A stretch of DNA of 64,000 bases, from the NCBI GenBank assembly GCA_016875395.1, contig VGRF01000002.1, positions 207,815 through 271,814 of the forward strand, in the 5' to 3' direction. This DNA comes from Deltaproteobacteria bacterium. Lineage in GTDB: Bacteria; Myxococcota_A; UBA9160; UBA6930. The notes under the pieces are model-generated. The model saw nothing but the letters and a program-made list of their open reading frames with translations. It ran no database searches and had not been told where the DNA came from. Shown piece by piece: positions 1-64,000 of this stretch (within the stretch, counting starts at the first letter, position 1; every line of letters starts with the position of its first letter). A program made the position numbers and the translations under genes.

Positions 1-224
1 CCGCGCTCGAGCTCTCGAACCTGCTCGACTGCGCCGAGGCCGTCGCGACGGCCGCCGCGCAGCGCAAGGAGTCGCGCGGCGCCCACGCACGGCGCGACTT
101 CCCGAAGCGCGACGACGCGAGCTTCCTGCACCACTCGCTGGTTTATTACGGCGGGAACGCCCCGCGCTTCGCCACGAAGCCCGTGACGATGGGCGTGTGG
201 GTGCCGGAAGAGCGGAAGTATTAG
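1..224 (+). CDS. frdA: succinate dehydrogenase/fumarate reductase flavoprotein subunit, C-terminal fragment (5' end outside window)
   Basis: Frame 3 is open from the window edge. Translation ...[34 protein letters not shown]... matches the conserved FrdA/SdhA C-terminus. TAG at 222-224; frdB, frdC and frdD follow. Confidence 0.85.
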
Positions 225-344
225 GCGAGGCCGGGATCTCGATGCACCGATCGAAAGCAGCTCGGGAAGCCGCAAGCCGGCCAGCGGCGCAAAGCGCCGC
301 AGTCGGCGCGCGGTGAGCCGAAGGCGAACGGAGAATCGCAACAG

Positions 345-1088
345 ATGGCGCAAGTGAAGAAGACTCTGATCGTTACGCGCTTCGATCCCGACAAGGATCA
401 AGCGCCGCGCACGCAGAAGTACGAGATCTCGATCGAGGACGACGCGAAGGTTCTCGACGCGCTGAATCAGATCAAAGACCACGTCGACCCGACGCTCTCG
501 CACCGCTGGTCGTGCCGGATGGCGGTTTGCGGCAGCTGCGGCATGAACGTGAACGGCAAGCCGAAGCTCACCTGCAAGGATCCGATCTCGGCCTACGGCG
601 ACGTCATCGAGGTCACGCCGCTCGCGAGTTTCCCCGTGGTGAAGGACCTCGTCGTCGAGCTCGAAGGCTTCATGGACAAGTTCAAGAAGGTGAAGCCTTG
701 GATCATGGTGGCGAAGGAGCGGGCGGTGGAAGCCGGCCCGACCAAGCAGTCGCCCGACGAGCTCGCCGACTTCAAGCAGTTCAGCATGTGCATCAACTGC
801 ATGCTCTGTTACTCGGCATGCCCCGTCGTCTCGAACGAGCCGGACTTCCTCGGGCCCGCCGCGATCGCGATCGGGCACCGGTACAACCAGGACACGCGCG
901 ACGAAGGCGCGCGTGAGCGCAACGAGATCTTCCGCGACGACGGTGGCGTGTTCTCGTGCTCGTACGCGAACGAGTGCAGCGAGGTCTGCCCGAAGCACGT
1001 CGATCCGTCGGCGGCGATCCAGCAGGCGAAGCTCAACAACGTGCTCGACTGGGCCAAGAGCTTCGTCGTCCCGCGAGGAGGCAAGTGA
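345..1088 (+). CDS. frdB: succinate dehydrogenase/fumarate reductase iron-sulfur subunit
   Basis: 247-aa ORF with three Fe-S cysteine clusters (CRMAVCGSCG, CINCMLCYSACP, CSYANECSEVCP). Confidence 0.9.
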   Translation: MAQVKKTLIVTRFDPDKDQAPRTQKYEISIEDDAKVLDALNQIKDHVDPTLSHRWSCRMAVCGSCGMNVNGKPKLTCKDPISAYGDVIEVTPLASFPVVKDLVVELEGFMDKFKKVKPWIMVAKERAVEAGPTKQSPDELADFKQFSMCINCMLCYSACPVVSNEPDFLGPAAIAIGHRYNQDTRDEGARERNEIFRDDGGVFSCSYANECSEVCPKHVDPSAAIQQAKLNNVLDWAKSFVVPRGGK

Positions 1089-1528
1089 TGCACGCGAGAC
1101 CGCGCCTCGACGCGATGCGCCCGAAGAAAGAAGGCGCGACCCGCACCGCCGATCCGCGTCCGCCGGATCGCTTCCCGTTCGGCGGCAACTACGGGCCGTA
1201 CCTGTTGTTCGGCAGCTGCGGCGCGTTCCTGCTGTTCACCTCGCTGATCGCGATCGAGTTCGTGATGGCGCTCGGCGGCGGCCAGGCAAAGTACGAAGCG
1301 TTCATGTCGCGCATCCAAGGCGGCGCCTATCGGGCGTACTTCTGGATCGCGCTCGTCGCGCTGATCTGGTTCACGGTGCGCTTCTTCCGCCTGTTCCCGA
1401 AGACGCAGCCGTACCGGCTCGGGCCGTTCAAGCGCCCGCCGGACGCGGTCCTGCTCACCGGCCTGCTCGGCGCGTTCGTCGTGCTCAACCTCGCCGTCGC
1501 GGTGATTCTCGGAGGCGTGCTCGGATGA
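1088..1528 (+). CDS. frdC: fumarate reductase membrane anchor subunit C
   Basis: ATG at 1088 overlaps the frdB stop (TGATG). About 146 aa with three hydrophobic helices and an E. coli-type FrdC layout. The longer ORF start at 956 lies inside frdB and is rejected. Confidence 0.7.
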   Translation: MHARPRLDAMRPKKEGATRTADPRPPDRFPFGGNYGPYLLFGSCGAFLLFTSLIAIEFVMALGGGQAKYEAFMSRIQGGAYRAYFWIALVALIWFTVRFFRLFPKTQPYRLGPFKRPPDAVLLTGLLGAFVVLNLAVAVILGGVLG

Positions 1529-1875
1529 AAGCGCTGATGCTCAAGCTCGAGCCCTTGATCTGGCTGCTCTTCGGCGCGGGCATGATGGTGGGCGGCTTCG
1601 TGCTGCCCGCGTTCATCGCGACCGTCGGCCTCGGCCTGATCGGCAACGAGGCCGCCTACTCCTACGACCGCATGTACGCGTTCTTCTCGAACCCGATCGC
1701 GAAGCTGGCCGCGGTCGCCGCGATGGCGCTGCCGCTCTGGGGCGGCGTCCACCACCTGCGCCACGTGTGGATCGACTTCGGCGGGTTGAAGACGGACGGC
1801 ATCGTCGGCGGACTGCTCTACCTGCTCGCGCTCGGCGGCAGCGTCGCGGCGATCGTCGCGGTCGTCACGCTGTAA
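1525..1875 (+). CDS. frdD: fumarate reductase membrane anchor subunit D
   Basis: ATG at 1525 overlaps the frdC stop (ATGA). 116 aa; EPLIWLLFGAGMM and LPLWGGVHHLRHVWIDF resemble FrdD. Confidence 0.8.
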   Translation: MKALMLKLEPLIWLLFGAGMMVGGFVLPAFIATVGLGLIGNEAAYSYDRMYAFFSNPIAKLAAVAAMALPLWGGVHHLRHVWIDFGGLKTDGIVGGLLYLLALGGSVAAIVAVVTL

Positions 1876-1885
1876 GCCGCTGCGC

Positions 1886-3088
1886 ATGGCGAGCAATCCC
1901 GGCAGACCGCTTGCTGGGCTGAGGATTCTCGACCTCACGCGCGTCGTCGCGGGTCCGTTCGCGACCGCGATCTTCGCGGACCTCGGCGCCGAGGTGATCA
2001 AGATCGAGGCGCCGCGCACCGGCGACGACTACCGCGCGGGCCCGTCGCCGCCGGGGCAGACCTCGCTCTCGTTCCAGAACAACAACCGCGGCAAGCGCTC
2101 CATCACGCTCGACGTGCGCACGTCTGAAGGGCGCGAGTTGTTACTGAAGCTCGTCGACCGCGCCGATGCGCTCGTCGAGAACTTCCGCGCGGGCTACCTG
2201 GCGAAGTGCGGCCTCGGCGCGGACGTGCTGCAGGCGCGCAATCCGCGCCTCGTGGTCGCCGCGATCAGCGGCTTCGGGCAGACCGGGCCGCGCGCCGGCG
2301 AGCCGAGCTACGACATCGTCGCGCAGGCGACCGGCGGCCTGCTCGCGATGACGGGCTTCCCCGACGCCACACCCGTTCGCGCAGGCGGCGCCACCGCGGA
2401 CTTCGTGGGCGGCCTCTACCTCGCGCTCGGCGTGGTCGTCGCGCTGCTCGAGCGCGAGCGCACCGGCATTGCACGCGTGCTCGATCTCTCGAACCAAGAC
2501 TGCATCTTCGCGATCGCCGATTCCGCCGCGACGATCTACGCCGGCATCGGCGCGAAGATGGAGCGCGTCGGCAACGCGCACCCGTTCACGTCGCCGTACG
2601 ACTGCTTCGCCACGAGCGACGGCTTCGTCGTAGTGGGCACCGCCAGCAACAAGCTCTTCCGTAAGCTGTGCGAAGGCATCGCGCGCCCCGAGCTCGGGCG
2701 CGACGAGCGCTTCAAGAGCCACCGCATGCGCGCCGCGAACCGGCCCGAGCTCACCGCGATCCTCGCCGCGTGGATGCGCGCGCGCAGCTGTGACGAAGTG
2801 CTCGCCGCGCTCGGCCCGCGCGGCGTCGACGTGCCCGTCGCGCGCGTCTCCTCGCCGCACGAGCTGCTCGATGACCCGCAGCTCGTGGCGCGCGGCATGA
2901 TCGAGCGCCACCCGCACCCGCAGCTCGGCGAGGTCGTGTTCCACGGCAACGCGCTGAAGCTCTCGGGCGCCGTACCGCGCGAGCGCGCGCTCGCGCCGGA
3001 GCTGGGTGAAGCGAACGGGGAAGTGTTCGGCGAGATCGGCGTGACGGCGGGGGAGTTGGCGGGGCTGAGGGAGCGTGGGGTGGTGTGA
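1886..3088 (+). CDS. class III CoA-transferase (CaiB/BaiF family)
   Basis: 400-aa ORF. N-terminal LRILDLTRVVAGPFATAIFADLGAEVIKIE is the family III CoA-transferase signature. Confidence 0.85.
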   Translation: MASNPGRPLAGLRILDLTRVVAGPFATAIFADLGAEVIKIEAPRTGDDYRAGPSPPGQTSLSFQNNNRGKRSITLDVRTSEGRELLLKLVDRADALVENFRAGYLAKCGLGADVLQARNPRLVVAAISGFGQTGPRAGEPSYDIVAQATGGLLAMTGFPDATPVRAGGATADFVGGLYLALGVVVALLERERTGIARVLDLSNQDCIFAIADSAATIYAGIGAKMERVGNAHPFTSPYDCFATSDGFVVVGTASNKLFRKLCEGIARPELGRDERFKSHRMRAANRPELTAILAAWMRARSCDEVLAALGPRGVDVPVARVSSPHELLDDPQLVARGMIERHPHPQLGEVVFHGNALKLSGAVPRERALAPELGEANGEVFGEIGVTAGELAGLRERGVV

Positions 3089-3089
3089 G

Positions 3090-3502
3090 GTGAGCGAGAG
3101 CGCCGACCCTTCCCCGATCGGGAAACTGTGGCGTGACTACCAGCGCATGTACGCCGCGGCCTACCGATTCGCGCCGCTGCTCGGCGGCAAGTTCCTCGAC
3201 TCACCGGAGTCGTTCGCGCAGACGCACATCGCCGGCCTCGCGATGTGCAACTTCATGAGCGTTTTTTTCTCCTCGACGCTTTGGACTGGGTCGGCGAGGT
3301 CGGAACTCTCGTAACCGTCGTGCTGGAGCCACTCGTCGCATTTGTCGGCCACTACGTCTTGTTCGGTCGTGACCGCAGTCGCGAGATCGCTCGGCGATTC
3401 GCCAAGGATCGCTTCGGCGGCGTGCTCGTGATCTACACGGCGCTGAGCGCGGCTGGGTTCGCGAGCTTCCTCGCTCTTGCTCGGAGTGTGAACGCACCCT
3501 GA
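3090..3502 (+). pseudogene. small hydrophobic protein split by a 1-nt frameshift in a T7 run (or two unrelated small ORFs)
   Basis: ORFs 3075-3314 and 3245-3502 join into one sensible reading (..CNFMSVFF/LLDALDWVGEVG..) if the T7 run at 3262-3268 were T8. Putative GTG start at 3090. No family recognised. Confidence 0.3.
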
Positions 3503-3516
3503 GAGTGGCGCGCCGT

Positions 3517-5388
3517 TCACGGCTCCACGCTTCGGAGCGCGCGCTTCGCGATTTCGTGGTACTCGGGGCCGAGCAGCAGCCGCGCCTGCCAGAGATCGAA
3601 CGCAGCCTTTGCGCCTTGGGGAGCGGTCGGATCGCTCGCGTCCTCAGCCAATGGCTTGAAGCCGCCAAACAAAAAGCACGGCTCGCCCTTCGCGAACCCT
3701 TCCCTTCGCACGTTCCAGCCGAGATAGACGCCTCGCTTCTCCTCGAGCGCCCACAGCCGAATGCCCACGGCGTCGTTCCCATCTGCGTCCGTCTTCGGCA
3801 CGAGCGGGTCCCACCCCTCTCCCACCACCGCTGGCGGCACGCGCGCGTAGTCGACGCGCTGCACGTTGTTAGGTCGCGGCTCGTTCGCAGCCGCCTCGCG
3901 CAGCTCGCCTTGCGCGAGGCGCGGCCACACGCTCGCAGGCGGCTCGGCCTCGCCGCGCACCCACCGCTCCATCGCGACGACGAGCGCGCGGATCACGGGC
4001 GAGTACTTCACCGGGTTCGCGGGCAGCTCGCACCAGGGCGCAGTCATGCCCGGCGCGTGCGAGGCGCCGGCGATGAAGTACGCGCGCACGTTCTCCGGGA
4101 ACGCGACGTCGTGGCCGGCGCCGTCCGTGCCCACGAGCGACGCGCCGGCCTGCCAGAACTCGGCGCTGGTGTCGACGTGCATCAGCTTCGGGCACGATTT
4201 CGTCTCGCCGCAGCGCGCGAAGATGCCGTCGCGCGCGCTCGTCACGGGATCGGTCGTCACGGCGTACGTGAACGGAAACTGGTTGCCCGGCACGCGCTGC
4301 TCTTCGTGCGCGCGCGAGAAGCGTCCGGGCTGGCCCCAGCGCCAATTCGTGTAGGTCTTGCGCGAGCCCGCGATCACGGGGAGCACGCCTTCGAACAGCG
4401 CGCGGCCCTCGCCGTCGACGTGGAAGCCCTGCCACAGCAGGTCGCGCAGGTAGCGGCCCGACTGCGAGAAGCCGATCGCGAGCGCGCGCTTCACTTCGCC
4501 CGCGAGTGGATTCGGCGTTCCGCGCGCGTCGGTCTTGGCGAAGCGCAGGAACGAGATCACGTCGCGCGTCGCAGCGAAGCCGAGGCCCGTAACAAGCGGG
4601 TCGCGAGCGGTGTAGACGATCTCGTAGATCGCACCCGCGTCCATGTCCGAGGGGCGGTCGATCTCGAGCGTGCGCGCGTCGATCACGCGAATCGCACTCG
4701 CATCGAGCATGCGCGGCGCGTCGGGCTGGCGCGCACGCACGCTCACGCTGACCTGCGGCGCCTCGACGCTCGCGAGCGCATATGGGAGCGCGATGCGCGC
4801 GGGCGTCGTGGTGTGATCGAACACGATCTCGAGCTGCACCGGGCCCGAGATCGGCGCGTCGCCATCGCGCGCGATCGGAAAGCGCGCACTCATCAGGCCG
4901 GGGCCGACGACGTCCGCCTGCCAACCGATCCACACGAGCGTGAAGCCGCGCTTCAGCGCGAAGCCGTTGCCCGGGTCGCTCGTGCCGTCGCTCGGCTCGC
5001 CCGGAGTGAACGAAACCGCCGCGTCGTTGAGCGACGCCATCGCCGCCTTGCGCCCGCGGTTCAGCACGTCGAGCAGCAGCGTGCCGTTCGCGCGCGCCGC
5101 GTCCTTCGGGCGCAGGATCACGACATCCGTGTCGTACGCGATGCGACCGCGCGCATCGCGCGGCGCGAGGGCGAGGTCCACGATTCCCGAGCTCGCCGCG
5201 TGCGCCGGGTCGACACTCACGTGCGCGACCGCCTCGATCTTCTCGTACGCGCCCGCCTCGCCGAATGCCGCACCGCCGAACGCGTCGCCACGCGCGCGAA
5301 TCTCGAAACGCTCGACGCGCGCGGCCGGCGCCTCCGCCTCCGCGAGCGCAGCGAACATCAGCACAGCGAGTGCAAACCTGAGCCTCAC
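3517..5388 (-). CDS. secreted alpha/beta-hydrolase-fold protein
   Basis: GTG at 5388 overlaps the upstream stop (GTGA) and is preceded by GAGGTG. Signal-like N-terminus VRLRFALAVLMFAALAEA. GFSQSG nucleophile elbow. The longer 858-aa ORF N-terminus is Arg-rich noise. Confidence 0.7.
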   Translation of the reverse strand: MRLRFALAVLMFAALAEAEAPAARVERFEIRARGDAFGGAAFGEAGAYEKIEAVAHVSVDPAHAASSGIVDLALAPRDARGRIAYDTDVVILRPKDAARANGTLLLDVLNRGRKAAMASLNDAAVSFTPGEPSDGTSDPGNGFALKRGFTLVWIGWQADVVGPGLMSARFPIARDGDAPISGPVQLEIVFDHTTTPARIALPYALASVEAPQVSVSVRARQPDAPRMLDASAIRVIDARTLEIDRPSDMDAGAIYEIVYTARDPLVTGLGFAATRDVISFLRFAKTDARGTPNPLAGEVKRALAIGFSQSGRYLRDLLWQGFHVDGEGRALFEGVLPVIAGSRKTYTNWRWGQPGRFSRAHEEQRVPGNQFPFTYAVTTDPVTSARDGIFARCGETKSCPKLMHVDTSAEFWQAGASLVGTDGAGHDVAFPENVRAYFIAGASHAPGMTAPWCELPANPVKYSPVIRALVVAMERWVRGEAEPPASVWPRLAQGELREAAANEPRPNNVQRVDYARVPPAVVGEGWDPLVPKTDADGNDAVGIRLWALEEKRGVYLGWNVRREGFAKGEPCFLFGGFKPLAEDASDPTAPQGAKAAFDLWQARLLLGPEYHEIAKRALRSVEP

Positions 5389-6902
5389 GGCGTCACCTCG
5401 AAGATCAGCGCGTGCGCGTCGTTGTAGATCAGTCGAAAGCGCGCATCGCGCGCGAGCCCGAGCGCCATGGTGCGCTCCGCAGCGCTCTTCTGCACGAACA
5501 CGAAGCGCGCGCCGAAGTCGCGCGCCACGATCGTGTGCGCGTCGCTCGCGTCCCAGCGGTAGACGCGCAGCATCTTCGCGAAGAGCTAGGGGTCGAAGCG
5601 GTACAAGAAGATCGGATCGAGGGCCTCGATGTACGTGCCGTTCGGGCGGTAGTAGTAAAGCGGCGCGAACGGGATCCAGAAGTTGTGGTAGACGACGTCG
5701 CTCGGCTGCGCGCGGCGATCGAGGAACGCGATCGCGGGGCGCAGCTTCTCGGCAGGCGCTTCCGCCGCCGCGATGCGCGCGGGGAGCGCGGGCAGCGTTC
5801 GCGCAGCGCCGAGCGCGATGCAGAGCGCCAGTGCGCCGCCGAGCGCTGCGCAGTGTCCGCTCCGCAACAACTCGCGCGGGCGGGATTCGCCGAAGCACTC
5901 GCTCGCGGCGCGCCAGGCGGCGAGCACGGCGACGGGCACGAGGAAGAACGCGAAGCGATTCGCGAGCCCGCACGCGAGCAGCAGCGCCGCAGCGAAGCCG
6001 AACAGCGTGAGCGCTTCGCTGGACGGCGGCGTGACGCGCCAGCGCGCGAGCAGCGCAGCGCCTGCGGCGAGCGCGCCCGCCCACACGGGCCACAGTTGCA
6101 AGATGCCCGCGAGCGAGATCGGCATCAGCTCGCTGCCGAACACGTCCGGCGGCACGTCGGCGCGCGCGCCGGAAACGCTGCGCGCCACTTCAATCGCCTG
6201 GTCGAAGGCGATCGAGAGGTTGTTGGGGAAGTAGGGATGCAGCAGGGACGCGGCGATGATTCCGAGCGCGATGCCCGCCGCCGGCTTCCACGGCAGCGGC
6301 TGCCCACGCATTCGCGACGCGAGCGTGTGGGCGATGGGCAACGCGAGCAGCGTGAGGAACGAGGTGTGCGCGAGCGTGTGCGCCGCGGCGACGAGCGCGA
6401 GCGTCTTCCAGCGCCCCTCGAGCACGAGCACGATCTCCACGAGCAGCAAGGCGAGGCCTAACAGGTGTGGACGCACCTTCACGAGGTGCAGCCAGATCCA
6501 CGGCTCGCTCGCGGCGAGCAAGAGCACGGCCGCCCACGCGAAGCGCACCCGCAGGCGCGCGAGCGCGAAGCCGAACGCGCCGAGCACGAGCGCGCCGAGC
6601 GCGAGCGCCGCGCGCTTCGCGCCGGGCACCGAGGCGTTCTCGCCGACGAACGGGATCAGCGCGACGTGAAAGAGAAAGTCCTTGTCGCTGTAGCGATCGC
6701 GCCAAGTGCTGAATGCGGTCTGCGGGAACTCGCGGCGCACGCCGTGCTCGGCGAGCTGCTGCGCCGCGCGCGCGTGGAAGTAGCTGTCGCCGTCGTAGAG
6801 GCGCGGCGATGCGAATTGGAAGTGCGCGAGCGCGGCAAAGAAGAGCAGCAGCGCGGCGCCGAGTGCGATGCGGTCCCGCGCGGTCGGCGACGGCGTCGTC
6901 AC
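5385..6902 (-). pseudogene. polytopic membrane protein, GT-C/PMT-like glycosyltransferase candidate, interrupted by an in-frame TAG
   Basis: ORFs 5586-7223 and 5385-5573 are in the same frame, separated only by a TAG (cta at 5586-5588): ..FLYRFDP*LFAKMLRVYRWD... Many TM helices, with LYDGDSYFH in the first loop. GTG start at 6902 and the stop at 5385 are both in GTGA overlaps with neighbouring genes. Confidence 0.6.
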
Positions 6903-7939
6903 TTCGGCGTCGTACTCGCGGCTGGCGTCGGGTCCGCCCAGTGCACGACGACGGGAATGCGCGCCGGCAACTGCCTGTCTGGCCGCGCCTCCACGAACTC
7001 GCGGAACTCGTCGAGCTGCAATCCCGGCGGCTCGCTCCAGAACGACGCGCGCTGGGTCGTCCAGAGCAGCTCGGGCCCGAAGCCGGCCAGGTGTGCGGCG
7101 CGGAGCTCCGCTCCGGACCCGGTCTCGGACGGCTCGCACAGTCCTTGCGTCTTCGCGTCGTCTGCGAGCTTCGCGAGGATGGCGTCGCGAATTCGCGCCT
7201 CGCGCTCGAAGGTCGAGAGCCACTCGCCGCGCTCCAGTGCGCGCTGGATCTCGAGTGCGTAGAGGAGGGCGAGCGCGAGCTCACAGGGGCCGCCGCGCTC
7301 CGGGTCGTGCTCGATCGAGACCGCGAGATCGCGCTCCGGGCGCTGCACCACCAGCGCGAGCTCCGCGAGGAACTCGCGGCGCGCGGTGTCGATCGCGGCG
7401 TCGACCTCGGCGCTGGGAACGCCGAGACGCGTGGCGCGCATCTTCACGAAGTCGGTACCGAGCAGCGTCAGGAACGCGCGCGTCTGCAGAGGCTCGCCGC
7501 TCGGATGCGTGCCCTGATAACTCGCCTGGATGCCGTCCACCTCGCCCCACTTCGTCGACGCGCGCGACACCTCCTCGAGCTCGAGAGCGATCTTCCACTC
7601 GTTCTGCCCCGCGGCGTACTCGACCTCGCGCTTGGTCTGCTCGTACTGCGCCCAGAGCGCGTCCGCGACCGAGACCTGGCGGGGCAAGTTGAGTGCGGAG
7701 AACACGTAGAAGTCGAGGCGCAGCGCGGGGTCCTCACCCGCGTAGCTCGCGCCGAAGCCGGCCTCCGCTTCCGCAATGTCCGAGCGCCGGGCGAGATCGA
7801 AGGAGCCGACGCGAGCGGGCAGCGCGTACTCGGCGCTCGAGGTGCGCACCGCCGGGGCGCGCTGCGCTGAGGGCGCCGCGAGCGGCGAAGCGCACGCGAG
7901 CGCGAGGCAGAGCGGGATCAGGGCGACGAGTCGAGGCAC
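6899..7939 (-). CDS. lipoprotein of unknown function
   Basis: GTG at 7939 gives VPRLVALIPLCLALAC with a lipobox. 346 aa; no family recognised. Lies in the operon between the GT2 and membrane GT genes. Confidence 0.6.
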   Translation of the reverse strand: MPRLVALIPLCLALACASPLAAPSAQRAPAVRTSSAEYALPARVGSFDLARRSDIAEAEAGFGASYAGEDPALRLDFYVFSALNLPRQVSVADALWAQYEQTKREVEYAAGQNEWKIALELEEVSRASTKWGEVDGIQASYQGTHPSGEPLQTRAFLTLLGTDFVKMRATRLGVPSAEVDAAIDTARREFLAELALVVQRPERDLAVSIEHDPERGGPCELALALLYALEIQRALERGEWLSTFEREARIRDAILAKLADDAKTQGLCEPSETGSGAELRAAHLAGFGPELLWTTQRASFWSEPPGLQLDEFREFVEARPDRQLPARIPVVVHWADPTPAASTTPK

Positions 7940-7980
7940 GCGCGCATTCTGCCACGCGCGCGCGGCGGCGGAGCGCGCGT

Positions 7981-8700
7981 TCAGCCTGCCTTCAGGCGCG
8001 TGAAGCGATGCGCGACGATCGCGCTGACCGCTCGCAGCGCGTCGCTCGCGCGGATTTTCTTGCCCTCGCGGTAGCTGCGCGCGCGGTAGCGGATCGGCAC
8101 TTCGTAGAAGCGAGCGCCGGTGCGATGCAGCTTGGCGGTGAGCTCGGCCTCGATCGTGAACGTGGCGGCCGTGAGGTGCAGCGGCTTCACGAGCTCGGCG
8201 CGCATCGCTTTGTAGCCGGTGTAGAGGTCGGTGAAGTTGGTGTTGTAGACGACGTTCGCGGTGAGCGTGATCAGCTTGTTCGCGAGCGTGGTCCAGAAGT
8301 AGTTGACGCTGTGCTCGGCGCCGAGGAAGCGCGAGCCGTAGACGGCGTCGGCGACGCCGGCCTCGATCGGCCCTAACAAGCTCGGGATGTCGCGGGGCGA
8401 GTACTCGAGGTCGGCGTCTTGGATCACGAGCACGTCGCCGCTCGCGAGCGCGAATCCGGTGCGCACCGCCGAGCCCTTGCCGCGCGGGCGCTCGTGACGC
8501 GCGCAGCGAACGCGCGAGTCCGCGGCGGCGAGCTCCGCGATCACGCGCGGCGTCGCGTCGCTCGAGCCGTCGTCCACGATCACGACCTCGAGGTCGTACG
8601 CAGAGAGCGCCTCGCGCACCGCGTCCACCACGGCGCGCAGCGTGCGCTCCTCGTTCAGCGCTGGAATCACTACCGAGACGCGCAGCGGGCGGGACGTCAT
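7981..8700 (-). CDS. family 2 glycosyltransferase (polyprenol-phosphate sugar synthase-like)
   Basis: 239 aa; VSVVIPALNEE, VIVDDGSSD and VIQDADLEY motifs typical of DPM1/ArnC-like GT2 enzymes. Confidence 0.85.
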   Translation of the reverse strand: MTSRPLRVSVVIPALNEERTLRAVVDAVREALSAYDLEVVIVDDGSSDATPRVIAELAAADSRVRCARHERPRGKGSAVRTGFALASGDVLVIQDADLEYSPRDIPSLLGPIEAGVADAVYGSRFLGAEHSVNYFWTTLANKLITLTANVVYNTNFTDLYTGYKAMRAELVKPLHLTAATFTIEAELTAKLHRTGARFYEVPIRYRARSYREGKKIRASDALRAVSAIVAHRFTRLKAG

Positions 8701-8761
8701 GCGCCGCGAGAGTTAGCAGGACGCGAGACACGACAGGACGCGAGCGGGCGAAAGCGGACAG

Positions 8762-8796
8762 ATCGCGGAGCCAGCGTCAGACGCAAAATCCGCGAT
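8762..8796 (-). repeat. hairpin element with GCGTCAGACGC loop palindrome (family B, copy 3)
   Basis: Stem ATCGCGGA (8762-8769) pairs with TCCGCGAT (8789-8796). The loop holds CCAGCGTCAGACGC. Same architecture as the elements at 36281-36364 and 55420-55454. Lies 60-100 nt upstream of the GT2 start. Confidence 0.5.
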
Positions 8797-8821
8797 TCCG
8801 CCGCGCGACGACGTCCCGCCC

Positions 8822-10984
8822 TCACTCCGGCAGCGCGAAGGCGACGTAGCGGTCGCCGCTCGGGCGGCCGAGCTTGCTGCCTCCTGCGGCGATCACGACG
8901 AATTGGCGGCCGGCGGCCTCGTAGACCGCGGGCGTTGCGAAGCCGGCCGCGGGCAGATCGGCTTCGTAGAGCAGGGCGCCACTCGCCTTGTCGAACGCGC
9001 GCAGCTTCGCGTCGGGCGTGCCCGCGATGAACACGAGCCCGCCCGCGGTGACGACGGGCCCGCCGTAGGTCTCGGCGCCGAGGCCGCGCATGCCGCGCGC
9101 GAGCGCCTCGGGGTAGTCGCCGAGCGGCACCTGCCACGCGATCTCGCCGCGCGCGAGGTCGATCGCGCTGAGCGTGCCCCACGGCGGCGCGATCGCGGGG
9201 AAGCCGTCGGGATCGAGGAACTTTCGGTACCCGGCGAGCATGTAGCGCGGGAACATCGCGCCGCTGGGCACGTCGCTGGCGGGCGTTTCCTCGATCCGCG
9301 CGGGACCGAGCGGCTCGAACAGGTACCAGAGCAGCGCCGCCATCTCGGCGTTCCCTAACAACGGAAGCGCCGGCATGCGCCCGCGTCCTTCCTGCACGAT
9401 GCGCCGCACCTCGAGCGCACCCAGGCGCTCGCCCAGATCAGTCAGGGCCGGCACGCCGCCGCCCCCCTCGCGCTGAAGGCCGTGGCAGCCCGCGCACAGC
9501 GAGAGGTACGCCGCGCGGCCGCCGCTCCCGAGACCCGCGACGCGCGGTGCTCGCGCCATCTGGATCACGTAGGGAACTTCCTGCGAGTTCACGTACAGCA
9601 GGGAAGTCTCGGGATCCCAGGCGAGCCCGCCCCATTCCGCACCGCCATCCATGCCGGGCAGCAGCGCAATGCCCGCTTCGCTTGGCGCAGCGAACGGCTC
9701 GCTGCTGGAGAAGGCACGGAGCTGCGCGAGCACGGCGGCGTGCGCCTCGGGCGTGCGCTGAGTGAGGTCGCTCTCGCGCACGTGCTGGCGCGCGAACGGC
9801 GGCGGGCGCTCGGGCAGCGGCTGCGTCGCCGCGAGCTGCTCGCCTTCGAGCGCGCTCGCGGGCGCGGGCACTTCGCGAATCGGGAACAGCGGCGTGCCGC
9901 TCTCGCGCTCGAACACGAACACGTGGCCGCTCTTCGTCGCCTGCGCCACGGCGTCGATGCGCCTGCCGTCGCGCTCGAGCGCGATCAGGTTCGGCGGCGC
10001 GGGCAGGTCGCGGTCCCACACGTCGTGGCGCACGACTTGGTAGTGCCAGCGCCGCTCTCCGGTCGCTGCGTCGAGCGCGACGAGCGAGCTCGCGAAGAGG
10101 TTGTAGCCGCGCCGATCGCCGCCGTAGAAGTCGTAGGTCGCGGAGCCGGTCGGCACGAACGCGATGCCGCGGGCTGCGTCGACGCGAATTCCCGCCCACG
10201 AGTTGGCGCCGCCGGCCGTGCGCCACGCCTCGGCGGGCCACGTCTCGTGTCCCGCTTCGCCGGGCTGCGGGATCGTGTGGAACGTCCAGCGCAGCGCGCC
10301 GGTCTTCGCGTCGAACGCGCGTACGTGGCCGGGCGAGGCGTCACCGAGCTCGGAGACTCGCCCGCCGATCAGGACGAGATCGCGGTAGATCGCGGGCGGC
10401 GTCGTCGCCGCGACCCACTGCGCATCGGCGTCGCGCCCGAGCCCTTCGCGCAGATCGACGCGGCCCGCGTCCCCGAAGCTCTCGATCGGCTCGCCGGTGC
10501 GCGCGTTCAGCGCCCACAGCGCAGCGCCTGCGCCGAAGAACACGCGCTCGTCCTCGCCGTCGGCCCAGAACGTGAGGCCGCGGCTCGGCGCGAGGCCGGG
10601 CCGCTCGCTTGCCGCGGGATCGAAGCTCCACAGCTCCGCGCCGGTCGCGGCATCGAGCGCGAACGCGCGCAGCGAAGGCGAGACGCCGTAGAGCACGCCG
10701 TTCACCACGAGCGGGTTGGTCTGGATCTGCGCGCACTGCGAGACGCCGCCGGCCGCGTACTCCCAGGCCACGCGCAGCTCGCGCACGTTCGTGCGATCGA
10801 TCTGCGCGAGCGGCGAGTGCTGTCCGTCGTTCAGGTACGTGCGCCACTCGTGCGAAGCCTCGGCGCTCTTCGCGCGCGCGCCCTCGAACGCGGCGGCGCC
10901 CGTGCTGCGATGCGACGCGGCGCCGCCGCAGGCGAGCGCGAGGGCTGCGAGAGCCGTGGGAGGCACGAAACGCAAGCGGCGCAC
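8822..10984 (-). CDS. PQQ-dependent dehydrogenase (beta-propeller) with embedded cytochrome c domain
   Basis: 720 aa; signal peptide MRRLRFVPPTALAALALAC; quinoprotein propeller repeats; CAGCHG heme-c motif about two thirds along. Confidence 0.8.
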   Translation of the reverse strand: MRRLRFVPPTALAALALACGGAASHRSTGAAAFEGARAKSAEASHEWRTYLNDGQHSPLAQIDRTNVRELRVAWEYAAGGVSQCAQIQTNPLVVNGVLYGVSPSLRAFALDAATGAELWSFDPAASERPGLAPSRGLTFWADGEDERVFFGAGAALWALNARTGEPIESFGDAGRVDLREGLGRDADAQWVAATTPPAIYRDLVLIGGRVSELGDASPGHVRAFDAKTGALRWTFHTIPQPGEAGHETWPAEAWRTAGGANSWAGIRVDAARGIAFVPTGSATYDFYGGDRRGYNLFASSLVALDAATGERRWHYQVVRHDVWDRDLPAPPNLIALERDGRRIDAVAQATKSGHVFVFERESGTPLFPIREVPAPASALEGEQLAATQPLPERPPPFARQHVRESDLTQRTPEAHAAVLAQLRAFSSSEPFAAPSEAGIALLPGMDGGAEWGGLAWDPETSLLYVNSQEVPYVIQMARAPRVAGLGSGGRAAYLSLCAGCHGLQREGGGGVPALTDLGERLGALEVRRIVQEGRGRMPALPLLGNAEMAALLWYLFEPLGPARIEETPASDVPSGAMFPRYMLAGYRKFLDPDGFPAIAPPWGTLSAIDLARGEIAWQVPLGDYPEALARGMRGLGAETYGGPVVTAGGLVFIAGTPDAKLRAFDKASGALLYEADLPAAGFATPAVYEAAGRQFVVIAAGGSKLGRPSGDRYVAFALPE

Positions 10985-11038
10985 GCCGCGACACTAATTC
11001 GTGTCGGAGGACGTGCGCCGCTCCGAAGTGCAGATCCG

Positions 11039-11440
11039 TCAGCCGCGGAAGAGCCAGCCCCAGTCGACTGCGATCACCACGTTCGGCACGAAGTGCGACG
11101 GAATGCCGTGGTACTTGCGCAGGTGGCGGTGGAACTTGTCTCTACTCCCCCAGCGCTTGCCGCACGGGCGGCAGCCGTAGCCGTAGTCGTGGTCGTGACG
11201 GCTGTAGTAGTCGCGGCCGTAATAACCGCGGTCGTGGCCCCAGCCACCTCGCCAATGACGGCGTCCCCGGTCCCAGTCGTGGTCGCAATGTCGACCGTGC
11301 TCGTGCACGGGGTAGCCGCGGCGGTAGCGGTAGTCGTCGTCGTCCCAGTCATCGTGGCCCGCCAGGGCAGGCGCGGCGAGCGAGACCGAGAGCAGCGCCG
11401 CGGCTGCCGCAGCGCGAAGTCGCGTGATCTGGAAACGCAT
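11039..11440 (-). CDS. secreted His/Asp/Arg/Tyr-rich protein with a C2H2 zinc-finger-like motif
   Basis: ATG at 11440 preceded by AGGAGG. Signal peptide MRFQITRLRAAAAAALLSVSLAAPALA. Mature part is HD/RG/Y rich and contains YGCRPCGKRWGSRDKFHRHLRKYH. Confidence 0.6.
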   Translation of the reverse strand: MRFQITRLRAAAAAALLSVSLAAPALAGHDDWDDDDYRYRRGYPVHEHGRHCDHDWDRGRRHWRGGWGHDRGYYGRDYYSRHDHDYGYGCRPCGKRWGSRDKFHRHLRKYHGIPSHFVPNVVIAVDWGWLFRG

Positions 11441-11538
11441 CCTGAGAACCTCCTGCGCACTGCGACGCCGCGACCCCGCGCTCGATTCATGGCGGGAGCT
11501 CGAGGTCGCGTGCGTCGATGTGACGATGCGCACACCCC

Positions 11539-12972
11539 GTGAAGCGCGCGCGCATTCGCCTACGTTCCGCGCAGCGCCTCGAGGTTGCCGTGACCGCCGC
11601 CATACCCGCCGATCGCGCCCGCGCCGTGTTCCCGCCCGGGGTTCGCCATCGCACGCCGTTCCCGTTCATGCGCGCGCTGCGCGCCGATCCGCTCGAAGCC
11701 GTCGGGAGCGCGCTGCGCGATCACGGCGACGCCGTGGGCATTCAGGGCGGGCCGATACGCGTCGTGGTGCTCGCGCGCCCCGAGTACGCGCGCCACGTGC
11801 TGATCCGCAACGCGCGCAACTACACGAAGGGCCCGCAGATCGCGAAGCTGCGGAGGATCGCGGGCAACGGCATGTTCTTCGTCGACGGCGACGAGTGGCT
11901 CCGCCAGCGCCGCATGATCGTGCCCGCGTTCCAGCGCGCGAAGATCGAGGCGATGGTGCCGCATCTCGTCGCGGGCGCGGACGCGCTGCTCGCGCGCTGG
12001 GAGCGCGAGCGAGCGAGCGGCGAGTTCTTCGACGTCGCGCCCGATCTCTCGAAGACCGCGCTCGACATCGTGTGCCGCGCGATGTTCGGCAGCGACGTGC
12101 GCGAGCACGCCGACGCGTTCCATCGCCATGCCACGTTCGCCGCGAGCTACGCCCAGTACCTGTTCGATCACGTGCTGCCGGTTCCGCGCTGGATCCCGAC
12201 CGCGCGGAGCCGCCGCATCAACGAGGCGCTGCGCTGGGTGCACGGCTTCGTCAGCGAGATGATCGCGTCGCACCGGCGGCTCGACCCGCTGCCCGACGAC
12301 ATGCTCGGGTTGTTGTTGAGGTTGCGCGACGAGGAGACCGGCGCTGCGCTGAGCGACACCGAGCTCTACGACGAGCTGATGACGTTCGTGAACGCGGGCC
12401 ACGAGACGACCGCGGTCTCGCTGAGCTGGTCGCTCTACGAGATCGGGCGGGACCCCGCGCTGCGGGCGCGCCTCGAAGCCGAGGCCGACGCGGAGCTCGC
12501 TGCCAGCGAGCCCACGCTCGCGGGCCTCGCTCGCCTCGATTTGTTGGGGAGAACGATCCGCGAGGTACTGCGCCTGCATCCGCCCGGCTGGGCGATTCCG
12601 CGAGAGGCGAGCGAGCAGGACGAGATCGACGGCGTGCTGATTCCGAAGGGCGCGACCGCGCTGATCGCCGTCTACTTCCTGCACCGGCATCCCGAGTTCT
12701 GGAACGAGCCCGAGCGCTTCGACCCGGATCGCTGGCTCGAAGCGCGCGACGAGCCGCGCCACGCGTTCGCCTATCTCCCGTTCGGCCTCGGCGGCCGGCG
12801 CTGCGTGGGCGAAGACTTCGCGCTGCTCGAGCTGCGCGCGGTGCTCGCGCGCGTCCTGCAGCGCTTCCACGTGGAGATCGACCCCGCTCATCCCGTCGTG
12901 GCGCGTCCACAGCTCACGCTGAAGCCGGCGCACGGGGTGAGGCTGCGGCTCACGCCGCGGAGGGGCGCATGA
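11539..12972 (+). CDS. cytochrome P450
   Basis: 477 aa; heme loop FGLGGRRCVGEDFA; ETxR-type helix K region. Start codon uncertain. Confidence 0.85.
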   Translation: MKRARIRLRSAQRLEVAVTAAIPADRARAVFPPGVRHRTPFPFMRALRADPLEAVGSALRDHGDAVGIQGGPIRVVVLARPEYARHVLIRNARNYTKGPQIAKLRRIAGNGMFFVDGDEWLRQRRMIVPAFQRAKIEAMVPHLVAGADALLARWERERASGEFFDVAPDLSKTALDIVCRAMFGSDVREHADAFHRHATFAASYAQYLFDHVLPVPRWIPTARSRRINEALRWVHGFVSEMIASHRRLDPLPDDMLGLLLRLRDEETGAALSDTELYDELMTFVNAGHETTAVSLSWSLYEIGRDPALRARLEAEADAELAASEPTLAGLARLDLLGRTIREVLRLHPPGWAIPREASEQDEIDGVLIPKGATALIAVYFLHRHPEFWNEPERFDPDRWLEARDEPRHAFAYLPFGLGGRRCVGEDFALLELRAVLARVLQRFHVEIDPAHPVVARPQLTLKPAHGVRLRLTPRRGA

Positions 12973-13229
12973 GCGACGGCGTCACGAAGGCGCAGGTCGA
13001 GGCGCGGCTGCGCGAGCGGCTCGCGCCGGCGCAGCTCGAGGTGGTGGACGAGAGCCACCTGCACGTCGGTCACGGCGCGCCGGGCTCGCACTTTCGCGTG
13101 CACATCACGTCGGCGCGCTTTGCGGGGCTGAGCCGCGTCGCCGCGCAGCGGCTCGTGTACGAGGCGCTCGGCGACTGGATCGGCGGCGCCATTCATGCCT
13201 GCGCCGTGAGTGCGCGCGCGCCGAGCTGA
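12969..13229 (+). CDS. BolA family protein
   Basis: ATG at 12969 overlaps the P450 stop (ATGA). 86 aa; VVDESHLHVGHGAPGSHFRVHITSARFAGLSRVAAQRLVYEAL matches the BolA pattern. Confidence 0.85.
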   Translation: MSDGVTKAQVEARLRERLAPAQLEVVDESHLHVGHGAPGSHFRVHITSARFAGLSRVAAQRLVYEALGDWIGGAIHACAVSARAPS

Positions 13230-13252
13230 TCCTCCCGTCGCCGGGCGCGCGT

Positions 13253-13645
13253 CTAGTCGGCTGCGGGCGGCGTGACCTGCGCGCGCGCGAGCTCGTCCGC
13301 GGTCTCGCGCAGCTGCACGAGCCAGCCCGCATCGCCGCGCGCGAGGTGCGTGTGGAAGCGCAGCGGCGCGGCGACGCCTTCGCGCAGGAACATCGTCTCG
13401 ACCAGTGCGTCGTCCTCCGCGACTGCGGCGGCGCCGATGGCCGGCGGCTCTTCTCGCGCGCTCGCCCCTAACAACTGAGCGAGAGCCGACTCGTCGGGGC
13501 TCGCGAGCTGCGCAGCGCCCGCCGCATCTCCCGCTACCGCCGCGCTCCAGAACTCGAGCGCGACTTCCTCGGGCGCCGGCGCGGGCTCGGCGCACGCGAG
13601 CAGCGCAGCCAGGACGGCCGCGAGCGTGAGGCGTGCCGTGAGCAT
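13253..13645 (-). CDS. lipoprotein of unknown function
   Basis: 130 aa; MLTARLTLAAVLAALLAC lipobox. Confidence 0.55.
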   Translation of the reverse strand: MLTARLTLAAVLAALLACAEPAPAPEEVALEFWSAAVAGDAAGAAQLASPDESALAQLLGASAREEPPAIGAAAVAEDDALVETMFLREGVAAPLRFHTHLARGDAGWLVQLRETADELARAQVTPPAAD

Positions 13646-13692
13646 GCGATCACCCTAGCAGCGATCACCGGCGTCTCCAGCCGAGCGGTTGT

Positions 13693-13748
13693 TAGAACCC
13701 GTCTCGAGATTCCTCTCGTCGCCGGGTGCGCGTCCGAGACGGGTTCTA
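13693..13748 (-). terminator. 14-bp perfect inverted repeat starting at the stop codon of the 13746-14147 gene
   Basis: TAGAACCCGTCTCG (13693-13706) and CGAGACGGGTTCTA (13735-13748) are separated by 28 nt. No U-tract, so intrinsic termination is not assured. Confidence 0.4.
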
Positions 13749-14147
13749 GTGCTTCGACTTGCCCTGCTTCTTCGTCTGTCCCGGCGGGCCGCCATGCGGG
13801 TGGCGCTTCTTGTAGAGCTTCGCGGGAACGCGCTCGTACGCGAGTGCCCGCCACGGGCCGCTCGCGCCGACGGCGATCTCCCAGCGGTCGCCGACGATGC
13901 GGAAGTAGCTGCCATCGAGGAACCAGACGTCGCGCAAATCGACCACGACGTACACGCCGAGCGCCGAGTCGAACACCAGATCGTGATCGTGATGCTTGTG
14001 CCGGTAGCCGTGTGCGGGCGCGTGCGGCGGCGGCCCTGGGCGGCGAACCGCGGCGCGGTGCGGCGCGTGGCCGCCAGTCTCGACGACGCAGGCGAGCGAC
14101 GAGAGCGAAAGAGCGAGCAGAGCGACGGCGCGGAGCGAGGTGCGCAT
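13746..14147 (-). CDS. His-rich lipoprotein of unknown function
   Basis: 133 aa; MRTSLRAVALLALSLSSLAC lipobox; HAPAHGYRHKHHDHD stretch. Confidence 0.55.
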   Translation of the reverse strand: MRTSLRAVALLALSLSSLACVVETGGHAPHRAAVRRPGPPPHAPAHGYRHKHHDHDLVFDSALGVYVVVDLRDVWFLDGSYFRIVGDRWEIAVGASGPWRALAYERVPAKLYKKRHPHGGPPGQTKKQGKSKH

Positions 14148-14261
14148 GAAGGCCTCCTGAGGGCCCGTGCACCATCGGAAGAAACGCGCGGCCGGCTGTA
14201 GTGGCCGTCACGAACCGCGAGGGGGCTTCAGCCGAGTGCGAGTTCGGACGAGGCGTTTCCC

Positions 14262-14606
14262 ATGACCCGACGAATCCTGGCCGCGTCGCTGGCCCTTCTG
14301 CTCCTACCCGCCCTGAGTGGCTGCTGGGTGCTCGACGAGCTCGACAGCGGCATCGAGAAGATCGACAAGCACAGCGGCGGAAAGAAACAGAACACGCCGA
14401 GCACGGCGACACAGCCGGCCGCAGCTGCGGAGCCGAAGAAGGGCGCCGTGGACGACTACTTCCGCAAGGAGAACGAGGCGGGCACGACGCGCACGATCTC
14501 ACCGGGCCAAGTCAGCGAAGGCATCGTGAATTGCCGCATCGGCGAATCGATGCAGTTCATGACGAAGGACGCCTGCGCCGCACGCGGGGGCATCGAAGGC
14601 GCGTAG
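14262..14606 (+). CDS. lipoprotein of unknown function
   Basis: 114 aa; LLLPALSGC lipobox. Confidence 0.55.
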   Translation: MTRRILAASLALLLLPALSGCWVLDELDSGIEKIDKHSGGKKQNTPSTATQPAAAAEPKKGAVDDYFRKENEAGTTRTISPGQVSEGIVNCRIGESMQFMTKDACAARGGIEGA

Positions 14607-14628
14607 CGGTGCGCGCTGACCTCGCCCG

Positions 14629-15480
14629 TCAGACGAAGCGCGCGAGCCACTCTGCGAGATCGACCGAGAAGCCCGCCGCGTTCTTGTGGCCGCCGCCGCC
14701 CAGCGAGGTCGCGATCGCGGCGACGTCGCAGTCGCCGATCGAGTAGAGCGATACGTCCACGCGCCGGCCCTCGACGCGAAACACCGCGCCGGCTGGCGTG
14801 CCGTAGCGCGCGCGCAGCGCGAGCTCGTGGCCGATCTCGGCGCGCTGCGTGCGCGCGTTCACGCCCTCGAGACGCAGCGGCCCGATCGCGAGCGGCTGCG
14901 TGTGGGTGAGAGCGCGCTCGATCTCGATGCGAAACGCGCGCAGGATCGGCGCGCCCTCGTCCGCGAGCGCCTCGATCGGTTGCGCAGCGAGCGCGCTCCA
15001 CGCGCGGAACTCGCGCGGATGCGACGCGATCGTCGCGTTCACCTCGCGGCTGCGCGGCAGCTTCCACGCCCAGAGGTCTTGGTCCTCGACGTAGGCGAGC
15101 AGATCGGGCAGCGCCTCGTCCGGATGCAGCGCGCCCCACGCGAGCGCGGCGCCGGAGCGCGAGAGGTCGAAGCGCACCTGGTGGCCGGAGCGCTCGAGCT
15201 CGCGGGCGAGAAACGGGTCCGCCTCGAAGTCGCGCTGCGCGGTGACGTGATGATCGAGCACCACCAGCTGCGCCGCGTGCTCCGCGAGCGGCCGGTACGC
15301 GCGCGGCGGCGGCGCGATGTCGGCGAACAGCACGTACGCGCCCTCGAGCTCGTGCGCGCGCAGCGGGTCCTCGTGCCCGCGCGGCACGTACGCGCCGCGC
15401 TCCCCCCACGCGAGCCACGCCGACCACGCGGCCCCGAATCCATCGGGACAGCCCGCGTGGTAGATGCAGACGTGGCGCAT
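14629..15480 (-). CDS. DHH/DHHA1 family phosphoesterase
   Basis: Start taken at MRHVCIYHAGCPDG (ATG 15480). Contains the VVLDHH motif and the DHHA1 motif GGGGHKNAAGF. Confidence 0.75.
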   Translation of the reverse strand: MRHVCIYHAGCPDGFGAAWSAWLAWGERGAYVPRGHEDPLRAHELEGAYVLFADIAPPPRAYRPLAEHAAQLVVLDHHVTAQRDFEADPFLARELERSGHQVRFDLSRSGAALAWGALHPDEALPDLLAYVEDQDLWAWKLPRSREVNATIASHPREFRAWSALAAQPIEALADEGAPILRAFRIEIERALTHTQPLAIGPLRLEGVNARTQRAEIGHELALRARYGTPAGAVFRVEGRRVDVSLYSIGDCDVAAIATSLGGGGHKNAAGFSVDLAEWLARFV

Positions 15481-15493
15481 CGACCGAGCGTAC

Positions 15494-15516
15494 GTGCAAC
15501 GGGGACGTGCGTGCAT
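15494..15516 (+). repeat. single copy of the GGGGACGTNCGTGCA repeat unit (family A, copy 7)
   Basis: GTGCAACGGGGACGTGCGTGCAT matches the reverse complement of 20162-20184 with one mismatch. Lies 14 nt upstream of the DHH start codon, in the divergent DHH/pabB spacer. Confidence 0.5.
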
Positions 15517-15547
15517 CTCCGCTCTCGCCGTTAGCCTCCGCGCCCCG

Positions 15548-16915
15548 ATGCCCCCCGCTTACGCCTACAGCGCTGCGCCGATCCCGTGCGACTGGCTCGC
15601 CCTCGTCGCGGGCCTCGCACGGCGCCGCGGCTTCTGGTGGCTCGACAGCGCGCTCGTCGGCGCGCCGCTCGGGCGCTTCTCGTTCGCGGGCGCCGAGCCC
15701 GCGCAGCTCGCGCACCTCGACGGCGCGGCCGATCCGCTCGCCGCGCTGCGCGCGCTGCTGCCCGCTGCGGGGGCGCGCGTCGAGTGCGCAGACGCTGAGC
15801 CGTGCGCGCTGCCGTTCGTGGGCGGAGTCGTCACGGGGCTCGGCTACGAGCTCGGCTCGCGCTTCGAGCGCGTGCCGATCGCGCAGGACGACGCGCCCGT
15901 TCCGCTGGGCTCGTTCGCGCTGCGCGTCGACCGCTTCTTCGCGTGTGATCACCTGAATGCGCGCGTCTGGGCGATCGCGCTGTGCGCGGGAGCGAGCGCG
16001 CGCGAGGCGGCGCAGGCTGCGCGCGAGCTCGCAGCGAACGCGCCGTCCGCAGCGTGGCCTGAAGCGCCCGCGCCGCAGCGCGCACGCTCCGACGTGAGCC
16101 GCGGCTTCGATGCGCAGGAGCACGCGAAGGCGGTCGCGCTGATTCGCGAGCGCATCGCGGACGGCGCGCTCTATCAGGCGTGCCTCACACATCGCCTCGA
16201 AGCGCCGTTCGCGGGCGACGCGTTCGCTTATTACTGCGCGCTGCGCGCCGCGAACCCGGCGCCGTTCGGCGCCTTCATCGCGCTGCCCGAAGGTGCGATC
16301 GCGTGCAGCTCGCCCGAGCGCTTCCTGAAGCTCGACGGCGCGCGCTGGCTCGAGACGCGCCCGATCAAGGGCACGCGCCCGCGCCGTGTGGACCCCGCGG
16401 CGGACCGCGCCGAGGCGGCGGCGCTGCGCGCGAGCGAGAAGGACCGCGCGGAGAACCTGATGATCGTGGACCTCGCCCGGAACGATCTCGGGCGCGTCTC
16501 CGAGCTCGGCAGCGTGCACGTGCCCGAGCTGTTCGCGGTGGAGTCGTACGCCACGGTGCACCAGCTCGTCTCGACCGTGCGAGGACGGCTGCGACCCGAG
16601 CTCGATGCGACGGGCGCGATTCGCGCCGCGTTTCCGCCCGGCTCGATGACGGGCGCGCCGAAGCTCGCGGCGATGGCGCTGCTCGCGCGCATCGAGCGCG
16701 CGCGCCGCGGCCTCTACGCCGGTGCGCTCGGTTACCTCGACGTGCGCGGTGGCTGCGATCTCGCGGTGGTGATTCGCAGCGCGTTCCTGACCGCGGGACG
16801 CATCGCGCTGCACACGGGCGGCGGCATCGTCGCGGACAGCGACGCCACAGCGGAGTGGGCCGAGGCGGAGGCGAAGGCCGCGGCGCTGCTGCGCGCCGCC
16901 GGCGCGAAGGTTTGA
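15548..16915 (+). CDS. pabB: aminodeoxychorismate (or anthranilate) synthase component I
   Basis: Chorismate-binding family motifs SPERFLKL, PIKGTRPR, AFPPGSMTGAPK and GALGYLD. ATG at 15548 chosen. Confidence 0.75.
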   Translation: MPPAYAYSAAPIPCDWLALVAGLARRRGFWWLDSALVGAPLGRFSFAGAEPAQLAHLDGAADPLAALRALLPAAGARVECADAEPCALPFVGGVVTGLGYELGSRFERVPIAQDDAPVPLGSFALRVDRFFACDHLNARVWAIALCAGASAREAAQAARELAANAPSAAWPEAPAPQRARSDVSRGFDAQEHAKAVALIRERIADGALYQACLTHRLEAPFAGDAFAYYCALRAANPAPFGAFIALPEGAIACSSPERFLKLDGARWLETRPIKGTRPRRVDPAADRAEAAALRASEKDRAENLMIVDLARNDLGRVSELGSVHVPELFAVESYATVHQLVSTVRGRLRPELDATGAIRAAFPPGSMTGAPKLAAMALLARIERARRGLYAGALGYLDVRGGCDLAVVIRSAFLTAGRIALHTGGGIVADSDATAEWAEAEAKAAALLRAAGAKV

Positions 16916-16978
16916 GCGCGCGCTGCCGAGCCGCGCGTCTCGCGTGGTAGCTTCGCCTCCTTCCTCGGGAGGCCCACC

Positions 16979-18277
16979 ATGCATCGCGCGCTTCGTTTCG
17001 TGCTCGCCGCCGCAGTCGCGCTCGGCGCGGCGTTCGCCGCGCAGGCGGACGAGACCTGCCAGTCGCCGTACCTGCCCAAGATCGTCGGGCAGGAAGACTT
17101 CATCTACGTGTGGACGCTCGGGGTCGAGGGCCTCGGAGACGGCTCGGACAAGCTCGTCACGGTCGGCGCGAACCCGAGCCGCAGTGATTACGGCAAAGTC
17201 GTGCACTCGCTCTCTGTCGGCGGGCGCAACGAAGCGCACCACGCGGGCTTCACCGACGACCGCCGCCACCTTTGGGCCGGCGGCCTCGACTCGAGCAAGA
17301 TCTTCGTGTTCGACGTCGCGACGGATCCAGCAGCGCCGAAGCTGCTGCGCACGATCGAGGACTTCCCCGCGAAGACCGGCTGGGTCGGCCCGCACACGTT
17401 CTATCCGATCCCCGGCCGCATGCTGATCACCGGCCTCTCGAACGCGAAGGATCTCGGCGGGCGCACCGGCTTCGCCGAGTACAACAACGACGGCACGCTG
17501 GTGCGCACCGTGTCGATGCCCGAGGGCGCCCCTTACGGCTACGACCTGCGCATCAACGCGCACCTGAATCGCATGCTCTCGTCGTCGTTCACGGGCCACC
17601 AGAACTACATGCGCAAGCTGCCCGAGCTGTTGGGCGACGCCGAGGCGATGAAGAATTTCGGCAACACCATGGTGGTGTGGGACTTCCACGCGCGGCGGGC
17701 GCTGCAAACGCTCGACGTGCCGGGCGCGCCGCTCGAAGTGCGCTGGGCGCTCGCGCCCGACGCGGAGTACGCGTTCACGAGCACCGCGCTCACCTCGAAG
17801 ATCTGGGGCGTTTTCCGCAAGGAGGACGGCTCGTTCGAGGCGGTCGAGGTGGGCACGATCGGCGACCCCGCGAAGGTTCCGCTGCCCGTCGACATCTCGC
17901 TCTCGCGCGACGACAAGTTCCTGTTCGTCGACACCTTCTTCGACGGCACGGTGCGCGTGTTCGACGTGAGCAGCCCGCGCGCGGCGAAGCAGGTGTACGA
18001 ACACAAGATCGGCTCGCAGGTGAACATGGTCTCGCAGAGCTGGGACGGGAAGCGCCTCTACTTCACCAGCTCGCTGCTCGCGAACTGGGACGGCACGGGC
18101 CACCCCGACGAGCAGTTCCTGAAAGCGTTCACCTGGGACGGCGCCAAGCTCGCGCCCACTTTCGCGATCGACTTCACCGAGGCGAAGCTCGGCCGGCCCC
18201 ATCACATGCACTTCGGCCAGCTCGGCTTCTGGGGCCTGCCCGCGGAAGGCGCGGCGGGCGGTGAAGTGGCGAAGTAG
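16979..18277 (+). CDS. selenium-binding protein (SBP56) family, methanethiol oxidase-like
   Basis: 432 aa with a signal peptide. The YVWTLG..DKLVTV..GRNEAHHAGF..KIFVFDV pattern is typical of SBP56. Followed by an SCO1 gene, the pairing described for bacterial mtoX. Confidence 0.8.
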   Translation: MHRALRFVLAAAVALGAAFAAQADETCQSPYLPKIVGQEDFIYVWTLGVEGLGDGSDKLVTVGANPSRSDYGKVVHSLSVGGRNEAHHAGFTDDRRHLWAGGLDSSKIFVFDVATDPAAPKLLRTIEDFPAKTGWVGPHTFYPIPGRMLITGLSNAKDLGGRTGFAEYNNDGTLVRTVSMPEGAPYGYDLRINAHLNRMLSSSFTGHQNYMRKLPELLGDAEAMKNFGNTMVVWDFHARRALQTLDVPGAPLEVRWALAPDAEYAFTSTALTSKIWGVFRKEDGSFEAVEVGTIGDPAKVPLPVDISLSRDDKFLFVDTFFDGTVRVFDVSSPRAAKQVYEHKIGSQVNMVSQSWDGKRLYFTSSLLANWDGTGHPDEQFLKAFTWDGAKLAPTFAIDFTEAKLGRPHHMHFGQLGFWGLPAEGAAGGEVAK

Positions 18278-18290
18278 CTCGGGAGAAGCG

Positions 18291-18992
18291 ATGCGCTCGG
18301 TACTCGCGGGGATCGGGTTCGCGCTCGGGGCGCTCGCCGCCCACGCGAATCCACACGCGCAGCACCATGCGCCGCCGCCCGCCGAGCGCGAGCGTTTCGC
18401 GGCGCCGGCTGCCGGCACGTACGAGCTGCCGCCGATCGACCGCGTGGCGCAGCACTACTTGTTGGGGACGAGCGCGAAGCCCGAGCCGCTGATCGGCCTC
18501 GAGACCGGCGAGCTCGCGCTGATCTCGTTCGTGTACCTGCAGTGCGGCGAAGCCTGCCCGCTCGCGACGGCGATGCTGCACCGCCTCGACGGCGAGCTCG
18601 CGAAGCAGCCGGAGGTCGCGAAGCGCGTCGAGCTGGTGACGGTGAGCTTCGACCCGCAGCGCGACACGCCCGCGCAGATGCGCGCACTGCGCGAGCGCCT
18701 CGCACCGAAGGGGCGCTGGCGTTTCCTCACCGCCGCGAACGAGAGCGCACTGCGACCCGTGCTCGAGGACTTCGGGCAGGACGCGGTGTGGATTCCGGGC
18801 ACGCCCGAAGCGCCGGACTCTCTGCGCCACGTGCTCAAGGTGTTCGTGGTCGACGCGAACGGCGCGGTGCGCCAGATCTACTCGACGGGATTTCTCGACT
18901 CGCGCCTCGTGATCGCGGATCTGCGGACGCTGCTGGGTCTTTACTCGCCGGCGCCTGCACGCCCGGGATCCCACGCGCACCATCCCAGGTGA
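18291..18992 (+). CDS. SCO1/SenC family copper chaperone
   Basis: ATG at 18291 after GGGAGAAG. Thioredoxin-like fold with the CGEACP (CxxxCP) motif. Confidence 0.8.
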   Translation: MRSVLAGIGFALGALAAHANPHAQHHAPPPAERERFAAPAAGTYELPPIDRVAQHYLLGTSAKPEPLIGLETGELALISFVYLQCGEACPLATAMLHRLDGELAKQPEVAKRVELVTVSFDPQRDTPAQMRALRERLAPKGRWRFLTAANESALRPVLEDFGQDAVWIPGTPEAPDSLRHVLKVFVVDANGAVRQIYSTGFLDSRLVIADLRTLLGLYSPAPARPGSHAHHPR

Positions 18993-19968
18993 GCGCGCGC
19001 TTCGGCTCAGCCGCTGCGGGCTTTGGCGTGGGCGCGGGCTGCGCCGGCGCGACCGGCCGTGCCGCACGCATGCTCGGCCGCCGCTCCTCCAGCTCCTCGA
19101 GCGTGCGCGGCCAGTCCTTCCGTAACAACTGCGAGAGCGCGCGATCCGCGAGCACGCGTCCCCCCGTTTGACAGCGCGCGCAGTAGTTCGTCTCGTTCTC
19201 GGCGTGCACGATGCGCTGCACCGGCGCTGCGCAGACGGGGCATGGCTGCTTGAACTTGCCGTGCACCGCCATCTCGGGGCGGAACGCGGTGACTTCCTCC
19301 GGGAACGCATCGCCCGTTTGCACGCGTAGGCGCTCGGTCCACGCGCGCAGCGTCTCGCGAGTCGCGGCGAAGAGGCGCGCGATTTCTTCGGGCGCGAGGT
19401 TCGTCGTCATCTGCACCGGCGAGAGACGCGCGGCGTGGAGGATCTCGTCCGAGTATGCGTTGCCGATGCCGGAGAACACGTGCGGGTCGGTGAGCGTGCG
19501 CTTCAGCGTGTGCCGCTCGCGCGTGAGCAGCGCCGCGAACTCGGCTTCGTCGCACGCGAACGGGTCGACGCCGCCAGGGTCGTGCGCGAGCAGCGCCGCC
19601 TCGCCTCGCACGGCGTGCAGCGTCGCGCGCTTCTTCGTGCCGGCCTCGGTGAGCAGCAGCGTGCCGTTCTCGAAGTCGAAGCCGGCGTGCGCGTAGCGGC
19701 GCTGCAGCTTCGCGCCGAGCGCGCGCCAACGCAGGCGGCCCGCGATCATCAGGTGGATCACGAGAAACAGCTCGCCCTCGAAGCCGAGCACGACGCGCTT
19801 GCCGAGCCGGCGCGTCGTCACGAGCCGCCGCCCCGCGAGCTCCGCCAGTGGCGGCTCGACGCTGCGCAGCAGCGAGATGCTCGCGAGCCGCACGCCCTCG
19901 AGCCGCCTCCCGACCAGGCGCCGCTCGATCGCCTCGCGATAGAGCTCGATGTCGGGGAGCTCGGGCAT
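18835..19968 (-). CDS. Fpg/Nei family DNA glycosylase with long Pro/Ala/Arg-rich tail
   Basis: MPELPDIE catalytic N-terminus and a C4 zinc finger CPVC..CARC. The last ~90 aa are low complexity, and 158 bp overlap the convergent SCO1 gene. Confidence 0.75.
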   Translation of the reverse strand: MPELPDIELYREAIERRLVGRRLEGVRLASISLLRSVEPPLAELAGRRLVTTRRLGKRVVLGFEGELFLVIHLMIAGRLRWRALGAKLQRRYAHAGFDFENGTLLLTEAGTKKRATLHAVRGEAALLAHDPGGVDPFACDEAEFAALLTRERHTLKRTLTDPHVFSGIGNAYSDEILHAARLSPVQMTTNLAPEEIARLFAATRETLRAWTERLRVQTGDAFPEEVTAFRPEMAVHGKFKQPCPVCAAPVQRIVHAENETNYCARCQTGGRVLADRALSQLLRKDWPRTLEELEERRPSMRAARPVAPAQPAPTPKPAAAEPKRALTWDGARGIPGVQAPASKDPAASADPRSRGASREIPSSRSGAPRRSRRPRTP

Positions 19969-19985
19969 ACGCGCACTCTACGAAA

Positions 19986-20184
19986 CGCGCACAGGGGACG
20001 TACGTGCACAAAACCGCGCACCAGGGACGTACGTGCACAGAACCGCGCACTAGGGACGTACGTGCACACTCTCACGCGTAAGACGGTGCACGTACGTCCC
20101 AGGTGCGCGCAGATGTGCAGGTACGTCCCCAGTGCGCGCCACCGGGCGCGTTCGAGCGAGATGCACGTACGTCCCCGTTGCACG
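19986..20184. repeat. array of six copies of a 24-bp unit CGCGCACNNGGGACGTACGTGCAC, three direct then three inverted
   Basis: Direct copies at 19986-20009, 20015-20038 and 20044-20067 (29-bp period). Inverted copies at 20086-20109, 20115-20138 and 20162-20184. Fills the 227-bp spacer between the GT2 stop (20196) and the fpg start (19968). Confidence 0.75.
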
Positions 20185-20195
20185 TCCCGCGGGTG

Positions 20196-21218
20196 TCAGG
20201 CGGCGCAGACGAAGTCGCGTCGCTCCTCGTACCCCAGCGCGGCGAGCTCGGCGCGGATCTCGGCGCGCGGCTTCGAGCCCGCGACCGAGACGAGGAGCGG
20301 CAGCGCGCTTCGTTCGCGCAGCGCGGCGGGCGGCACGACCTCGGCGCCGTGGATGCGCTGACCGAGCCGGCGCGGGTGTAGCTCGATCACGCGCCCGAGC
20401 TGCTTGCCGCGGGCGGCGAGCGCTTTCGCGAGGGCGCGCCCGGTGCCGCCGTAGCCCCAGAGCGCGTAGCGCTCGTGCGCCGCGAGGAAGCCCTGCGCGA
20501 GGTACTCGGCCTTGCACGCGGTGAAGGCGGCCTGGGCGTAGGCGGGCGACGTGCGCGAGAGCCGGGCGGGGCCGTCGCGCCAGGCGAGCAGCTTCTCAGG
20601 CACGACACCGAGCGCACGCCCGGATGCGAGAACGCGCAGCACGAGGTCGTAGTCCTCGGGCCAGCCGCGCTCGCGATAGCCGAGGCTCCGAAGCAGCTCG
20701 CGGCGCAACACGAGGGTCGGATGCGCGAGCGGACACTCGACGAACGCGTCGCGCGCGATGTCGGCCGCGCTCGCGAGCGAGTTCAGCCACGCGCCGTAGT
20801 CGCGCAGGCCCTCCGAGATCGCGCGCTGCGGGAAGAGATGCACGTGGCAGCCCACACCCGCGAGCGCAGGGTCCGCGTCGAGCGCGTCGCACTGCTTCGC
20901 GAGACGCGTGCGTCGCATCACGTCGTCGGCGTCGAAGCGCGCGACGAGCGGTGCGCCGCACTCCGCGATGCCCCGATTCAGCGCCGCGACGAGCCCTTCT
21001 CGCGGTGCCGCGATCACGCGAAAGCGCGCGTCGCGTGCGGCGAAGCGCTGCGCGATCTCGCGCGACTCGTCGCGCGAGCCGTCGTCCACGATCACGCACT
21101 CGAAACGCGCCTCGCTCTGCCGCGCCACCGACGCGAGCGCGCACGCGAGCGTCGCCTCCGCATCGCGCACGGGCAGCAGCACCGAGACGCGCGGCGTCAG
21201 TCTGTGCGCCCCGATCAC
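20196..21218 (-). CDS. family 2 glycosyltransferase
   Basis: GTG at 21218 overlaps the upstream stop (GTGA). VSVLLPVRD, VIVDDGSRD and RFDADD motifs. Confidence 0.75.
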   Translation of the reverse strand: MIGAHRLTPRVSVLLPVRDAEATLACALASVARQSEARFECVIVDDGSRDESREIAQRFAARDARFRVIAAPREGLVAALNRGIAECGAPLVARFDADDVMRRTRLAKQCDALDADPALAGVGCHVHLFPQRAISEGLRDYGAWLNSLASAADIARDAFVECPLAHPTLVLRRELLRSLGYRERGWPEDYDLVLRVLASGRALGVVPEKLLAWRDGPARLSRTSPAYAQAAFTACKAEYLAQGFLAAHERYALWGYGGTGRALAKALAARGKQLGRVIELHPRRLGQRIHGAEVVPPAALRERSALPLLVSVAGSKPRAEIRAELAALGYEERRDFVCAA

Positions 21219-22057
21219 GCGCGCATCTCGCTGTCGCTCTGCCCGAGCGGTCCGAACAGGACCCGCGCGCCGAGCTCGCGGTGATCGAGCTGTGCGGCCT
21301 TGTCCATGCGCGCGACGAACTCGGGGCGCTGCATCGTCCAGCGCACCGAGCCGCTCGCGCAGCCGAGCGCGGCGAAGCGCGCCGCGACTTCGTCCCACCA
21401 CGGCACCACACGACCGGCGAGCGGCTCGAGCACGAGCACGCGCGCGCCGGCGGCGAGGCCGCGTTCGAGCGCGCCGAACACGCGCTCGCGGGCGTCGTCG
21501 TCGCACTCGTTGAGTAACCAGCCGAGCAGCGCGACATCGCCGCGCGCGAGCTTCGGGATGCCGAGGGGGAGCTGTGCGCGCTGCGTCTCGCCGCGCAGGC
21601 CGAACGCGGCGTACGTGCGGCGCGCTTCGGCGAGCGCGAAGCCCGAGCGCTCGAGCGCGAGAATCGGCGGGTGGCTCGGCGCCGCGAGCGCAGCGCCCGC
21701 GCCCGCCGCGCCGCTGCCTGCACCGAGGTCGACGATGCGCGCCGTGTCCGTGAAGCCGCGCTCGGGCAGCGCGCGCACGACGCCATACGCGGTCGCGAGA
21801 TGCAGCGGTGCGAAGTAGGCGGCGAACGCGGCGCGCTTCGCAGGCGAAGCGAGCGCGTCGCCCGGGTCGCGGCGCAGGGTGTAACGCCGAGAAAGCGCCT
21901 GAACGCCCTTGCGGATCTCGCTGAAGGTGAGCGGCGCCGCGCGCTCGACTGCGGAAGCGATCCATGCGTCGACACTCGCCGCGATCTCGGCGGGAAACTC
22001 GGCCGGCGGATCCGCAGCGAGCACCGCCTCCATCCCGTGTCCGCCGGCGCGAGTCAT
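21215..22057 (-). CDS. class I SAM-dependent methyltransferase
   Basis: Start at MTRAGGHG (22057). Motif I is VDLGAGSGAAG. Confidence 0.7.
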   Translation of the reverse strand: MTRAGGHGMEAVLAADPPAEFPAEIAASVDAWIASAVERAAPLTFSEIRKGVQALSRRYTLRRDPGDALASPAKRAAFAAYFAPLHLATAYGVVRALPERGFTDTARIVDLGAGSGAAGAGAALAAPSHPPILALERSGFALAEARRTYAAFGLRGETQRAQLPLGIPKLARGDVALLGWLLNECDDDARERVFGALERGLAAGARVLVLEPLAGRVVPWWDEVAARFAALGCASGSVRWTMQRPEFVARMDKAAQLDHRELGARVLFGPLGQSDSEMRA

Positions 22058-22132
22058 CAGGCCACGGTAGTCGCGCTCGCGCGGCGCAATCCCCTTTTTC
22101 CGCACTTCCTCGCGGCTACCGTGCCGCGCGTG

Positions 22133-23290
22133 ATGCGCGCCCTCGCCACGCTCCTCCCGCTCTGCGTGCTCGTGGGCGCTCCCGCGGCGGCGCAAACCGA
22201 CATCGCAGCGACGCCTCCGGTCACCGTGACCTCGACCAACTGGGACGAGGTCGAGCTGCTCGGCAAGCGCGTTCGGCCCGGCGACAAGCGGCGCCTCTTC
22301 CTGAGCTCGAGCGAGTCGTTCGCCGGTTCCGACACCGAGCTGCCGGTCCTGGTGACGCGCGGCGCGACGCCGGGGCCCACGGTGTGCCTGATCGCCGGCA
22401 TTCACGGCGACGAGCTGAACGGCATCGAGATCGTGCGCAAGGTGGTGGAAGGCCTAACACCTCGGCGCATCTCGGGCATGGTGATCGCGGTGCCGGTGGC
22501 GAACCTGCACGGCTTCCGCCGCTCCTCGCGCTACTTGCCCGATCGCCGCGATCTGAACCGCTTCTTTCCCGGCACCGCTTCCGGCAGCGCGGCCTCGCGC
22601 ATCGCGTGGTCGCTCTGGAACGACGTCGTGCGCCACTGCAGCTCGCTGATCGACCTCCATACCGGCTCGTTTCACCGCACGAACCTTCCGCAGGTGCGCA
22701 CCGACACGACGGACGAGCGCTCGCTCGCACTCGCGAAGGGCTTCGGTGGCGCTCTCATCGTGCACGACCCGGGGCAGGATGGAACGCTGCGCCGCGCGGC
22801 GCGGCGAGCGGGCATCGGCGCGATCACGTACGAGGCCGGTGAGCCGCTGCGCTTCCAGGAGCGCGAGATCGCGCGGGGCGTCGAGGGCGTGCGCAACATC
22901 CTCGCCACGCTGGGCATGAGCGACGCCGCGCCGCTGAAGTACGCGCCGCGCGTCTACCAGCGAGCGCGCTGGGTGCGCGTCGACGACGGCGGGATCTTCT
23001 TCACGCGCAGGCGCCTCGGCGAGCAGGTGCAGCCGGGTGATCTGTTAGGCACCGTCACCGACCCCGTGACGAACGAGACGAAATCCGTCGAGTCGCCGCT
23101 GCGCGGTCGCATCATCGGCATGGCCGTTCCACAGGTCGTGATCCCCGGGTACGCCGCGTTCCACCTCGGGATCGACGCGGCGGCGACTGCCGCGGAGGAG
23201 CCCGCGCTGCCTGCGCCGAGCGAGGATGCGGATGCGATGGCCGAGCAAGAGGCTGGGCGCGAGATGGATCCGGAGGCGGCGCCGGAATGA
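22133..23290 (+). CDS. secreted succinylglutamate desuccinylase/aspartoacylase-family (M14-like) zinc peptidase
   Basis: Signal peptide MRALATLLPLCVLVGAPAAAQ; zinc motif CLIAGIHGDELNG. Confidence 0.8.
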   Translation: MRALATLLPLCVLVGAPAAAQTDIAATPPVTVTSTNWDEVELLGKRVRPGDKRRLFLSSSESFAGSDTELPVLVTRGATPGPTVCLIAGIHGDELNGIEIVRKVVEGLTPRRISGMVIAVPVANLHGFRRSSRYLPDRRDLNRFFPGTASGSAASRIAWSLWNDVVRHCSSLIDLHTGSFHRTNLPQVRTDTTDERSLALAKGFGGALIVHDPGQDGTLRRAARRAGIGAITYEAGEPLRFQEREIARGVEGVRNILATLGMSDAAPLKYAPRVYQRARWVRVDDGGIFFTRRRLGEQVQPGDLLGTVTDPVTNETKSVESPLRGRIIGMAVPQVVIPGYAAFHLGIDAAATAAEEPALPAPSEDADAMAEQEAGREMDPEAAPE

Positions 23291-24891
23291 GCCGTTCCTC
23301 GCTCATCGTCGGCGCGCTGCTCGCCCTGCTCGGGCTCGCGGTCTTCGGCGTGAAGCACTTCCGCTACGGAATTCCGCTGCGCGTCGCCGAGGGCGTGGGC
23401 CCGTGGCAGGTGGAGCTGCGCGTGAACGTGCGCGGCGCGAACACGCGCGGCAGCGTGCGCGCGCTGCTGCCGAACAGCGAAGCCGGGCAGACCCTCTTCG
23501 ACGAGAAGCCCACGAACGACCGGCTCGAGTTCACGACGCGCGACGAAGCGACCGGCAACCGCATCGGCGTCTGGTCGGGCGTGATCGGACCGATCCACGA
23601 GGTCGTGTACGCGCTTCACGTGCAGATGAGCGCCGTCGAGGCGCCGCTGCCCGAGGGCCGCAGCTTCCCGGCGCCGCCGCGCGGGGTCGCGGCGCTGTAT
23701 CTCGCTCCCGCAGCACAGCTGCCGATCGATGCGCCAGAGATCGTCGCGCGGCTCGAGCAGCTCAAGCTGCCGTCTTCGCAGGATCTGCCGGCGCGCATTC
23801 GCATGATTTATCAGGCCGTCGCGAACGAGGTCGCGACGATCGAGCGAGGCCCCGAGGATCCGCTGCTCGTGCTCGCGAACCGCGAAGGCAGCGAAGCGGG
23901 CAAGGAGCTGCTGCTCGTGACGCTGATGCGCGCCGCGGGCGTGCCGGCGCGCGTCGTGCACGGGCTCGAGCTGCGCGCCGACGCGACGCCGCGCGAGCGC
24001 ACGTGGAGCGAGGTGTGGATCGCGGACAAGTGGGTGCCGATGCACGCGAGCGCGCTCGAGGGCAGCCCCGAGGGCTTTTTCGCGCGGCGGCCTGAGAACT
24101 TCCTCGTGCTCGGCCGCGGCCTCGTGCCCAACGTCGAGGCGACTTCGGTCACGAACATCGGCCATCGCTACCGCTCGCTGCGCGAGCACCTGCGCGCGGA
24201 CGAGGTCGCGAATCTGCTCACCCCGGACAACCCGGTGTTCGAGTTCCTCTCCTTCTATCGCTTGCCGCTTCCCACGCAGGCCGCGCTGCGTGTGCTGCTG
24301 CTGATCCCCCTCGGTGCGGTGGTGATCGCGCTCTTCCGCAACGTCGTCGGCGTGCGCACGTACGGCACGTTCATGCCGATTCTCATCTCGCTCGCGCTGC
24401 GCGAGTACTCGCTGTGGCGCAGCCTGGCGCTGGTCGTCGGCGTGATTCTGTTCGCGATCGTGCTTCGGCGCGCGCTCGAGTCCCTGCGCCTGCTGATGGT
24501 GCCGCGCCTCTCGATCATGCTCTGCACCGTGGTGCTCTTGGTGGCCGGCTTCGCGCTCGTCGGCGAAGACGCCGAGACCTCGGCCCTGTTCGCCGGCGTG
24601 CTCTTCCCGATGGTGATCCTCACCATGCTCACGGAGCGCATCTTCATCACCGCCGCGGAGGAGGGCGTGCGCGAGGCGACGGTGCGCGCGGGCATTTCGA
24701 CCGCGGTGGCGGCGACGATCCATCCGCTCTTTCAAAGCGCGCGCGCCGAGTACCTGATGTTCACCTTCCCCGAGCTCACGTTCTGCGCGATGGGCGTGCT
24801 GATCTGGATCGGCGGCTACACCGGCTATCGCATCGCCGACTTGCTGCGCTTCCGCTCGCTCGCGCATGACCCGAACGCCGAGGCCGCGTGA
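23287..24891 (+). CDS. inactive transglutaminase-like domain fused to a 7-TM region
   Basis: ATGA overlap with the upstream gene. TGase-core-like LLLVTLMRAAGVPARVVHG..WSEVWIADKWVPM lacks the catalytic Cys and His. The C-terminal half has about seven hydrophobic helices. Confidence 0.75.
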   Translation: MSRSSLIVGALLALLGLAVFGVKHFRYGIPLRVAEGVGPWQVELRVNVRGANTRGSVRALLPNSEAGQTLFDEKPTNDRLEFTTRDEATGNRIGVWSGVIGPIHEVVYALHVQMSAVEAPLPEGRSFPAPPRGVAALYLAPAAQLPIDAPEIVARLEQLKLPSSQDLPARIRMIYQAVANEVATIERGPEDPLLVLANREGSEAGKELLLVTLMRAAGVPARVVHGLELRADATPRERTWSEVWIADKWVPMHASALEGSPEGFFARRPENFLVLGRGLVPNVEATSVTNIGHRYRSLREHLRADEVANLLTPDNPVFEFLSFYRLPLPTQAALRVLLLIPLGAVVIALFRNVVGVRTYGTFMPILISLALREYSLWRSLALVVGVILFAIVLRRALESLRLLMVPRLSIMLCTVVLLVAGFALVGEDAETSALFAGVLFPMVILTMLTERIFITAAEEGVREATVRAGISTAVAATIHPLFQSARAEYLMFTFPELTFCAMGVLIWIGGYTGYRIADLLRFRSLAHDPNAEAA

Positions 24892-25862
24892 TGCTCCCGA
24901 AGCGGCTGCACGCGCTCGGCGTGCTCGGCATCAACGCGCGCAATCAGAAGTACACGCTGCGCGTGAACGAGCGGCGCTTCTATCCGCTCGTCGACGACAA
25001 GCTCGCGACCAAGCGCATGTGCCAGGAGGCGGGCATTCCGGTGCCGCGGCTGCTGGCGGTCGCCGAGGTGCACGCGCAGGCGAAGCGCCTTCTGCCGCAA
25101 CTCGCGGGCGAAAAGGCGTTCGTGCTGAAGCCCGCGCGCGGCGCGATGGGCAACGGCATTCTCGTGATCGACGTGCGCGAGGGGAAGATGATGCGCGGCT
25201 CGCGCGTCGTCAGCGCCGACGACTTCGTCTACCACGCGGCGGGCATCATCTCCGGGCTCTACTCGCTCGCGGGCCACGCAGACGTCGCGATGGTGGAAGA
25301 GAAGCTCGTGATCGACGCGCGCATCGCGCACCTCGCCGTCGACGGCGTGCCCGACCTGCGCGTGATCGTCTACCGCGGCATTCCGGTGATGGCGATGACG
25401 CGCCTCCCGACGTCGATGTCGGGCGGACGCGCGAACTTGCATCAAGGCGCGCTCGGCGTGGGAATCGATCTCGGAACCGGCGAGACGACGCACGCGATGT
25501 TTCGCGGCGAGTCGATCGCGAAGCATCCCGACAACGGCCACGCGCTGATCGGCTTCCTGATCCCGAGCTTCGACGACGTGCTCACGACCGCGGTCTCCGC
25601 GGCGGCGCGCACCGGCCTCGGCTACGTCGGCGCCGACGTCGTGATCGACGCGAACCTCGGCCCCGCGATCCTCGAGCTGAACGCTCGCCCGGGCCTCGCG
25701 ATCCAGCTGGCGAATCGCGCGGGGCTCGGCCCGCGGCTCGACGCGGTGGACGAGGCATTAGGGGAATGGAAGAAGGGCGAGAGCAACGACATGTCGATCG
25801 AGGCTCGCGTGGCGCTCGGCCGCGAAGTGGCGCGCATCGCGCAGGCGCGGCGGGCGGCGTGA
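24888..25862 (+). CDS. RimK-related alpha-L-glutamate ligase-like ATP-grasp protein
   Basis: GTGA overlap with the upstream gene. ATP-grasp pattern FVLKPARGAMGNGILVI .. DLRVIVYRG .. NLHQGALGVGIDL .. VGADVVID. Confidence 0.8.
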   Translation: MMLPKRLHALGVLGINARNQKYTLRVNERRFYPLVDDKLATKRMCQEAGIPVPRLLAVAEVHAQAKRLLPQLAGEKAFVLKPARGAMGNGILVIDVREGKMMRGSRVVSADDFVYHAAGIISGLYSLAGHADVAMVEEKLVIDARIAHLAVDGVPDLRVIVYRGIPVMAMTRLPTSMSGGRANLHQGALGVGIDLGTGETTHAMFRGESIAKHPDNGHALIGFLIPSFDDVLTTAVSAAARTGLGYVGADVVIDANLGPAILELNARPGLAIQLANRAGLGPRLDAVDEALGEWKKGESNDMSIEARVALGREVARIAQARRAA

Positions 25863-27103
25863 TGCGGCGCGCGGTGGTGCTGCTCGCTGCACTGCTCGCG
25901 CTGGCGAGCGCGGCGCTCGCGCAGCAGGCGCCCGCGCCTCGAGGCACCGCCTACGTCACCACCTTCGAGGCGCGCATCGTGCCGAGCGAGCGCCTCGCGC
26001 ACGCCACGATTCGCCTCGGAACCGGCGCGCTCGCGGTGCGCTTCATCGAGCTTCAGATCGACCCGAAGCGGCACGTCGACTTTCGCGGCGACGGCCGCGT
26101 GGTCGTGGATGGCGCGCGCGTGCGCTGGGAGCCACCCGCGCGCGGCGGTGCGCTGCAGTACGTGTTCCGCGTCGACAACTTGCGCACGTCGTCGGCCTAC
26201 GACGCGCGCTGCGCCGAGGACTGGGCGCTGCTGCGCGGCGACGACTTGTTCCCGCCCGCGCGCGTGCGCTCGAACGTCGGTTCGCGCTCGCGCTCGACGC
26301 TGAAGCTGCGCGTACCCGAGGGCTGGAAGATTGCGGTGCCGTACGAGCGCCTCGCCGATGGCAGCTATCGCGTCGAGCACGCGACGCGGAACTTCGATCG
26401 CCCGATCGGTTGGTTCGCGCTCGGCAACATCGGCGTGCTGCGCGAGAGCATCGCGGGCTCGCGCGTCGCGGTGGCGGGCCCGGTCGGGCAGGGCGTGCGG
26501 CGCCAGGACCTGCTCGCGCTGATGCGCTGGACGCTGCCGAGATTGAAGGCAGTGCTCGGCGAGCTGCCCGATCGAATCCTGATCGTGTCTGCGGGCGACC
26601 CGATGTGGCGCGGCGGCCTGTCGGGCCCGAGCTCGGTGTTCATCCATGCCGACCGGCCCCTGATCACCCCCGACCTAACAAGTCCGATCCTGCACGAGCT
26701 CTTCCACGCCGTCACCCGCGCGCGCGCGGGCGACGACGGCGACTGGGTCGTCGAGGGCCTCGCCGAGTACTACAGCCTCGAGCTGCTCGTGCGCTCGCGC
26801 GGCGTCTCGAAGCGGCGCCACGCGAACGCGCTCGACGAGCTCGAGCGCCGCGGCCGCGGCGCGCAGCTCGCGGGCACGCGCTCCTCCGGCGCCGAGACTG
26901 CGCGCGCGGTCGCCGTGCTGCGCGACCTCGACGCACTCATCCGCAGCGAGACGAGCGACCGCGTGAGCCTCGACGCCGTCGTCGCCGTTCTCGCGCGCCA
27001 GCAAGCGCCCGTCACGACCGCGGGTTTCCGCGCCACCGCGGAAGGGGTGACCGGCCTCGACCTCGGCGGCTTCTTCCGCTCGCGCGTCGGGCTGGTGAGG
27101 TAG
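25862..27103 (+). CDS. secreted HExxH zinc metalloprotease (gluzincin-like), family not identified
   Basis: ATG overlaps the upstream stop (TGATG). Signal peptide MRRAVVLLAALLALASAALAQQ. ILHELFHAV followed by VVEGLAEYY. Confidence 0.6.
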   Translation: MRRAVVLLAALLALASAALAQQAPAPRGTAYVTTFEARIVPSERLAHATIRLGTGALAVRFIELQIDPKRHVDFRGDGRVVVDGARVRWEPPARGGALQYVFRVDNLRTSSAYDARCAEDWALLRGDDLFPPARVRSNVGSRSRSTLKLRVPEGWKIAVPYERLADGSYRVEHATRNFDRPIGWFALGNIGVLRESIAGSRVAVAGPVGQGVRRQDLLALMRWTLPRLKAVLGELPDRILIVSAGDPMWRGGLSGPSSVFIHADRPLITPDLTSPILHELFHAVTRARAGDDGDWVVEGLAEYYSLELLVRSRGVSKRRHANALDELERRGRGAQLAGTRSSGAETARAVAVLRDLDALIRSETSDRVSLDAVVAVLARQQAPVTTAGFRATAEGVTGLDLGGFFRSRVGLVR

Positions 27104-27121
27104 GGCGAGCCGGGCCGCGGC

Positions 27122-27736
27122 TCACCGCCACGCGAACACGGGCTGCTCGTAGTGGTCGACGCGCGTGGCGCGGCCGAACAGCGCGACTTCGCGCAGCTGG
27201 AAGAGGATCGCGGCGGTGGGCGCATGGATGTGGGTGTCGAGCAGCGGGATCGAGATCACCGGGCGCTCGCTCTCCGGGATGCGGCGCAGGTGGGGCACTC
27301 CCGGGTGCGAGAGGTCGGCGACGGGCACGCGGTAGATCGCGGCGACCTCCTTCGGGTCGGGTCGCAGCTCGGGGTGCTCGCCGGTCCACACCACCACCGG
27401 AGTGATCACGAAGCCCGAGCGCGTGGGGTAGTCGTCGAGACGCCCGAGAATCGCGTCGTCGCGCAGCTCGAGCCCCACCTCTTCGTGCAGCTCGCGCAGT
27501 GCCGCGCGCTCCGGCGTTTCGCCGGCGTCGAGGCGGCCGCCGGGTAGCGCCCACTGGCCCGCGTGATTGCGCAGCCGCGCCGCGCGGCGCGTGATCACGA
27601 ACGCGAGCGCGCCGTCGTCTCCGGGCACGAGCGTCGCCGCGACCGCGGCGTGCCGCCTGCCCTCGAGCGGGGCCTCGCGCCGCTTGGCCGCGAAGCTCGC
27701 GAGATTCCGGCGCACCTCTTCGATTCGCTCGCGCAT
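27122..27736 (-). CDS. NUDIX hydrolase (CoA pyrophosphatase-like)
   Basis: Nudix box [24 protein letters not shown]. Start taken at MRERIEEV (27736). Confidence 0.8.
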
Positions 27737-27845
27737 TCGCGCACGGTAGACCGCCTCGCAGAGACTCGTGCGGCTGCGCCGCCGCTCGCTCGCCGAGTTA
27801 CGTTGCGCGCCCCTTCGGAGGCCGCTCGTGACTCCCGCTCGCGCC

Positions 27846-28727
27846 ATGCTCGCCAGCGCAACGCAGCGCACGCTCTCGCTGCCGCAGCGCGGCGTCGAGA
27901 TCGCGCTGCTCGACTTCGGCGGCGACGGGCCCCTCGCGCTCCTCCATCACGCGACGGGCTTCTGCAAAGGCGTGTGGGCCCCGATCGCGGAGCAGCTGCG
28001 CGCGCGCTTCCGCGTGATCGCGATGGACGCGCGCGGCCACGGCGACTCCTCCGTCGTCGAGGGCCCCGCGGCGTATGCGTGGCCGGAGTTCGCGCGCGAT
28101 CTCCAGGCGGTCGTCGAATCGCTCGCGAGCGAGCTCGGCCCGGTCGCGCTCGGGATGGGTCACTCGTTCGGCGGCACCGCGATGCTCAGCGCCGGCAAGG
28201 CGCGCCCCGACTTGTTACGGCGTCTCGTGCTCGTCGACCCCGTCGTGCCGATGCCCGCCGCGATGTATCCGCCGGACGCGCTCTCGCGGCCGAACGCGCT
28301 CGCGGACGGCGCGCGCCGCCGCAGGACCGAGTGGCCAAGCCTCGCGGAGGCGCGCAGGAGCTGGGGCGAGCGCAGCGTGTTCAAGACTTGGCGGCCGGAG
28401 GTTCTCGACCTCTATGCGCTCGATGGCCTGCGCGAGCGCGCGGACGGCAGCGTCACGCTGAAGTGCCCGAGCGCGGTCGAGGCGGCGATCTTCGATCAGG
28501 GCCGCGACCTCGACGTGGCGGCGATCGCGCAGGACCACCCCGTCCCGACGCTTTGGATCCGCGCCGGTCAGGGCAATTTTCCCGGCGAGTGGTGCCGGTC
28601 CCTTGCCGGCCGGATGCGCGCTTGTGAGTACCGCGACCTCGACGTCGGCCACCTCGTGGTGATGGAGCAGCCCGAGCTCGTGGCCGCCGAAGCGCTGCGC
28701 TTCGCCGAACCGGCAACAGAGGCGTAA
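27846..28727 (+). CDS. alpha/beta hydrolase
   Basis: GMGHSFGG nucleophile elbow and RGHGDS. Start at 27846 (MLASAT) preferred over 27768. Confidence 0.7.
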
Positions 28728-28762
28728 ACCCGCCCGCAGCGTTGGCCGATGCACTAGGCGCC

Positions 28763-31700
28763 ATGAATTTGCGCGTGCACGCGGCCGTTGTCTTCGCGGG
28801 GATCCTCCTGTGGACGGGAGCGACCTCGGCCCAGCAGGCGCAGAGCCTCGACGCGAAGGCGCCGCCCCCCGAGATGCGCGTGCTCGTGATGCCACCGCGC
28901 GCGACGAGCGTGTATCGCAGCGTCGATGCTGGCGTGCGCGAGTGGTGGGCCGCCGAGATCGCGGCGAACGACGTGAGGGTGATCGGGCGGCACGAGACGG
29001 CGGCCGCATCTGCGGCGGTGCTCGCCGGTGCGACGCGTCCCCACTTCAGCGCCGACGCGCCCGCGCTCGCGAAGCAAGCGAACGCCACGCACGTCGCGCT
29101 CAGCGAGCTGCGTTACGAGAAGGGCCTCGCGGAAGTCTGGCTGCGCGTCTACGACGCGAGCGGGAAGGCGCTCGCTGCGGGAAGCGCGAAGGGCAAGCTG
29201 GCGAAGCTCGGCGACGTGCTCGTGCAGGCCTCGGCGCCCGCACGAAAGCTGTTCGGCGCCGCGCCGCCGGAGTCGCCGCGGCTCTCGGAGCTCGGCGTGT
29301 TCGAGACCGCGGGCGATGCGCTGGGCGCATCCCGCCCGTCAGACGCAGTGGCTTCGCTCCTCAGCGCGAAGGGACGCACTGCCGACGCGCTGCGCGCCGA
29401 GCTCGAGCGCGCCGCGAGCGACGACCGCGTGCCGCTGCCCGAGCGCTCCCGTCTCGCGAGCGTGACCGGCAACGACGACCCGAACTGGCTGCGCGTCCGC
29501 CAGGGCATCATCGAGGGCAAGGATCCCGAGTTGTTATTGGCGGGCGCGGTGAACGCGAGCGCACGCGGCGAGCACGCGCGTGCGCTCGAGTTGTACCGCC
29601 AAGTGGAGACCGCAGCGCCCGACGCGCGCGCACGCCTCGGCATCGCGCGTGCGCTCACCGCGCTCGACCGCCATGCGGAGGCGCGGCCCGCGTGGGAGGG
29701 CGTGCTTGGGGACGATCCCGAGAGCTTCGAGGCGCGCAGCGCGCTGTCGCGGAATCCGTCGTTGCCGCCGGCAAAACGCGCTGAGCACGCGGTCGCGCTC
29801 GGCGAGCTGAAGGCGAAGGCGTTCGATCGCGAGGGCGCGGAGAAGGCGTTCGAGCACGCCACGCTGCTCGCGCCCAAGGAATCCGGGGCTCGCGCGAAGC
29901 TCGGCGTCGCGCAGATGCAGGCGCAGCTCGGCGAGCGCGAGGAAGCCTTGCTCGTGTACGAAGAGCTCGGCGCCGCGGGGCCGGAGGCGCTCGGCGAGCA
30001 CGCCGCGAGCACGTATGCAGGGCTCGGCGACATCCGCGCGCTCTCCGGTGACGACGCCGGCGCGAGTGAGGCCTACGCCACTGCCCTGGCGGCCGACCCG
30101 CAGAACGTCGACGCGCTGTCGGGGCAAGGCGAGATGCTGATGAAGGCGGGCAAGCCGCAGGAGGCGCTCTCGCCACTCGAGCGGGCCGCGCAGCTGGAGT
30201 CGCAGGCCGCGGATCGCCAGCTCCGCTGGGCGCGGGCGCTGCGCGCGGCGGGAGACGAGGAAGGCGCGCTGGTGGCGCTGAAGGCGCCGATGGTGCCTGA
30301 AGACCAGCAGGCCGAGCTGCTGCGCGAGACGGCCGACATTCAGCACGAGCAGGGCAATGCGGCGGCGGCGGCGGAGACGCTGCAGAAGGCCGTCGCGCTC
30401 GAGCCCGACGACGCTCCGCTGCGCACCGCACTCGCCGAGGCGTACGAAGAGACTGGCGACGCCGAGGCCGCCGCGCGCGAGCGCGCGCGGGTGTCGGCGC
30501 TGACCGGCCTCGCGCCGACCGACACGCGCGCGACGGCGCGCCAGGAGACGGAGAAGCCGAAGGAAGCGGGCGCCGGTGGCCCCTTCGCGTCGGTCGCCGC
30601 GGGCTTTCCGAAGGCGCGCCGTGACGGATCGCCGTTCGCGGGCGTCGCGTTCATCGGCGTCGCGCAGGAGCGCACGCCCGTCGATCACGTCCGCGCGTGG
30701 CTGTTGCCGCGCAGCCTCGACCTCGGTGCGCTCGAGGCTGAGCTGCGCGCCGCCTTCGAAGCGCGCTACGGCCTCGCGCCCGTTGGAGCCGTGAGCGACC
30801 TCGTTCGCCCGGCCTACGAGCGCGTGCTCGCGTTCTCGTCGACGGACCGCTCGGACCTCTCGCTCGTCAACGACGACCTCGGAGTCGAAGTCTCCTTCGT
30901 CGCGATGCTGACGCCGAACGAGCCGACCGGCATCGACTCACCGCTCGCGCCCGAGTCGCAGCTCGAGATTCGCATGCACACGGGCCGCACGACCGACGCG
31001 GTCGAGATCCTGCGTCTCGCGGCGAGCGTGCCGAACCCCGAGTCGTACCTGCGCTGGAACCCGCGCGCGCTGCTGCCCTACGGAATTCTGCTCGCGCTCG
31101 CGATGGCCCCGTTCATCCGCGGCTGGGGAAAGCTCAACGTGCGGCTCGAGCACGAGTCGCGGAAGAGCGCGAAGGGCTTCTTCACGATCGAGATCTCGCG
31201 CAGGCCCGGTCAAGCCAAGCGCGAGAAGGAGAAGGCCGGAGCCAGCAAGCTCACGCAATACCAGAAGAAGGGCGCCGCCTGGTCGCGCTTCCGCCGCTTC
31301 ATGGCGCAGCGCGAGAACGCGTTCCGGATGATTCCCGCGCGCAGTTATTACGTGTGCGTGCACGGAGTCATGCAGGACGACAAGGGCGATATCGTCGGTA
31401 GCTACCTCGAAGAGCGGAAGGTGAGGATTCCGCGCGGCGGCACGGTCGACGTCTCGTTCGACTTCCGGCCGCGCGAAGCGGCGCTCGAGGTGCGCTTGGT
31501 ACGGCCCGAGGGCGACACGCACGGCGTGGCGCGCGTGTGCGTGCGCGGGATGCCTTCGACCATGCGCTTCGTGAAGGAAGAGACCACGACGCTCTACGTG
31601 AGCAAGGGCGAGCACTTCGTCGTGGTCGGATACGGCGACTGCGTGTTCGAGCGCCGCGTCGAGATCAGCGAGCTGACCGCGCACCAGGTGACCATCGGTC

Positions 31701-33371
31701 TCGGCGACGTGAATCAGGCCGTGTTCCAAGGCGTGAAGGAAGCGATCGAGCCCTTCCTGATCGGCGATTTGCCGGCGTGCGCGCGCCCTCGACAAGGCCG
31801 GGCTGACGAAGCAGGCCAACGAGCTGCGCGCGCAGTACCACGAGCAGCAGGGCGACAAGGCCGCGGCTGCGAAGTTCTACCGCGAAGCCGGCCAGCTCAC
31901 GCAGGCGGCGGCGCTGTCTGCGGAGAGCGGCGGAAGCGCGCAGAGCGCCGAGCTGTACGAGCAGGCCGGCGATCATCGCAGCGCAGCCAGCGCGTATCTC
32001 GAAGCCGGCGAGTTTCAGCGCGCCGCCGAGATGTTCGAGGCCGCGTACGACTTCGCGGACGCGATCGAGGCATACCGCAAGGCGGGCGCGCGCGAGAAGG
32101 TGTGCGACTTGCTCGAGCGCGTCGGGCGCCATCACGAAGCCGGCGTGCTCTCACTCGAGCTCGGCGACGAGGACCGCGCGATTCGCAATCTCCAGCAGGT
32201 CGACCTGCGCGATCCCGACTACGCGGAGTCGTGTCGCGCGCTCGCGGATCTGTTCCTCGCGCGCGAGGAGTGGATGCTCGCGATCGACCGCCTCAAGGAG
32301 GCGATCCACACCGTCGGCGAAGACGCGGCGTCGCTCGAGATGTTCGAGCAGCTCGGCGACGCGTTCGAGAAGAACGGCGACCTGCAGGACGCGCTGCAGA
32401 CCTTCGAGGGCATCCGCAAGCGCGACTACCAGTACGCGAACATCGCCGACCGCATCCGCTCGCTGCGTGAGCGCACGCAGATCCAGGAGACGCAGCGCCA
32501 GTCGCAGCTGAACACCGCAGCTGCGGGCGCCACCACCATGGCCGCGGGCGCCGCGACCGCACCCGCCGCTGCGCCCGTGGAGGATCGCTACGAGATTCTC
32601 GGCGAGCTCGGGCGCGGTGGCATGGGCATCGTCTTCAAGGCGCGCGATCGCCGCCTCGGGCGCGTCGTCGCGCTGAAGCGCCTGCCCGACAACCTTCGCG
32701 ATCACCCCACCGCGGTCGCGCTGTTCCTGCGCGAGGCGCAGTCGGCGGCGGCGCTCAATCATCCGAACATCGTCACGATCTACGACGCCGACCAAACGGC
32801 GGGGAACTATTACTTGACGATGGAGTTCCTCGAGGGCATGCCCCTCGATGCGGTCTTGAGAAAGCGCGGGAAGCTCTCGCCCAAGGACGCCGCGCGCATG
32901 GGCGTGCAGATCGCGACGGGCCTCCAGTTCGCGCACGAGCGCGGCCTCGTTCATCGCGACATCAAGACGGCGAACCTGTTCTTCACGCGGGATCGCGTGG
33001 TGAAGATCATGGACTTCGGCCTCGCGAAGATGGTCGAAGAGGTGCGCAAGGCGGCGACGGTCGTCGGCGGCACGCCGTACTACATGGCGCCCGAGCAGGC
33101 GCTCGGTGAGCGCGTCGATCACCGCGCGGATCTGTACGCCTTCGGCGTCACGCTCTTCGAACTCGTCGCCGGCCGCGTGCCCTTCAAGGACGGCGACGTC
33201 GCGTACCACCACCGGCACACGGCGCCGCCGGATCTTCGCGGTCTCGTGCCGGGCATCCCCGAGGCGCTGGCCGCGCTGATCGAGCAGCTGATGGCGAAGA
33301 AGGCTGCCGATCGCCCCGCGACGACCGCGGAAGTGACCGCTGCGCTCGAGGCGCTGGTGCGCGGCGCGTAG
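28763..33371 (+). pseudogene. giant membrane-spanning TPR protein with C-terminal Ser/Thr kinase domain, reading frame broken once in a (GC)4 run
   Basis: ORF 28742-32470 codes sensibly up to ..AIEPFLIGDLPACA (about 31783), then turns into an Arg-rich out-of-frame tail. The kinase-frame ORF shows clear coding (ALDKAGLTKQANELRAQYHEQQGDKAAAAKFYREAG...) from 31785, with no possible start before the ATG at 32031. Kinase motifs GRGGMGIVFKA, HRDIKTANL, DFGLA and APE are present. Confidence 0.7.
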
Positions 33372-33448
33372 CGAGCGCGCGCCCGATCCCCGCCATGCAG
33401 AGGAACTTCGAGCGGGTACGATGCGGCGCTTCCGAGAGTGAGGAAGCG

Positions 33449-36262
<2,814 letters not shown>

Positions 36263-36280
36263 CGGTAACGGGCGGGCGCC

Positions 36281-36364
36281 CGAATCGAGAAGCGAGCGTC
36301 AGACGCGTTCTCCTCGATTTCGGAGAATCGAGGGCCAGGCGTCTGACGCTGGATTGGCGATTCG
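36281..36364. repeat. 84-nt imperfect palindrome containing two inverted copies of the GCGTCWGACGC hairpin element (family B, copies 1a and 1b)
   Basis: Palindromes at 36296-36306 and 36339-36349. AATCGAG/CTCGATT stems at 36283-36289, 36313-36319 and 36326-36334. Lies between the sucA stop and the nfi start. Confidence 0.55.
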
Positions 36365-36407
36365 CCCCGCGGGTGCGTCGCGCGCCCACGCGCGGCACCG
36401 TCGTGTG

Positions 36408-37097
36408 ATGCGCGCGCTCGAGCCCCGCGTTGCCGTCACCGCCGAAAGCGTCGCCGAGGCCCGCGCGCTGCAGGAGCAACTGCGTTCCCGCGTAGTCGCG
36501 CGCGATGCGTTCCCGCGCCGCGTGCGCTTCGTCGCGGGCACGGACGTCTCGTTCGATCGCTTTGCGCCGACGCTCTTCGCCGCGGTCGTGGTGCTCGACG
36601 CGCGCACGCTCGCGGTGGTCGACGCCGCGTGCGCGGAGGTACCCGCGTCGTTCCCGTACGTGCCGGGCTTCCTCTCGTTCCGCGAGCTTCCGCCGCTGCT
36701 CGCCGCGTTCGCGAAGCTGCGCGTCGCGCCCGATCTCGTCGTGTGCGACGGCCATGGCCGCGCGCACCCGCGGCGCTTCGGCCTCGCGTGCCATCTCGGC
36801 GTCGCGCTCGATCTGCCGACGCTCGGCTGCGCGAAGTCGGTGCTCACAGGCGAGCACGCCGAGCCCGCGCGCGAGCGCGGCAGCTTCGCGCCGCTACGCG
36901 ACGGCGGCCGCACGCTCGGCTCCGCGCTGCGCACGCGCGACGGCGTCGCGCCCGTGTACGTGAGCGTGGGGCACCGCGTCTCGCTCGCGACGGCGCGCCG
37001 CTGGCTGCTGCGCCTCGCGCCGACGCATCGCCTCAGCGAGCCGATTCGCGCTGCCCACGAAGCGAGCAATCGCGCGCGGCGTGGAGGCGTAGCATGA
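36408..37097 (+). CDS. nfi: endonuclease V
   Basis: [18 protein letters not shown] and [20 protein letters not shown] motifs. Confidence 0.85.
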
Positions 37098-37119
37098 GCG
37101 CGCCCAGCGAGGAGACGCG

Positions 37120-37824
37120 ATGCGCCACTTGTTACGCCCGATCGCGGCGGTGCTCGCGATGAGCGCGGCGGCGTACGGCGGCGACGACCGCCCCGCCGAG
37201 CGCGAGCGCATGGTCGCGGAGCAGATCGCGGCTCGCGGCGTCTCCGACGCGCGCGTGCTCGCGGCGCTGCGCAAGGTGCCGCGTCATCGCTTCATGCCCG
37301 AAGCGGTGCGCGACCTCGCGTACGAGGACCGCGCGCTGCCGATCGAGAATGGGCAGACGATCTCGCAGCCCTACATCGTGGCGGTGATGTCCGAGGCCGC
37401 GCGCGTGAAGCCGGGCGACCGCGTGCTCGAGGTCGGCACGGGCTCGGGCTATCAGGCCGCGGTGCTCGCGGAGATGGGCGCAGACCTCGACTCGATCGAG
37501 ATCGTGCCCGCGCTCGCCGACTCCGCCGCGAAGGTGTTAGGCGAGATGGGCTACGCGCGCGTTCGGGTGCACACCGGCGACGGCTACCGCGGCCTGCCCG
37601 AGCGCGCGCCGTTCGACGCGATTCTCGTGACCGCCGCGCCTGATCACGTGCCGCAGCCGCTGCTCGATCAGCTCGCGATCGGCGGCCGGCTCGTGATCCC
37701 CGTCGGCGCGAGCGTGCAGGAGCTGCGCGTCATCGAGCGCACCAAGGACGGCACCGCGCAGCACTCGATCTTTCCCGTGATGTTCGTGCCGATGACGGGC
37801 GAGGCGCAGCGCGGGCGCGAGTGA
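37120..37824 (+). CDS. pcm: protein-L-isoaspartate O-methyltransferase
   Basis: [22 protein letters not shown] and GGRLVIPVG motifs. Signal-like N-terminus. Confidence 0.9.
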
Positions 37825-37865
37825 GCTGCTGCGCTTCTCTCAGGGCCGCAGATGCAGGCGTCCCG

Positions 37866-38579
37866 TCAGTGCTTCCCCGCTTCGAGCTTCACGCCCGCGC
37901 GGCGCGAGAGCATGTAGGCCTCGAGCGCGATCATGCGCGGGTCGTCGTGCGCGAGCGGCTTGCCCTCGAGCGGGTTCTCGATGCACCAGTTCGTCATGTC
38001 GCGAAGCAGGGCCACCTTCTTCAGCTGGGCCTGGAACTTCGGATACGTCTCGGGGTGCGTGTTCGACGCGTGCGGGTGGCACATCGCGCACGCCACGCCG
38101 TTCGTGCCGATCTCGTCGCTGTGGAAGAGCCGGTCGCCCTCGGTCACGACCTTGTCGAGCTCCGCCTGCCAGATCTTCTTCTCGCGTTCGGTCGGCTCGC
38201 CGAAGCTCACCTTCAAGAACGGGATGTCCGCGCCTGGCACGTAGTTTTCGTAGACCATGCCGTTCGCTGCGACGGTGATGTGCTGGTCCACGCCGACGTG
38301 CGCGACGATTTCTTCCTTGCAGTAACGCATCAGCCCCGTGAGCACGTCGGCCACGAGCTGCGCCTTCTCGGGCGACATCTTCTCGTCGGGCCTGACACCT
38401 TGCACCACGACGATCTTGCGGCGGTCGCACGCGGTCACCGTGCGCGACGCCCAGCCGCCGCGCTCGCCCGCGACGACCTCGCCCGCGAGCGCAGGCGCGC
38501 TCGGCGCGCCGAGCACGAGCCACGCGCCGGCCAGCAGTGCGGCGCCCATCGCCGAAGCCACGATCTTGTTCGCGTTCAT
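37866..38579 (-). CDS. mono-heme c-type cytochrome
   Basis: ATG at 38579 after GAGGAG; signal peptide; a single CAMCH motif. Confidence 0.7.
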   Translation of the reverse strand: MNANKIVASAMGAALLAGAWLVLGAPSAPALAGEVVAGERGGWASRTVTACDRRKIVVVQGVRPDEKMSPEKAQLVADVLTGLMRYCKEEIVAHVGVDQHITVAANGMVYENYVPGADIPFLKVSFGEPTEREKKIWQAELDKVVTEGDRLFHSDEIGTNGVACAMCHPHASNTHPETYPKFQAQLKKVALLRDMTNWCIENPLEGKPLAHDDPRMIALEAYMLSRRAGVKLEAGKH

Positions 38580-38654
38580 CTCGTTCTCCTCGAGTGCGTT
38601 TCCGTTCCGCCGCGACCGCAAGCGCAACGCGCAGCAAGCCGCAGGCGAAGTCGA

Positions 38655-39800
<1,146 letters not shown>

Positions 39801-39826
39801 CGGGATCCTCCCGTCGTTGGGCGAAA

Positions 39827-40942
39827 TCAGTTTTTCGGTGCGACCTGCGCGAGGCGCTCGAGGTCGTCGCTCGTGAAGCTCTCGAGCAGCGCGACGAGGT
39901 CCGTCTTTTCGTCCGCCGTCAGCGCCAAGGGACGCATGCCGCCGTCGAGGTACGGGTTCGCGTTGCCGCCGCGGTCGTAGTAGTCGATCACGCTCGCGAG
40001 CGTCGCCTCGCTGCCGCCGTGCATGTACGGCGCCGTCTTCGCGACGTTGCGCAGCTGCGGCGTCTTGAAGGCCCCGAGGTGCCGCTCTTCGCGCGTCACG
40101 AGGAAGCGCCCGAGCTCGCCCATTTCCTCGCTGCCGAGCGCGAGGTCGTCGATCGAGGCGCCCGCAGCGCCAGCCGCGGCGGCTTTGCGCGATGCGACCG
40201 CGAAGTCCACGCGCGTCACGCCCACGCCGATGTTGTGGAAGTCGTCGTCAGTGAAGAGCGGGATCGCTTCGACGTAGCCGTGACACGTGCTGCAGCGCGC
40301 CTTGCCGTTGAACAGCTCCCAGCCGCGTTGCGCCTCGGCGGAGATCGCGCTCGCATCGCCGCGCAGAAAGCGATCGATCGGCGCGTTCACCTCGATCAGC
40401 GTGCGCTCGAAGCTCGCGATCGCCTGCCCCACGCGTTCGATCGTGATCTCGCGCGAGCCGAACGCCGCCTCTAAGGGAGCGCCGTAGTCGCTCAGCGTGC
40501 TCAGCTTCGCGACGACGGCCGGATGATCCGCGAAGCCGTGCTCGATCGCGTTGATCAGCGGCAGCACCGCCTGCGCCTCGAGATTCGCGGCGCGGCCGTC
40601 CCAGAACTGCGTCGCGAGGAACGCGGCGTTCAGCACGGTGGGCGCGTTCTTCGAGCCGACCGCGCCGCCGACGCCGGCCGAGCCCTTCGTGCCGCGCCCG
40701 TCTGCGAACGCGTGCTTCGGATCGTGACAGGTCGCGCACGCGACCGTGCCGTCGGTCGAGAGGCGCGTGTCGAAGTAGAGCTTCTGGCCGAGCGCGATTT
40801 TCTCCGCGCTGAGCGCGTTGTCTGCGGGGATCTCGGGCGGGAACACGCCGGCCGGAAGCGCGGGCAACAGTGCGTCGTTCGCGCCGAGCGCGAGCAGCGC
40901 GAGCGCCGCTGCCGAGATCGCCGTGAATGCGCGCCGCTTCAT
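39827..40942 (-). CDS. di-heme cytochrome c peroxidase / MauG family
   Basis: 371 aa; signal peptide; two heme motifs CATCHD and CSTCHG. Confidence 0.85.
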   Translation of the reverse strand: MKRRAFTAISAAALALLALGANDALLPALPAGVFPPEIPADNALSAEKIALGQKLYFDTRLSTDGTVACATCHDPKHAFADGRGTKGSAGVGGAVGSKNAPTVLNAAFLATQFWDGRAANLEAQAVLPLINAIEHGFADHPAVVAKLSTLSDYGAPLEAAFGSREITIERVGQAIASFERTLIEVNAPIDRFLRGDASAISAEAQRGWELFNGKARCSTCHGYVEAIPLFTDDDFHNIGVGVTRVDFAVASRKAAAAGAAGASIDDLALGSEEMGELGRFLVTREERHLGAFKTPQLRNVAKTAPYMHGGSEATLASVIDYYDRGGNANPYLDGGMRPLALTADEKTDLVALLESFTSDDLERLAQVAPKN

Positions 40943-41006
40943 CGCGAGCCTCCGACTCGGCGCGACTCTCGGCTAGATAACAACGACTGGCAACAAGAAA
41001 TCGGCT

Positions 41007-41444
41007 TCAGACCGAGTTTTCGCAGCGGGCGCAGCGCCCCAGCACCACGACCGAGATGCGCTCGAGCGCGAAGCCTTCGGGCAGGTTCGCCTTGGCGCGG
41101 ATCGCGGAGTCCGCGCTGCTCGGGAGATCGTGCAGCGCGCCGCACACGCGGCAGCGCGCGTGATAGTGCGGCGCGCTGTTCGCCTCGTAGCGGTAGGGCT
41201 CGCCGCCGTCGGTCACGCACGCGGCGAGCCCCGCGCCGACGAGCGAGCCCAGCACTTCGTACACGGTCTTCAAGCTGAGGCTCGGCTGCTTGCGCGCGAG
41301 CGCGCGATGCAAGCTCGCGGCGGTGGGGTGAGCATTCGATGCGCGCAGCGCCTCCAGCACGCCGACGCGCTGGCGCGTTGCGCGCAGACCGTGCGCCGCG
41401 AGCTCGATCGCGATCTGCTTGTGGTTGGGGTTCGCGCGCGCCAT
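41007..41444 (-). CDS. Fur family transcriptional regulator (PerR-like by context)
   Basis: Start at MARANPNHK (41444). Pattern RATRQRVGVLEAL..HPTAASL..CRVCG..CARC. Directly upstream of the peroxidase operon. Confidence 0.8.
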   Translation of the reverse strand: MARANPNHKQIAIELAAHGLRATRQRVGVLEALRASNAHPTAASLHRALARKQPSLSLKTVYEVLGSLVGAGLAACVTDGGEPYRYEANSAPHYHARCRVCGALHDLPSSADSAIRAKANLPEGFALERISVVVLGRCARCENSV

Positions 41445-41520
41445 GCGCGAAATCGTTATCCGATCGAGGGAAACTCTGCCGCGCCTCGACGTCCAGCCAC
41501 TTCGCGAGGATCGTCGCGGG

Positions 41521-42498
41521 ATGCCGCAGCCCTGCGTCGCCGAGCCGATCACGCAGCCGCGCTCGCCCGACGCCGAGCGCTTCGATCCCGCGGTGTGGAA
41601 GGCGCGCTGGGTGCCCGAGCGCGAGCTCGCGTGGGGCGCGTTTCTGCGCGATGCGCGCGAGCGACTGGGAGCTCGCGCGGCGGACCTCGAGCGCGCGCTG
41701 GAGCACGGCGGGATGCACGTGTCGGGGCGGCCGATCGATCCGAGCGCGCCACCCGGGACGATTCCGGCAGGCTGTTGGGTCGCGATCTACGGCTTCGTGC
41801 GCGAGCCGGAGCCCGTCGCGTTCGACGCGGCGCGCATCCTGCTCGACGCGGACGGCCTCGTCGCCGTCGACAAGCCGCCGTGGCTCTCGATGCAGCGCAC
41901 GCGCGCGAGCTTTCGCGCCTCGCTCGAGGATCAGCTGCAAGCGTTGTTAGGGGATCGCACGCTGTTCGCGGTGCATCGCCTCGACCGCCAGACGAGCGGC
42001 GTCGCCCTGTTCGCGCGCGGGCGCGAGCGCACCGCGGAGCTCGGGCGCGCCTTCCGCGACCGCCGCGTCGAGAAGCGCTACGTGGCGTGCGTATCCCCGC
42101 CGCCGCACGAGGACGAGCTCGCGGTGCGCGGATTCCTCGGTCGCGTGCCCCATCCGTCGCGCTTCAAGTTCGGCCTGTTCGCCGAGCCTGCAGAGGGCCG
42201 GCGCGAGAGCGCGACACACTTTCGTGTCACGCGGCGCTGCGCGCGCGGCGCGCTCGTCACCGCCGCGCCCGAGACCGGGCGCACGCACCAGCTACGCGTG
42301 CACCTCGCCGCGCACGGCTGCCCGATTGCGGGCGATGACCTCTACGGCCTCGCATGGGCGCCCGGCGCATCCCACGCCGCGGCGCGCGTCCTCTTGCACG
42401 CGAAGTCGCTCGCGCTCTCGCTCGCGGGGCGCAGCCTCGTCGTGGACGCGCCGACACCGCCCGACATTCGCGAGTTTGCGCTGGAAGGTGCTGGCTGA
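41521..42498 (+). CDS. RluA family pseudouridine synthase
   Basis: AVHRLDRQTSGVALFA and TGRTHQLRVHLA motifs. ATG at 41521 chosen because earlier ATGs overlap the divergent fur start. Confidence 0.8.
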   Translation: MPQPCVAEPITQPRSPDAERFDPAVWKARWVPERELAWGAFLRDARERLGARAADLERALEHGGMHVSGRPIDPSAPPGTIPAGCWVAIYGFVREPEPVAFDAARILLDADGLVAVDKPPWLSMQRTRASFRASLEDQLQALLGDRTLFAVHRLDRQTSGVALFARGRERTAELGRAFRDRRVEKRYVACVSPPPHEDELAVRGFLGRVPHPSRFKFGLFAEPAEGRRESATHFRVTRRCARGALVTAAPETGRTHQLRVHLAAHGCPIAGDDLYGLAWAPGASHAAARVLLHAKSLALSLAGRSLVVDAPTPPDIREFALEGAG

Positions 42499-42568
42499 GC
42501 GCGGGCCGACTGCCGTGCGCGCGCTCGCGGGTGACGCGCTGCACGCGCTCGCCTAAAAACTCGCGCCC

Positions 42569-43510
42569 ATGAACGACTCGAGCCTCGACTCCGACGAACG
42601 CGCCGCCGCGAGCTACCCCGGCGCGCGCCTGCCCGACCGCCGCCGCACCGTGAAGTCGTTCGGCGTCGACTTGTGCGTCTCCGAGTGGGGCGACGAGCGC
42701 GCGCCCGTGATTTTCTGCTCGCACGGCGGCTTCGACTTCACCGGCACCTTCGACGTGTTCGCACCGCTGCTCGCCGCGGGCGGCTACCGCGTCGTCGTGT
42801 GGGATCAGCGCGGCCACGGCGACTCGGGCCATGCGCCGCTCTACTCGTGGGACGCCGACGTGCGCGATCTGCTCACGGCGCTCGATTCGACGACGCGCGA
42901 GCCCGCGATCTTGTTGGGGCACTCGAAGGGCGGATCGATCTCGACGTACGCGATCCAAGCCGCACCGCACCGCGTGCGCGCCTTCGTGAACATCGACGGC
43001 ATGCCCTCGCACCGGCCGCCGCCCGACGTCGCCGATCACGAGCGCACGAAGCTGCTCGCGACCGAGTTATCAGGCTGGCTCGACCACCGCCGCGCGGCCG
43101 GCGACAAGGTGCGCCGCGCCGACACGCTCGGCGGCCTCGCCGAGCGCCGCGCGCGCCAGAACCCGCGCCTCTCGAAGGCGTGGCTCCGCTACCTCGTGAC
43201 GCGCGGCGCGCGCAAGGACGCCGACGGCTGGCGCTGGAAGATCGATCCCGTGCTGCGCCCCGGCGGCTTCGGGCCGTGGCGCGCGACGTGGTCGATGGCG
43301 CGCCTCGCGAGCCTGCCCGTGCCGCTGCTCGGCCTGCTCGCGACCGAGAGCGAGCCGATGGGCTGGGAGACGCGCGCCAGCGAGGTGAAGCCGTACCTGC
43401 CGCGCCGCGCCGAAGTGGTGGAGATGAAGGGCGTTGGCCACTTCATCCACATCGAGCAACCCGAGCGGACCGCGAAGCTCGTGCTCGACTTCTTGCGGAA
43501 CCTCGCGTGA
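42569..43510 (+). CDS. alpha/beta hydrolase
   Basis: 313 aa; RGHGDS and the GHSKGG elbow. Confidence 0.8.
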   Translation: MNDSSLDSDERAAASYPGARLPDRRRTVKSFGVDLCVSEWGDERAPVIFCSHGGFDFTGTFDVFAPLLAAGGYRVVVWDQRGHGDSGHAPLYSWDADVRDLLTALDSTTREPAILLGHSKGGSISTYAIQAAPHRVRAFVNIDGMPSHRPPPDVADHERTKLLATELSGWLDHRRAAGDKVRRADTLGGLAERRARQNPRLSKAWLRYLVTRGARKDADGWRWKIDPVLRPGGFGPWRATWSMARLASLPVPLLGLLATESEPMGWETRASEVKPYLPRRAEVVEMKGVGHFIHIEQPERTAKLVLDFLRNLA

Positions 43511-44160
43511 AGACGATTCGCCTGAAGCACGCGCGCATCGAGCTCGCGCTGCACGAGCTACGCGCAGGCGACGGACGCGCGCTGTTGCTCCTGCACGGCC
43601 TCGGCGAACGCTCGCCGCGCGAAGTCCCAGCCTACGCCGCAGCCTGGTCTGGTCCCGTGTTCGCGGTCGACTTCACGGGCCACGGCGAGAGCTCGCTCAC
43701 GAGCGGCGGCGGCTACAGCGCCGAAGTGCTGATGGGCGACGCCGACTGCGCGTTGCGCCATCTCGGCCGAGCGACGTTGTTAGGGCGCGGCCTTGGCGCC
43801 TACATCGCGCTGCTGATCGCCGGCGCGCGCCCCACGCTCGTGCGCGGCGCCATCCTGTGCGACGGCCTCGGCCTCGCCGGCGGCGGCGCCGAAGCCGCCA
43901 CGCCGAGCCTCGTCTACCCGAACCCGCACGCCGTCGCGTCGCCCGACCCGTTCGCGCTGGTCGAGCTCGCCCGCGACGTGCGCCCGCCGGATTACGCCAC
44001 TGCCTTCTGGCGCCAAGCGAACGAGTTATCAGGGCTCGAGCGCCCCATCGCGGTGTGCTGCGCCGAGCGTCCGGATTGGCTCGAAGCGGTGCTGAAGGAA
44101 TCCGAGCTGCGCGTGACGACGGTCGAGGATGCGGTCGCGGAGTACGCGCGGGTGGCCTGA
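43507..44160 (+). CDS. alpha/beta-hydrolase-like protein lacking the nucleophile serine
   Basis: GTG at 43507 in a GTGA overlap. LLLHGLGE and FTGHGES are present, but the elbow reads GRGLGA (Gly where Ser is expected). Confidence 0.6.
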   Translation: MKTIRLKHARIELALHELRAGDGRALLLLHGLGERSPREVPAYAAAWSGPVFAVDFTGHGESSLTSGGGYSAEVLMGDADCALRHLGRATLLGRGLGAYIALLIAGARPTLVRGAILCDGLGLAGGGAEAATPSLVYPNPHAVASPDPFALVELARDVRPPDYATAFWRQANELSGLERPIAVCCAERPDWLEAVLKESELRVTTVEDAVAEYARVA

Positions 44161-44263
44161 AACGGCGCGTCGACGCACTCGCGAGCCGCGGCGTCGAGCT
44201 GAAGTGGTTCACGCACGCGGAAGAGAGACGCGCCCCGAGTGGTCGCCGCTCGGTCGAGGACGC

Positions 44264-45631
44264 TCAGCGGCGTTCGTCGCGAGTCTCTCGTGAGTCCTCC
44301 GCAATCGCCCTCATCTCCCGATGCAGCGCCTCGCGCTCGGCTTTGAGCTTCGCCGCCTCCGCAGGGCGCAGCTTCACCGTCGCCCACGCGCGCGCGTGCT
44401 CCCAGAAATGTTCGTAGCGTTCGTGGAAGAGCATCGCGAACCACGCGGCGAGCGGGCCTAACAAGAACGTCGCGACGCCCGCGGCCCAGCCCCACATGCC
44501 GCCGGCGACGAACGCCCACACGAGCCAGGTGATCGGGTAGAGGAAGAACCCGCCGAGCAGCTTGACCGTGGCGGGCAGGTTCTCGCCGGGCGTGAGGCGC
44601 GCGCCGGCCCAGATGATGCGGTACGGGATCCAGTTCATCGCGCTGCCCAATGCCGCGATCGGGAGCCAGAAGAAGAGCAACGTCGCGCTGCCGATCGCGT
44701 ACGCGATCACCTCCTCGCGCGGATACTTCGCAGCGACATGCTCGTCGCGCAGGCGCTGCTCGGCGAGGCGGTGCTGGTAGTTCTCGACGCGCGCGGTGAG
44801 CGCGGCGACGCGATGCGGGTAGCGCTGCTTCGCGCGCTCGTAGAGGCGCAGCGCCGTGCTGCGCAGCTGGAACGCCTCCTCGAGCGCCATGCGCGCGGGC
44901 AGGTCGCGCTCGCGCTCGGCCCAGAGCGCAGACGCCTGATCGATCACCGGCACGTCCTCGTGCTTCGGGTAGTTGAGCGTCACCGCCTCCAGCGCGGAAC
45001 GCACGGCAGCTGTCAGGTCGCGCACGGCGCCGGCTTCGTCGCTCGCAGCGCTCGCGATGAACGGCGCAGGATCGAGCGGCGCGCCGATCGTCACGAGCGA
45101 GCGCGAGCGGAACTTTCCCTTCTGCTCGAAGGTGAGTCCCACGGGCACGATCTGCGTGCCGCGCACGCCGAGCTCACTGGCGGCGCCGAGCACGATGCGC
45201 GCGGCGCCAGTCTTGAGCCGCGCGAGATGCGGCGCGTCGTGGCTGATGCCTTCGGGAAAGAGCGCGATCGCACCGCCCTCGGCCAGCACGCTCCAGCACG
45301 CGCGGAATGTCTCGTCGTTCTTCGACATGTCCGAGCCGTCCTGCGCCCGGTACACCGGGATCACCTTCGCGAGCTTCAGCAAGAGGCGCGTGAACGGCAC
45401 CTGCCAAAGCGTCGCCTTCGCGAGAAAGCGCGCGTGCACGCCCGTCGTCCCCAACACCAAGATCGGATCGACTAGGCTGTTGTGGTGATTCGAGACGAGC
45501 ACGAGCGGCACGCCGCGCGGAATGCGCTCCTCGCCCGTGACTTCGATGCTGCGGAAGAACGTGAAGCAGGCCGCCTTCGCGAGCCCTTCCACGAACGTGC
45601 CCGCGCCTCGCTTGTCGCTCGTTTCGCTCAC
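44264..45631 (-). CDS. lysophospholipid/glycerol-phosphate acyltransferase family protein with C-terminal membrane domain
   Basis: GTG at 45631. NHHNSLVD (HxxxxD) and FPEGISH motifs. C-terminal hydrophobic helices. Confidence 0.75.
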   Translation of the reverse strand: MSETSDKRGAGTFVEGLAKAACFTFFRSIEVTGEERIPRGVPLVLVSNHHNSLVDPILVLGTTGVHARFLAKATLWQVPFTRLLLKLAKVIPVYRAQDGSDMSKNDETFRACWSVLAEGGAIALFPEGISHDAPHLARLKTGAARIVLGAASELGVRGTQIVPVGLTFEQKGKFRSRSLVTIGAPLDPAPFIASAASDEAGAVRDLTAAVRSALEAVTLNYPKHEDVPVIDQASALWAERERDLPARMALEEAFQLRSTALRLYERAKQRYPHRVAALTARVENYQHRLAEQRLRDEHVAAKYPREEVIAYAIGSATLLFFWLPIAALGSAMNWIPYRIIWAGARLTPGENLPATVKLLGGFFLYPITWLVWAFVAGGMWGWAAGVATFLLGPLAAWFAMLFHERYEHFWEHARAWATVKLRPAEAAKLKAEREALHREMRAIAEDSRETRDERR

Positions 45632-45734
45632 GACGCCCCCGCCTGCGAGCACTCTACTCGCCGCATCGGGCGGGCGATGAAGGAGCGTGAGTCCGGGTCT
45701 CGTAGACGGATAATCTGCGCGCGAGAGGCGATCC

Positions 45735-47303
45735 ATGAAGCTGTTCGACGACGGCCAGCGGCGCATCGCGGAGGCGCTCTCGAAGCTCACGCACGCGAAC
45801 CCGTTTCTTCCGGAGCGCATCGAGCACGAGCGCGAGGTGCTCGGGGGCGCGTTCGTGCCGGGCCGCGTGGTGTGGAACGTCGACGCCGACCTCGACGGCA
45901 TGAACCCGAACCTCGCGCGCCTCGAGACCACCGCGCGCGAGCTGCTCGCGACCGCGCGCGAGCGCATCCTCGGCGGGCGCAAGCCGAGCGCCGAGGAAGC
46001 CGCGCTCTACGAGGACGTCGTGCTCTATTGCGTCTACGCGCGCTACGAGCGCGAGTGGCGCGCGACGCTCGATCGCGATGCGGAGCGGCCGCGCCCCGTG
46101 GCGGCGTGGGAGGCGTTCGCCGAAGACGTCCAGCGCGACCTCGCGCTGCCCGGTTTCCCGAAGCCCGACGCCGCATTCCTGTTCGCGTACGGCTACCAGA
46201 CGCGCCGCGCCTTCCACTTCGTCTTCCGCCATCTGTACGGCGCCTCGCTGCCCGCGGCGCAGCTGCGTGCGGCGGCGTGGCAGTCGATCTTCTCGCGCGA
46301 TCGCCGCCGCTATCGCCGCGCGCTCGTCGCGCACATGCACGACGTTCCGACGCTCATCACCGGCCCGAGCGGCACCGGCAAAGAGCTCGTCGCGCGCGCG
46401 ATCGGCTGCTCGCAGTTCATCCCCTTCGACGCCGAGGCGAAGGCGTTCGCGCATGCGCCCGAAAAGCGCTTCTTCGCGCTGAACCTCTCGGCGCTCACGC
46501 CCACGCTGATCGAGTCCGAGCTGTTCGGGCACCGCCGCGGCGCGTTCACCGGCGCGGTCGACGATCGCGAGGGCTGGCTCGAAGCCTGCGGCCGCGGCGG
46601 CGCGGTGTTCCTCGACGAGATCGGCGAAGTCTCGCCCGAGATCCAGGTGAAGTTGTTACGGGTGCTGCAGACGCGCAGCTTCGAGCGCCTCGGTGAAACG
46701 CGCGCACGCCGCTTCGACGGCAAGATCGTGGCCGCGACGAATCGCGACATCGCGGCCGAGATGCAGGCCGGCCGCTTCCGCGAAGACTTCTACTACCGCC
46801 TGTGCGCCGACCTCGTGCGCACGCCGAGCCTTCGCGAGCAGCTCGACGACCACCCCGACGACCTGCGCAGCTTCGTCGTGGTGATCGCGCGCCGCCTGTT
46901 CGGCGAAAGCGAAGGCGACGCCGTGGCGCGCGAGGTGCACACGTGGATCGACGCGAACCTGCCGCGCGACTACGCGTGGCCCGGCAACGTGCGCGAGCTC
47001 GAGCAGTGCGTGCGCAACGTCGTGATTCGCGGCGGCTACGCGCCCGCGCTGCCGGCCGCGCGCGCCGCCGGCGTGCCCGCGAGCGGGCCGGTCGCCGAGC
47101 TCGCGGCCGAGCTCGCGCGCGGCAGCACCTCTGCCGACGCGCTGCTCTCGCGCTACGCGACGCTCGTCTACTGGCAAGCCGGCTCGTACGAGGAGACGGC
47201 GCGGCGGATCGGGCTCGATCGCCGAACCGTCAGGGCGCGCATCGATCAGGAGTTCTTGGCGCGGCTGAAGGGATCGGATCAGGGCGAGAAGAGCGAAAGC
47301 TGA
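45735..47303 (+). CDS. sigma-54-dependent transcriptional activator (AAA+ bEBP) without receiver domain
   Basis: Walker A GPSGTGKE, GAFTGA loop, VFLDEIGE, and a C-terminal Fis-type HTH (YEETARRIGLDRRTV). Confidence 0.85.
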   Translation: MKLFDDGQRRIAEALSKLTHANPFLPERIEHEREVLGGAFVPGRVVWNVDADLDGMNPNLARLETTARELLATARERILGGRKPSAEEAALYEDVVLYCVYARYEREWRATLDRDAERPRPVAAWEAFAEDVQRDLALPGFPKPDAAFLFAYGYQTRRAFHFVFRHLYGASLPAAQLRAAAWQSIFSRDRRRYRRALVAHMHDVPTLITGPSGTGKELVARAIGCSQFIPFDAEAKAFAHAPEKRFFALNLSALTPTLIESELFGHRRGAFTGAVDDREGWLEACGRGGAVFLDEIGEVSPEIQVKLLRVLQTRSFERLGETRARRFDGKIVAATNRDIAAEMQAGRFREDFYYRLCADLVRTPSLREQLDDHPDDLRSFVVVIARRLFGESEGDAVAREVHTWIDANLPRDYAWPGNVRELEQCVRNVVIRGGYAPALPAARAAGVPASGPVAELAAELARGSTSADALLSRYATLVYWQAGSYEETARRIGLDRRTVRARIDQEFLARLKGSDQGEKSES

Positions 47304-49345
47304 TCCGCGATCCCCGGTCTCCGGAACGCCGCGGTGGAGAGCTCCGGCCCGCGGCGCGCGAGTCCCGCGCGCTTCAGGCCCAGCGCGAACAGTGCCTCGA
47401 TCTGCGCCGCGAACTCGCCGGCGCCGCGCTGGCGGTGCGCGTAGCGCGAGTCGTAGAGCGCCCCGCCGTGCAGCGAGCGCAGGCGATTCAGCACCTTCTC
47501 GCGGCGCTCGGGGACGTGCTGCGCGAGCCAGTCCGCGAACAGCTCCTTCACGCCGTGCGGCAGGCGCAGCACGACGAAGCCCGCATTCTTCGCGCCCGCG
47601 TTCGCGGCGGCCTGTAGAATCGCAGGCAGCTCGTGATCTGTTAGGCCCGGAATCATCGGCGCCGCCATCACGCCCACGGGTACGCCTGCCTTCGCGAGAG
47701 CCTCGATCGCGGCGAGCCGCTTCGACGGCGGCGACGCGAGCGGTTCCATCTTGCGCTGAAGCTCGGGATCGAGCGTCGTGACCGAGATCATCACCGAAGC
47801 AGCATTGACGCTCGCGAGCTCCGCGAGCACGTCGGCGTCCCGCGTCACGAGGAAACCCTTCGTCACGATGCCGACGGGGTTCTTGAACTCGGCCAGCACC
47901 TCGAGGCAGCCGCGCGTGATGCGCAGGCGTCGCTCCGCGGGCTGATACGGATCCGTCACGCCCGAGAGCGCCACGACCTGCGGCTTCCACGCCGGGGACA
48001 TCAGCTGCTTCCGCAACAACTCGGCGGCGCGCGGCTTCACGAGGATCTTGGTCGAGAAGTCGAGGCCCGCGGAGTAGCCGAGGTATTCGTGCGTGGGGCG
48101 CGCGTAGCAGTTGTGAGTGGCGAGGCCGTTCGCGTAGAAGGTTCGCGTAGAGGTCTGGATGTCGACGACGTCGCGAATCGGCCCTGGCTCGATCGCGGCG
48201 ATCGTCGCGGCGCTTGTTACGGGATCGAGCTCGAAGCAGGCATTGATCTTGCGCTGGATCGCGGGGCGCACGGCAGCGAAGAAGCGCATGCGCTCGCTGA
48301 CCGTGCCCACGAGCCTGGCCGAGCTCGCGTGGTTCTCGCGGGGTTCGAGCTTGAACTTGAAGCCGAGGCTCGCCGCGTAGCGGATCACTCGCTCGAGAAC
48401 GGCCTGATCCAGCTGTGATACGCGAAGCGTCCCGCTGTTGTGCCCCTCTGCGTCGAAGAAGCCCGCGAGCCAGCCTCGACGGAAAGACTCGCTGTCGAGC
48501 TCCGTGCGAATCACCTTCGACACGATCTCGAGCTTCGAAAGCGAGCGAGTCTCGACCTTGAAGAGCGGCTGTCGCGCGGACTTCCCGCCGTCGAAGGGGC
48601 GCAAGAACAGCTCTACGCCGAGGGGGCGCATGAACTCGATGCAGCGTTCGAGAGGCGCGCGATCGATCATTGCGACGCGCCAGTACGCGGCAGGGAAGCC
48701 GAGCTTGTCGCTCCGCCAGCCCGGCTCGTAGCGGAAGGTCCCGTCACCGAGCGACAGGCCCGCGACGTAACCGACTCGGTAGTCCGCATCGAGCGCAACG
48801 CGGGTTGGATTCATTAGGTGGCGGAGCCGCCTTCCGACCTGAAGCTGGGTCGTTCGCGACCAGCGAAACATCCACCACTGCAGCCAGCGGTGCTCAGCTG
48901 TCGTGACGACCTCCGCACGATCAGTCACCACGCGGATCGTCGACTGCCGCGACCACCACACATGCTCCACGACACTATTCCTGAGCTTGCGCGTGTGATG
49001 ACCGTCGGCTGGGAACTCGTCGAGGCCGACGATCTCGTCGCCCGGCTTCAATTCTCCGATCGGGCTCGATGTCATGTCCGCACGGAGAACGGATGTCTCC
49101 GGCTCCAGGCAGTAGCTGCACGCGTGTTGGCAACCCCGATACGGGTTCACGCTGGCGCCGAAGTTCAGGTCGGGGCTGTCGTTGGTGGCGACGATCGTGC
49201 GCGATGGATCCACGAGCAGCTCGGTGCGCGGATCCTCGGGCGGGTCGTCGGGGCTCGGCCCGAAGCCGAGCTCGGGCATGTCGGCGACGTGGACGCGCTC
49301 GAAGCGGTTGGGCGGGTTGGCGAGGGCGCCGGGCGGGGAGGGCAT
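47279..49345 (-). CDS. radical SAM protein (SplB/PA0069-like) interrupted by an intein
   Basis: 688-aa ORF. The exteins ..NPYRGCQHACSY and CYARPTHEYLGY.. together restore the CxxxCxxC motif. Confidence 0.85.
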   Translation of the reverse strand: MPSPPGALANPPNRFERVHVADMPELGFGPSPDDPPEDPRTELLVDPSRTIVATNDSPDLNFGASVNPYRGCQHACSYCLEPETSVLRADMTSSPIGELKPGDEIVGLDEFPADGHHTRKLRNSVVEHVWWSRQSTIRVVTDRAEVVTTAEHRWLQWWMFRWSRTTQLQVGRRLRHLMNPTRVALDADYRVGYVAGLSLGDGTFRYEPGWRSDKLGFPAAYWRVAMIDRAPLERCIEFMRPLGVELFLRPFDGGKSARQPLFKVETRSLSKLEIVSKVIRTELDSESFRRGWLAGFFDAEGHNSGTLRVSQLDQAVLERVIRYAASLGFKFKLEPRENHASSARLVGTVSERMRFFAAVRPAIQRKINACFELDPVTSAATIAAIEPGPIRDVVDIQTSTRTFYANGLATHNCYARPTHEYLGYSAGLDFSTKILVKPRAAELLRKQLMSPAWKPQVVALSGVTDPYQPAERRLRITRGCLEVLAEFKNPVGIVTKGFLVTRDADVLAELASVNAASVMISVTTLDPELQRKMEPLASPPSKRLAAIEALAKAGVPVGVMAAPMIPGLTDHELPAILQAAANAGAKNAGFVVLRLPHGVKELFADWLAQHVPERREKVLNRLRSLHGGALYDSRYAHRQRGAGEFAAQIEALFALGLKRAGLARRGPELSTAAFRRPGIADQLSLFSP
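48110..49111 (-). mobile_element. 334-aa intein with LAGLIDADG homing endonuclease domain
   Basis: Starts CLEPETSVL (block A), has TTAEHRW (block B), carries YVAGLSLGDGTF and WLAGFFDAEGH (LAGLIDADG motifs), and ends FYANGLATHN followed by Cys+1. Visibly lower GC and rare codons. Confidence 0.8.
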
Positions 49346-49415
49346 GAGGCGAATCTACGACGAATCTGTCTAGGCGATCAAGCGCGAAGTCGAAGCCGCG
49401 TGCGCGGGGTGGCGC

Positions 49416-50322
49416 CTAGTCCGCCCACTCCGGCAGGCCACTCGCGCGCAGCGCCTCCAGATCGTGCGAGACCACCACCGTGAAGTCGTCCTCGGCGTCG
49501 AGCGCGGCGAGGTAGCGCCGCAGCTGCTCGGTGCGGCGCGTGTCTTCCGGCACGAGCAGGCCGCTGTAGAGGAAGCCCTTGCCGCGATTGGCGAGCAGCG
49601 CCTCGCGCGTGTTGGTGATGTCGCCGGACAGGATCCAGACGTGGTTGCCCACGGCGAACGCGAACATCGTCGAGCACGCCGTGTGCCCGCCGAGCGGAAT
49701 CAGCGCCGTGCCCGGGAACGCGGCGAGCGTGAGCAGGCCCTCGTCTCCCGCGCTCGTCGCTTCGAAGCACGAGCTTTCGACTAGCGCAGCGCCTTCCGCG
49801 GTGTTCGGGTCGCGCAGCGTCGCCTGCGGACTCCCCCTGATACACGCGCGCGCCGGGCGCCGGCCCGGCCGCGCACAGCGCCTCGATGCCCTGCGTGTGA
49901 TCGATGTGCAGATGCGTGAAGCCGAGGCCGCGCACGCGCGCGACCGCGCTGCCGATCTGCTCGGACACCGTGCCGTGCGGCGTCACCTGCCCGCCGCCCG
50001 AGAGCGTGCCTAACAACTCGCCGAACTCGACGGCGGCTGCGGCATCCATGCCCGCGTCGACCTCGAACAGCGAGCCATCGGGCCACTCGGCGAGAAACAC
50101 CGAGTGCGCGATGACGCCGCGCGCGAGCGGCTGCGAGGAGGTGTTGATCCAGCGCAGCGAGCGCGGACCGCCGGGAGCGCTCGTCAGCGAGCGCAGCTCC
50201 TCCGCGCTGGGAAGCCGCGGCGCGACCCGGCGGATCTGCAGGTGAGCGGGAACGATGCGCAGAGCGAGCGCGGCGAGTGCGAGCAAGGGCAGGGCGGCGG
50301 CGATGCGAAGTGCCCAGCGCAT
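49416..50322 (-). pseudogene. MBL-fold metallo-hydrolase broken by a 1-nt frameshift in a C5/G5 run
   Basis: The N-terminal ORF (THLHIDHTQG motif) turns to noise after ..GARVYQG. The C-terminal part (SPQATLRDPNTAEG...MFAFAVGNHVWILSGD...) continues in the +1 frame. Junction at the homopolymer 49833-49837. Confidence 0.65.
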
Positions 50323-50337
50323 GGCGAGAGCTGCTCC

Positions 50338-52602
50338 TTACGCCCGCTCGATCCTCGCTCTTACGTGCTTGTGCCACGGCGTGCCCGCGATCCAGTCGCG
50401 GTCCTCGCTCGCGGTGAGCTCGTTCGGCGCGACGCCCGTCGTGCGCGAGCCCTCGGCGCCGCCGGGGTAGTGGAGGCCGAGGCCGTTGGGCAGCGTCGCG
50501 TGGCCGGGCAGCAGCGTGTCCGTCACCTCCACCTCCGCGACGCCTTCGCCGCGCTTCGTGGTGATGCGCGCGCGGGCGCCGCTCGCGAGGCCGAGGCGCG
50601 CGGCGTCCTCGGGGTTCATGCGCAGCGCGCCTGCCGCGTCCTTCGTGCGCCACGCGGGGTCGCGCACGATCGTGTTCGCGGTGCTGGTGCGCCGCTCGCC
50701 GGCCGCGAGCACGAACGGGTAGGCGTCGTCGCGCGCGGGCCGCTCGTCGCGCAGCGCGCGCAACTCGCCTAACAGCTCCGGGATCGCGAGGTGCGCCCGG
50801 CGGCCGTCGTGCGTGACGCGGCTCCACGAGTCGGCGTGCTCGTCCGCCGTGAACACGACTCCGCTGCGCTCGCGCAGGATCGCGTCGAACAGCGCGAGGC
50901 CCTGCTCGATCGGGTTCGCGCCTGCGAAGCCCGCGCGCCGCACCGAGTCCGGGTACTCCTGCGCGCACTGGATCGCGAGCGCCGCGAGCGCCGCGGCGTT
51001 CGCGGCGCCGTCCGGCAGCGTGGGCCCGAGCGTCTCGTACATCACCACGGGCGCGACCTGCGCGAACTTCGGGCTCTTCGCGAGCGCTCCGAGCAGCGCG
51101 ACGGCGTACTGCGCGCGGCCCTGCCTCGCGGCCTCGTGCAGCGGCGCCACGTCCTCGTCTCCGTAACAACCGAGCGCGCGCACGAGGCGGCGGTGAATCT
51201 CGGCCTCGACGAGCGTTCCCGGCGCGGGCTCGAACAACGGCGCGCGCAGGTGGAACACGTTCTTCGGGAACTCGAAGTTGAAGAAGGTCGCCTCCCACTT
51301 CTCGAGCTGCGACGCCGCGGGCAGCACCCAGTGCGCGAGGCGCGCCGTCTCCGTCATCGCGACGTCGATCACCACGACGCACTCGAGCGCGGCGATCGCC
51401 TCGCGCATGCGAGCGCTGTCCGCGAGCGAGTGCGCGGGGTTGCCGCTCTCGACGAGCAGCGCGCGGAAGCGCTGCGGGTGATCCGTGAGGATCTCTTCCG
51501 GAATCGCGTTGCAGGGCATGATGCCGCCGATCACGCGCGCGCCCGTCACCGCCGTCTTGCGCTCGCTGCTCTTGCCGATCAGCGCGCCGAAGTGCGTGTG
51601 CAGGTTCATCGCGCCGGGCTTCGCGAAGTTGCCCGTCAGCAGCCACGCGAGCTTCTCGAGGTACGAGTTGAGCGTCGAGTGCGGCGCCATCTGCACGCCG
51701 AGGTCTTCGAGGATCGACACGCTCGCCGCGCGCCCGATGCGCCGCGCGACTTCGCGCAGCGTGCTCTCCTCGACCCCGGCGCGCGCGCAGTAGTCCGCGA
51801 TCGGCACCTCGGCGAGCGCGGCCAGCACTTCGTCTGCGCCCACCGTGCGCGCGGCGAGGAATTCGCGGTCGATGAGATCTTCACTCGCGAGGATCGCGAG
51901 CAGCGCGGCCAGCAGGAACGCGTCGCAGCCGGGCTTCACCCGCAGGTGGAAGTCGGCGAGCTCCGCGGTCTCGGTGCGGCGCGGATCGATCACGACGAGC
52001 GTGCGCTCCGGATCGCGCGCGATTTCCTTCAGCACGATGCGCGCGCGCGGGAAGCCGTGCGACTGCCACGGGTTCTTCCCTAACAACACCGCGACTTCGG
52101 CGTGCTCGAAGTCCGGCGTCGAGTGGCAGTTGGGCCGCCCGAACAGCTTGCCGTCCACCCAGAACTCGCCCGTCTTCTCCTGCGCGAGCGCGTTCGACGC
52201 GTACACGTAGCCGACCGCTGCGCGCGTCGCGCGCCCGTAGCCGCCGGGTAGGTGGTTGCCCTGGCCGCCGCCGCCGTAGTAGAGGATCGACGCGCCGCCG
52301 TGCGTGTCGCGCACGCGCGCGAGGTCGCGCGCCACGCCCGCGATCGCGACATCCCAGCTCACCGCCTCGAACGTGCCGTCCGCGCGCCGGCGCAGCGGCG
52401 ACGTGAGGCGATCGCGCCCGTTCTGATAGGCGTCGAGCCCGCGCGCCGGCTTCTCGCACGTGTAGCCCTGAGACGCGGGGTGCGCGCGATCGCCGCGCAT
52501 CTTCACGACGCGGCGGCCGTCGGTCTGCACCTCGAGTCCGCAGTTGAGGCTGCACAGAATGCACGCGGACTTCTGCCAGCGTGATGCATCGGCGTTCGGC
52601 AT
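50338..52602 (-). CDS. molybdopterin (bis-MGD) oxidoreductase catalytic subunit
   Basis: 754 aa. N-terminal 4Fe-4S motif CILCSLNCGLEV..C, plus molybdopterin-binding and C-terminal dinucleotide-binding regions. Confidence 0.85.
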   Translation of the reverse strand: MPNADASRWQKSACILCSLNCGLEVQTDGRRVVKMRGDRAHPASQGYTCEKPARGLDAYQNGRDRLTSPLRRRADGTFEAVSWDVAIAGVARDLARVRDTHGGASILYYGGGGQGNHLPGGYGRATRAAVGYVYASNALAQEKTGEFWVDGKLFGRPNCHSTPDFEHAEVAVLLGKNPWQSHGFPRARIVLKEIARDPERTLVVIDPRRTETAELADFHLRVKPGCDAFLLAALLAILASEDLIDREFLAARTVGADEVLAALAEVPIADYCARAGVEESTLREVARRIGRAASVSILEDLGVQMAPHSTLNSYLEKLAWLLTGNFAKPGAMNLHTHFGALIGKSSERKTAVTGARVIGGIMPCNAIPEEILTDHPQRFRALLVESGNPAHSLADSARMREAIAALECVVVIDVAMTETARLAHWVLPAASQLEKWEATFFNFEFPKNVFHLRAPLFEPAPGTLVEAEIHRRLVRALGCYGDEDVAPLHEAARQGRAQYAVALLGALAKSPKFAQVAPVVMYETLGPTLPDGAANAAALAALAIQCAQEYPDSVRRAGFAGANPIEQGLALFDAILRERSGVVFTADEHADSWSRVTHDGRRAHLAIPELLGELRALRDERPARDDAYPFVLAAGERRTSTANTIVRDPAWRTKDAAGALRMNPEDAARLGLASGARARITTKRGEGVAEVEVTDTLLPGHATLPNGLGLHYPGGAEGSRTTGVAPNELTASEDRDWIAGTPWHKHVRARIERA

Positions 52603-52694
52603 GGAACCTCGCGGGGCGCGTCGCCACGGAACCTACCGCGGACCCGAGAGGCGGCAGGGGGCAGTCGGCCGGGCCGATTAGGCCCCCGCCCGCG

Positions 52695-55355
52695 CTACTT
52701 CGCGCTCTCCAGCCACTTCGCGAGCTGCGGCTTCACGCGTGCGTCGAAGGCGAGCGTCAGGTCGATCTGCTCGGTCGCCTTCCTCACGGCGCGCACCGCA
52801 GTCGGCACCGGGTTCTGCTTGAAGAACGCGGCGATGTCCTTTCGCGCGCCCCTCGTGGCGAGGGTCGCGGCGGCCTCGATCGGGCGCGCCACGAGCGCGG
52901 GCGGCAGCTTCTTGCGCAGCGCGACGAAGCGACGCTTGAAGAACTCCCAGGTCGCGGGCGCCGCGTTCGGGTTCGCGAGCTGTGCCGCGAGCACGAGGCC
53001 CACGTCCTGCGCGCCGATGTCGTCCGTGAGGCACTGCGCGTGCGTGCGCTGCACGAGCTCTTTGCTGCGGAACTCCGCGAGCGCCATCAGCATGCGCCGG
53101 CTCTCGAGCGGCGTGGCAGCGTCCTTGCGCGCCGCGACGTAGCGGTCGTAGAGCGCGGCGTCGCCGCACGACGCCGCGATCGTGATCGCGGCCGCCGCGA
53201 GCTCGGGCTCGACGCTGCCGCGGTCCGCGAGGTACGCCGCCACGAGCTCGGCAGCCTGCCCGCGCGCGGCGGCGTTCTCGCCGACATCGCCGACGAGCGC
53301 GAACAGCACCGCGCGGCGGCGCCGCGTGTCGTCGCTCTCGCGTGCGCTCGCCGCGAGGCCGAGCTGCGCGAGCGCGGGCCCGAACGTGACGGCGATGCGC
53401 GCGCGCAGCTTCTGCTCCGCGTCCGCGCCGAGCGTGCGCTTCGCTGCGCGCGCGATGCCCTCGAGCGCGGGCCGCAGCGCGACGAGCACGTCCGCGTCCG
53501 GCTCGTCGCCGAGCGAGAGCGCGAAGCCGAGGAAGCTCGCGAGATCGCAGTGGCCCGCGCGCAGCGAAGCCCAGAGGTGCCCGACGAGCCCTTGCCTCTC
53601 GACCGAGGTGAGCTCCTTCTTCGCCTGTGCGAGCGCCGAGAGCTCCGCGGCCGTGTGGAGCGGGCGAATGAACGCGGACTCCTCGGCGTTTCCGTACAGG
53701 AAGCGCGGCGTCTCGCCTTCGACCTCGAATTCGCCGCGCGAGCGCCCTAACAGCTGGCGCAGGCTGCGCGAGCCGACCGCGGTGCCGGCACGCCCGACCC
53801 ACGGAATCGGCCAGCGCTTCGTCGCGTCCTTGGCGGGTTTGTCGGCGTTGGGGCGGAAGCGTTCCTGCCGGTAGCGCACGAGCTGCTTGCCGCCGCGCTC
53901 GACGCGTTCGAGTCGCAGCAGCGGGAAGCCCGGCTGCTCGATCCACGCGCGCATGATCGGCTCGACGTTCTGCCCGGAGACCTCGGAGAGCGCGTTCCAA
54001 AGATCCGCCGCGACCGTGTTCCCCTCCTGGTGCTCGCGGATGTACTTGCGCACCCCCGCGCGGAACACTTCGGCGCCGAGGTAGCGCTCGATCATGCGCA
54101 CGACCGACGCGCCCTTCTCGTACGTGATCAGGTCGAAGTTCTCGGTCGCCTCGGCGGGGCTGCGCACCTCGACGTAGATCGGATGCGTCGAATCGAGCGC
54201 GTCCATGCCGAGCGCGGCGGCGCGGTCGTGCTGGAACGTCGACCACATGCTCCACTCGGGCTTCCACGCGTCGACGATCTGGTACGCCATCCAGGTCGCG
54301 AAGGCCTCGTTGAGCCAGAGGTCGTCCCACCAGCGCATCGTGACGAGATCGCCGTACCACATGTGCGCGAGCTCGTGACAGATCACCTCGGCGACGCGCT
54401 TCAGCTCGAGCGTCGTCGTGCGCGCGGGGTCGACGAGCAGCAGCGTCTCGCGGAAGAACACGGCGCCCGCGTTCTCCATCGCACCCGCCTCGAACTCCGG
54501 GCACGCCACGAGGTCGAGCTTCTCGTACGGGTAGGGCATGTCGAAGTACGTCTCGAGTCGCGCGAGCGTCTCGCGCGCGCACTCGAGCGCGAACGCGGTG
54601 AGGTTCTCCTTGCCCGGCACGTGCCAGATGCGGATCTCGGTCTCGCCGCAGTGCACGGGCTCCGAGGCGACGAGCTCGCCCACCGCGAGCGCGAGCAGAT
54701 ACGTCGAGAGCGGCGGCGTCTGCGAGAACACCACCGTCTTCCGTCCGCCCTCGCGGGGCACGATCTTCTCGACGGGGTTGTTACTGAGCACGGTGTTCGC
54801 GTGCGCAGTCGTCACCGAGAGCCCGAAGCGCGCCTTCAGCGCGGGCTCGTCGAAGCACGGGAACACGCGGCGCGCCTCGGTCGACTCCATCTGCGTGAAG
54901 GCGTACTTGCGCTCGCCCGCGCGCGCGGCGTAGAAGCCGCGCAGATCGGTCGCGAGCTTGCCCTTGAACTCGAGCGCGAGCGTCACCTCGCCCGCGGGCG
55001 TTGTCTCCGCGAGCACGATGTCCACCGTCTCGCGATCGGGGCGCATCACCGCGCGCCCGCGAATCACGCGGTCGCCCACTTCGGCCTGCGCGCGCGTGAT
55101 GGTGATGCCCACCGCGTGCAGCTCGAGCGTTCGCTTCGGCCGCGCGAGATCGAGGTGATGCAGCACCTCGCCCGTGAACGCGGCGCTCTGCGCCGGGTCG
55201 ACCGCGATGTGCAGGTCGACCTCGACCGGGCGCGTGTCGGCGGGCAGGCGATACGCGCCGCGCTGCCGCTCGCTGCGCACGCGCCGCGCCTCGCGCCGGG
55301 CGGCGGGCGTCGCTTGCTTGCGTCCGGGTTGCTTCGCGCCGTCGCCCTTCGCCAC
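52695..55355 (-). CDS. pepN: aminopeptidase N (M1 family)
   Basis: GAMEN motif and HELAHMWYGDLV..WLNEAFA zinc site; 886 aa. Confidence 0.9.
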   Translation of the reverse strand: MAKGDGAKQPGRKQATPAARREARRVRSERQRGAYRLPADTRPVEVDLHIAVDPAQSAAFTGEVLHHLDLARPKRTLELHAVGITITRAQAEVGDRVIRGRAVMRPDRETVDIVLAETTPAGEVTLALEFKGKLATDLRGFYAARAGERKYAFTQMESTEARRVFPCFDEPALKARFGLSVTTAHANTVLSNNPVEKIVPREGGRKTVVFSQTPPLSTYLLALAVGELVASEPVHCGETEIRIWHVPGKENLTAFALECARETLARLETYFDMPYPYEKLDLVACPEFEAGAMENAGAVFFRETLLLVDPARTTTLELKRVAEVICHELAHMWYGDLVTMRWWDDLWLNEAFATWMAYQIVDAWKPEWSMWSTFQHDRAAALGMDALDSTHPIYVEVRSPAEATENFDLITYEKGASVVRMIERYLGAEVFRAGVRKYIREHQEGNTVAADLWNALSEVSGQNVEPIMRAWIEQPGFPLLRLERVERGGKQLVRYRQERFRPNADKPAKDATKRWPIPWVGRAGTAVGSRSLRQLLGRSRGEFEVEGETPRFLYGNAEESAFIRPLHTAAELSALAQAKKELTSVERQGLVGHLWASLRAGHCDLASFLGFALSLGDEPDADVLVALRPALEGIARAAKRTLGADAEQKLRARIAVTFGPALAQLGLAASARESDDTRRRRAVLFALVGDVGENAAARGQAAELVAAYLADRGSVEPELAAAAITIAASCGDAALYDRYVAARKDAATPLESRRMLMALAEFRSKELVQRTHAQCLTDDIGAQDVGLVLAAQLANPNAAPATWEFFKRRFVALRKKLPPALVARPIEAAATLATRGARKDIAAFFKQNPVPTAVRAVRKATEQIDLTLAFDARVKPQLAKWLESAK

Positions 55356-55419
55356 ATCGGCCTCCGAAAAAGAGGGCGCATCTTACCGGCAGGAATGGGG
55401 AATCCGAGAAGCCCGCGAA

Positions 55420-55454
55420 ATCGAGGGACCGGCGCCTGACGCTGGGCCCTCGAT
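55420..55454 (+). repeat. hairpin element with GCGCCTGACGC loop (family B, copy 2)
   Basis: Stem ATCGAGGG (55420-55427) pairs with CCCTCGAT (55447-55454). Loop contains CTGACGCTGG. 27 of 30 nt match 36326-36352. Lies about 85 nt upstream of the 55537 ATG. Confidence 0.55.
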
Positions 55455-55536
55455 CTGCGCGTTTGCGTCCGCCCGCGTGCGAAACCGTTCGCGCGGGGGC
55501 GCGTTCTACCTCGTGCACGCCCTGAGGAGTCACGTC

Positions 55537-55974
55537 ATGTCCCGCATGCTCGTCGCTTCGCTCGCGCTGGTTGCCTCGTTCGCCGCCGCTGGCGCCGCCG
55601 GCGCGCGCGAGTACCGGTTCTTCCAGGGCAGCGATCGCGTCTACTACGAGACGTTCCACCGCCGCTTCGAGCCGATCTCGGAACCGCACATCCACTTGAC
55701 GCGCGCGGCGCGCGCGTTCGCGAACGCGAGTCGCTGGTACGCGGCGGAGAATCTCGAGAAGGCCGCGGCCGGGTTCTCGTACTTCGAGGAGCGCGCCGCG
55801 GGCGAGGACCGGCGCCAGCTCGATCGCGCGGGCCGCGCGCTCGAGAAGCTCGCGCGTCAGGTGCGGCGCGGCGACGTCGACGGCGTCGAGATCGTCGAGC
55901 GCGCCGTCAGCGATGCCCAGCGCGTGCTCGCAGGCGAGCGCGTGATGGAGACGCGCGTTCCGGCGCAGTCCTGA
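55537..55974 (+). CDS. secreted protein of unknown function
   Basis: ATG at 55537 after GAGGAG. Signal peptide MSRMLVASLALVASFAAAGAAGA. Confidence 0.55.
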   Translation: MSRMLVASLALVASFAAAGAAGAREYRFFQGSDRVYYETFHRRFEPISEPHIHLTRAARAFANASRWYAAENLEKAAAGFSYFEERAAGEDRRQLDRAGRALEKLARQVRRGDVDGVEIVERAVSDAQRVLAGERVMETRVPAQS

Positions 55975-56517
55975 CTACTGGCTAGCCGCCCCGCGCGCGC
56001 TCGCGACGAGGGCTGCGACCGCGGCGCGCAGCGCGCTCGCTGCGCGCTCGTTCGCGAGGATCGCGCTCGCGTCGACGCGATTACTCGCGAGATGCAGCGT
56101 GATCGACGCCTCCGGCACGATGCGCGCCTCCATCGTCGCGAGGATCTCGCGCAGCTGCGGCGTTGCGAAGTGCGAGCGCGATGTGTCGATCAGCGCGAGC
56201 GGCTTCCCGCACAGCTCGCCGCTCGACACGATCCAGTCGAGCGCGTCCTTCAGCGCGCCGGGAACGCCGTGCACGTACTCCGGGCTCGACAGCAGCAGGG
56301 CGTCGCACTCGCGCAGCGCGTCTCGCCAGCGCGCGACCGCCGGCGGCGGAGTGTCGGCCTCGCGGTCGAGGTCGGGGTTGAAGTGCGGCAGTTCGCCGAT
56401 TCCGAGGAAGCGCTCGACGCGCGCGCCAGCAGGCGCCAGTTGAGCGGCGGCATCGAGCAGAGCCGCATTCGAGGAAGCCGCGCGCAGACTCCCGCAAGCG
56501 GCGAGGACGCGTGTCAC
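55975..56517 (-). CDS. NAD(P)H-dependent FMN reductase family oxidoreductase
   Basis: GTG at 56517 in a GTGA overlap with dinB. LLLSSPEYVHGVPGALKDALDW motif. Confidence 0.8.
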   Translation of the reverse strand: MTRVLAACGSLRAASSNAALLDAAAQLAPAGARVERFLGIGELPHFNPDLDREADTPPPAVARWRDALRECDALLLSSPEYVHGVPGALKDALDWIVSSGELCGKPLALIDTSRSHFATPQLREILATMEARIVPEASITLHLASNRVDASAILANERAASALRAAVAALVASARGAASQ

Positions 56518-57056
56518 AGCGCGAGCCGCGCGATCTCGTCGCGCCGACGGGGCTCGTCGTAACGCAAGAAGAACTCGTCGAGCTGCGGCGGCGCAACGCG
56601 GGTGCCCGCGAGCATCGAGTGGACCTGCCCGCGGTGATGGATCTGGTGCGCGAACAAGTGCTCCAGTGCTGCGGGCAACGCCTCTTCGAACACGCCCTCG
56701 TCTCCGCGATCGAGGCCGACCGTGCGAGCGAGCGCGGCATCGCCCTGCGCATCGCAGTACGCGATGAGCCGGCGGTCGGACGCGAGCTGCTCGGCGGCGA
56801 GCGGCGCGATCTCGCCGTGCTCGCGCTCGCGCAGCGCGGTCCACGTCGCGAGCCCGCGCCCGGTCGCTTCGAGCTCGCCGAGGTAGTACGCGTCGACGCG
56901 CAGGATGTGATTCAGCGTGAGCATCAGCGAGGGGAAGAAGCTCACGCGCGGCGCGTGCAGCTCTTCGCGCGTGAGCTGGGCGCACGCGCGCAGCAGGCGA
57001 TCGTTCGACCACGCGTTGTTACGGGCGCAGGCGCGAAAGTGCGCGGCGAGGGTCAT
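56514..57056 (-). CDS. DinB family protein
   Basis: 180 aa. Four-helix DinB pattern with HILRVDAYY and HQIHHRGQV. Confidence 0.8.
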   Translation of the reverse strand: MTLAAHFRACARNNAWSNDRLLRACAQLTREELHAPRVSFFPSLMLTLNHILRVDAYYLGELEATGRGLATWTALREREHGEIAPLAAEQLASDRRLIAYCDAQGDAALARTVGLDRGDEGVFEEALPAALEHLFAHQIHHRGQVHSMLAGTRVAPPQLDEFFLRYDEPRRRDEIARLAL

Positions 57057-57121
57057 CGCGGTTCTCCGGCACGAGGCGCGATCTTCGCACGCATCCAGCT
57101 TGCGCGAAGTACGATGCGCGC

Positions 57122-58477
57122 ATGACGCCGCTGCGCGCTTCCGGCTTCGCCTTCCGCGATCTGCGCGAGGTGCTCGCCAAGGCGAACGAACCGAAGAGCG
57201 GCGATCAGCTCGCGGGCATCGCGGCGGCGAGCGCGCAGGAGCGCGTCGCCGCGAAGCGCGCGCTCGCGGAGCTGCCGCTCGTGCGCTTCGTGGAGGAGTC
57301 CGTGATCGCGCCGGAGCGCGACGAGCTCACGCGCGCGTTCCTCGCGGAGCAAGACGCCGCGGCGTTCCGCTCGCTCGCGAACGTCAGCGTGGGCGAGCTG
57401 CGCGAGAAGCTGCTCGCGGGCGAGCTCGCGAGTGCCGAGGCGCAGGCGAAGCTGCGCCGCGCGCTCCTGCCCGAGCACGCCGCCGCCGTCGCGAAGCTCT
57501 GCTCGAACCTCGATCTCGCGCTCGCGGCGAAGCGGCTCCCTGTCGTCGCGAGCGCGCGCACGACGCTCGGCCTCGCGGGTCGCCTCGCTTCGCGCATTCA
57601 GCCGAATCACCCCGCCGATGCTGCGGACGGAATCCGTGCGGCGATCCTCGAGGGCCTCGCGTACGGCTCCGGCGACGCGGTGATCGGCGTGAATCCGGTC
57701 GAGGATCGCCTCGAGACGGTGGAGCGCATCGCGCGCGCGATCGACGGCGTGATGACGCCGCTCGGCGTTCCGACGCAGAGCTGTGTGCTCGCGCACGTGA
57801 CGACGCAGATGCGGGCCTTCGAGCGCGGCGCGCCGCTCGATCTCGTGTTCCAGTCGGTCGCTGGCACGCAGAAGGGGAATCGCGCGTTCGGCATCGACCT
57901 CGCGCTGCTGGGCGAAGCGACGGCGCTCGTGCGCGAGAAGGGGCGCATGAAGTCGCCGCACGTCTGGTACTTCGAGACGGGGCAGGGCTCCGAGCTCTCG
58001 AGCGACGCGCACGAGGGCGTCGATCAGGTCACGCTGGAGGCGCGTTGTTATGGCGTCGCGCGCCGCCATGCGCCGCTGCTCGTGAACACGGTCGTCGGCT
58101 TCATCGGCCCCGAGTACCTGTTCGACGCGCGCGAGATCGCGCGCGCGGCGCTCGAAGATCACTTCATGGGCAAGCTGCTCGGCGTCCCGATGGGCGCCGA
58201 CGTCTGTTACACGAACCACGCCGAGGCCGATCAGAACGACCTCGAGAGCACCGCGATGCTGCTCGCGAGCGCTGGCTGCAACTACTTCATGGGCGTGCCG
58301 CTCGGCGACGACTGCATGCTCCACTACCAGAGCACGAGCTATCACGACGTCGCGGCGCTGCGTGAGCTGTTGGGCCTGCGCCCCGCGCCCGAGCTCGAGG
58401 CGTGGCTCGAAGCGCGCGGTCTCATGCGCGACGGCAAGCTCACCGCGCGCGCCGGCGATCCGCGGGTGCTCGCGTGA
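57122..58477 (+). CDS. eutB: ethanolamine ammonia-lyase large subunit
   Basis: 451 aa with EutB-wide similarity (..FETGQGSELS.., ..CYTNHA..). Confidence 0.9.
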   Translation: MTPLRASGFAFRDLREVLAKANEPKSGDQLAGIAAASAQERVAAKRALAELPLVRFVEESVIAPERDELTRAFLAEQDAAAFRSLANVSVGELREKLLAGELASAEAQAKLRRALLPEHAAAVAKLCSNLDLALAAKRLPVVASARTTLGLAGRLASRIQPNHPADAADGIRAAILEGLAYGSGDAVIGVNPVEDRLETVERIARAIDGVMTPLGVPTQSCVLAHVTTQMRAFERGAPLDLVFQSVAGTQKGNRAFGIDLALLGEATALVREKGRMKSPHVWYFETGQGSELSSDAHEGVDQVTLEARCYGVARRHAPLLVNTVVGFIGPEYLFDAREIARAALEDHFMGKLLGVPMGADVCYTNHAEADQNDLESTAMLLASAGCNYFMGVPLGDDCMLHYQSTSYHDVAALRELLGLRPAPELEAWLEARGLMRDGKLTARAGDPRVLA

Positions 58478-59178
58478 GCGACGAGCTCACGCGCCTCCTG
58501 CGCTCGACGCCCGCGCGGCTCGATCTCGGCCGCGCCGGGGAGCGCCCGCGCACCGCGAGCGCGCTCGACTTTCGCGAAGACCACGCGCGCGCGCGCGATG
58601 CCGTGCACGGCGCATGGAGCGAGGCGTTTCGCGAGCAGCTCGCAGCGCGCGGCTGCCTGTTCGTGCAATCCGCCGCGCCCGATCACGCGACGTACTTGCG
58701 CCGCCCCGATCTCGGGCGCGCGCTTGCCGATGGCGAAGCCGCGCGCATCGCCGCAGCGCGCGTGCCGGGTGCCGTCGCGCAGATCGTCGTGAGCGACGGC
58801 CTCTCTGCACGCGCCGCCGAGGCGCAGCTCGCACACGTGTGGCCCACGCTCGTGCGCGGCCTCGAGCGGCTCGGCCCGCTCGCGCGGCCCGTCGCCGTCA
58901 CGCTCGGCCGCGTCGCGATCGCCGACCGCATCTGCGAAGCGAGCGGTGCGCGGCTCGCGGTGCACCTGATCGGAGAGCGCCCCGGCCTCAAGGCCGCCGA
59001 GAGTCTCGGTTGTTACGTGACGCTCGCGCCGAACGCCGCCACGACCGACGCCGATCGCAAGTGCATCAGCAACATCCACGCGCGCGGCCTCGCACCCGAC
59101 GAAGCCGGCGCCGCGATCGTCGAGGTGTGCGAGAAGATTCTGCGCGCGGGGAGTAGTGGGACGAAGGTGGAGCTGTAG
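58474..59178 (+). CDS. eutC: ethanolamine ammonia-lyase small subunit
   Basis: GTG at 58474 in a GTGA overlap with eutB. IGERPGL..SLGCY..ISNIH pattern. Confidence 0.85.
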   Translation: MSDELTRLLRSTPARLDLGRAGERPRTASALDFREDHARARDAVHGAWSEAFREQLAARGCLFVQSAAPDHATYLRRPDLGRALADGEAARIAAARVPGAVAQIVVSDGLSARAAEAQLAHVWPTLVRGLERLGPLARPVAVTLGRVAIADRICEASGARLAVHLIGERPGLKAAESLGCYVTLAPNAATTDADRKCISNIHARGLAPDEAGAAIVEVCEKILRAGSSGTKVEL

Positions 59179-59185
59179 AACCGAG

Positions 59186-59410
59186 TCAGCGCATCGCGAC
59201 GAATGCCTCGACGGTCACTCCGATGTCGAGCGTGATCTGGCGCAAGAGCCGTGGCGAGATGTCGCGACCTTGGTGCATCGGCACGGTGGTCGCGCGCCCG
59301 TCGGGGTGCCGGAAGCGCCGGTGTGATCCGCGCTGGCGGATTGCCACGAAGCCAAGGCGCTCGAGGATCGCTGCGACCTCGCGAGGTCGCAGCACCGCGG
59401 TCGGCGCCAT
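59186..59410 (-). CDS. hicA: HicA family toxin (type II toxin-antitoxin)
   Basis: 74 aa; LERLGFVAIRQRGSHRRFRHPDGRATTVPMH pattern. Confidence 0.8.
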   Translation of the reverse strand: MAPTAVLRPREVAAILERLGFVAIRQRGSHRRFRHPDGRATTVPMHQGRDISPRLLRQITLDIGVTVEAFVAMR

Positions 59411-59412
59411 GG

Positions 59413-59655
59413 CTACGAGACGACGACTTGGTGAGTGCCGACGAACTCCGACTCGAGAACGGGTTCGCCGTCCTCCAGCAGAAGCTCGACGACCTCGCGC
59501 AGGTTCTGCGCGAGCTCCTCCATGGTGGCGCCCTGCGAGTGAGCGCCGGGGAATCCCGGGATGTGGCCCACGAAGAGGCCCGTTTCGAGATCCTTCTCGA
59601 TGACGGCGGTGAACTTTCTCACCTGATGAACTCCGCGGGACCGGGGTTCGGACAC
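59413..59655 (-). CDS. hicB: HicB family antitoxin
   Basis: 80 aa; KFTAVIEKDLETGLFVGHIPGFPGAHSQGATMEEL pattern. 2 nt upstream of hicA. Confidence 0.75.
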   Translation of the reverse strand: MSEPRSRGVHQVRKFTAVIEKDLETGLFVGHIPGFPGAHSQGATMEELAQNLREVVELLLEDGEPVLESEFVGTHQVVVS

Positions 59656-59692
59656 GCTACTCCCGACATCCGCAATTGGCGACGGCGTCGAA

Positions 59693-60934
59693 TCACCTCT
59701 CCAGCGGCACCTCCGGAGCCACCGCCCACCACATCAGCCCCGACACGAAGTAGAGCGCGGCGACGCTCGCGAGTGGGATGTTCCAGCTGCCGAAGTGCTC
59801 GAGGCAGTAGCCGAACACGACCGGGCTCGTGGCGCCGCCGAGGTTGCCGAACATGTTCATCGCGCCGCTGACGACGCCGCCGTGGCGGCCGCCGATCGCG
59901 AGGCAGGTCGACCATGCGGACGCGATGCCGAGCGCGGCGAAGCCCGCGGCGGCCGTCAGGAACGCGGTCGCAACGCGTGCGCTCGGGGTCTCGATCGCGC
60001 CGAGAATCATCAGCGCGGCGATGGGCAAGCCGACGATCCCCGGCGCGCGCAGGCCGAAGCGGAGCCCGCGGCGGCGCACGAGCGCGTCGGAGACGAGGCC
60101 GCCGAAGAAGCAGCCTGCGGCGATCGCGAGCCACGGCAGCGCCGCGAGCCAGCTCGTCTGCGCGAGGCTGAAGCCGCGCGCCTTCTCGAGGTACTGCGGC
60201 AGCCACGTCATGAAGAAGTACCAGCCGTAGATCGCGCAGAAGTACATCGCGCAGATCACGATCAGGTTGCGGCTGCGCGCGAAGCGCCCCCACGGCACGC
60301 CCGTGTGCGGCTCCTGCGCGGGCGGTCCGATCTCCGCGACCTCGGCTGCGCTGACGTCGCGGTGCTCGCGCGGGTCGTCGCGCATCCACGCGTACCACGC
60401 GAGCGCCCACACGCCGCCTAACAAGCCGAACGCGACGAAGGACTCGCGCCAGGTGAAGCGCCCGAGCATCGCGCCCACGATCGGCTGCGCGATCGCGCTG
60501 CCGAGCGCGCCCGCCGCGACCGTGAGCCCGAACGCGCTCCCGCGCTCGCGCTCGGGCAGCCAGCGCCGGAACGCGCTCGCGAGGGTCGGCAACACGCCAG
60601 CCTCGCCCATCCCGAACAAGAAGCGGATGCCGATCAGCGAGAAGAACCCTCGCGCCGCTGCGGTGGCTGCGGTCCACGCGGACCACCACAGCACGATGCG
60701 CGTCATCATGCGGCGCGAGCCGAAGCGATCCGCGAGCCAGCCGCTCGGCACCTCGAACAGCGCGTAGGCGAGCGTGAACGCGCTGAACGCGTAGCCCATC
60801 TGCGTGGGAGTCAGCGAGAGATCGCGCTGGATCGCCGAGCTCGACAGCGAGATCGCGACGCGGTCGATGTAGGCGAGCGCCATCGTGCCGAGCGCGAAGG
60901 CGAGCATCGTGTAGCGGGTGCGCCAGAAGAGCAT
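59693..60934 (-). CDS. MFS transporter
   Basis: 413 aa, 12 predicted TM helices, GWLADRFGSRR loop motif. Confidence 0.85.
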   Translation of the reverse strand: MLFWRTRYTMLAFALGTMALAYIDRVAISLSSSAIQRDLSLTPTQMGYAFSAFTLAYALFEVPSGWLADRFGSRRMMTRIVLWWSAWTAATAAARGFFSLIGIRFLFGMGEAGVLPTLASAFRRWLPERERGSAFGLTVAAGALGSAIAQPIVGAMLGRFTWRESFVAFGLLGGVWALAWYAWMRDDPREHRDVSAAEVAEIGPPAQEPHTGVPWGRFARSRNLIVICAMYFCAIYGWYFFMTWLPQYLEKARGFSLAQTSWLAALPWLAIAAGCFFGGLVSDALVRRRGLRFGLRAPGIVGLPIAALMILGAIETPSARVATAFLTAAAGFAALGIASAWSTCLAIGGRHGGVVSGAMNMFGNLGGATSPVVFGYCLEHFGSWNIPLASVAALYFVSGLMWWAVAPEVPLER

Positions 60935-60976
60935 GGACGGCGCAGTCTCTCGCGGCGGGAGACGCGTCGCTACGGG

Positions 60977-61333
60977 TTATTGGGGCTTCGCGGTGTCGCA
61001 GCTCCCTCTTCGGAGCGCGCTCACCCGCACGAGGCTCACCGCGCGATCGGCGTCTCGTGCGGCGGGCCAATCAGAGGGGAGCGGCCCCTCGATCGCGGCG
61101 AAATCCAGGAGCAGCGGGCCTTCGTTCTCCGCAAGCCACTTTTCGATTTGCCAATCGAACGTGTAGTTGCTCGAACCCATGCCGATCTGCAACCGCGCAC
61201 CCGTCGAGCAGTCGAGCATCAGCCGGTCCGTGAACTCGCCCCAACGAATCACCTGCGCGGTCCCGCTCGTGCGCAGCGGGGTGACGCAGGCGGCTGCTGC
61301 GACGCAGGCGCTCGCGAGCAGCCACGCCCTCAC
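60977..61333 (-). CDS. lipoprotein of unknown function
   Basis: GTG at 61333 in a GTGA overlap. VRAWLLASACVAAAAC lipobox-like N-terminus. Confidence 0.5.
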   Translation of the reverse strand: MRAWLLASACVAAAACVTPLRTSGTAQVIRWGEFTDRLMLDCSTGARLQIGMGSSNYTFDWQIEKWLAENEGPLLLDFAAIEGPLPSDWPAARDADRAVSLVRVSALRRGSCDTAKPQ

Positions 61334-61554
61334 CCGCGCTCCCACACGAGCTGAAACTCGATCTCCTCCTGCTCGTCGCCGCGCTCGTGCTCGATGTTGA
61401 TCACGGCGTTCGCTGGGATCGCGACGCGCTCGCCGGCGACCTGGATGCGGAAGCGCCCGCCGCTCTCGATCGCGTCGGCGAGGCGCCGCAGCTTCGCGGC
61501 GAACTGCTTCGGCGGATAGTTCTTCTCGATGTCGCGCTTTCGCTTCGCTGCCAT
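61330..61554 (-). CDS. amphi-Trp domain-containing small protein
   Basis: 74 aa. AAKLRRLADAIESGGRFRIQVAGERV ... EIEFQLVWE resembles the amphi-Trp domain pattern (from memory). Confidence 0.55.
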   Translation of the reverse strand: MAAKRKRDIEKNYPPKQFAAKLRRLADAIESGGRFRIQVAGERVAIPANAVINIEHERGDEQEEIEFQLVWERG

Positions 61555-61562
61555 GGCGGCTC

Positions 61563-62033
61563 CTACTTCGCTGCTTTCCAGTGATCACTCATCAGCTCGC
61601 TCGCCCACGCGGGCTGGCGGACTTCCTCGCGCGGCAAGAACTCGCGCATCACCGGCTTGATGTCCACCACCGGCGTGCCCTCGACCGCGTCGAGCTCGCG
61701 CACGAACAACGTGCGGCCTTCGCGGCGCGCGACGCGGCAGATCGTCGAGCCGAGTCGGTTCACGCGGTTCTTCGCGCGCTGCGCGAGGATGCCCGTCACC
61801 GGCCAGGCCGTGTTGTTCCGCGGATGCCGCGCGCCGCGCACGATCTTCGCGTCCGGAACGCGATCGAACACGAACAGCACTTCGACATGGGAGAACTGCT
61901 CGATGCCGTCGAGCGCGCTCTCCTCCACGGCGTCCGTGAGCACGAGGCGCGACACCGCGCCGCCCCAGTAGTCATCCTCGACGTCACTGCGCGCATCACG
62001 TACGAACGCGATCGGCGTGAGCTCGAGCTTCAC
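61563..62033 (-). CDS. TsaA/TrmO-like SAM-dependent tRNA methyltransferase
   Basis: 156 aa. FSHVEVLFVF, RSPHR-type RHPRNN, LFVRELDAVEGTPVVDIKP pattern. Confidence 0.75.
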   Translation of the reverse strand: MKLELTPIAFVRDARSDVEDDYWGGAVSRLVLTDAVEESALDGIEQFSHVEVLFVFDRVPDAKIVRGARHPRNNTAWPVTGILAQRAKNRVNRLGSTICRVARREGRTLFVRELDAVEGTPVVDIKPVMREFLPREEVRQPAWASELMSDHWKAAK

Positions 62034-62076
62034 GTGACCTCCTCGGGTGATGCGCCGACTCTCAGCGATGCGCTCG

Positions 62077-62517
62077 TTACCGCAATCTTCTCTGCCGGAT
62101 CAGTGTGAGCGCGGCGCGCGTGATCTGCGTCCGGAACGCGACGGCGATCGCGCTCGCGCACGAGCCTAGAACGAACGCAGCGTCCCAGGTGCTCGCCCGG
62201 AACCCACCGACAGCGAGCCCGGTTGAGTAAGCCACTAGCAACGCGAGGAGGGGCGCGGCACCGACGACCCTCAGCCAGAAAGGTCGCTCGATACACGTGA
62301 GGATCAGAAACGATCCGATCGCTGCCGCGGCTCCATTGGCCAGATCTTCAGAGGTTCCAGTCGAGAGGGGTGTCGTCCAGCCTCGGACAGCGATCACGAT
62401 CCATCTTCCGGCGAAGAACCCGACAAGCACCCGCAGCGGAATCCATCGCGCCACCTTCGATGGATCGCCGCCCTCATTCGAGAGCTCCGACTCCGGCGGG
62501 CGATAGCGCTCATCCAC
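62077..62517 (-). CDS. small membrane protein of unknown function
   Basis: GTG at 62517 abuts the upstream TAG. Three to four hydrophobic helices. Lower GC and rare codons (AGA AGA TTG ... TAA). Confidence 0.45.
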   Translation of the reverse strand: MDERYRPPESELSNEGGDPSKVARWIPLRVLVGFFAGRWIVIAVRGWTTPLSTGTSEDLANGAAAAIGSFLILTCIERPFWLRVVGAAPLLALLVAYSTGLAVGGFRASTWDAAFVLGSCASAIAVAFRTQITRAALTLIRQRRLR

Positions 62518-63275
62518 TACGCGAAGTACTTCGCAAACGCCGCGCGCAGGTCGCGCGGCCCTGCTTCGAGCGGCTCGCCGTGCGCGACGACGATGCGCGC
62601 GAAATCCCACGCGCACACGCGTTCGATCCACGCCTGCACGGCGGCGCGGTTGTAGAGCAGGAACCAGTGTGCGGTCTTCGTCGGGCCGAAGCGCCCGAGC
62701 GCGCCGTAGCCGCCCCACACCACGCGGTCGATCCAGCGCTCGACGTGGCGCACGTTGAACGAGCTGTCGACGAGCGCGAGCGTGCGCGAGGCGGCGTGGA
62801 AGAACGCGACCTCGGCGGTGCCGCGGCCGCCGGCGAGGACGCGATGCGCGAAGGTGCTCGCGAACGGCGTCGCGTCCTCGTCCACGAGCTCGCGGCCCGC
62901 AGGCACTGCGTCCCTGACGCGCGCGCGCAGGCCCGGTGCGAGCCACACCTCGGCGCTCGGGAACGCGCGCTGCCACTCGGCGAGGCCGAGGTAGTGGAAC
63001 GAGTTCGGCGCGACGAGAAAGCGCGCACCGCCGCGCGCCTCGACGAAGGCGCGCAATTCGGCGCCGAGCGGAACGGGCGCCCACGCGAGCACGCCGCCAC
63101 CCGGCAGGTCGACGAGCAGCGCGCGCGTCCCGAGCCGCGGACCCATGCCGATGCCGAGCATGCGATCCACGGACCACAGCCCCGGCGCGAGCTCGTGCGG
63201 CGCGGGCTCGCCGGGCAGCCACGTCGGCGAGCTGAGCGCGACGATGCGTTCGAGAAGGCTCCGCTCACTCGCCAC
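62517..63275 (-). CDS. DUF4336-like (MBL-related) protein
   Basis: 252 aa; FLVAPNSFHYLGLAEWQRAFPSAEVWLAPGL pattern recalled for DUF4336. Confidence 0.65.
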   Translation of the reverse strand: MASERSLLERIVALSSPTWLPGEPAPHELAPGLWSVDRMLGIGMGPRLGTRALLVDLPGGGVLAWAPVPLGAELRAFVEARGGARFLVAPNSFHYLGLAEWQRAFPSAEVWLAPGLRARVRDAVPAGRELVDEDATPFASTFAHRVLAGGRGTAEVAFFHAASRTLALVDSSFNVRHVERWIDRVVWGGYGALGRFGPTKTAHWFLLYNRAAVQAWIERVCAWDFARIVVAHGEPLEAGPRDLRAAFAKYFA

Positions 63276-63660
63276 GAGGCTCGAGCCGGTAGATGAAGCG
63301 CGTGGGATCGAAGCCCGCGAGCTCGCCGGGTCTTCCGGCCAGCACGGCCGTCGCGAGGTAGATCTTCTCGCCGAAGCGCACGCGCACGCGCGGGTCCTCG
63401 CGGATGTGATCGAGCCAGCGGCGCCCTTCCGCGGGGTCGATGTAGAGCGCGCCGTCTTTCACGACGTAGTTGAGCTCTACGGAGTATGGGTCGCTCGGGC
63501 GCGTCTCGAGGTCGACGAATTCGTCGGTCGCGAACGACCAGTCCGCGACGGGCTCGGTGACGACTTCGCCTGATAACTCGCCGCCTGGAAAGACGAGGAA
63601 GGGTCCGCCGCAGCCGAGCGCAGCGGCGAGAACGAACGAGCATGCGAACGAGCGTCTCAT
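63265..63660 (-). CDS. lipoprotein of unknown function
   Basis: 131 aa; MRRSFACSFVLAAALGC lipobox. Confidence 0.55.
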   Translation of the reverse strand: MRRSFACSFVLAAALGCGGPFLVFPGGELSGEVVTEPVADWSFATDEFVDLETRPSDPYSVELNYVVKDGALYIDPAEGRRWLDHIREDPRVRVRFGEKIYLATAVLAGRPGELAGFDPTRFIYRLEPRGE

Positions 63661-63712
63661 GCTGGCCTCGGGGCGCCGCCAGGAGGTAGCGCGTGCCGCA
63701 TTCGGCGCGCGG

Positions 63713-64000
63713 CTACTCGAGAATCCCCGCGACCCGTGCTCTCACGAGCGCCTCGATCGCGTCCACGCGGCGGATGTCTTCGCGCAGCTCCGCGGCGAAC
63801 GCGCGGCGCTGCTCGTGCAGCGCTTCGTCCGTGCCGTCCACGAGGCCGCGGTGGCGCGCGAGCTTCAGCGCCGTCGCGAACAGCGCGATCGACACGCTCT
63901 CCTGCCGCGCAACGCGACCCTGCAGCGCGTACTGCTTGCCGAGCGCGAGGCAGCTCCGCAGGAACGCGCTCTCTTCGATCTTCGCGCCGGGCGCTCGCTC
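63713..64000 (-). CDS. C-terminal fragment of an unidentified protein (5' end outside window)
   Basis: The frame stays open to the window edge (..EESAFLRSCLALGKQYALQGRVARQESVSIALFATALKLARHRGLV..) and ends at a TAG, seen as cta at 63713-63715 on the + strand. Confidence 0.4.
   Translation of the reverse strand, partial: ERAPGAKIEESAFLRSCLALGKQYALQGRVARQESVSIALFATALKLARHRGLVDGTDEALHEQRRAFAAELREDIRRVDAIEALVRARVAGILE

Follow-up and report, generated by a model that had tools for sequence, protein, structure and literature searches.

The DNA analysed here, the window, is a 64-kb stretch from the genome of an uncultured bacterium with a G+C content of about 71%. Approximately 11% of it is non-coding, and its genes encode, among others, a CoA-transferase, a sigma-54 activator, EutB and EutC. 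Dispersed through it are 27 copies of the hexamer TTGTTA (about one per 2.4 kb), 15 on the + strand and 12 on the - strand, where they appear as TAACAA (Table 1). As read from the sequence, the word is non-palindromic and AT-rich, with the core YTRTTA and long forms of 8-9 nucleotides, TTGTTAGG(G) and TTGTTACGG. The initial annotation had reported the same 27 copies and strand counts, and all of them exist; most of its coordinates are exact, with three corrected here (54779 to 54778, 19133 to 19123 and 26686 to 26676). Its nine CTGTTA/GTGTTA variants are also all present, one being moved from 807 to 806, and its counts for the non-random 3' flank, 11 copies of TTGTTAGG and seven of TTGTTACGG, agree with ours. 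Strand use is balanced and spacing irregular, as it had described (coefficient of variation 0.78 versus 0.97 for random placement, p = 0.12). GC skew is flat across the window. The nearest pair of copies on opposite strands lies 220 bp apart, and no terminator-forming inverted pairs were found in the 64 kb.

Table 1. Positions of TTGTTA, of a second word and of CTGTTA/GTGTTA variants in the window (labels beginning with L denote relatives)
Word	Position	Strand	Frame and context	Relatives
TTGTTA	2138..2143	+	in-frame GAG-TTG-TTA-CTG (ELLL), CoA-transferase gene 1886-3088	
TTGTTAGG	3866..3871	+	CCT-AAC-AAC, antisense to gene 3517-5388(-)	
TTGTTACGG	4590..4595	-	CTT-GTT-ACG, sense frame 1	
TTGTTAGGG	8374..8379	-	in-frame AGC-TTG-TTA-GGG, glycosyltransferase gene	
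TTGTTAGGG	9356..9361	-	in-frame CCG-TTG-TTA-GGG, PQQ dehydrogenase gene	
TTGTTAGGG	13469..13474	-	in-frame CAG-TTG-TTA-GGG	
TTGTTA	13689..13694	+	intergenic, between genes 13253-13645 and 13746-14147	
TTGTTACGG	19123..19128	-	in-frame CAG-TTG-TTA-CGG, Fpg glycosylase ORF 18835-19968(-)	
TTGTTAGG	26676..26681	-	antisense GAC-CTA-ACA-AGT	GTG-ACG-AGC
TTGTTACGG	28212..28217	+	in-frame GAC-TTG-TTA-CGG	CTGCTG
TTGTTA	29531..29536	+	in-frame GAG-TTG-TTA-TTG, TPR ORF from 28742	CTGCTG/CTGCTC
TTGTTA	34789..34794	+	GTT-TGT-TAT (Val-Cys-Tyr), 2-oxoglutarate dehydrogenase E1	GTC-TGC-TAC in outgroup L171; differing partial T states in L168/L169/L170
TTGTTA	37129..37134	+	in-frame CAC-TTG-TTA-CGC	
TTGTTA	40978..40983	-	intergenic, between 39827-40942 and 41007-41444	
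TTGTTAGGG	41944..41949	+	in-frame, pseudouridine synthase gene	CTGCTG/CTGCTC/CTGTTC
TTGTTAGGG	43777..43782	+	in-frame	TTGTTG or CTGCTC
TTGTTAGG	44459..44464	-	in-frame	L168/L169 TTGTTA, L084 TTGCTA, L086 CTGTTA
TTGTTACGG	46653..46658	+	in-frame AAG-TTG-TTA-CGG, sigma-54 activator	shared with L084; L085 CTGTTA
TTGTTACGG	48214..48219	+	antisense CCC-GTA-ACA-AGC, intein-bearing radical SAM gene	orthologous site without word in L084/L085
TTGTTAGG	50011..50016	-	in-frame GAG-TTG-TTA-GGC, ORF 49378-50322(-), metallo-beta-lactamase orthologue	L084 TTGTTG
TTGTTACGG	51164..51169	-	GGT-TGT-TAC (Gly-Cys-Tyr), molybdopterin oxidoreductase	shared with L084/L174/L172; L086 GTGTTA
TTGTTAGGG	52081..52086	-	in-frame	L174 TTGTTA, L084 TTGTTG, others CTGCTC/CTCGTC
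TTGTTA	54778..54783	+	antisense AGT-AAC-AAC, M1 peptidase	kept in 6 of 6 relatives aligned
TTGTTACGG	57016..57021	+	antisense CGT-AAC-AAC, DinB-family gene	shared with L084 and L086
TTGTTA	58045..58050	+	CGT-TGT-TAT (Arg-Cys-Tyr), EutB	L084 TTGCTA, L086 CTGTTA
TTGTTA	59010..59015	+	GGT-TGT-TAC, EutC	L084 TTGTTA, L086 CTGTTA
TTGTTAGG	60419..60424	-	in-frame GGC-TTG-TTA-GGC, MFS transporter	L084 CTGTTG, L086 GCAGTC
TTATCAGG (cgagTTATCAggg)	7515..7520	-	second word, frame xxT-TAT-CAG-G	
TTATCAGG	23808..23813	+	second word	L168 TTATCA, L169 CTATCA
TTATCAGG	38671..38676	-	second word	
TTATCAGG	43067..43072	+	second word, in-frame GAG-TTA-TCA-GGC	CTGTCG/TTGTCG/CTCTCG/CTTTCG in six relatives
TTATCAGG	44026..44031	+	second word, in-frame GAG-TTA-TCA-GGG	shared with L085; L084 TTGTCA, L171 CTGTCC
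TTATCAGG	63571..63576	-	second word, in-frame GAG-TTA-TCA-GGC	
CTGTTA	806..811	+	variant	
CTGTTA	6459..6464	-	variant, in-frame CTG-TTA-GGC	
GTGTTA	22455..22460	-	variant	
CTGTTA	23042..23047	+	variant, in-frame CTG-TTA-GGC	
GTGTTA	37534..37539	+	variant, in-frame GTG-TTA-GGC	
CTGTTA	47638..47643	+	variant	
CTGTTA	50770..50775	-	variant, in-frame CTG-TTA-GGC	older state TTGTTG
CTGTTA	53748..53753	-	variant, in-frame CTG-TTA-GGG	
CTGTTA	58204..58209	+	variant	kept in L084 and L086

Abundance and reading frames of TTGTTA

The excess of TTGTTA is real and very strong. Base composition alone predicts 3.0 copies, the figure of about three given in the initial annotation, and models of order 1 and 2 predict 1.0 and 0.36; by the ratio of observed to expected, the word is first among hexamers. 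Shuffling synonymous codons within the genes of the window (400 shuffles) yielded a mean of 1.04 copies (sd 1.02, maximum 5) versus about 26 observed, an approximately 25-fold excess (z = 24) that tops all 2080 strand-symmetric hexamers. An analytic expectation from protein sequence and codon usage gives 0.83 copies in genes, where 22 were observed. Among the 18 one-mismatch neighbours of TTGTTA, only CTGTTA, TTATTA and TTGTTG are enriched, the others being at or below expectation. A second word, TTATCAGG (cgagTTATCAggg), occurs independently of TTGTTA, with six copies in the window versus 0.08 expected.

Every frame assignment in the initial annotation was reproduced: 15 copies are in-frame TTG-TTA, four are xxT-TGT-TAy, one is CTT-GTT-A, five are antisense and two are intergenic. 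For three of the in-frame copies the gene caller had missed the ORF; two of these ORFs were confirmed as genes by Pfam, and the third matches a gene called at the orthologous locus. Five of the six possible frame and strand classes are thereby occupied, and the remaining one would spell a stop codon. Gene-internal copies in other frames or antisense number 10 where 0.73 are expected (p = 6e-9), and the antisense copies alone five where 0.57 are expected (p = 3e-4). What is constrained is therefore the DNA word itself, not the choice of codons, as had been proposed. The xxT-TGT-TAy spelling takes up four of the seven Cys-Tyr dipeptides, and TTGTTA is found at eight of the 30 Leu-Leu-Gly sites. 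Of 22 TTA codons in called genes, 12 follow TTG, four follow CTG and three belong to GAG-TTA-TCA-GG; were the two codons independent, TTG would stand beside TTA 0.1 times, versus the 12-15 observed. TTG-TTG pairs are likewise frequent. Because the word is AT-rich in a genome of 71% G+C, it forces rare codons, and indeed all those that it requires (TTG, TTA, TGT, xxT, CTA, ACA, GTA) are rare in this genome.

Distribution and origin among relatives

Relatives were compared over stretches of at most 23 kb each, and this genome over 64 kb. In three independent close relatives TTGTTA is again in excess (9 copies versus 0.17 expected, 10 versus 0.43 and 5 versus 0.25), at 4-8 per 10 kb, and 14 of these 24 copies fall outside the Leu-Leu frame. 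Relatives at 57-73% protein identity have no copies in 403 kb, and unrelated high-GC genomes seven in 524 kb. Given its enrichment outside the Leu-Leu frame and its absence from those 403 kb, TTG-TTA is not a generic codon pair of the wider clade; the word is restricted to a narrow, apparently young one. The lineages bearing it have a G+C content of 0.69-0.71, versus 0.72-0.73 in the others, and more TTA overall.

The preferred word changes from one lineage to the next. L086 favours CTGTTA (10 copies versus 1.2 expected), with a first-position T to C change at four orthologous sites where others read TTGTT[A/G]. TTATCA is favoured in L085, L173 and L168, and the strengths of the two words vary independently between sister lineages, L084 having nine TTGTTA and no TTATCA, and L085 two and seven. 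Such differences between sisters (TTGTTA, CTGTTA, TTATCAGG) point to a recognising macromolecule with evolving specificity.

Alignment of orthologous sites places the origin of the word in situ, from CTGCTG, CTGCTC, GTC-TGC-TAC, TCGTCA and TCGTGC. At orthologous Leu-Leu sites, where the initial annotation had suggested looking for conservation, the word is shared at some, and at others relatives read CTGCTG, CTGCTC or TTGTTG; different lineages hold different partial states of the same site. Most of the changes that made the word are synonymous; transversions and amino-acid replacements are also present, including the Val to Leu replacement needed at 26676..26681, given the GTG-ACG-AGC of relatives. 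In a comparison of the window with L084, 10 of 17 A/T third positions in copies of the word proved conserved, versus 129 of 437 in the background (p = 0.013, a small sample). A directional, sequence-specific force thus acts on double-stranded DNA. Whatever the strand or frame, it converts tolerant sequence (Leu-Leu, Cys-Tyr, Asn-Asn, x-Thr-Ser, spacers) to the word, running against codon preferences and sometimes costing an amino-acid change.

Candidate agents of the conversion

By analogy with DNA uptake sequences or HIP1, TTGTTA is most likely a sequence-specific recognition tag at high copy number. The specific reading that we favour, a genome-wide recognition word under molecular drive of the uptake-sequence type, we hold tentatively, at a probability of roughly 0.35. 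In cell-to-cell DNA exchange, fragments bearing the word would be preferred by a DNA receptor or at a processing step; recombination would accordingly pass on alleles that gain it more often than those without it, and copies would build up to about one per 2.4 kb, tagging self DNA. What is actually read may be a methylation step. The likeness to uptake sequences, or to abundant binding or modification sites, had been raised in the initial annotation; as an analogy, it fits the use of both strands and all frames, the dialects and the origin in place. No competence gene, pilin, methyltransferase or nuclease is encoded within the 64 kb, so nothing there ties the word to DNA uptake. Two words with independent strengths among sisters are a better fit to a mobile methyltransferase repertoire than to a single uptake receptor.

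That observation leads to biased repair, a rather unlikely candidate, in which a methyltransferase or sequence-specific mismatch nuclease takes part, as in Elhai's model for HIP1. The enzyme pair would recognise both the word and its near-matches and correct mismatches in the latter so as to give the full word, turning replication errors and heteroduplexes into new copies, and dialects and multiple words would reflect a variable, mobile set of enzymes in each lineage. The drive has the same character for at least two words of unrelated sequence, TTGTTA[C]GG and TTATCAGG, and the only enriched neighbours are three of the transition type, with the others depleted. Short non-palindromic words of 6-8 nucleotides containing adenine are typical targets of Type IIG, Type III and BREX methylases. 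Against this, known repair of the very-short-patch type restores C and so pushes toward GC, whereas TTGTTA is AT-rich; the window encodes no such enzyme; some of the substitutions that made the word are transversions, and single sites underwent several; and the repair-type drives known to us have modest effects only. In cyanobacteria, alternate highly iterated palindromes do track cognate methyltransferases (PMC4390886).

Less probable again are selected sites for an abundant chromosomal protein, each copy being useful in nucleoid organisation, condensin loading or the like. The word is orientation-independent and dispersed through housekeeping genes, its positions are kept above background in L084, and in DNA of 71% G+C a hexamer that is AT-rich and contains TpA would stand out and bend readily; selection and a role in chromosome structure were argued for HIP1 by Xu et al. 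(PMC5861425). However, thousands of individually selected sites in a narrow clade would demand fast co-evolution of protein and site, given that a sister lineage prefers a word one base different. Spacing is no more regular than random, and only two of 27 copies fall in the non-coding sequence, showing no intergenic preference.

A Chi-like self-marker, modulating a RecBCD/AddAB-type nuclease that spares the chromosome and degrades foreign DNA lacking the word, is improbable. Chi is short, species-specific and over-represented, at about one per 5 kb, and differs between bacterial groups. Known Chi sequences, however, are G-rich and built of common codons, so that it was the enzyme that became adapted to the genome rather than the other way round, and a 15:12 distribution has a probability of 0.02-0.003 under a skew of 75-80%, provided that the window lies in one replichore.

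About as improbable is context-dependent mutation during drift to lower G+C, with clustered C to T and G to A changes at CTG-CTG and no recognising agent. Most word-making changes are indeed transitions (CTGCTG to TTGTTA), and the word-bearing lineages are slightly lower in G+C and richer in TTA; but other AT-rich hexamers are not enriched, the same word arose from unrelated precursors (TCGTCA, TCGTGC, GCAGTC) with transversions, the T to C changes in L086 oppose AT drift, and drift does not account for the adjacency of TTG and TTA. Finally, a translational signal slowing ribosomes, whether a TTG-TTA-GGG/CGG rare-codon cluster or a favoured codon pair re-using tRNA-Leu(UAA), is rejected despite the 15 of 27 copies that are in-frame Leu-Leu followed by rare GGG or CGG and the frequent TTG-TTG, as the frame distribution here and in relatives, with two intergenic copies, does not confine the signal to the translated sense frame.

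Comparison with known systems

Like Chi and KOPS, which are read by a DNA-translocating machine, TTGTTA is a short, over-represented, species-specific word; those are strongly skewed by replication direction and use common codons, unlike the copies in the window, which are divided 15:12 between the strands and use rare codons. A HIP1-type word would be accompanied in its genomes by a cognate orphan methyltransferase; we know of no cognate methyltransferase for TTGTTA. HIP1 (GCGATCGC) exceeds codon-aware expectation 15-300-fold, is found in every frame, shows conservation across genomes and gives way to alternate words in some cyanobacteria, its mechanism being debated between biased repair and selection (PMC5861425, PMC4390886). 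TTGTTA resembles HIP1 and the alternate palindromes in its 25-fold excess, in having alternate words in sister lineages and, on the small L084 sample, in conservation above background. HIP1, however, is a GC-rich, phylum-wide palindrome with methylation sites, whereas TTGTTA is non-palindromic, AT-rich and clade-restricted.

A DNA uptake sequence would be one that competent cells favour when importing DNA, through a receptor such as ComP. Known uptake sequences are embedded in coding DNA in several frames, affect peptides and form dialects (PMC2817400, PMC3630211). The DUS of Neisseriaceae and USS of Pasteurellaceae share with TTGTTA a short word at about one per 1-2.4 kb on both strands and mostly in genes, several reading frames with effects on codon and peptide choice, origin in place by point substitution, single-base dialects between related lineages (here the CTGTTA of L086), and more copies than protein sequence and codon usage can account for. 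Uptake sequences are 9-12 nucleotides long, one per genome and ancient at the family level (PMC2817400), and use frames with preferred codons (PMC2817400; Findlay and Redfield 2009). TTGTTA differs in having a core of six nucleotides (8-9 in its long forms), a coexisting second word TTATCAGG, rare codons, a narrow and apparently young clade, and no terminator-forming inverted pairs. A rare word has been written into genes much like the 'self' tags by which some bacteria recognise their own DNA, and what sets it apart from those already described is its AT-rich make-up in a GC-rich genome, together with its non-palindromic form, its shortness, its rare codons and its apparent youth.

Abundance and sharpness of TTGTTA

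All 27 copies of TTGTTA listed in the initial annotation (15 on the + strand and 12 as TAACAA) are present in the window, most of them at exactly the positions given, with three shifted by 1-10 bases (the true positions are 54778, 19123 and 26676). Recounts likewise agree for the nine CTGTTA/GTGTTA variants and for the 3' extended forms, TTGTTAGG with 11 copies and TTGTTACGG with seven. At 70.9% G+C, the expected number of TTGTTA is 3.0 from base composition, 1.0 from a first-order Markov model and 0.36 from a second-order model, making it the top hexamer of the window by observed/expected ratio; the remaining leading words are all contained in TTGTTAGG, TTGTTACGG or a second word, TTATCAGG. 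The statistics rest on 64 kb from the genome itself and, for each relative, on no more than 23 kb.

The excess also survives a within-gene shuffle of synonymous codons, the null model against which the initial annotation had proposed to judge it. In 400 shuffles that left protein sequences and the codon counts of every gene unchanged, TTGTTA occurred 1.04 times on average (sd 1.02, maximum 5) versus approximately 26 observed, a z-score of 24 and the highest among 2080 strand-symmetric hexamers. Within our own gene calls, 22 copies were seen where the proteins and the codon usage of the window predict 0.83. Only three of the 18 one-mismatch neighbors are enriched, CTGTTA (4x), TTATTA (12x) and TTGTTG (1.7x), with all others at or below expectation, which makes YTRTTA a sharply defined core. 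The density is 4.2 copies per 10 kb. Even spacing of the kind reported for USS was not significant in the window (CV 0.78 versus 0.97 for random placement, p = 0.12), and no opposite-strand pairs lie less than 220 bp apart there.

High-GC genomes normally avoid this word, and its density in the window is an anomaly. In 524 kb of unrelated genomes with at least 66% G+C, chosen as contigs matching the 2-oxoglutarate dehydrogenase E1 protein (E1; the closest at about 53% identity among the matches listed), TTGTTA occurs seven times against an order-0 expectation of 30. In 403 kb of more distant relatives, metagenome contigs matching the molybdopterin oxidoreductase (Mo-ox) at 57-73% identity (no more than 73% among the matches listed), it is absent against an expectation of 20. 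A sequencing or assembly artefact was rejected because independent assemblies agree: three independent samples yielded JGI metagenome contigs with this DNA and its copies of the word, and assemblies from JGI, NCBI and ENA contain related words.

Reading frames and genes carrying the word

Gene calling from codon statistics gave 60 genes and 88-89% coding density, with a gene content of ordinary housekeeping functions. Three copies first scored as intergenic proved to be in-frame within ORFs absent from these calls (the first three table entries); once these were added, the frame distribution described in the initial annotation was reproduced. Fifteen copies are in-frame Leu-Leu (TTG-TTA), four read xxT-TGT-TAy (Cys-Tyr) and one CTT-GTT-Axx; antisense copies read xxT-AAC-AAC (three) or xTA-ACA-Axx (two), and two are intergenic. 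The word is carried by four of seven Cys-Tyr dipeptides and by 8 of 30 Leu-Leu-Gly tripeptides, and among the 22 TTA codons, 12 follow TTG, four follow CTG and three belong to GAG-TTA-TCA-GG.

Ten copies lie outside the Leu-Leu frame where 0.73 are expected (p = 6e-9), upholding the earlier proposal that the constraint falls on the DNA word rather than on codons; antisense copies alone number five against 0.57 (p = 3e-4). A codon-pair or rare-codon-cluster effect is ruled out by these frame and antisense data. Selection for off-frame or antisense stop codons (TAA in TAACAA, TGA-TAA in TGATAA) was also rejected as the cause, since the full 6-9 nucleotide identity is kept whichever frame holds the stop, and the CAA part would have no role in such a model.

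Coordinates of genes and sequence features in the window, except where a relative's locus is named
Feature	Position	Strand	Remark
Fpg glycosylase ORF	18835-19968	-	gene confirmed by Pfam; carries in-frame copy
TPR ORF	start 28742	+	gene confirmed by Pfam; carries in-frame copy
Metallo-beta-lactamase orthologue	49378-50322	-	matches a Lactamase_B gene call at this site in orthologous locus L084
Mo-ox gene	50338-52602	-	protein identical to NCBI MBM4382307.1
Radical SAM gene	47279-49345	-	intein-like insert with Hom_end and LAGLIDADG_3 matches; 688 aa
TPR-Ser/Thr kinase	28742-33371	+	split over two frames, 28742-32470 and 32031-33371
TTATCAGG copies	7515, 23808, 38671, 43067, 44026, 63571
TTATCATGATAA, palindrome in L085	5240-5265 of L085		intergenic spacer adjoining AAA_14/DUF4143 ATPase gene

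Two genes of the window have an unusual structure. The long form of the radical SAM gene also occurs in relatives L084 and L085, and the orthologs in L086, L168, L169, L173 and L174 are 352-356 aa without the intein-like insert. In L168-L171, one uninterrupted ORF of about 1542 aa encodes the TPR-Ser/Thr kinase that is split here. A 5-nucleotide indel within this region separates the window from a near-identical contig (L002); the split reflects either a pseudogene or polymorphism, or else an error of assembly.

Close relatives and the making of copies

Close relatives were found via homologous proteins and then the contigs encoding them, which are syntenic and come from independent samples or sources; the codon shuffle was run on each locus. 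Homologs of the E1 protein carry the names Myxococcota, Myxococcales or Deltaproteobacteria. The phenomenon is accordingly limited to a narrow clade, within which the signal is graded in strength and the preferred word varies between sister lineages.

Word signals at syntenic loci of close relatives (protein identity to the window; means from the codon shuffle)
Locus	Identity	Observed versus shuffle mean
L084	92% (Mo-ox)	TTGTTA 9 vs 0.17
L174	92% (Mo-ox)	TTGTTA 10 vs 0.43
L172	88% (Mo-ox)	TTGTTA 5 vs 0.25
L086	88% (Mo-ox)	CTGTTA 10 vs 1.2; TTGTTA only 2
L085	87% (Mo-ox)	TTATCA 5 vs 0.41; further TTA words
L173	86% (Mo-ox)	TTATCA 3 vs 0.08; TTGTTA 3 vs 0.19
L168, L169	85% (E1)	weak TTATCA, TTGTTG or TATCAG signals only
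L171 (outgroup)	74% (E1)	nothing related

Comparison of orthologous sites shows that copies arise by in-place substitution rather than insertion, with no accompanying indels at the sites compared. At the window's copies, relatives read CTGCTG, CTGCTC, CTGTTC, TTGTTG, TTGCTA or CTGTTA. At the Val-Cys-Tyr site 34789, the outgroup has GTC-TGC-TAC, L168 GTT-TGC-TAT and L169 GTC-TGT-TAT, and both L170 and the window have GTT-TGT-TAT; one conversion is thus seen at different partial states in different lineages. Antisense copies have the precursors TCGTCA, TCGTGA and TCGTGC, which involve transversions, and making the copy at 26676 replaced Val with Leu. At one site, cggTTGTTAcgg in L084 and L174, five bases within twelve have changed. 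At four sites read as TTGTT[A/G] in other lineages, L086 has switched to CTGTTA, and both of its remaining TTGTTA copies fall on Asn-Asn, with no silent change open to the first base.

Between the window and L084, third positions are identical in a fraction of 0.77. In this comparison, in which numbers are small, A/T third positions within the word are conserved in 10 of 17 cases versus 129 of 437 elsewhere (p = 0.013), and TTG codons in four of six versus 5 of 27 (p = 0.034). Given these tests and the site comparisons, the word is both created and maintained. Simple mutation bias is ruled out because a single word family is affected, the precursors are diverse and include transversions, and L086 shows T to C reversals. 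Deamination of 5-methylcytosine at a CWG-type site (CTG to TTG, CTA or TTA) was rejected since CTA is unenriched, precursors are diverse and transversions are present.

The second word, TTATCAGG (hexamer form TTATCA), has six copies in the window against 0.08 expected from codon usage, in two frames, four of them reading CGAGTTATCAGG. It arose in place from CTG-TCG-GG by the same route as TTGTTA, and it is the leading word in L085, L173 and L168 and absent from L084. A single degenerate consensus, TTRTYAGG, joining TTGTTAGG and TTATCAGG was rejected, as the intermediates TTGTCAGG and TTATTAGG have zero copies.

Several other words and composition differences were observed in these lineages. 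TTGTTG, most of all in the form TTGTTGGG, is moderately enriched throughout the clade (window, L084, L085, L086 and L169), even in lineages that are poor in TTGTTA; being the older state at several sites now TTGTTA or CTGTTA, it may have preceded the present word. L087, a relative at 73% identity (22.3 kb, 74% GC), has four copies of the palindrome AAGTACTT against about 0.03 expected; this may be an unrelated lineage-specific word. TGATCA is raised in L088, L089 and L144 (relatives at 70-72% identity), with 16-20 copies per 9-15 kb where composition predicts 1-2.5 and a second-order Markov model 3-6; an effect of codons or a further palindromic word may account for this. The ATPase gene adjoining TTATCATGATAA in L085 is missing from this position in the window, and the pair resembles a gene inserted together with its operator. 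Among the window, L084-L086 and L168-L174, G+C is 0.686-0.713 in word-bearing lineages versus 0.720-0.734 in weak or word-free sisters (L173, with weak signal only, is at 0.734), and TTA/TAA trinucleotides number 12-37 versus 0.4-8 per 10 kb, differences exceeding what the words themselves account for.

Candidate forces and comparison with known systems

A directional, sequence-specific force on double-stranded DNA has overridden codon bias, with a target that differs by lineage, which rules out chance. The reading we favor, with a probability of roughly one in three, is an uptake- or recombination-type molecular drive in which a transmission bias would spread copies of the word, because such a bias would explain thousands of rare-codon copies more easily than site-by-site benefit to the organism. 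A methyltransferase- or nuclease-linked mechanism would be well matched by two independently varying words and is an unlikely but serious candidate. Competence, pilin, restriction-modification and methyltransferase candidates were sought in the 64-kb window, and none was found except a protein-repair PCMT. A selected nucleoid-protein site is doubtful, and a Chi-like marker is improbable. By eye, the word has no convincing match to the consensus sequences for IHF (WATCAR-N4-TTR), the DnaA box, parS, Fur or dif.

We tentatively suggest that TTGTTA may be a recently arisen tag by which an uncultured high-GC deltaproteobacterial/Myxococcota lineage recognizes its own DNA. It would be the first uptake-sequence-like (or methylation-read) system beyond Neisseriaceae, Pasteurellaceae and cyanobacteria, with a driving force that overwrites codon bias and some amino acids. 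The tag appears to have been caught during its origin and dialect divergence, with sister lineages apparently at the stages of no word, weak TTGTTG/TTATCA, strong TTGTTA and a switch to CTGTTA. The origin of hyper-abundant genomic words (DUS, USS, HIP1) is an old open question, and to our knowledge every example so far described is ancient, having been fixed throughout a family or phylum. In the present clade, close relatives are graded from no word up to a density of 8 copies per 10 kb; a base has been switched in one lineage, and the strength of a second word varies independently. The AT-richness in a 71% GC genome, the apparent youth and the graded relatives are unusual, and the last should let the responsible gene be found by association. 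Complete genomes of the MAG lineages could tie gene gain or change to the appearance of each word, and population metagenomes could tell the spread of word-creating alleles by drive from selection. Since TTGTTA is essentially absent from other high-GC genomes, its density is a possible marker for binning contigs of the clade and for flagging recently acquired DNA within it.

No description of TTGTTA/TAACAA as an over-represented word in bacteria came up in our literature searches, and the titles and abstracts returned report no uptake sequence in Myxococcota. DUS and USS occur on both strands and in several frames, affect peptides and form dialects (PMC2817400, PMC3630211), and HIP1 shows a 15-300-fold excess and alternate words by lineage, with biased repair versus selection debated (PMC5861425, PMC4390886). 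The anatomy of TTGTTA, on both strands and in all frames, matches DNA uptake sequences best, and HIP1 also matches. The word lacks the defining length, the single word per genome and the preferred codons of DUS/USS, and unlike HIP1 it is neither palindromic nor GC-rich. Lacking these defining features, TTGTTA is placed outside both families and is filed under the general kind of hyper-abundant genomic recognition word.

Follow-up and report, generated by a model that had tools for sequence, protein, structure and literature searches.

Copies of the word in the window

Why does one short AT-rich word recur in a series of genes of a GC-rich genome, and what process writes it there? The window analysed here is a stretch of 64,000 nucleotides of a deltaproteobacterial genome (GCA_016875395.1 VGRF01000002.1:207815-271814). 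The first-pass annotation of the window described a 9-mer, GTTATCAGG, with five exact copies and one near copy, and held that it recurs at the level of DNA. The exact copies are confirmed at all five positions, on both strands, and the 11-mer that four of them were said to share, GAGTTATCAGG, is indeed found four times. The near copy at 23807-23815 is present as well, but it is more than near, having the full core of the word, TTATCAGG. The conserved unit is this 8-mer core with a soft S-R-S flank, and not GTTATCAGG. Its extended consensus is [G/C][A/G][G/C]-TTATCAGG, with GAG-TTATCAGG as the commonest form. The core has six copies in the window:

7513-7523, minus strand: GAGTTATCAGG, with GTTATCAGG at 7513-7521, read as GCG-AGT-TAT-CAG-GGC (A-S-Y-Q-G) in a long open reading frame (about 6899-8731, minus strand, no Pfam match).
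23805-23815, plus strand: GATTTATCAGG, with the exact TTATCAGG core, in a 7TM-transglutaminase gene (23287-24891) that reads it as ATG-ATT-TAT-CAG-GCC (M-I-Y-Q-A).
38669-38678, minus strand: GGTTATCAGG, with GTTATCAGG at 38669-38677, read as GGT-TAT-CAG-GGC in a metallophosphoesterase gene (38655-39800), four codons ahead of its stop.
43064-43074, plus strand: GAGTTATCAGG, with GTTATCAGG at 43066-43074, inside an alpha/beta hydrolase gene (42569-43510) that reads it as GAG-TTA-TCA-GGC (E-L-S-G).
44023-44033, plus strand: GAGTTATCAGG, with GTTATCAGG at 44025-44033, read as GAG-TTA-TCA-GGG (E-L-S-G) in a second alpha/beta hydrolase gene (about 43507-44160) that adjoins the first.
63569-63579, minus strand: GAGTTATCAGG, with GTTATCAGG at 63569-63577, read as GGC-GAG-TTA-TCA-GGC (G-E-L-S-G) in a 158-codon open reading frame (63268-63741, minus strand, no Pfam match).

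Local GC3 phase agrees with the frames proposed earlier for the exact copies, GAG-TTA-TCA-GGN at 43066, 44025 and 63569 and NGT-TAT-CAG-GGC at 7513 and 38669, and gives ATT-TAT-CAG-GCC at 23807. The host genes are unrelated, as the first-pass annotation had stated, except for the two alpha/beta hydrolases. These are distant paralogs with their ELSG tetrapeptides at non-homologous positions, and paralogy is therefore ruled out as the source of the copies. Genomes of the genus are numbered below, G000 being the present one. The copy at 43066 is private to G000, and all eight relatives have GAG/GAA-CTN-TCN-GGN at this site. At the position orthologous to 44025 the word occurs in G002, G005, G006 and G008 and is absent in G001, G003 and G004. 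The word at 38669 is also found in G007, and G006 has the GC-rich synonym GGC-TAC-CAG-GGC there.

Enrichment and use of reading frames

Five exact copies of GTTATCAGG in the window compare with 0.04 expected, and none of the dinucleotide shuffles gave five. The whole 4.5-Mb genome, with 70% GC, has 265 copies of TTATCAGG. A synonymous-codon shuffle of its genes predicts 5.1 copies on the sense strand, where 176 are observed (about 35-fold), and 2.4 on the antisense strand, where 15 are observed (about 6-fold). The enrichment over a codon-aware null is thus genome-wide, and the two kinds of shuffle together rule out chance or composition as the source of the word. The word has sharp boundaries: 88% of TTATCA hexamers genome-wide are followed by GG, and single-base neighbours of TTATCAGG at word positions 4-8 are nearly missing. 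The complete lack of TTACCAGG (0 copies versus 20 expected) was considered as possible avoidance of near-cognates, but is in our judgement mostly an artefact, because the shuffle null re-encodes Tyr-Gln-Gly with TAC. Ranking of k-mers by a maximal-order Markov model was uninformative since the sub-words themselves hold the signal. Searched for as a motif in the literature, the word returned primer-type and chance matches only.

Copies within genes fall into three frames, T-TAT-CAG-G (137), TTA-TCA-GG (38) and antisense CCT-GAT-AA (10). The word is held by 45% of all contexts of the form x-Tyr-Gln followed by a codon starting with G. With an occupancy of 6.5% in the sense TTA-TCA-GG frame and 8% in the antisense CCT-GAT-AA frame, what governs occupancy is how costly a frame is for the coding sequence, and not orientation. 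GC1-GC2 statistics show that the genes with antisense copies are correctly called, which excludes mis-called shadow reading frames.

Codon choice follows the word. The share of TAT among Tyr codons rises from 12% overall to 32% before CAG with a following base other than G, and to 81% before CAG-G; this rise is a graded recognition of the word. The synonymous alternative has been absorbed, TAC-CAG-G occurring 59 times and TAT-CAG-G 248 times. The TCA codon is nearly confined to positions after TTA or TTG, and 66 of the 78 TCA codons in Leu-Ser-Gly contexts belong to TTA-TCA or TTG-TCA. The triple derivative TTG-TTA is found 606 times, against 93 and 17 for the double derivatives CTG-TTA and TTG-CTA. 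This excess and the context of TCA rule out independent GC-to-AT transitions that pile up in common codons. Most TTA codons and 81% of the Tyr codons before CAG-G are present because of the words, and analyses of codon usage and rare codons in these genomes are distorted accordingly.

As the enrichment extends over more than one frame and over both strands of genes that are correctly called, the DNA-level interpretation of the first-pass annotation holds. We regard TTATCAGG with high confidence as a real DNA-level word of the TTRTYA(S)GG family and not as a peptide or RNA signal.

Distribution along the genome

The two strands of the assembly have similar numbers of copies, 129 forward and 136 reverse. 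The rate of sense copies does not differ between leading- and lagging-strand genes (ratio 1.13), and the G-rich strand carries 63% of the copies and 61% of the gene length. The chromosomal orientation of the word is accounted for by gene orientation alone. Spacing is Poisson-like (coefficient of variation 1.0, variance close to the mean per 50 kb), with no placement relative to gene ends. No inverted pairs were seen at close range, the smallest gap between copies being 156 bp.

The density is one copy per 17 kb in this genome and one per 8 kb in G005, with a range of one per 8-50 kb in the genus; the whole word family reaches about one per 2.3 kb. Word-free islands that could mark foreign DNA were not found, and the longest gap of 14.7 kb is about what a Poisson process predicts. 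In non-coding-like DNA the density of TTATCAGG is 0.4-0.8 of the genome average, without intergenic enrichment, and in non-periodic DNA the word exceeds Markov expectation more than 10-fold. A strictly coding-only distribution is not robust, as it hinges on the definition of non-coding DNA. The flanks are unique: beyond positions -3 to +8 nothing is conserved except codon periodicity, so the word is not part of a mobile element or another dispersed repeat. A further conserved element was not seen within 20 nt.

Origin and conservation among relatives

TTATCAGG is present in all nine sampled genomes of the genus, with 83-599 copies each, and 12 sister genera have a background level of 0-20 copies. 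The genus belongs to the myxobacteria, is uncultured and GC-rich and lives in fresh water, and it has put hundreds of copies into its ordinary genes.

Alignments of orthologues demonstrate that copies are born by point substitutions without indels, so in-frame insertion scars are ruled out. Near-matches turn exact by single-base steps, which cost rare codons and in some cases alter an amino acid. Births may be synonymous, as in GAG CTC TCG GGC to GAG TTA TCA GGC, or protein-changing, with Tyr-Arg, Tyr-Ala or Tyr-Ser turned into Tyr-Gln. Every species has lineage-specific gains at differing positions, and the process is at work in all lineages of the genus that were sampled. Exact copies are retained longer than matched control 8-mers (frame-matched, with A/T at both third positions). 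In small samples, 5 of 5 word sites of G001 are shared with G000 versus 13.6% of matched 8-mers, and 5 of 19 word sites of G000 are shared with G001 versus 8.5%.

Relation to the TTGTTA word

The first-pass annotation also linked the word to another one, TTGTTA, through a common GTTA core. The two are related, although not in this way: TTATCAGG has the 5' (G)AG and the 3' GG in common with TTGTTACGG, and TTATCA differs from TTGTTA by two transitions on the common skeleton TTRTYA(S)GG. In this genome GAG-TTGTTA-CGG leads the family, and TTATCAGG is second in abundance. The TTGTTA word resembles TTATCAGG in its restriction to the genus, its origin by point substitution and its frame logic. The idea that the two are halves of one composite site fails, since they have no preferred spacing or co-localisation; the median nearest distance between them is 934 bp, about as predicted from site density.

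TTATCAGG is a discrete second peak of the family and not a decay product of the TTGTTA word. The intermediate one step away, TTATTAGG, has only 14 copies, and TTGTCAGG, with 112, is moderately enriched. TTATCAGG occupies a frame in which TTGTTAGG would produce a stop (T-TGT-TAG-G). Counts of the two words scale together, at a ratio of about 1, in seven of the nine species. The ratio of TTATCAGG to TTGTTASGG is 0.32 in G000, 5.2 in G001 and 0.9-1.6 elsewhere. In G001 almost all TTGTTASGG has been lost, down to background, and TTATCAGG survives. Among copies of G000, those common to relatives make up 26% of aligned cells for TTATCAGG versus 9% for the TTGTTA word.

Comparison with known genome words

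The closest likeness is to the uptake sequences of Neisseriaceae (DUS) and Pasteurellaceae (USS). Like these, TTATCAGG is a short asymmetric word with hundreds of copies, far above codon-aware expectation, equally frequent on the chromosomal strands and located within ordinary genes in the least costly frames. It favours one orientation inside reading frames, and a coding-strand orientation bias is documented for uptake sequences (PMC2346458). It is clade-specific, with related variants in species-dependent proportions; for the DUS of Neisseriaceae, eight dialects have been documented (PMC3630211). The origin of copies by point mutation, partly common to orthologous sites, is a further similarity. 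Unlike DUS and USS, the word is AT-rich in a 70%-GC genome of a different phylum and, as a single word, far sparser (one per 8-50 kb). In species known to have uptake sequences a single word dominates, whereas at least two co-exist here at similar abundance. Also in contrast to DUS, TTATCAGG shows neither intergenic enrichment nor terminator-like inverted pairs, and the genomes of the genus have no ComP_DUS homologue.

HIP1 (GCGATCGC) and the alternate highly iterated palindromes of cyanobacteria are the other precedent. These octamers are 15- to 300-fold over-represented, compared with about 35-fold for TTATCAGG. As with TTATCAGG, HIP1 occurs in all reading frames and is conserved above controls; its function has been debated for decades. 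HIP1 is replaced by other words in a lineage-specific manner (PMC5861425, PMC4390886), and a periodicity of 10-90 kb has been reported for it. HIP1 differs in being palindromic and GC-rich and in its association with conserved orphan methyltransferases; TTATCAGG is asymmetric and AT-rich. Neither TTATCAGG nor CCTGATAA is self-complementary, so they are not palindromic.

Candidate machinery

Of the machinery for DNA uptake and processing, ComEC (PF03772), DprA (PF02481) and a ComEA-like HHH_3 protein (PF12836) were found; their matches are near-universal in control genomes, so that their presence is permissive and does not discriminate. PF16732 (ComP_DUS), the Pfam model built on the receptor that reads DUS in Neisseria, has no match in any of the nine genomes, although a receptor of another type may exist; Vsr (PF03852) has no match in them either. 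Three checked methyltransferase genes of G000 (HsdM-like, C5 and a second N6) are strain-specific, none being genus-wide. The check covers the PF02384 hits on contigs C5 and C6 and the PF00145 hit, within the assembled parts of metagenome-assembled genomes; a fourth, partial PF02384 (N6) hit lies on contig C44. As reader or writer, none of ComP_DUS, Vsr and these three genes tracks the word.

Possible explanations

A mechanism of the DNA-uptake-sequence type with dialects appears to explain TTATCAGG best; we give it a probability of roughly 35-40%. A sequence-specific protein would read the word on duplex DNA, and word-bearing DNA of kin would be preferentially taken up or recombined. Copies would most likely build up by molecular drive, as for DUS and USS, and TTATCAGG and TTGTTA(C/G)GG could be dialects present side by side, in proportions that vary from species to species.

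Two other explanations also accommodate a word read on DNA. One is a neutral process, in which a repair or modification system corrects mismatches in near-cognates toward the word and so makes it without its being useful; Elhai's model for HIP1 in cyanobacteria, based on methylation-dependent mismatch repair, is of this kind (PMC4390886). The graded and cooperative preference for the word, the absorption of synonymous alternatives and the gain of the word at different positions in each species all fit such a process, yet we think it doubtful. Conservation of word sites above matched controls speaks against pure replenishment, as has likewise been argued for HIP1 by Xu et al. (PMC5861425). There is no Vsr homologue in the nine genomes, the three checked methyltransferase genes of G000 are strain-specific, and the necessary repair bias toward A/T is the reverse of that of known very-short-patch repair. 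Conservation beyond controls can also be read as selection for a binding site of an abundant chromosomal protein, active in nucleoid organisation, topology or recombination and kept at a needed density; a role in nucleoid structure was proposed for HIP1 (PMC5861425). Presence of the word in all lineages of the genus, the tolerance of amino-acid changes in making it and its asymmetry, as in DnaA boxes or other monomer-read sites, agree with this. Random spacing without placement relative to gene ends does not, and the 7-fold range of copy number among sister species and the loss of TTGTTASGG in G001 would be odd for an essential structural site. TATCAG fits WATCAR, one half of the consensus for IHF, but the logo has no downstream TTR element at IHF spacing. 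On balance such a binding site seems unlikely.

The marked sense excess within genes (176 versus 15) and the make-up of the word from the rare codons TTA, TCA, TAT and NNT might instead suggest a signal in RNA or translation, either a pair of rare codons on which ribosomes slow down or a pause element of the NusG type, T-rich on the non-template strand; TTGTTA is similar to the TTNTTT pause motif. We find this very improbable, as antisense copies in correctly called genes are enriched 6-fold too, three frames are used and occupancy follows the coding cost of the frame instead of orientation. Intergenic copies of TTGTTA, the sole word with enough of them for testing, those of TTATCAGG being too few, have no sense bias. 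An asymmetric 8-mer in a family as dense as Chi (about one per 2.3 kb) could also be a Chi-like or KOPS-like polar motif of the chromosome, read directionally relative to replication, and the Chi of H. influenzae has several variants. Orientation tracks genes and not replication, however, with a leading/lagging ratio of 1.13, 63% of copies on a G-rich strand holding 61% of gene length, and equal assembly strands (129 and 136), and we give this reading scarcely any weight.

Implications

Few genomes are known to carry hyper-abundant words, the known cases being DUS, USS and HIP1, and how such words arise is still debated. TTATCAGG extends them to a third phylum with an example that is asymmetric and AT-rich, and with two related words in one genome whose proportions vary among nine sister species. 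It also adds a clean contrast, as the sister genera have neither word; this contrast makes drive, repair or selection directly approachable as the writer of the words. We speculate, tentatively, that Myxococcota carry a fast-evolving DNA-reading system, other than ComP, Vsr or a detectable conserved methyltransferase, that writes lineage-specific words, and that GAG-TTATCAGG and GAG-TTGTTA-CGG are in the middle of a shift in its specificity. G001 would then retain only the older word and TTGTTGGG, the newer word would have tripled in G000, and the two would stand at about 1:1 in seven species. If this is so, nature has set up in the genus an experiment through which phyletic profiling could find the reader.

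Abundance of the second word in the genome and in the window

In G000, the genome that holds the window (G000:C2:207815-271814; assembly of 4.51 Mb in 96 contigs, 70% GC), the 8-mer core TTATCAGG occurs 265 times, its 9-mer form GTTATCAGG 145 times and the hexamer TTATCA 302 times, so that 88% of TTATCA hexamers are directly followed by GG. Words resulting from single-base changes at positions 4-8 have 0-14 copies. As a codon-aware null, synonymous codons were shuffled gene by gene in 2,716 ORFs set by GC3 periodicity. These ORFs contain 176 sense-strand copies compared to 5.1 +/- 1.9 expected, and 15 antisense copies compared to 2.4 expected. The first-pass annotation had named a lack of genome-wide enrichment over such a null as a ground for dismissing the word; the strong enrichment found removes that ground. 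When every 8-mer was ranked against the synonymous null in an unbiased way, TTATCAGG came first among the words outside the TTGTTA family, the other hyper-abundant word of this genome.

Copies of the word in the window
7513-7521 (-), exact GTTATCAGG
23807-23815, site with complete TTATCAGG
38669-38677 (-), exact GTTATCAGG
43066-43074 (+), exact GTTATCAGG
44025-44033 (+), exact GTTATCAGG
63569-63577 (-), exact GTTATCAGG

The five exact copies stand where they had been reported (0.04 expected from dinucleotide-preserving shuffles), and four of them indeed have the 11-mer GAGTTATCAGG in common. The site at 23807 is real, and it is more than the near copy it was taken for: it contains the whole 8-mer, which brings the true core to six copies in the window. 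The reading frames proposed earlier agree with the local GC3 phase, with GAG-TTA-TCA-GGN in three of the six copies, NGT-TAT-CAG-GGC in two and ATT-TAT-CAG-GCC in the sixth. The host genes are an unknown ORF, a 7TM-transglutaminase, a metallophosphoesterase, two adjacent alpha/beta hydrolases and a second unknown ORF. They are unrelated, as had been claimed, except for the hydrolases (42569-44160), which are distant paralogs with 31% identity across 71 residues. GAG-TTA-TCA-GG occurs once in each hydrolase, at positions that are not homologous; relative to the single significant alignment of the two proteins, the ELSG tetrapeptides are offset by ~31 residues.

DNA-level signal and codon context

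The TTATCAGG signal lies in the DNA and not in peptide or RNA. The earlier claim of recurrence at the DNA level is borne out by copies in several frames and on both strands and by the enrichment over the synonymous null. Beyond positions -3 to +8, the flanks of the copies show codon periodicity only. The main frames are T-TAT-CAG-G (137 copies), TTA-TCA-GG (38) and antisense CCT-GAT-AA (10). The word encodes 45% of x-Tyr-Gln-(G-starting codon) contexts in the whole proteome of G000. The share of TAT among Tyr codons is 12% overall, 32% before CAG followed by non-G and 81% before CAG-G, and in 55% of TAT-CAG-G cases the codon before TAT ends in T as well; the preference for the word is thus cooperative and graded. 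Of the 78 TCA codons in Leu-Ser-Gly contexts, 66 follow TTA or TTG.

The sense excess could be taken for the mark of an RNA or translation signal, which is unlikely: the excess tracks coding cost, not orientation. Occupancy is 8% for antisense CCT-GAT-AA and 6.5% for sense TTA-TCA-GG; the frames requiring ATA or AGG are almost empty of the word, and in one antisense frame it would read as two stop codons in a row. The genes hosting antisense copies have normal GC1-GC2, by which strand-calling errors were rejected as the source of these copies. No sense bias was found among intergenic TTGTTA copies, the intergenic TTATCAGG copies being too few for this test. A very strong Leu-Leu codon-pair bias, unrelated to the words, was also observed in the G000 codon tables (CTC-CTC 382 pairs vs 3,048 expected, CTC-CTG 255 vs 1,887, CTG-CTC 4,273 vs 1,887), with the C|C junction between codons avoided.

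Relation to TTGTTA and minor words

Kinship with the TTGTTA family, suggested by the first-pass annotation, is supported by flanks and ends. TTATCA and TTGTTA are two transitions apart. A 5' flank (G)AG is preferred by TTATCAGG as well as by TTGTTACGG, one version of the TTGTTA word, and each has GG at its 3' end; the extended consensuses GAGTTATCAGG and GAGTTGTTACGG both start with GAGT. The other version, TTGTTAGG, prefers (C)GC. All four TTRTYA combinations are enriched in G000, to very different degrees: there are 112 copies of TTGTCAGG (~5-fold) and 14 of TTATTAGG, and TTATTACG stands at 65 sense copies vs 4.7 expected. Thus TTATCAGG is a discrete second peak, and its origin as decay debris of TTGTTA was rejected. 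The possibility that the two words are halves of one longer motif, raised earlier, does not hold, since the median distance from TTATCAGG to the nearest TTGTTA (934 bp) is as site density predicts. Of the 176 sense copies, 137 use the frame in which TTGTTAGG would introduce a stop codon (T-TGT-TAG-G); the abundance of TTATCAGG therefore partly reflects which family member fits the frame.

Minor AT-rich words of G000 exceed the synonymous null 10- to 40-fold, and all fit A[G/C]-T-N-R-T-Y-A: TCATTAGG (30 vs 0.7 expected), AGTGATTA (43 vs 2.8), ACTTATTA (31 vs 1.1) and TTATTACG (65 sense copies vs 4.7). TTGTTGGG is enriched as well (107 sense copies vs 6.2). TTGTTATC at window 40976-40983 (-), which the first-pass annotation had placed in a regulatory spacer, is a non-coding member of the TTGTTA family; it lies in the divergent spacer between genes 39827-40972 (-) and 41332-42498 (+).

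Distribution in the genus

Copies of the words in G000 and eight relatives of the same genus (G001-G008, uncultured freshwater Myxococcota)
Genome, TTATCAGG, TTGTTASGG, TTGTCAGG
G000, 265, 821, 112
G001, 83, 16, 16
G002, 473, 346, 130
G003, 407, 352, 76
G004, 180, 148, 25
G005, 599, 485, 128
G006, 339, 388, 100
G007, 292, 275, 61
G008, 141, 91, 22

TTATCAGG is a separate, genus-wide word. It has 0-20 copies, at or below the reversed-word control, in 12 genomes of other genera of the same family or order. It matches TTGTTA(C/G)GG in abundance in most of the species, and the proportions shift from one to another: in seven species the counts of the two words rise and fall together (ratio of TTATCAGG to TTGTTASGG 0.9-1.6), but they diverge in G000 (0.32) and G001 (5.2). 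G001 is a word-poor relative with 72.7% GC, whose main word is TTGTTGGG (20 copies vs 0.9 expected in a 400-kb sample, loci L031-L050), perhaps the form that the TTGTTA word takes in this genome. A 4.7-kb tree makes G001 the sister of the word-richest pair, G002 and G005, so its word poverty looks secondary.

Origin and conservation of copies

DNA identity among genus members is ~80-88%. The two hydrolase sites differ in their history: at 43066, GAG-TTA-TCA-GGC is found only in G000 and GAG/GAA-CTN-TCN-GGN in all eight relatives (three substitutions, all synonymous), and at 44025 the word is common to five species. At 38669 it is also present in G007, with GGC-TAC-CAG-GGC in G006. The word is just as patchily shared at further sites on other contigs, where intermediates such as CTATCAGG, TTACCAGG, TTGTCAGG and GTATCAGG occur and the aligned word sites have no indels. 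In the alignment with G001, many G000 copies are opposite Tyr-Arg, Tyr-Ala or Tyr-Ser, indicating that making the word there replaced an amino acid.

Conservation was compared with frame-matched 8-mers having A/T at both third positions. In a 269 kb alignment, all five G001 copies are shared with G000 (13.6% of controls), and G001 has the word at 5 of 19 G000 sites (8.5% of controls). Across aligned genome-site cells, a small sample, sharing is 26% for G000 TTATCAGG and 9% for TTGTTA. Lineage-specific sites together with sharing above controls indicate that copies arise anew in every lineage and outlast comparable sequence.

Placement along the genome

The word is not confined to genes, although it is somewhat less frequent outside them: its density in non-periodic DNA is 0.76x that of the genome, >10-fold above the Markov expectation, and 0.4x under a stricter non-coding definition. 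Spacing is Poisson-like (gap CV 1.0; variance ~ mean per 50 kb), and position inside ORFs is approximately uniform. Neither inverted pairs nor abnormally long word-free islands were found in G000. The densest cluster has seven copies within 14 kb (G000:C6:34010-47859, locus L051), several of them common to G002 and G005.

Search for a reader

Of the competence machinery, ComEC, DprA and a ComEA-like protein were found, but most control genomes have them too. The Neisseria receptor family ComP_DUS and Vsr were not found in the genus. Four DNA-methyltransferase model matches, three N6 and one C5, exceed the Pfam cut-off in G000. One of them, a partial N6 match, is on contig C44; the comparison across the genus covered the other three genes:
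G000:C5:8512-10488, HsdM-like N6 methyltransferase
G000:C21:797-1786, C5 methyltransferase
G000:C6:8430-8771, second (partial) N6 methyltransferase
No close counterpart of any of the three was found in G001-G008, and they are probably strain-specific restriction-modification systems. In the library searched, no paper treats TTATCAGG as a motif.

Possible nature of the word

The observed features, namely DNA level, clade specificity, point-mutational origin, graded recognition, above-control conservation and the absence of strand polarity, fit the class of hyper-abundant genome words. A polar motif is unlikely: word orientation follows genes, not replication, on which grounds a Chi- or KOPS-type motif was rejected. 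The closest analogues are DUS/USS and the cyanobacterial HIP1. For HIP1 the debate continues between proposed selection (PMC5861425) and methylation-linked biased repair (PMC4390886). Applied to TTATCAGG, neutral biased repair that writes the word seems rather doubtful, and a putative selected chromosomal binding site seems slightly more doubtful still.

DUS come in dialects (PMC3630211), and uptake sequences show reading-frame orientation bias (PMC2346458). Unlike DUS, the word has no intergenic enrichment, the genus has no ComP match, and two words are co-dominant. By analogy with uptake sequences, we tentatively favor, with a probability of about 0.4, an uptake- or recombination-type drive, through which copies of the word would accumulate in these genomes.

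Follow-up and report, generated by a model that had tools for sequence, protein, structure and literature searches.

Background

The closest described relatives of the repeats reported here are the REP/REPIN-RAYT systems of Pseudomonas and the Enterobacteria, with short, extragenic, high-copy repeats that often occur as inverted doublets making long hairpins, and with a single-copy, syntenic and vertically inherited tyrosine transposase gene that is flanked by repeats of species-specific sequence (the REPtron). In E. coli such repeats build composite intergenic clusters (BIMEs) of two unit subtypes and linker motifs, in which the orientation of the units alternates. A second branch, the TIRtrons and their TIRYT enzymes (Di Nocera et al. 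2013, PMC3733652), coincides for the most part with TnpA-Y1 subclass 2.1 (Quentin et al. 2018, PMC6006769) and with RAYT group 1 of Bertels. A C-terminal HTH is the hallmark of subclass 2.1, which is equated by Quentin et al. with the TIRYTs of Di Nocera (PMC6006769). Subclass 2.1, or group 1, is described as being without associated repeats (PMC6006769; bioRxiv 10.1101/2021.07.10.451892), and head-to-tail dimers are given as rare or absent in the known families (PMC3733652).

Here we describe a repeat array in a stretch of 64,000 nucleotides (the window) from an uncultured Myxococcota genus. The array fills the spacer between a GT2 glycosyltransferase gene and the fpg gene, and its units recur on both sides of a RAYT-like gene elsewhere in the genome (contig C6). 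Like a TIRtron, the C6 locus consists of a single RAYT-like HUH/Y1 gene, with (in homologs) a C-terminal HTH of the HTH_23/HTH_28/Bac_DnaA_C type, between non-hairpin inverted repeats with a GGGG-headed motif, and the flanking repeat is dispersed as solo copies, dimers and clusters, as reported for S. maltophilia and K. versatilis. Unlike in the TIRtrons, the motif is GGGGACGT rather than GGGG[AT][CG]A[CG] (six of the eight positions fit, positions 7 and 8 do not), phased head-to-tail arrays of up to four units dominate, and the host is a member of the Myxococcota. The likeness to the REP/REPIN-RAYT systems and the REPtron extends to all the properties listed above, but the units are non-palindromic and without GTAG tag, and the protein scores below the NCBIfam RAYT cut-off and probably has the extra HTH domain. 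The array in the window, made of A units and half a B doublet (see below), is composite in the way of the BIMEs; instead of alternating, however, a direct run faces an inverted run, and the junctions between A units over the whole genome are head-to-tail in 42 cases (41 at exactly 29 bp), inward in 11 and outward in none.

It is highly probable that the fpg array is a non-autonomous cluster of units of a genome-specific, two-subtype family of the REP/RAYT kind that belongs to the TIR-type branch, with the C6 gene as the candidate enzyme. Judged against the published descriptions, TIRYT/TIRtron (TnpA-Y1 subclass 2.1) would be the best-fitting branch. The strictly phased 29-bp head-to-tail arrays are unusual, and so is the finding that orthologous spacers of sister species repeatedly carry repeat variants of their own.

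Results and discussion

The array between the GT2 and fpg genes

The GT2-fpg spacer (19969-20195, 227 bp) contains direct copies of the unit at 19986, 20015 and 20044 and inverted copies at 20086, 20115 and 20161/2 (Table 1); the unit nearest to fpg begins 17 nt from its ATG. The initial annotation had listed three direct and three inverted units (24 bp there, 24-25 bp here), a central inverted pair with 22 of 24 positions complementary around an 18-nt loop, the length of the spacer and the distance to fpg, and all of this was reproduced, with a 29-bp period that is exact; the flanking genes (Fpg/Nei, GT2 and DHHA1) were also as it had named them. Four of the six copies carry the core 15-mer (GGGACGTACGTGCAC) without change, and two carry it with a single mismatch. 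The 64-kb window holds 13 matches to it at up to three mismatches, against 3.0 +/- 1.9 in shuffles, and none of 100 shuffles reached 13.

The reading of the six copies as one unit needed correction, since the six repeats are real but the copy at 20162 is of subtype B and not of the CGCGCAC-type A. Likewise, the variant copy reported at 15494-15516 is present and of the same (B) subtype as the 20162 copy, and its assignment to the CGCGCAC-type fails. Its orientation needed correction too: it lies like the three fpg-proximal units (plus strand), but opposite to the 20162 copy relative to its minus-strand gene. As it occupies a divergent spacer, a PabB/TrpE-like gene (15548-16915, plus strand) has it on its upstream side just as much. 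The stretch 20140-20185 looks like the loop and right arm of a B-type doublet, and the B part (20140-20195) is near-identical to an arm of the doublet that lies behind the RAYT-like gene, on its downstream side (compare C6:89371-89439 and C35:8902-8970).

A fold of these 200 bp into a long hairpin had been proposed and was now computed: the whole spacer forms one long hairpin, both as single-stranded DNA (-82.8 kcal/mol, z = -9.3) and as RNA (-156.8 kcal/mol, z = -10.2). A permissive Rfam scan of window positions 15000-21000 gave only sub-threshold matches to miRNA precursors, which are caused by the long hairpin, and no known RNA family. A terminator scan of the spacer returned three weak terminator-like matches, unconvincing in DNA of 70% GC. 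A CRISPR array was considered as well and rejected, since the 29-bp period is made up of a 25-bp unit and a 4-nt linker and leaves no unique spacers, and no CRISPR family was matched by Rfam in the same 15000-21000 region.

Table 1. Features of the array, of the RAYT-like locus and of related genomes. Plain numbers are window positions, C numbers are contig positions in the source genome (G000), and G002 to G006 and L075 denote related lineages.
Feature	Position	Strand	Sequence or remark
Fpg/Nei-family DNA glycosylase gene	18835..19968	-	downstream of array; bystander
Partial unit, abuts fpg start codon	19969..19985	+	ACGCGCAC only; half-site CGCGCAC at 19971-19977
Three type-A units, head-to-tail, left hairpin arm	19986..20068	+	CGCGCAC-NN-GGGACGTACGTGCAC + 4-5 nt linker, 29-bp period; cf. 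genome-wide type-A consensus
Loop separating the inward-facing arrays	20069..20085	.	ACTCTCACGCGTAAGACG; resembles other A/B doublet loops (CTCAACGYGT..AAG)
Two inverted type-A units, right hairpin arm	20086..20139	-	29-bp period
Loop-like remnant and one type-B unit	20140..20195	-	ATGCACGTACGTCCCCGTTGCACGT, then tail CCCGCGG
GT2 glycosyltransferase gene	20196..21965	-	upstream of array; bystander; stop codon 10 nt from last unit
DHHA1 protein gene	14629-15480	-	
Solo type-B unit	15492..15516	+	ACGTGCAACGGGGACGTGCGTGCAT; in 67-nt divergent spacer between DHHA1 gene and PabB/TrpE-like gene
PabB/TrpE-like gene	15548-16915	+	start about 15548
Three type-A units	C6:88354-88436		88 nt upstream of RAYT-like gene
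GGTCCC(G) motif	C6:88500-88512		L005 about 1416-1430; also in L007-L017 and in the C30 and C25 upstream regions of G000
Type-B doublet	C6:89371-89439		24 nt downstream of RAYT-like gene
Unit flanking homolog in G003, G005			TTGCGTA-GGGGACGTAC-TTGCGTA
Unit flanking homolog in G006			TTTCATC-GGGGACGTAC-TTTCATC
Unit flanking homolog in L075			GTGCAT-CT-GGGACGTAC-GTGCAT; head-to-tail pair, AAAA linker
Unit flanking homolog in G002			AAAGGCAA-CTC-GGGGACGT-TG-TTGCCTTT; true hairpin (z = -5)
Array locus and its orthologous spacers	C17:81062		empty in 4/4 informative congeners
Array locus and its orthologous spacers	C5:42225		empty in three congeners; G003-type doublet in G003
Array loci and their orthologous spacers	C16:30112, C35:25983		species-specific units in 4/4 genomes
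Array loci and their orthologous spacers	C3:163013, C35:8902		mixed occupancy

A two-subtype repeat family in the genome

In the source genome (4.51 Mb, 70% GC, 96 contigs) there are 51 exact copies of the core 15-mer and 125 matches at up to two mismatches, and searches with 25-nt templates gave about 105 units at 40 loci. Type A accounts for 81 units (consensus gCGCGCACcnGGGACGTACGTGCACnnnn), of which 2-4 follow one another head-to-tail at 29 bp; such a run often faces an inverted one, and the loop between the two measures 4-29 nt, or 77 nt in a single case. Type B comprises 24 units (aCGTGCAaCGGGGACGTACGTGCAtCtC), mostly inverted doublets with a loop of ~19 nt; the sequence of this subtype, ACGTGCAACGGGGACGTACGTGCAT, has the structure ACGTGCAAC-GGGGACGTAC-GTGCAT. 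The B doublet folds strongly (z = -7.9), whereas single units fold into hairpins no better than their shuffles do (z = +0.9 for A and -1.3 for B), and only inverted pairs of units form hairpins. The GTAG tag of canonical REPs was absent from the A and B units. The core's reverse complement does contain CGTC, the tag of another REP superfamily (Di Nocera), but those elements differ structurally, being hairpins with 8-9 bp stems that start with AT and carry CCA tails, which does not hold for the A and B units. The hexamers GTGCAC, CGTACG and GCGCGC are abundant in the unit, but a role as a restriction-site decoy was discarded, since they are undepleted genome-wide (observed/expected 0.89-1.01).

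The loci are intergenic in 39 of 40 cases while ~88% of the genome was called as coding, gene calls being those of a home-made codon log-odds caller (4122 genes, 88% coding) whose choice of start codons could favour intergenic placement. The arrays usually fill their spacers to within 0-30 nt of both neighbouring genes. The exact A-type 15-mer was found in none of 40 relatives and the A-type unit had no match among the GTDB species representatives, and the exact A-type unit is therefore private to this population.

A RAYT-like gene flanked by the same units

The only match to Pfam Y1_Tnp in the genome (24.5 bits, cut-off 23) is a gene of 273 codons at C6:88525-89346, which has type-A units on its upstream side and a type-B doublet on its downstream side (Table 1). 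The annotation 'REP element-mobilizing transposase RayT' is given to relatives of the protein, a Myxococcota MAG supplied its nearest named homolog, and the protein itself scores 41 bits against NCBIfam REP_Tyr_transpos, below the cut-off of 80. The HuH motif (N59-H60-x-H62; H60-Y-H62) and the motif Y119-x3-N123-P124 (Y119-GAR-N123-P124) are invariant in 26 aligned homologs; the form Y-x3-NP is the class-2 Y motif of Quentin et al. (PMC6006769). The AlphaFold (AF2) model has a pLDDT of 90 and places three helices at residues 233-272. Its best PDB match by Foldseek was 4er8_A (E = 4.6e-6, target TM 0.69), a structure of TnpA-REP, the REP-associated tyrosine transposase of E. coli, in complex with a REP hairpin, followed by IS608 TnpA and ISDra2 TnpA; 4ER8 was recovered by the fold search only, since a PDB sequence search with the protein gave nothing at E <= 1. 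The predicted protein thus combines intact catalytic motifs with what is, in the model, a RAYT-like fold.

The C-terminal HTH was recognized in homologs of 43-66% identity, in which HTH_23, HTH_28 and Bac_DnaA_C matched at the aligned C-terminus, HTH_23 (P0003 and P0010) and HTH_28 (P0010) above the Pfam cut-offs and Bac_DnaA_C (P0020) with 25.8 bits against a cut-off of 31.5. The tail of the protein of the source genome itself gave a weak match to HTH_38 (E = 0.02), and the HTH is otherwise visible there as the three helices of the model.

Besides this one gene of the C6 lineage the genome has two RAYT-like paralogs of 32-35% identity, and because these exist, the assignment of the repeat to the C6 gene within this genome draws on the flanking alone. 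Flanking, taken together with the co-variation across congeners described below, points to a link between enzyme and repeat. The paralogs (C30:6150-6947, minus strand, 35%; C25:61638-62408, minus strand, 32%) are each bracketed by a repeat of their own, in one case a GGGGACGTTCCGCAAG.AAGTAAAG hairpin doublet, the head of which (GGGGACGTTC) occurs 73 times in the genome, and in the other a GGCGGACGTTTCGGCCGGGCCGAAATGTCCG hairpin. The GGGGACGTTC 10-mer is present in 50-164 copies in every genome of the genus.

We also observed the motif GGTCCC(G) at 14-21 nt upstream of the start codon in 14 of the 14 RAYT-like orthologs and paralogs examined, from several genera. The reverse complement of GGTCCCG, CGGGACC, resembles the repeat core GGGGACG, and the enzyme gene may be autoregulated or processed at this motif.

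Enzyme and repeat arms in congeners

Homologs of the enzyme are present in all eight congeners. In G003 (64% identity), G005 (60%), G002 (43%) and in L075 (77%, from another JGI sample) the gene lies between the same two genes, and in G006 (59%) the upstream gene is different. Inverted, lineage-specific units flank the homologs in all five of these (Table 1), and comparison of the flanking units over the five lineages and the source genome indicates that the arms change and that the core GGGGACGT stays. The shared core sequence GGGGACGTAC has 54, 23, 19 and 72 copies in the source genome, G003, G005 and G006, respectively, against 0-5 for reversed controls. These four genomes, the richest in the genus, are those with orthologs of at least 59% identity, and the correlation between enrichment and ortholog is imperfect, as G007 and G009 have a weaker excess of GGGGACGTAC without a close ortholog. 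Enzyme and repeat arms co-vary across the congeners.

Another genus-wide family, with two cores per unit (GGGACGTTCCACGACGAACGCGTCGAAACACCCCGGGACGTTC), was noticed in G002, G005 and G008 (e.g. G005:C104:10749-10791 and 11647-11689; G002:C508:248-290 and 1118-1160), and in G002 and G005 short RAYT-like genes lie between inverted copies of it.

Occupancy of orthologous spacers

The fpg orthologs of the eight congeners are 77-86% identical. G004 and G005 have only 13 and 26 nt, respectively, between the GT2 stop and the fpg start. G002 and G008, with the same synteny, and G006, with a different upstream gene, carry in the fpg spacer a doublet of the GGGGACGTTC-type repeat, each in the variant of its own species. 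Five congeners were queried with the joined flanks of another 12 loci of the source genome, and 11 loci gave matches; six of these are listed in Table 1, and at the other five no GGGGACGT-type element was found at the orthologous spacers. With fpg included, a GGGGACGT-core repeat was thus present at the orthologous spacer of at least one other species for six of 12 loci, in a sample that is small and non-random and drawn from related genomes, while core counts lead to an estimate of only a few per cent of the spacers per genome holding such a repeat.

From these sequences the shared spacers would seem to be hot spots, or else places where resident copies were replaced by the current species-specific variant. 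Among the enterobacterial palindromic units, species-specific units have likewise been noted at shared sites. A further observation concerns the G002 spacer orthologous to C3:128135 of the source genome (L045, G002:C553:6100-6400), which holds a long inverted repeat of ~190 bp from a family without relation to the present one (ggagaccgacccaagatggg ... cccactcttgggtcggtctcc). Palindromic elements of more than one kind thus seem to be drawn to the same spacers.

Proposed origin of the array

In the preferred reading, the single-copy, vertically inherited HUH/Y1 'domesticated transposase' encoded at C6:88525-89346 would recognize the conserved bipartite motif and copy units into intergenic DNA. 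The ancestral GT2-fpg spacer would have been ~13-26 bp long and later filled by units, probably by a B-type doublet first and by the phased A-type array afterwards, giving the inverted structure of 200 bp. We infer the movement of units by the C6 enzyme, with the empty orthologous sites as indirect evidence, and likewise a single-strand mechanism and the route by which head-to-tail arrays arise. At the free positions, the likeness between units of the same array does not exceed that between units of different arrays (23.3 versus 23.3 of 29 positions, permutation p = 0.45), which makes recent local duplication unlikely; the arrays may either grow by additions of single units beside existing ones, or be old, with 22 constrained positions kept. 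Any effect of the hairpin on the expression of GT2 and fpg would be conjecture, for instance protection of the mRNA 3'-end or attenuation, roles known from the REPs of enterobacteria.

No transposition events, excision products or within-population polymorphism were seen in the available contigs, the arrays being identical in all near-identical ones, and over six metagenome samples neither the copy number nor the sequence of the arrays varied between contigs that are 99.9-100% identical. This invariance across samples supports the assembly and gives no sign of current activity.

A bolder version of this reading is speculative and, in our judgement, has a rather low chance of being right: a RAYT of the HTH branch, which in the main surveys is said to have lost its repeats or to have been without them from the start, would keep living, non-hairpin units throughout the genus, with variable arms around the GGGGACGT core, enzyme and arms would diversify together, and units would home to spacers that are already occupied. 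If so, the phased 29-bp arrays and the species-specific variants at orthologous sites would result from homing rather than from random insertion or simple vertical decay, and the conserved, core-like GGTCCCG in front of the RAYT start codons would be a site for regulation or processing that belongs to the enzyme itself.

Possible selection for a host function

Among the other explanations, the one that survives best is that the units are a structural element co-opted by the host (with the phased 29-bp arrays as a binding platform for the HTH domain of the RAYT-like protein or for a nucleoid protein, or as a stabilizer of mRNA 3'-ends or an insulator between genes), kept by selection for that function and not by ongoing transposition. 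In line with this, 22 of the 29 positions are nearly invariant, in contrast to the free NN and 4-nt linker, 41 of 42 neighbours keep the exact 29-bp phase, the likeness of units is no higher within arrays than between them, repeats take up the same spacers in more than one species and the RNA hairpin is very stable; enterobacterial REPs and BIMEs are described as playing such roles (PMC3733652). However, sister species are without the element at many of the orthologous spacers, so that no single locus is required, and the arm sequence changes completely from one species to the next. We regard such a role as improbable as the main explanation, and it is in any case compatible with spread driven by a RAYT.

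A proposed shared control site for nucleic-acid enzymes

The initial annotation had favoured a shared operator or 5'-UTR element; in such a reading the units would be recognized by a transcription factor or an RNA structure that co-regulates fpg, the DHH phosphoesterase gene and other nucleic-acid enzymes. The position of the units at 17 nt from the start of fpg and at 13 nt from that of the DHHA1 gene is suggestive of this, as is the bipartite motif with its invariant and free positions, which is what protein-binding sites look like. The genome-wide distribution tells otherwise. Mapping of the 15-mer, named beforehand as the test of the operator, gave dispersed copies, the outcome that had been given as its refutation. 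The 40 scattered loci are without bias to the promoter side, being located between tandem genes in 20 cases, divergent genes in 11 and convergent genes in eight, which matches the share of the three classes in the intergenic base pairs (55, 28 and 17%). There is no functional bias either. The genes downstream of 10 loci are unrelated in function (encoding a GST, an aldo-keto reductase, two enoyl-CoA hydratases, a pseudouridine synthase, a hydrolase, a luciferase-like enzyme, a MaoC protein, a glyoxalase and an APH kinase) and only one of these array-adjacent genes, that of the RluA-type pseudouridine synthase, acts on nucleic acid. Moreover, the element is missing from the short fpg spacers of G004 and G005, and a promoter scan of the GT2-fpg spacer found no sigma-70-like or other promoter-like site. 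A control function of this kind is therefore very improbable. The second possibility raised in the annotation, a REP/MITE-like repeat, gained support and could be extended by the RAYT-like gene that is flanked by the same A and B units. The spacer array is an ordinary REP-like element of the selfish type and not a control site for DNA-repair genes.

Replication slippage and assembly artefact as possible origins

If the arrays were local minisatellites, enlarged by slippage of replication from one direct CGYGCAC half-site to the next (17 and 12 nt apart) and without any relation to the RAYT-like gene, this would account for the head-to-tail organization and the fixed period, and partial tandem duplications of B units were indeed found (C3:57941, C26:18668 and, on C6, upstream of the B doublet). 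Slippage fails to explain the 40 dispersed loci and the flanking of the RAYT-like gene, though, and the equal similarity within and between arrays and the constant copy number in all samples argue against it too; we give it very little credence. Least credible of all, to the point of being negligible, is an artefact of assembly, to which a draft of 96 contigs from a metagenome with repeats prone to collapse or mis-joining might be open, as the units of the array differ from each other at their free positions, the arrays at C3:4336 and on C48 are base-for-base identical in contigs from two different samples each, and intact syntenic genes flank the array.

Significance for annotation and for the RAYT branch

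With the REP-like reading a false lead, the regulon box of fpg and DHH, is removed from the annotation, and it is explained why near-identical 29-bp units take up many spacers of this genome from one end to the other. The genus also offers a natural series, with at least three paralogous enzyme-repeat pairs per genome, a common 8-nt core and freely changing arms, and comparison within this series could reveal the recognition code used by the RAYT/TIRYT enzymes with an HTH, a branch that is poorly understood. That the same spacers are taken by the variants of different species bears on the question of random spread versus homing to existing copies.

Minor observations on neighbouring genes

The Fpg/Nei open reading frame (18835-19968, minus strand) encodes 377 aa, of which the glycosylase domains finish near residue 270; the remaining C-terminal tail of ~105 residues is rich in Pro, Ala and Arg and matched no family. 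The longest open reading frame of the DHHA1 gene (14629-15516, minus strand) begins at an ATG (15516) that comes from the GTGCAT end of the solo B unit. The ATG at 15480 is more likely to be the start of this gene, and automatic annotation may over-extend it by 12 codons.

Follow-up and report, generated by a model that had tools for sequence, protein, structure and literature searches.

In other bacteria, REPs stabilise upstream mRNA. The closest described relatives of the element considered here are the REP/REPIN-RAYT systems of Pseudomonas and Enterobacteria (PMC3116915, PMC3337134, PMC5581495, PMC3479197), with which it shares an imperfect palindrome of ~40 bp that is present in tens of copies and in spacers only, the occurrence as singlets as well as doublets, the inverted ones among the latter folding as a single long hairpin, and the division into lineage-specific families, several distinct ones of which are found per genome. 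As in those systems, there are low-copy Y1/HUH transposase genes that are flanked by their own repeat. The GTAG- and CGTC-tagged REPs (Di Nocera et al., 2013; PMC3733652) are, as far as the available text of that paper goes, likewise similar in size range, in the stem-loop, in the head-to-head and tail-to-tail dimers and in the 20-100 units that make up a family, and CGTC-tagged REPs are also reported there without a dedicated transposase. Species lists aside, the available text of the same paper makes no mention of Myxococc, Anaeromyxobacter, Sorangium or Deltaproteobacteria, and a limited literature look-up returned no description of REP/RAYT-type systems in Myxococcota.

The element was analysed in a 4.51-Mb draft genome (96 contigs, 96% complete, 70% G+C), and the window referred to below is the whole stretch of 64,000 nucleotides that served as the starting material (C2:207815-271814). 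We consider it highly probable that the element is a REP family, namely a non-autonomous DNA repeat that forms part of a genus-wide REP superfamily tied to Y1 (HUH) transposases of the RAYT kind.

Results

Copies in the window

A preliminary description of the window had proposed a hairpin-like element at three loci together with an inverted partial copy, and all four stretches are real and present where it had placed them. The features are as follows, with positions counted from the first letter of the window:

36281-36321, minus strand: REP copy with the centre GCGTCAGACGC on the plus strand, left half of the sucA-nfi inverted doublet (nhmmer C2:244095-244135, E = 2.2e-8)
36324-36364, plus strand: REP copy, sequence AGAATCGAGGGCCAGGCGTCTGACGCTGGATTGGCGATTCG, right half of the sucA-nfi doublet (nhmmer E = 7.7e-9)
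36281-36364, no strand: inverted REP doublet (REPIN-like), two abutting copies that fill the sucA-nfi spacer
55417-55456, plus strand: REP copy, GAAATCGAGGGACCGGCGCCTGACGCTGGGCCCTCGATCT, with the apex variant GCGCCTGACGC (one mismatch; nhmmer E = 4.6e-7)
8761-8799, minus strand: REP copy, reverse-strand sequence GGAATCGCGGATTTTGCGTCTGACGCTGGCTCCGCGATC (nhmmer E = 1.1e-9)
8722-8760, minus strand: GC-rich 3' extension TGTCCGCTTTCGCCCGCTCGCGTCC... that follows the 8761-8799 copy

The hairpins predicted for these copies on single-stranded DNA range from -8 to -16 kcal/mol, and three of the four are more stable than all of their 200 shuffles (z = -2.7 to -5.3). The copy at 55417-55456, the arms of which are fully complementary, is predicted to fold with -16.4 kcal/mol (z = -5.3) and the copy at 8761-8799 with -11.8 kcal/mol (z = -4.3), while the one at 36281-36321 on its own reaches -8.1 kcal/mol (z = -0.96) and is not better than all 200 shuffles. 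For 36324-36364 the predicted value is -9.3 kcal/mol, with AATCG and CGATT as the only paired parts; its right arm TTGGCGATT is not complementary to the left arm ATCGAGGG (pairing pattern ..||.|.|) and takes the place of the CC-N-CGAT arm that had been ascribed to all three full copies. Because of this non-complementary arm, the earlier claim that both stem differences are compensated is carried by two copies, 55417 and 8761, and does not extend to the third. The sucA-nfi spacer is indeed an 84-nt imperfect palindrome, as had been described, since the doublet as a whole is predicted to fold into one long single-stranded DNA hairpin (-30.6 kcal/mol, z = -7.3).

The copy at 55417-55456 resides in a divergent spacer between an M1 aminopeptidase gene and a small secreted-protein gene, and the copy at 8761-8799 has the stop of a PQQ-dependent dehydrogenase (8822) on one side and the start of a GT2 glycosyltransferase (8700) on the other. 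Measured from the palindrome centres, the next starts are 64 nt (36408, nfi), 100 nt (55537, secreted protein) and 79 nt (8700, GT2) downstream, which agrees with the ~60-100 nt given in the preliminary description. A T-run for intrinsic termination is missing at the window copies, and an Rfam scan of the whole 64-kb window yielded no family at gathering score. For CTGACGCTGG, the window contains exactly three occurrences compared to 0.28 expected, a count that was reached by one in 100 shuffles, whereas the 11-mer loop palindrome with one mismatch allowed is found 5 times vs 10.3 expected, i.e. without enrichment. The significance in the window thus stems from the full unit, to which the bare loop palindrome contributes no enrichment.

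Copy number, unit and placement in the genome

With a profile from 33 exact seeds and one nhmmer iteration, 51 non-overlapping loci were detected in the genome, 42 of which have E<1e-4 and are distributed over ~31 spacers, so that the three loci of the window are a small sample of a genome-wide family of ~42 copies. The exact pattern ATCG-N8-GCGTCWGACGC is present in 38 copies, with 0 matches of the reversed-pattern controls. The unit measures 39-41 bp and has the layout 6+8+11+8+6, (G)GAATCG-N8-GCGTCTGACGC-N8-CGATT(C), with the apex GCGTC-W-GACGC and dyad-symmetric invariant blocks ~16 bp apart. In the alignment of the 38 copies, the invariance of ATCG, the centre and CGAT is built in, as these parts were fixed by the collecting pattern; the 42 nhmmer copies depart from them only rarely. 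Near-invariant are also the A that precedes ATCG (36/38) and the T that follows CGAT (33/38), and the inner 8-nt arms are only semi-conserved. Orientation can be set by the central W: when T is central, 35/38 copies have [A/C]GG as the 5' arm, and the 3' arm is mixed, comprising complementary CCT/CCG types as well as the non-complementary GTTGGCG, CTAGCG and others. Altogether, the inner arms are non-complementary in ~40% of copies. Eleven spacers hold two copies each, five in inverted and six in direct arrangement, at a spacing of either 42-44 nt or 54-75 nt.

Within the 12-nt flanks on either side, no conserved unpaired tetranucleotide (GTAG/CGTC) could be found beyond the (G)GAATCG/CGATT(C) foot. 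The flank composition likewise gives no sign of a target-site duplication, and filled and empty sites are, with ~80% identity, too diverged for exact boundaries.

For the placement relative to genes, gene calls were made with a codon-usage log-odds model trained on the long ORFs of the genome. Not a single full-length copy lies inside a codon-usage-supported ORF, though non-coding DNA makes up no more than 12.4% of the genome. The 28 classifiable spacers comprise 13 co-directional, 11 divergent and 4 convergent ones, which does not differ from the background of spacers >=50 bp (1056 co-directional, 454 divergent and 263 convergent; chi-square test, p = 0.24 on spacer numbers and p = 0.49 on spacer lengths), and the copies in co-directional spacers show no preferred strand, with 8 sense and 13 antisense (p = 0.38). 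The sense orientation ahead of a start codon that had been described for the window copies is hence not a property of the family, and their distance of 60-100 nt from the downstream starts of nfi, the GT2 gene and the secreted-protein gene reflects where insertions are tolerated and not a conserved regulatory placement.

Three further patterns were considered and discarded. An apparent avoidance of convergent spacers, obtained with a crude GC3-filter gene caller that took the first start after the element, is an artefact, as at least four convergent cases exist (C1:20802, C1:240031, C3:73859 and C23:56147, from the codon-usage caller and reading of the flanks). A CTGACGC-TGG subfamily that always faces a downstream start was dismissed since C42:2285 and C3:73859 face the 3' ends of genes. 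ECF promoters have a spacing longer than ~11 nt, and a resemblance to an ECF-sigma-like promoter (GGAAT ... CGTC) was dismissed by eye, its spacing of ~11 nt being too short.

Lineage restriction and orthologous sites

The preliminary description had suggested a profile scan of the genome and its relatives; the former added many more copies, as described above, and in the latter the strict pattern is absent, with 0 matches among 30 relatives, 8 of which are congeners (reversed-pattern control 0 throughout). It is equally absent from the GTDB representatives, one genome each of 185,579 species, in which a looser variable-gap pattern gives single scattered matches in unrelated phyla, such as one conserved Flavobacterium locus. 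Twenty metagenome contigs with the pattern belong to the same population, and most are 99.98-100% identical to the genome, four being at 94-99.6%.

At all three loci of the window, orthologous sites in congeners are without the element. From the sucA stop to the nfi start there are ~21 nt in G002 (locus L014), where the element is absent, vs 145 nt here. Between the PQQ-dehydrogenase and GT2 genes, G002 and G005 have a spacer that is ~75 nt shorter, in which the element and its GC-rich tail are absent and the start-proximal CCTGCTAACTCT block is kept. In the divergent spacer at 55.4 kb, G007, G004 and G005 have kept the flanking GCGCATCTTACCGGCA and GCGAAACCG...GTTCTAC, with unrelated sequence between them, which in G004 and G005 contains a GGGGTCAGACCCC palindrome. 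The kept blocks are found at 55371-55386 and 55484-55510 of the window, GCGCATCTTACCGGCA and GCGAAACCG...GCGTTCTAC, and are candidate promoter/operator parts that the REP insertion left intact. Copy number also differs between strains: contigs ~95% identical to this genome (L043, L060) have one unit where it has two (C62:159-241), a polymorphism that could be due to recombination between adjacent units.

Covariation

Within the genome, 38 ungapped copies were scored against the full hairpin with partners shuffled 500 times, and 79.1% of the cells are paired vs 77.4% after shuffling, the observed value being reached by 13/500 shuffles. The A/C position after ATCG, to which the preliminary description had pointed, co-varies in part (C-G 13, A-U 9, unpaired 16; Fisher p = 0.013), the left A being partnered by G in 13 copies and by T in 9. 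When 16 copies from here were combined with 10 from G001 and G002 in an ungapped alignment of the same 41 columns, 86.0% of the cells are paired vs 74.8% shuffled, a value that none of 500 shuffles reached, with 72 two-sided changed cells vs 27 expected; this shuffle comparison overstates independence, as few ancestral changes were inherited by many copies. At apex pair 17-25, 15 rows from this genome have C-G and the 10 rows from G001 and G002 have G-C, and a hybrid copy (C19:26544) reads GGGTC...GACGC. The proposed selection on the fold is thus borne out across the species, and the excess within the genome is weak. Such two-sided, pair-keeping changes are characteristic of a hairpin on which propagation depends, and a dyad symmetry that is compensated across species fits a hairpin-dependent transposition substrate rather than a regulatory RNA.

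A genus-wide superfamily and RAYT-like genes

The apex GGGGTCWGACCCC is found in 33-127 copies in each of 8 congeners, in 9 copies here and in 0-2 outside the genus. In G002 it is carried by no fewer than three types of arm, CAGCGAAAGAAC, AGCGAKACCGAAA and GAGAATCG-N8/9 (GAGAATCG...CGATTCTC), the last of which has the foot GAATCG/CGATTC and the 6+8+11+8+6 layout of the family studied here. The form GAATCG-AAATYYCG-GGGTCWGACCC-CGRRATTT-CGATTC has ~48 copies in G001 and ~11 in G002. Conversely, the apex GCGTCWGACGC is seen on other arms at C25:34911-34975 and C39:16363-16410 (GACCCGAACGC.. and ..CGTAAG..), and these few cases imply that the apex is not strictly tied to GAATCG arms.

PF01797 (Y1 transposase) genes number 1-14 per congener. 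In G001, a RAYT-like gene on contig C2 (L129) is located between GGAATCGAAATCCCG-GGGTCTGACCC-CGGGATTTCGATTC and GGAATCGAAATTCCG-GGGTCTGACCC-CGAAATTTCGATTC, both GAATCG-armed; its reading frame is interrupted. With other arm types, apex-bearing hairpins are found on both sides of RAYT-like genes at G003:C207, G007:C208, G005:C371 and G002:C553, and on the assembled side at G002:C256 and G003:C29. The encoded proteins of ~260-290 aa match PF01797 as well as NCBIfam NF047646 (REP-associated tyrosine transposase), the latter with 29-53 bits, i.e. below the 80-bit equivalog cut-off, and show an HUH-like NH[VAI]H motif, a QNRY/QDRY tyrosine motif and a C-terminal helix-turn-helix-like tail.

In the present genome, tblastn with the congener proteins detected three RAYT-like genes (on C6, C25 and C30) and the PF01797 search one, from which it follows that the HMM search under-reports divergent RAYT-like genes:

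C6:88525-89331, strand not given: RAYT-like gene bracketed by three direct and three inverted GGGACGTACGTGCA copies (71 half-sites in the genome)
C30:6120-6947, strand not given: RAYT-like gene with the flanks GGGGACGTTCCGCAAG..AAGTAAAG...CTTTACTT..CTTGCGGAACGTCCCC and the repeat TTGCGGAACGTCCC (66 half-sites), missed by PF01797 at E<=0.001
C25:61638-62408, strand not given: RAYT-like gene with GACATTTCGGCCCGGCCGAAATGTC in both flanks and the repeat TTCGGCCSGGCCGAA (28 half-sites), missed by PF01797 at E<=0.001

Each of them has a different repeat, and none in this 96-contig, 96%-complete assembly is flanked by the family studied here. Since the GGGACGTACGTGCA copies bracket the gene at C6:88525-89331, the GGGACGTACGTGCA family is the cognate REP of this RAYT-like gene. 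The window harbours a cluster of this different REP family as well (19986-20184, C2:227800-227998), with a unit of ~24-29 bp, the core GGGACGTACGTGCA and matches at 19995, 20024 and 20053 on the plus and at 20087 and 20162 on the minus strand. On C6, a small palindrome GAATCGCGCGAGCGCGATAC located ~55 nt ahead of the start of the RAYT-like gene (L011:1385-1410) has ATCGCG/CGCGAT words as in C-type arms and no apex; that it shares words with the arms of the family studied here may be a coincidence in a genome of 70% G+C.

Accessory sequences

A GC-rich extension follows 6-8 of 11 TGG copies and is absent from the orthologous spacers of G002 and G005 at the GT2 locus. In CTGACGC-TGG copies, this tail has the form (T)GTCCGCTnnCGyCCGCTCGCG, in the window at 8722-8760 (minus), 36365-36400 (plus) and 55457-55480 (plus) and outside it at C3:143700-143756, C11:9490-9549, C12:18000-18060 and C42:2326-2350, and tails of like form are also located behind REPs of other families (C1:186530, C3:11127 and C7:121669). 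The word GTCCGCTCGCG from the 3' extension was rejected as a separate family, as most of its 60 occurrences are chance matches in coding DNA and a handful come after REPs. A second recurrent 3' neighbour, TCTCGCAACTTC..(C)GCAACTC, was observed at C3:28215-28248, C39:10387-10419, C39:2282-2317, C5:69943-69975, C23:56110-56146 and C1:213627-213660, and in some cases connects a pair of direct copies at a spacing of 74-75 nt. Words similar to CGCAACT also serve as arms in the GGGTCWGACCC copies at C3:43224-43298.

Discussion

The element is an intergenic repeat of ~42 copies that is restricted to one lineage, is missing from orthologous sites of sister species and varies in number between strains, and a homologous family brackets a RAYT-like gene in G001. 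By analogy with REP/RAYT and IS200/IS605 systems (PMC3116915, PMC3479197, PMC5581495), we infer that the hairpin would form on single-stranded DNA, that a RAYT would bind and cut it, and that it would then be copied into other spacers, often beside an existing copy, which would give rise to direct doublets and to inverted ones, of which the 84-nt sucA-nfi palindrome is an example. In the lineage of this genome, a master copy presumably underwent a symmetric apex change from GGGTC/GACCC to GCGTC/GACGC that kept the hairpin, and was then amplified to the present copy number. In this assembly, the family is probably an orphan, which is either mobilised in trans or immobile and drifting; the poorly complementary arms would fit a drifting orphan family. 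The same arms also count against the assignment as a REP, given that ~40% of non-complementary inner arms are unusual for an active hairpin substrate, as do the missing flanking RAYT gene, the interrupted frame of the bracketed gene in G001 and the lack of an unpaired GTAG/CGTC tag.

One could further speculate that the REP system of the genus is modular in an as yet undescribed way, in that one invariant apex, GGGTC-W-GACCC, is common to all subfamilies and the arms are private to each of several RAYT paralogues. The studied family would then represent a natural specificity switch, in which the apex was flipped symmetrically, the cognate RAYT was lost and ~42 copies were kept. We regard this extension as rather improbable. 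If it were true, the enzyme would recognise apex and arms with separate parts, possibly the arms with its C-terminal helix-turn-helix tail, or else a host factor might recognise the apex, and it would be conceivable that a host protein with affinity for the new apex has taken over the orphan family.

Other explanations do without transposition by a RAYT. The element could be the operator of a regulon, with the palindromic apex and the GAATCG/CGATTC half-sites bound in double-stranded DNA by a dimeric protein. The dyad symmetry of the invariant blocks at a distance of ~16 bp would suit such a protein, as would the positions of the window copies 64-100 nt upstream of starts and the share of divergent, promoter-rich spacers (11/28 vs 26% expected). 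However, sister species that retain the neighbour genes and other blocks of the spacer have no copy of the element in the orthologous promoters, at least four copies lie in convergent spacers where no start codon adjoins them, orientation is random and the test of region types gave p = 0.24. Since, moreover, the neighbour genes have unrelated functions, strains differ in copy number and a homologous family brackets a transposase gene, we consider an operator very unlikely.

Just as little probability can be given to a MITE of a DDE-type insertion sequence, for which GAATCG.../...CGATTC would be the terminal inverted repeats and the transposase would be unrelated to RAYTs. Such an origin would account for the terminal inverted symmetry, the intergenic scatter and the lineage-restricted distribution, and it is in line with the absence of a cognate RAYT from this genome, but with 39-41 bp the unit is below the usual MITE sizes, the flanks show no target-site duplication, and it is a Y1 transposase gene that is bracketed by the homologous family in G001 and, likewise, by other arm types. 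Marginally less probable still is a structured cis-regulatory or small RNA, i.e. a 5'-leader or 3'-end hairpin that controls translation, stability or termination, because the predicted hairpins of three of the four window copies, the compensated changes across species and a plausible secondary effect on upstream mRNA as known from REPs elsewhere (such roles are listed in the available text of PMC3733652) are set against the absence of an Rfam match and of a T-run in the window, the occurrence in both orientations to transcription and also in divergent spacers where it may be untranscribed, the weak covariation within the genome and the absence of the element at orthologous loci.

The preliminary reading as a folded RNA, a cruciform or a site for a dimeric protein is thus only partly supported, and what emerged genome-wide is essentially the outcome that it had named beforehand as speaking against itself, namely additional copies that show neither covariation nor positional bias, or an ordinary REP family in random orientation. 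For annotation, this means that the hairpins should be masked as repeats, and that no operator, riboswitch-like leader or terminator should be assigned on their account to nfi, the GT2 operon or the secreted-protein gene.

As a REP family, the element nevertheless departs from the known systems in several ways. Compared to REP/REPIN-RAYT, it has no flanking RAYT gene, it conserves the hairpin apex and the foot of the stem instead of an unpaired 5' tag, and its direct doublets are as common as the inverted ones, while in its genus one apex is common to all arm subfamilies and the RAYT-like proteins stay at 29-53 bits against a cut-off of 80 in the NCBIfam RAYT model. Unlike in the GTAG- and CGTC-tagged REPs, as far as they are characterised in the available text of PMC3733652, the CGTC is part of the paired apex (G-CGTC-W-GACG-C), an unpaired tag at the end is lacking, and the total stem of foot, inner arms and apex is longer and interrupted. 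The BIMEs of E. coli are similar in that copies are joined with recurrent short motifs, here the GC-rich GTCCGCT... tail or TCGCAACTT...CGCAACT, and form two-unit clusters, although the accessory motifs themselves are unrelated to those of E. coli. To these systems, the present study adds one of the REP/RAYT type from an uncultured high-GC lineage of the Myxococcota, in which several RAYT paralogues per genome have their own arms and yet a common apex, and in which a transposase is missing for one family, the apex of which has switched symmetrically. As such, the genus offers a natural series for finding out which parts of a REP hairpin are read by a RAYT and for how long orphan REPs persist.
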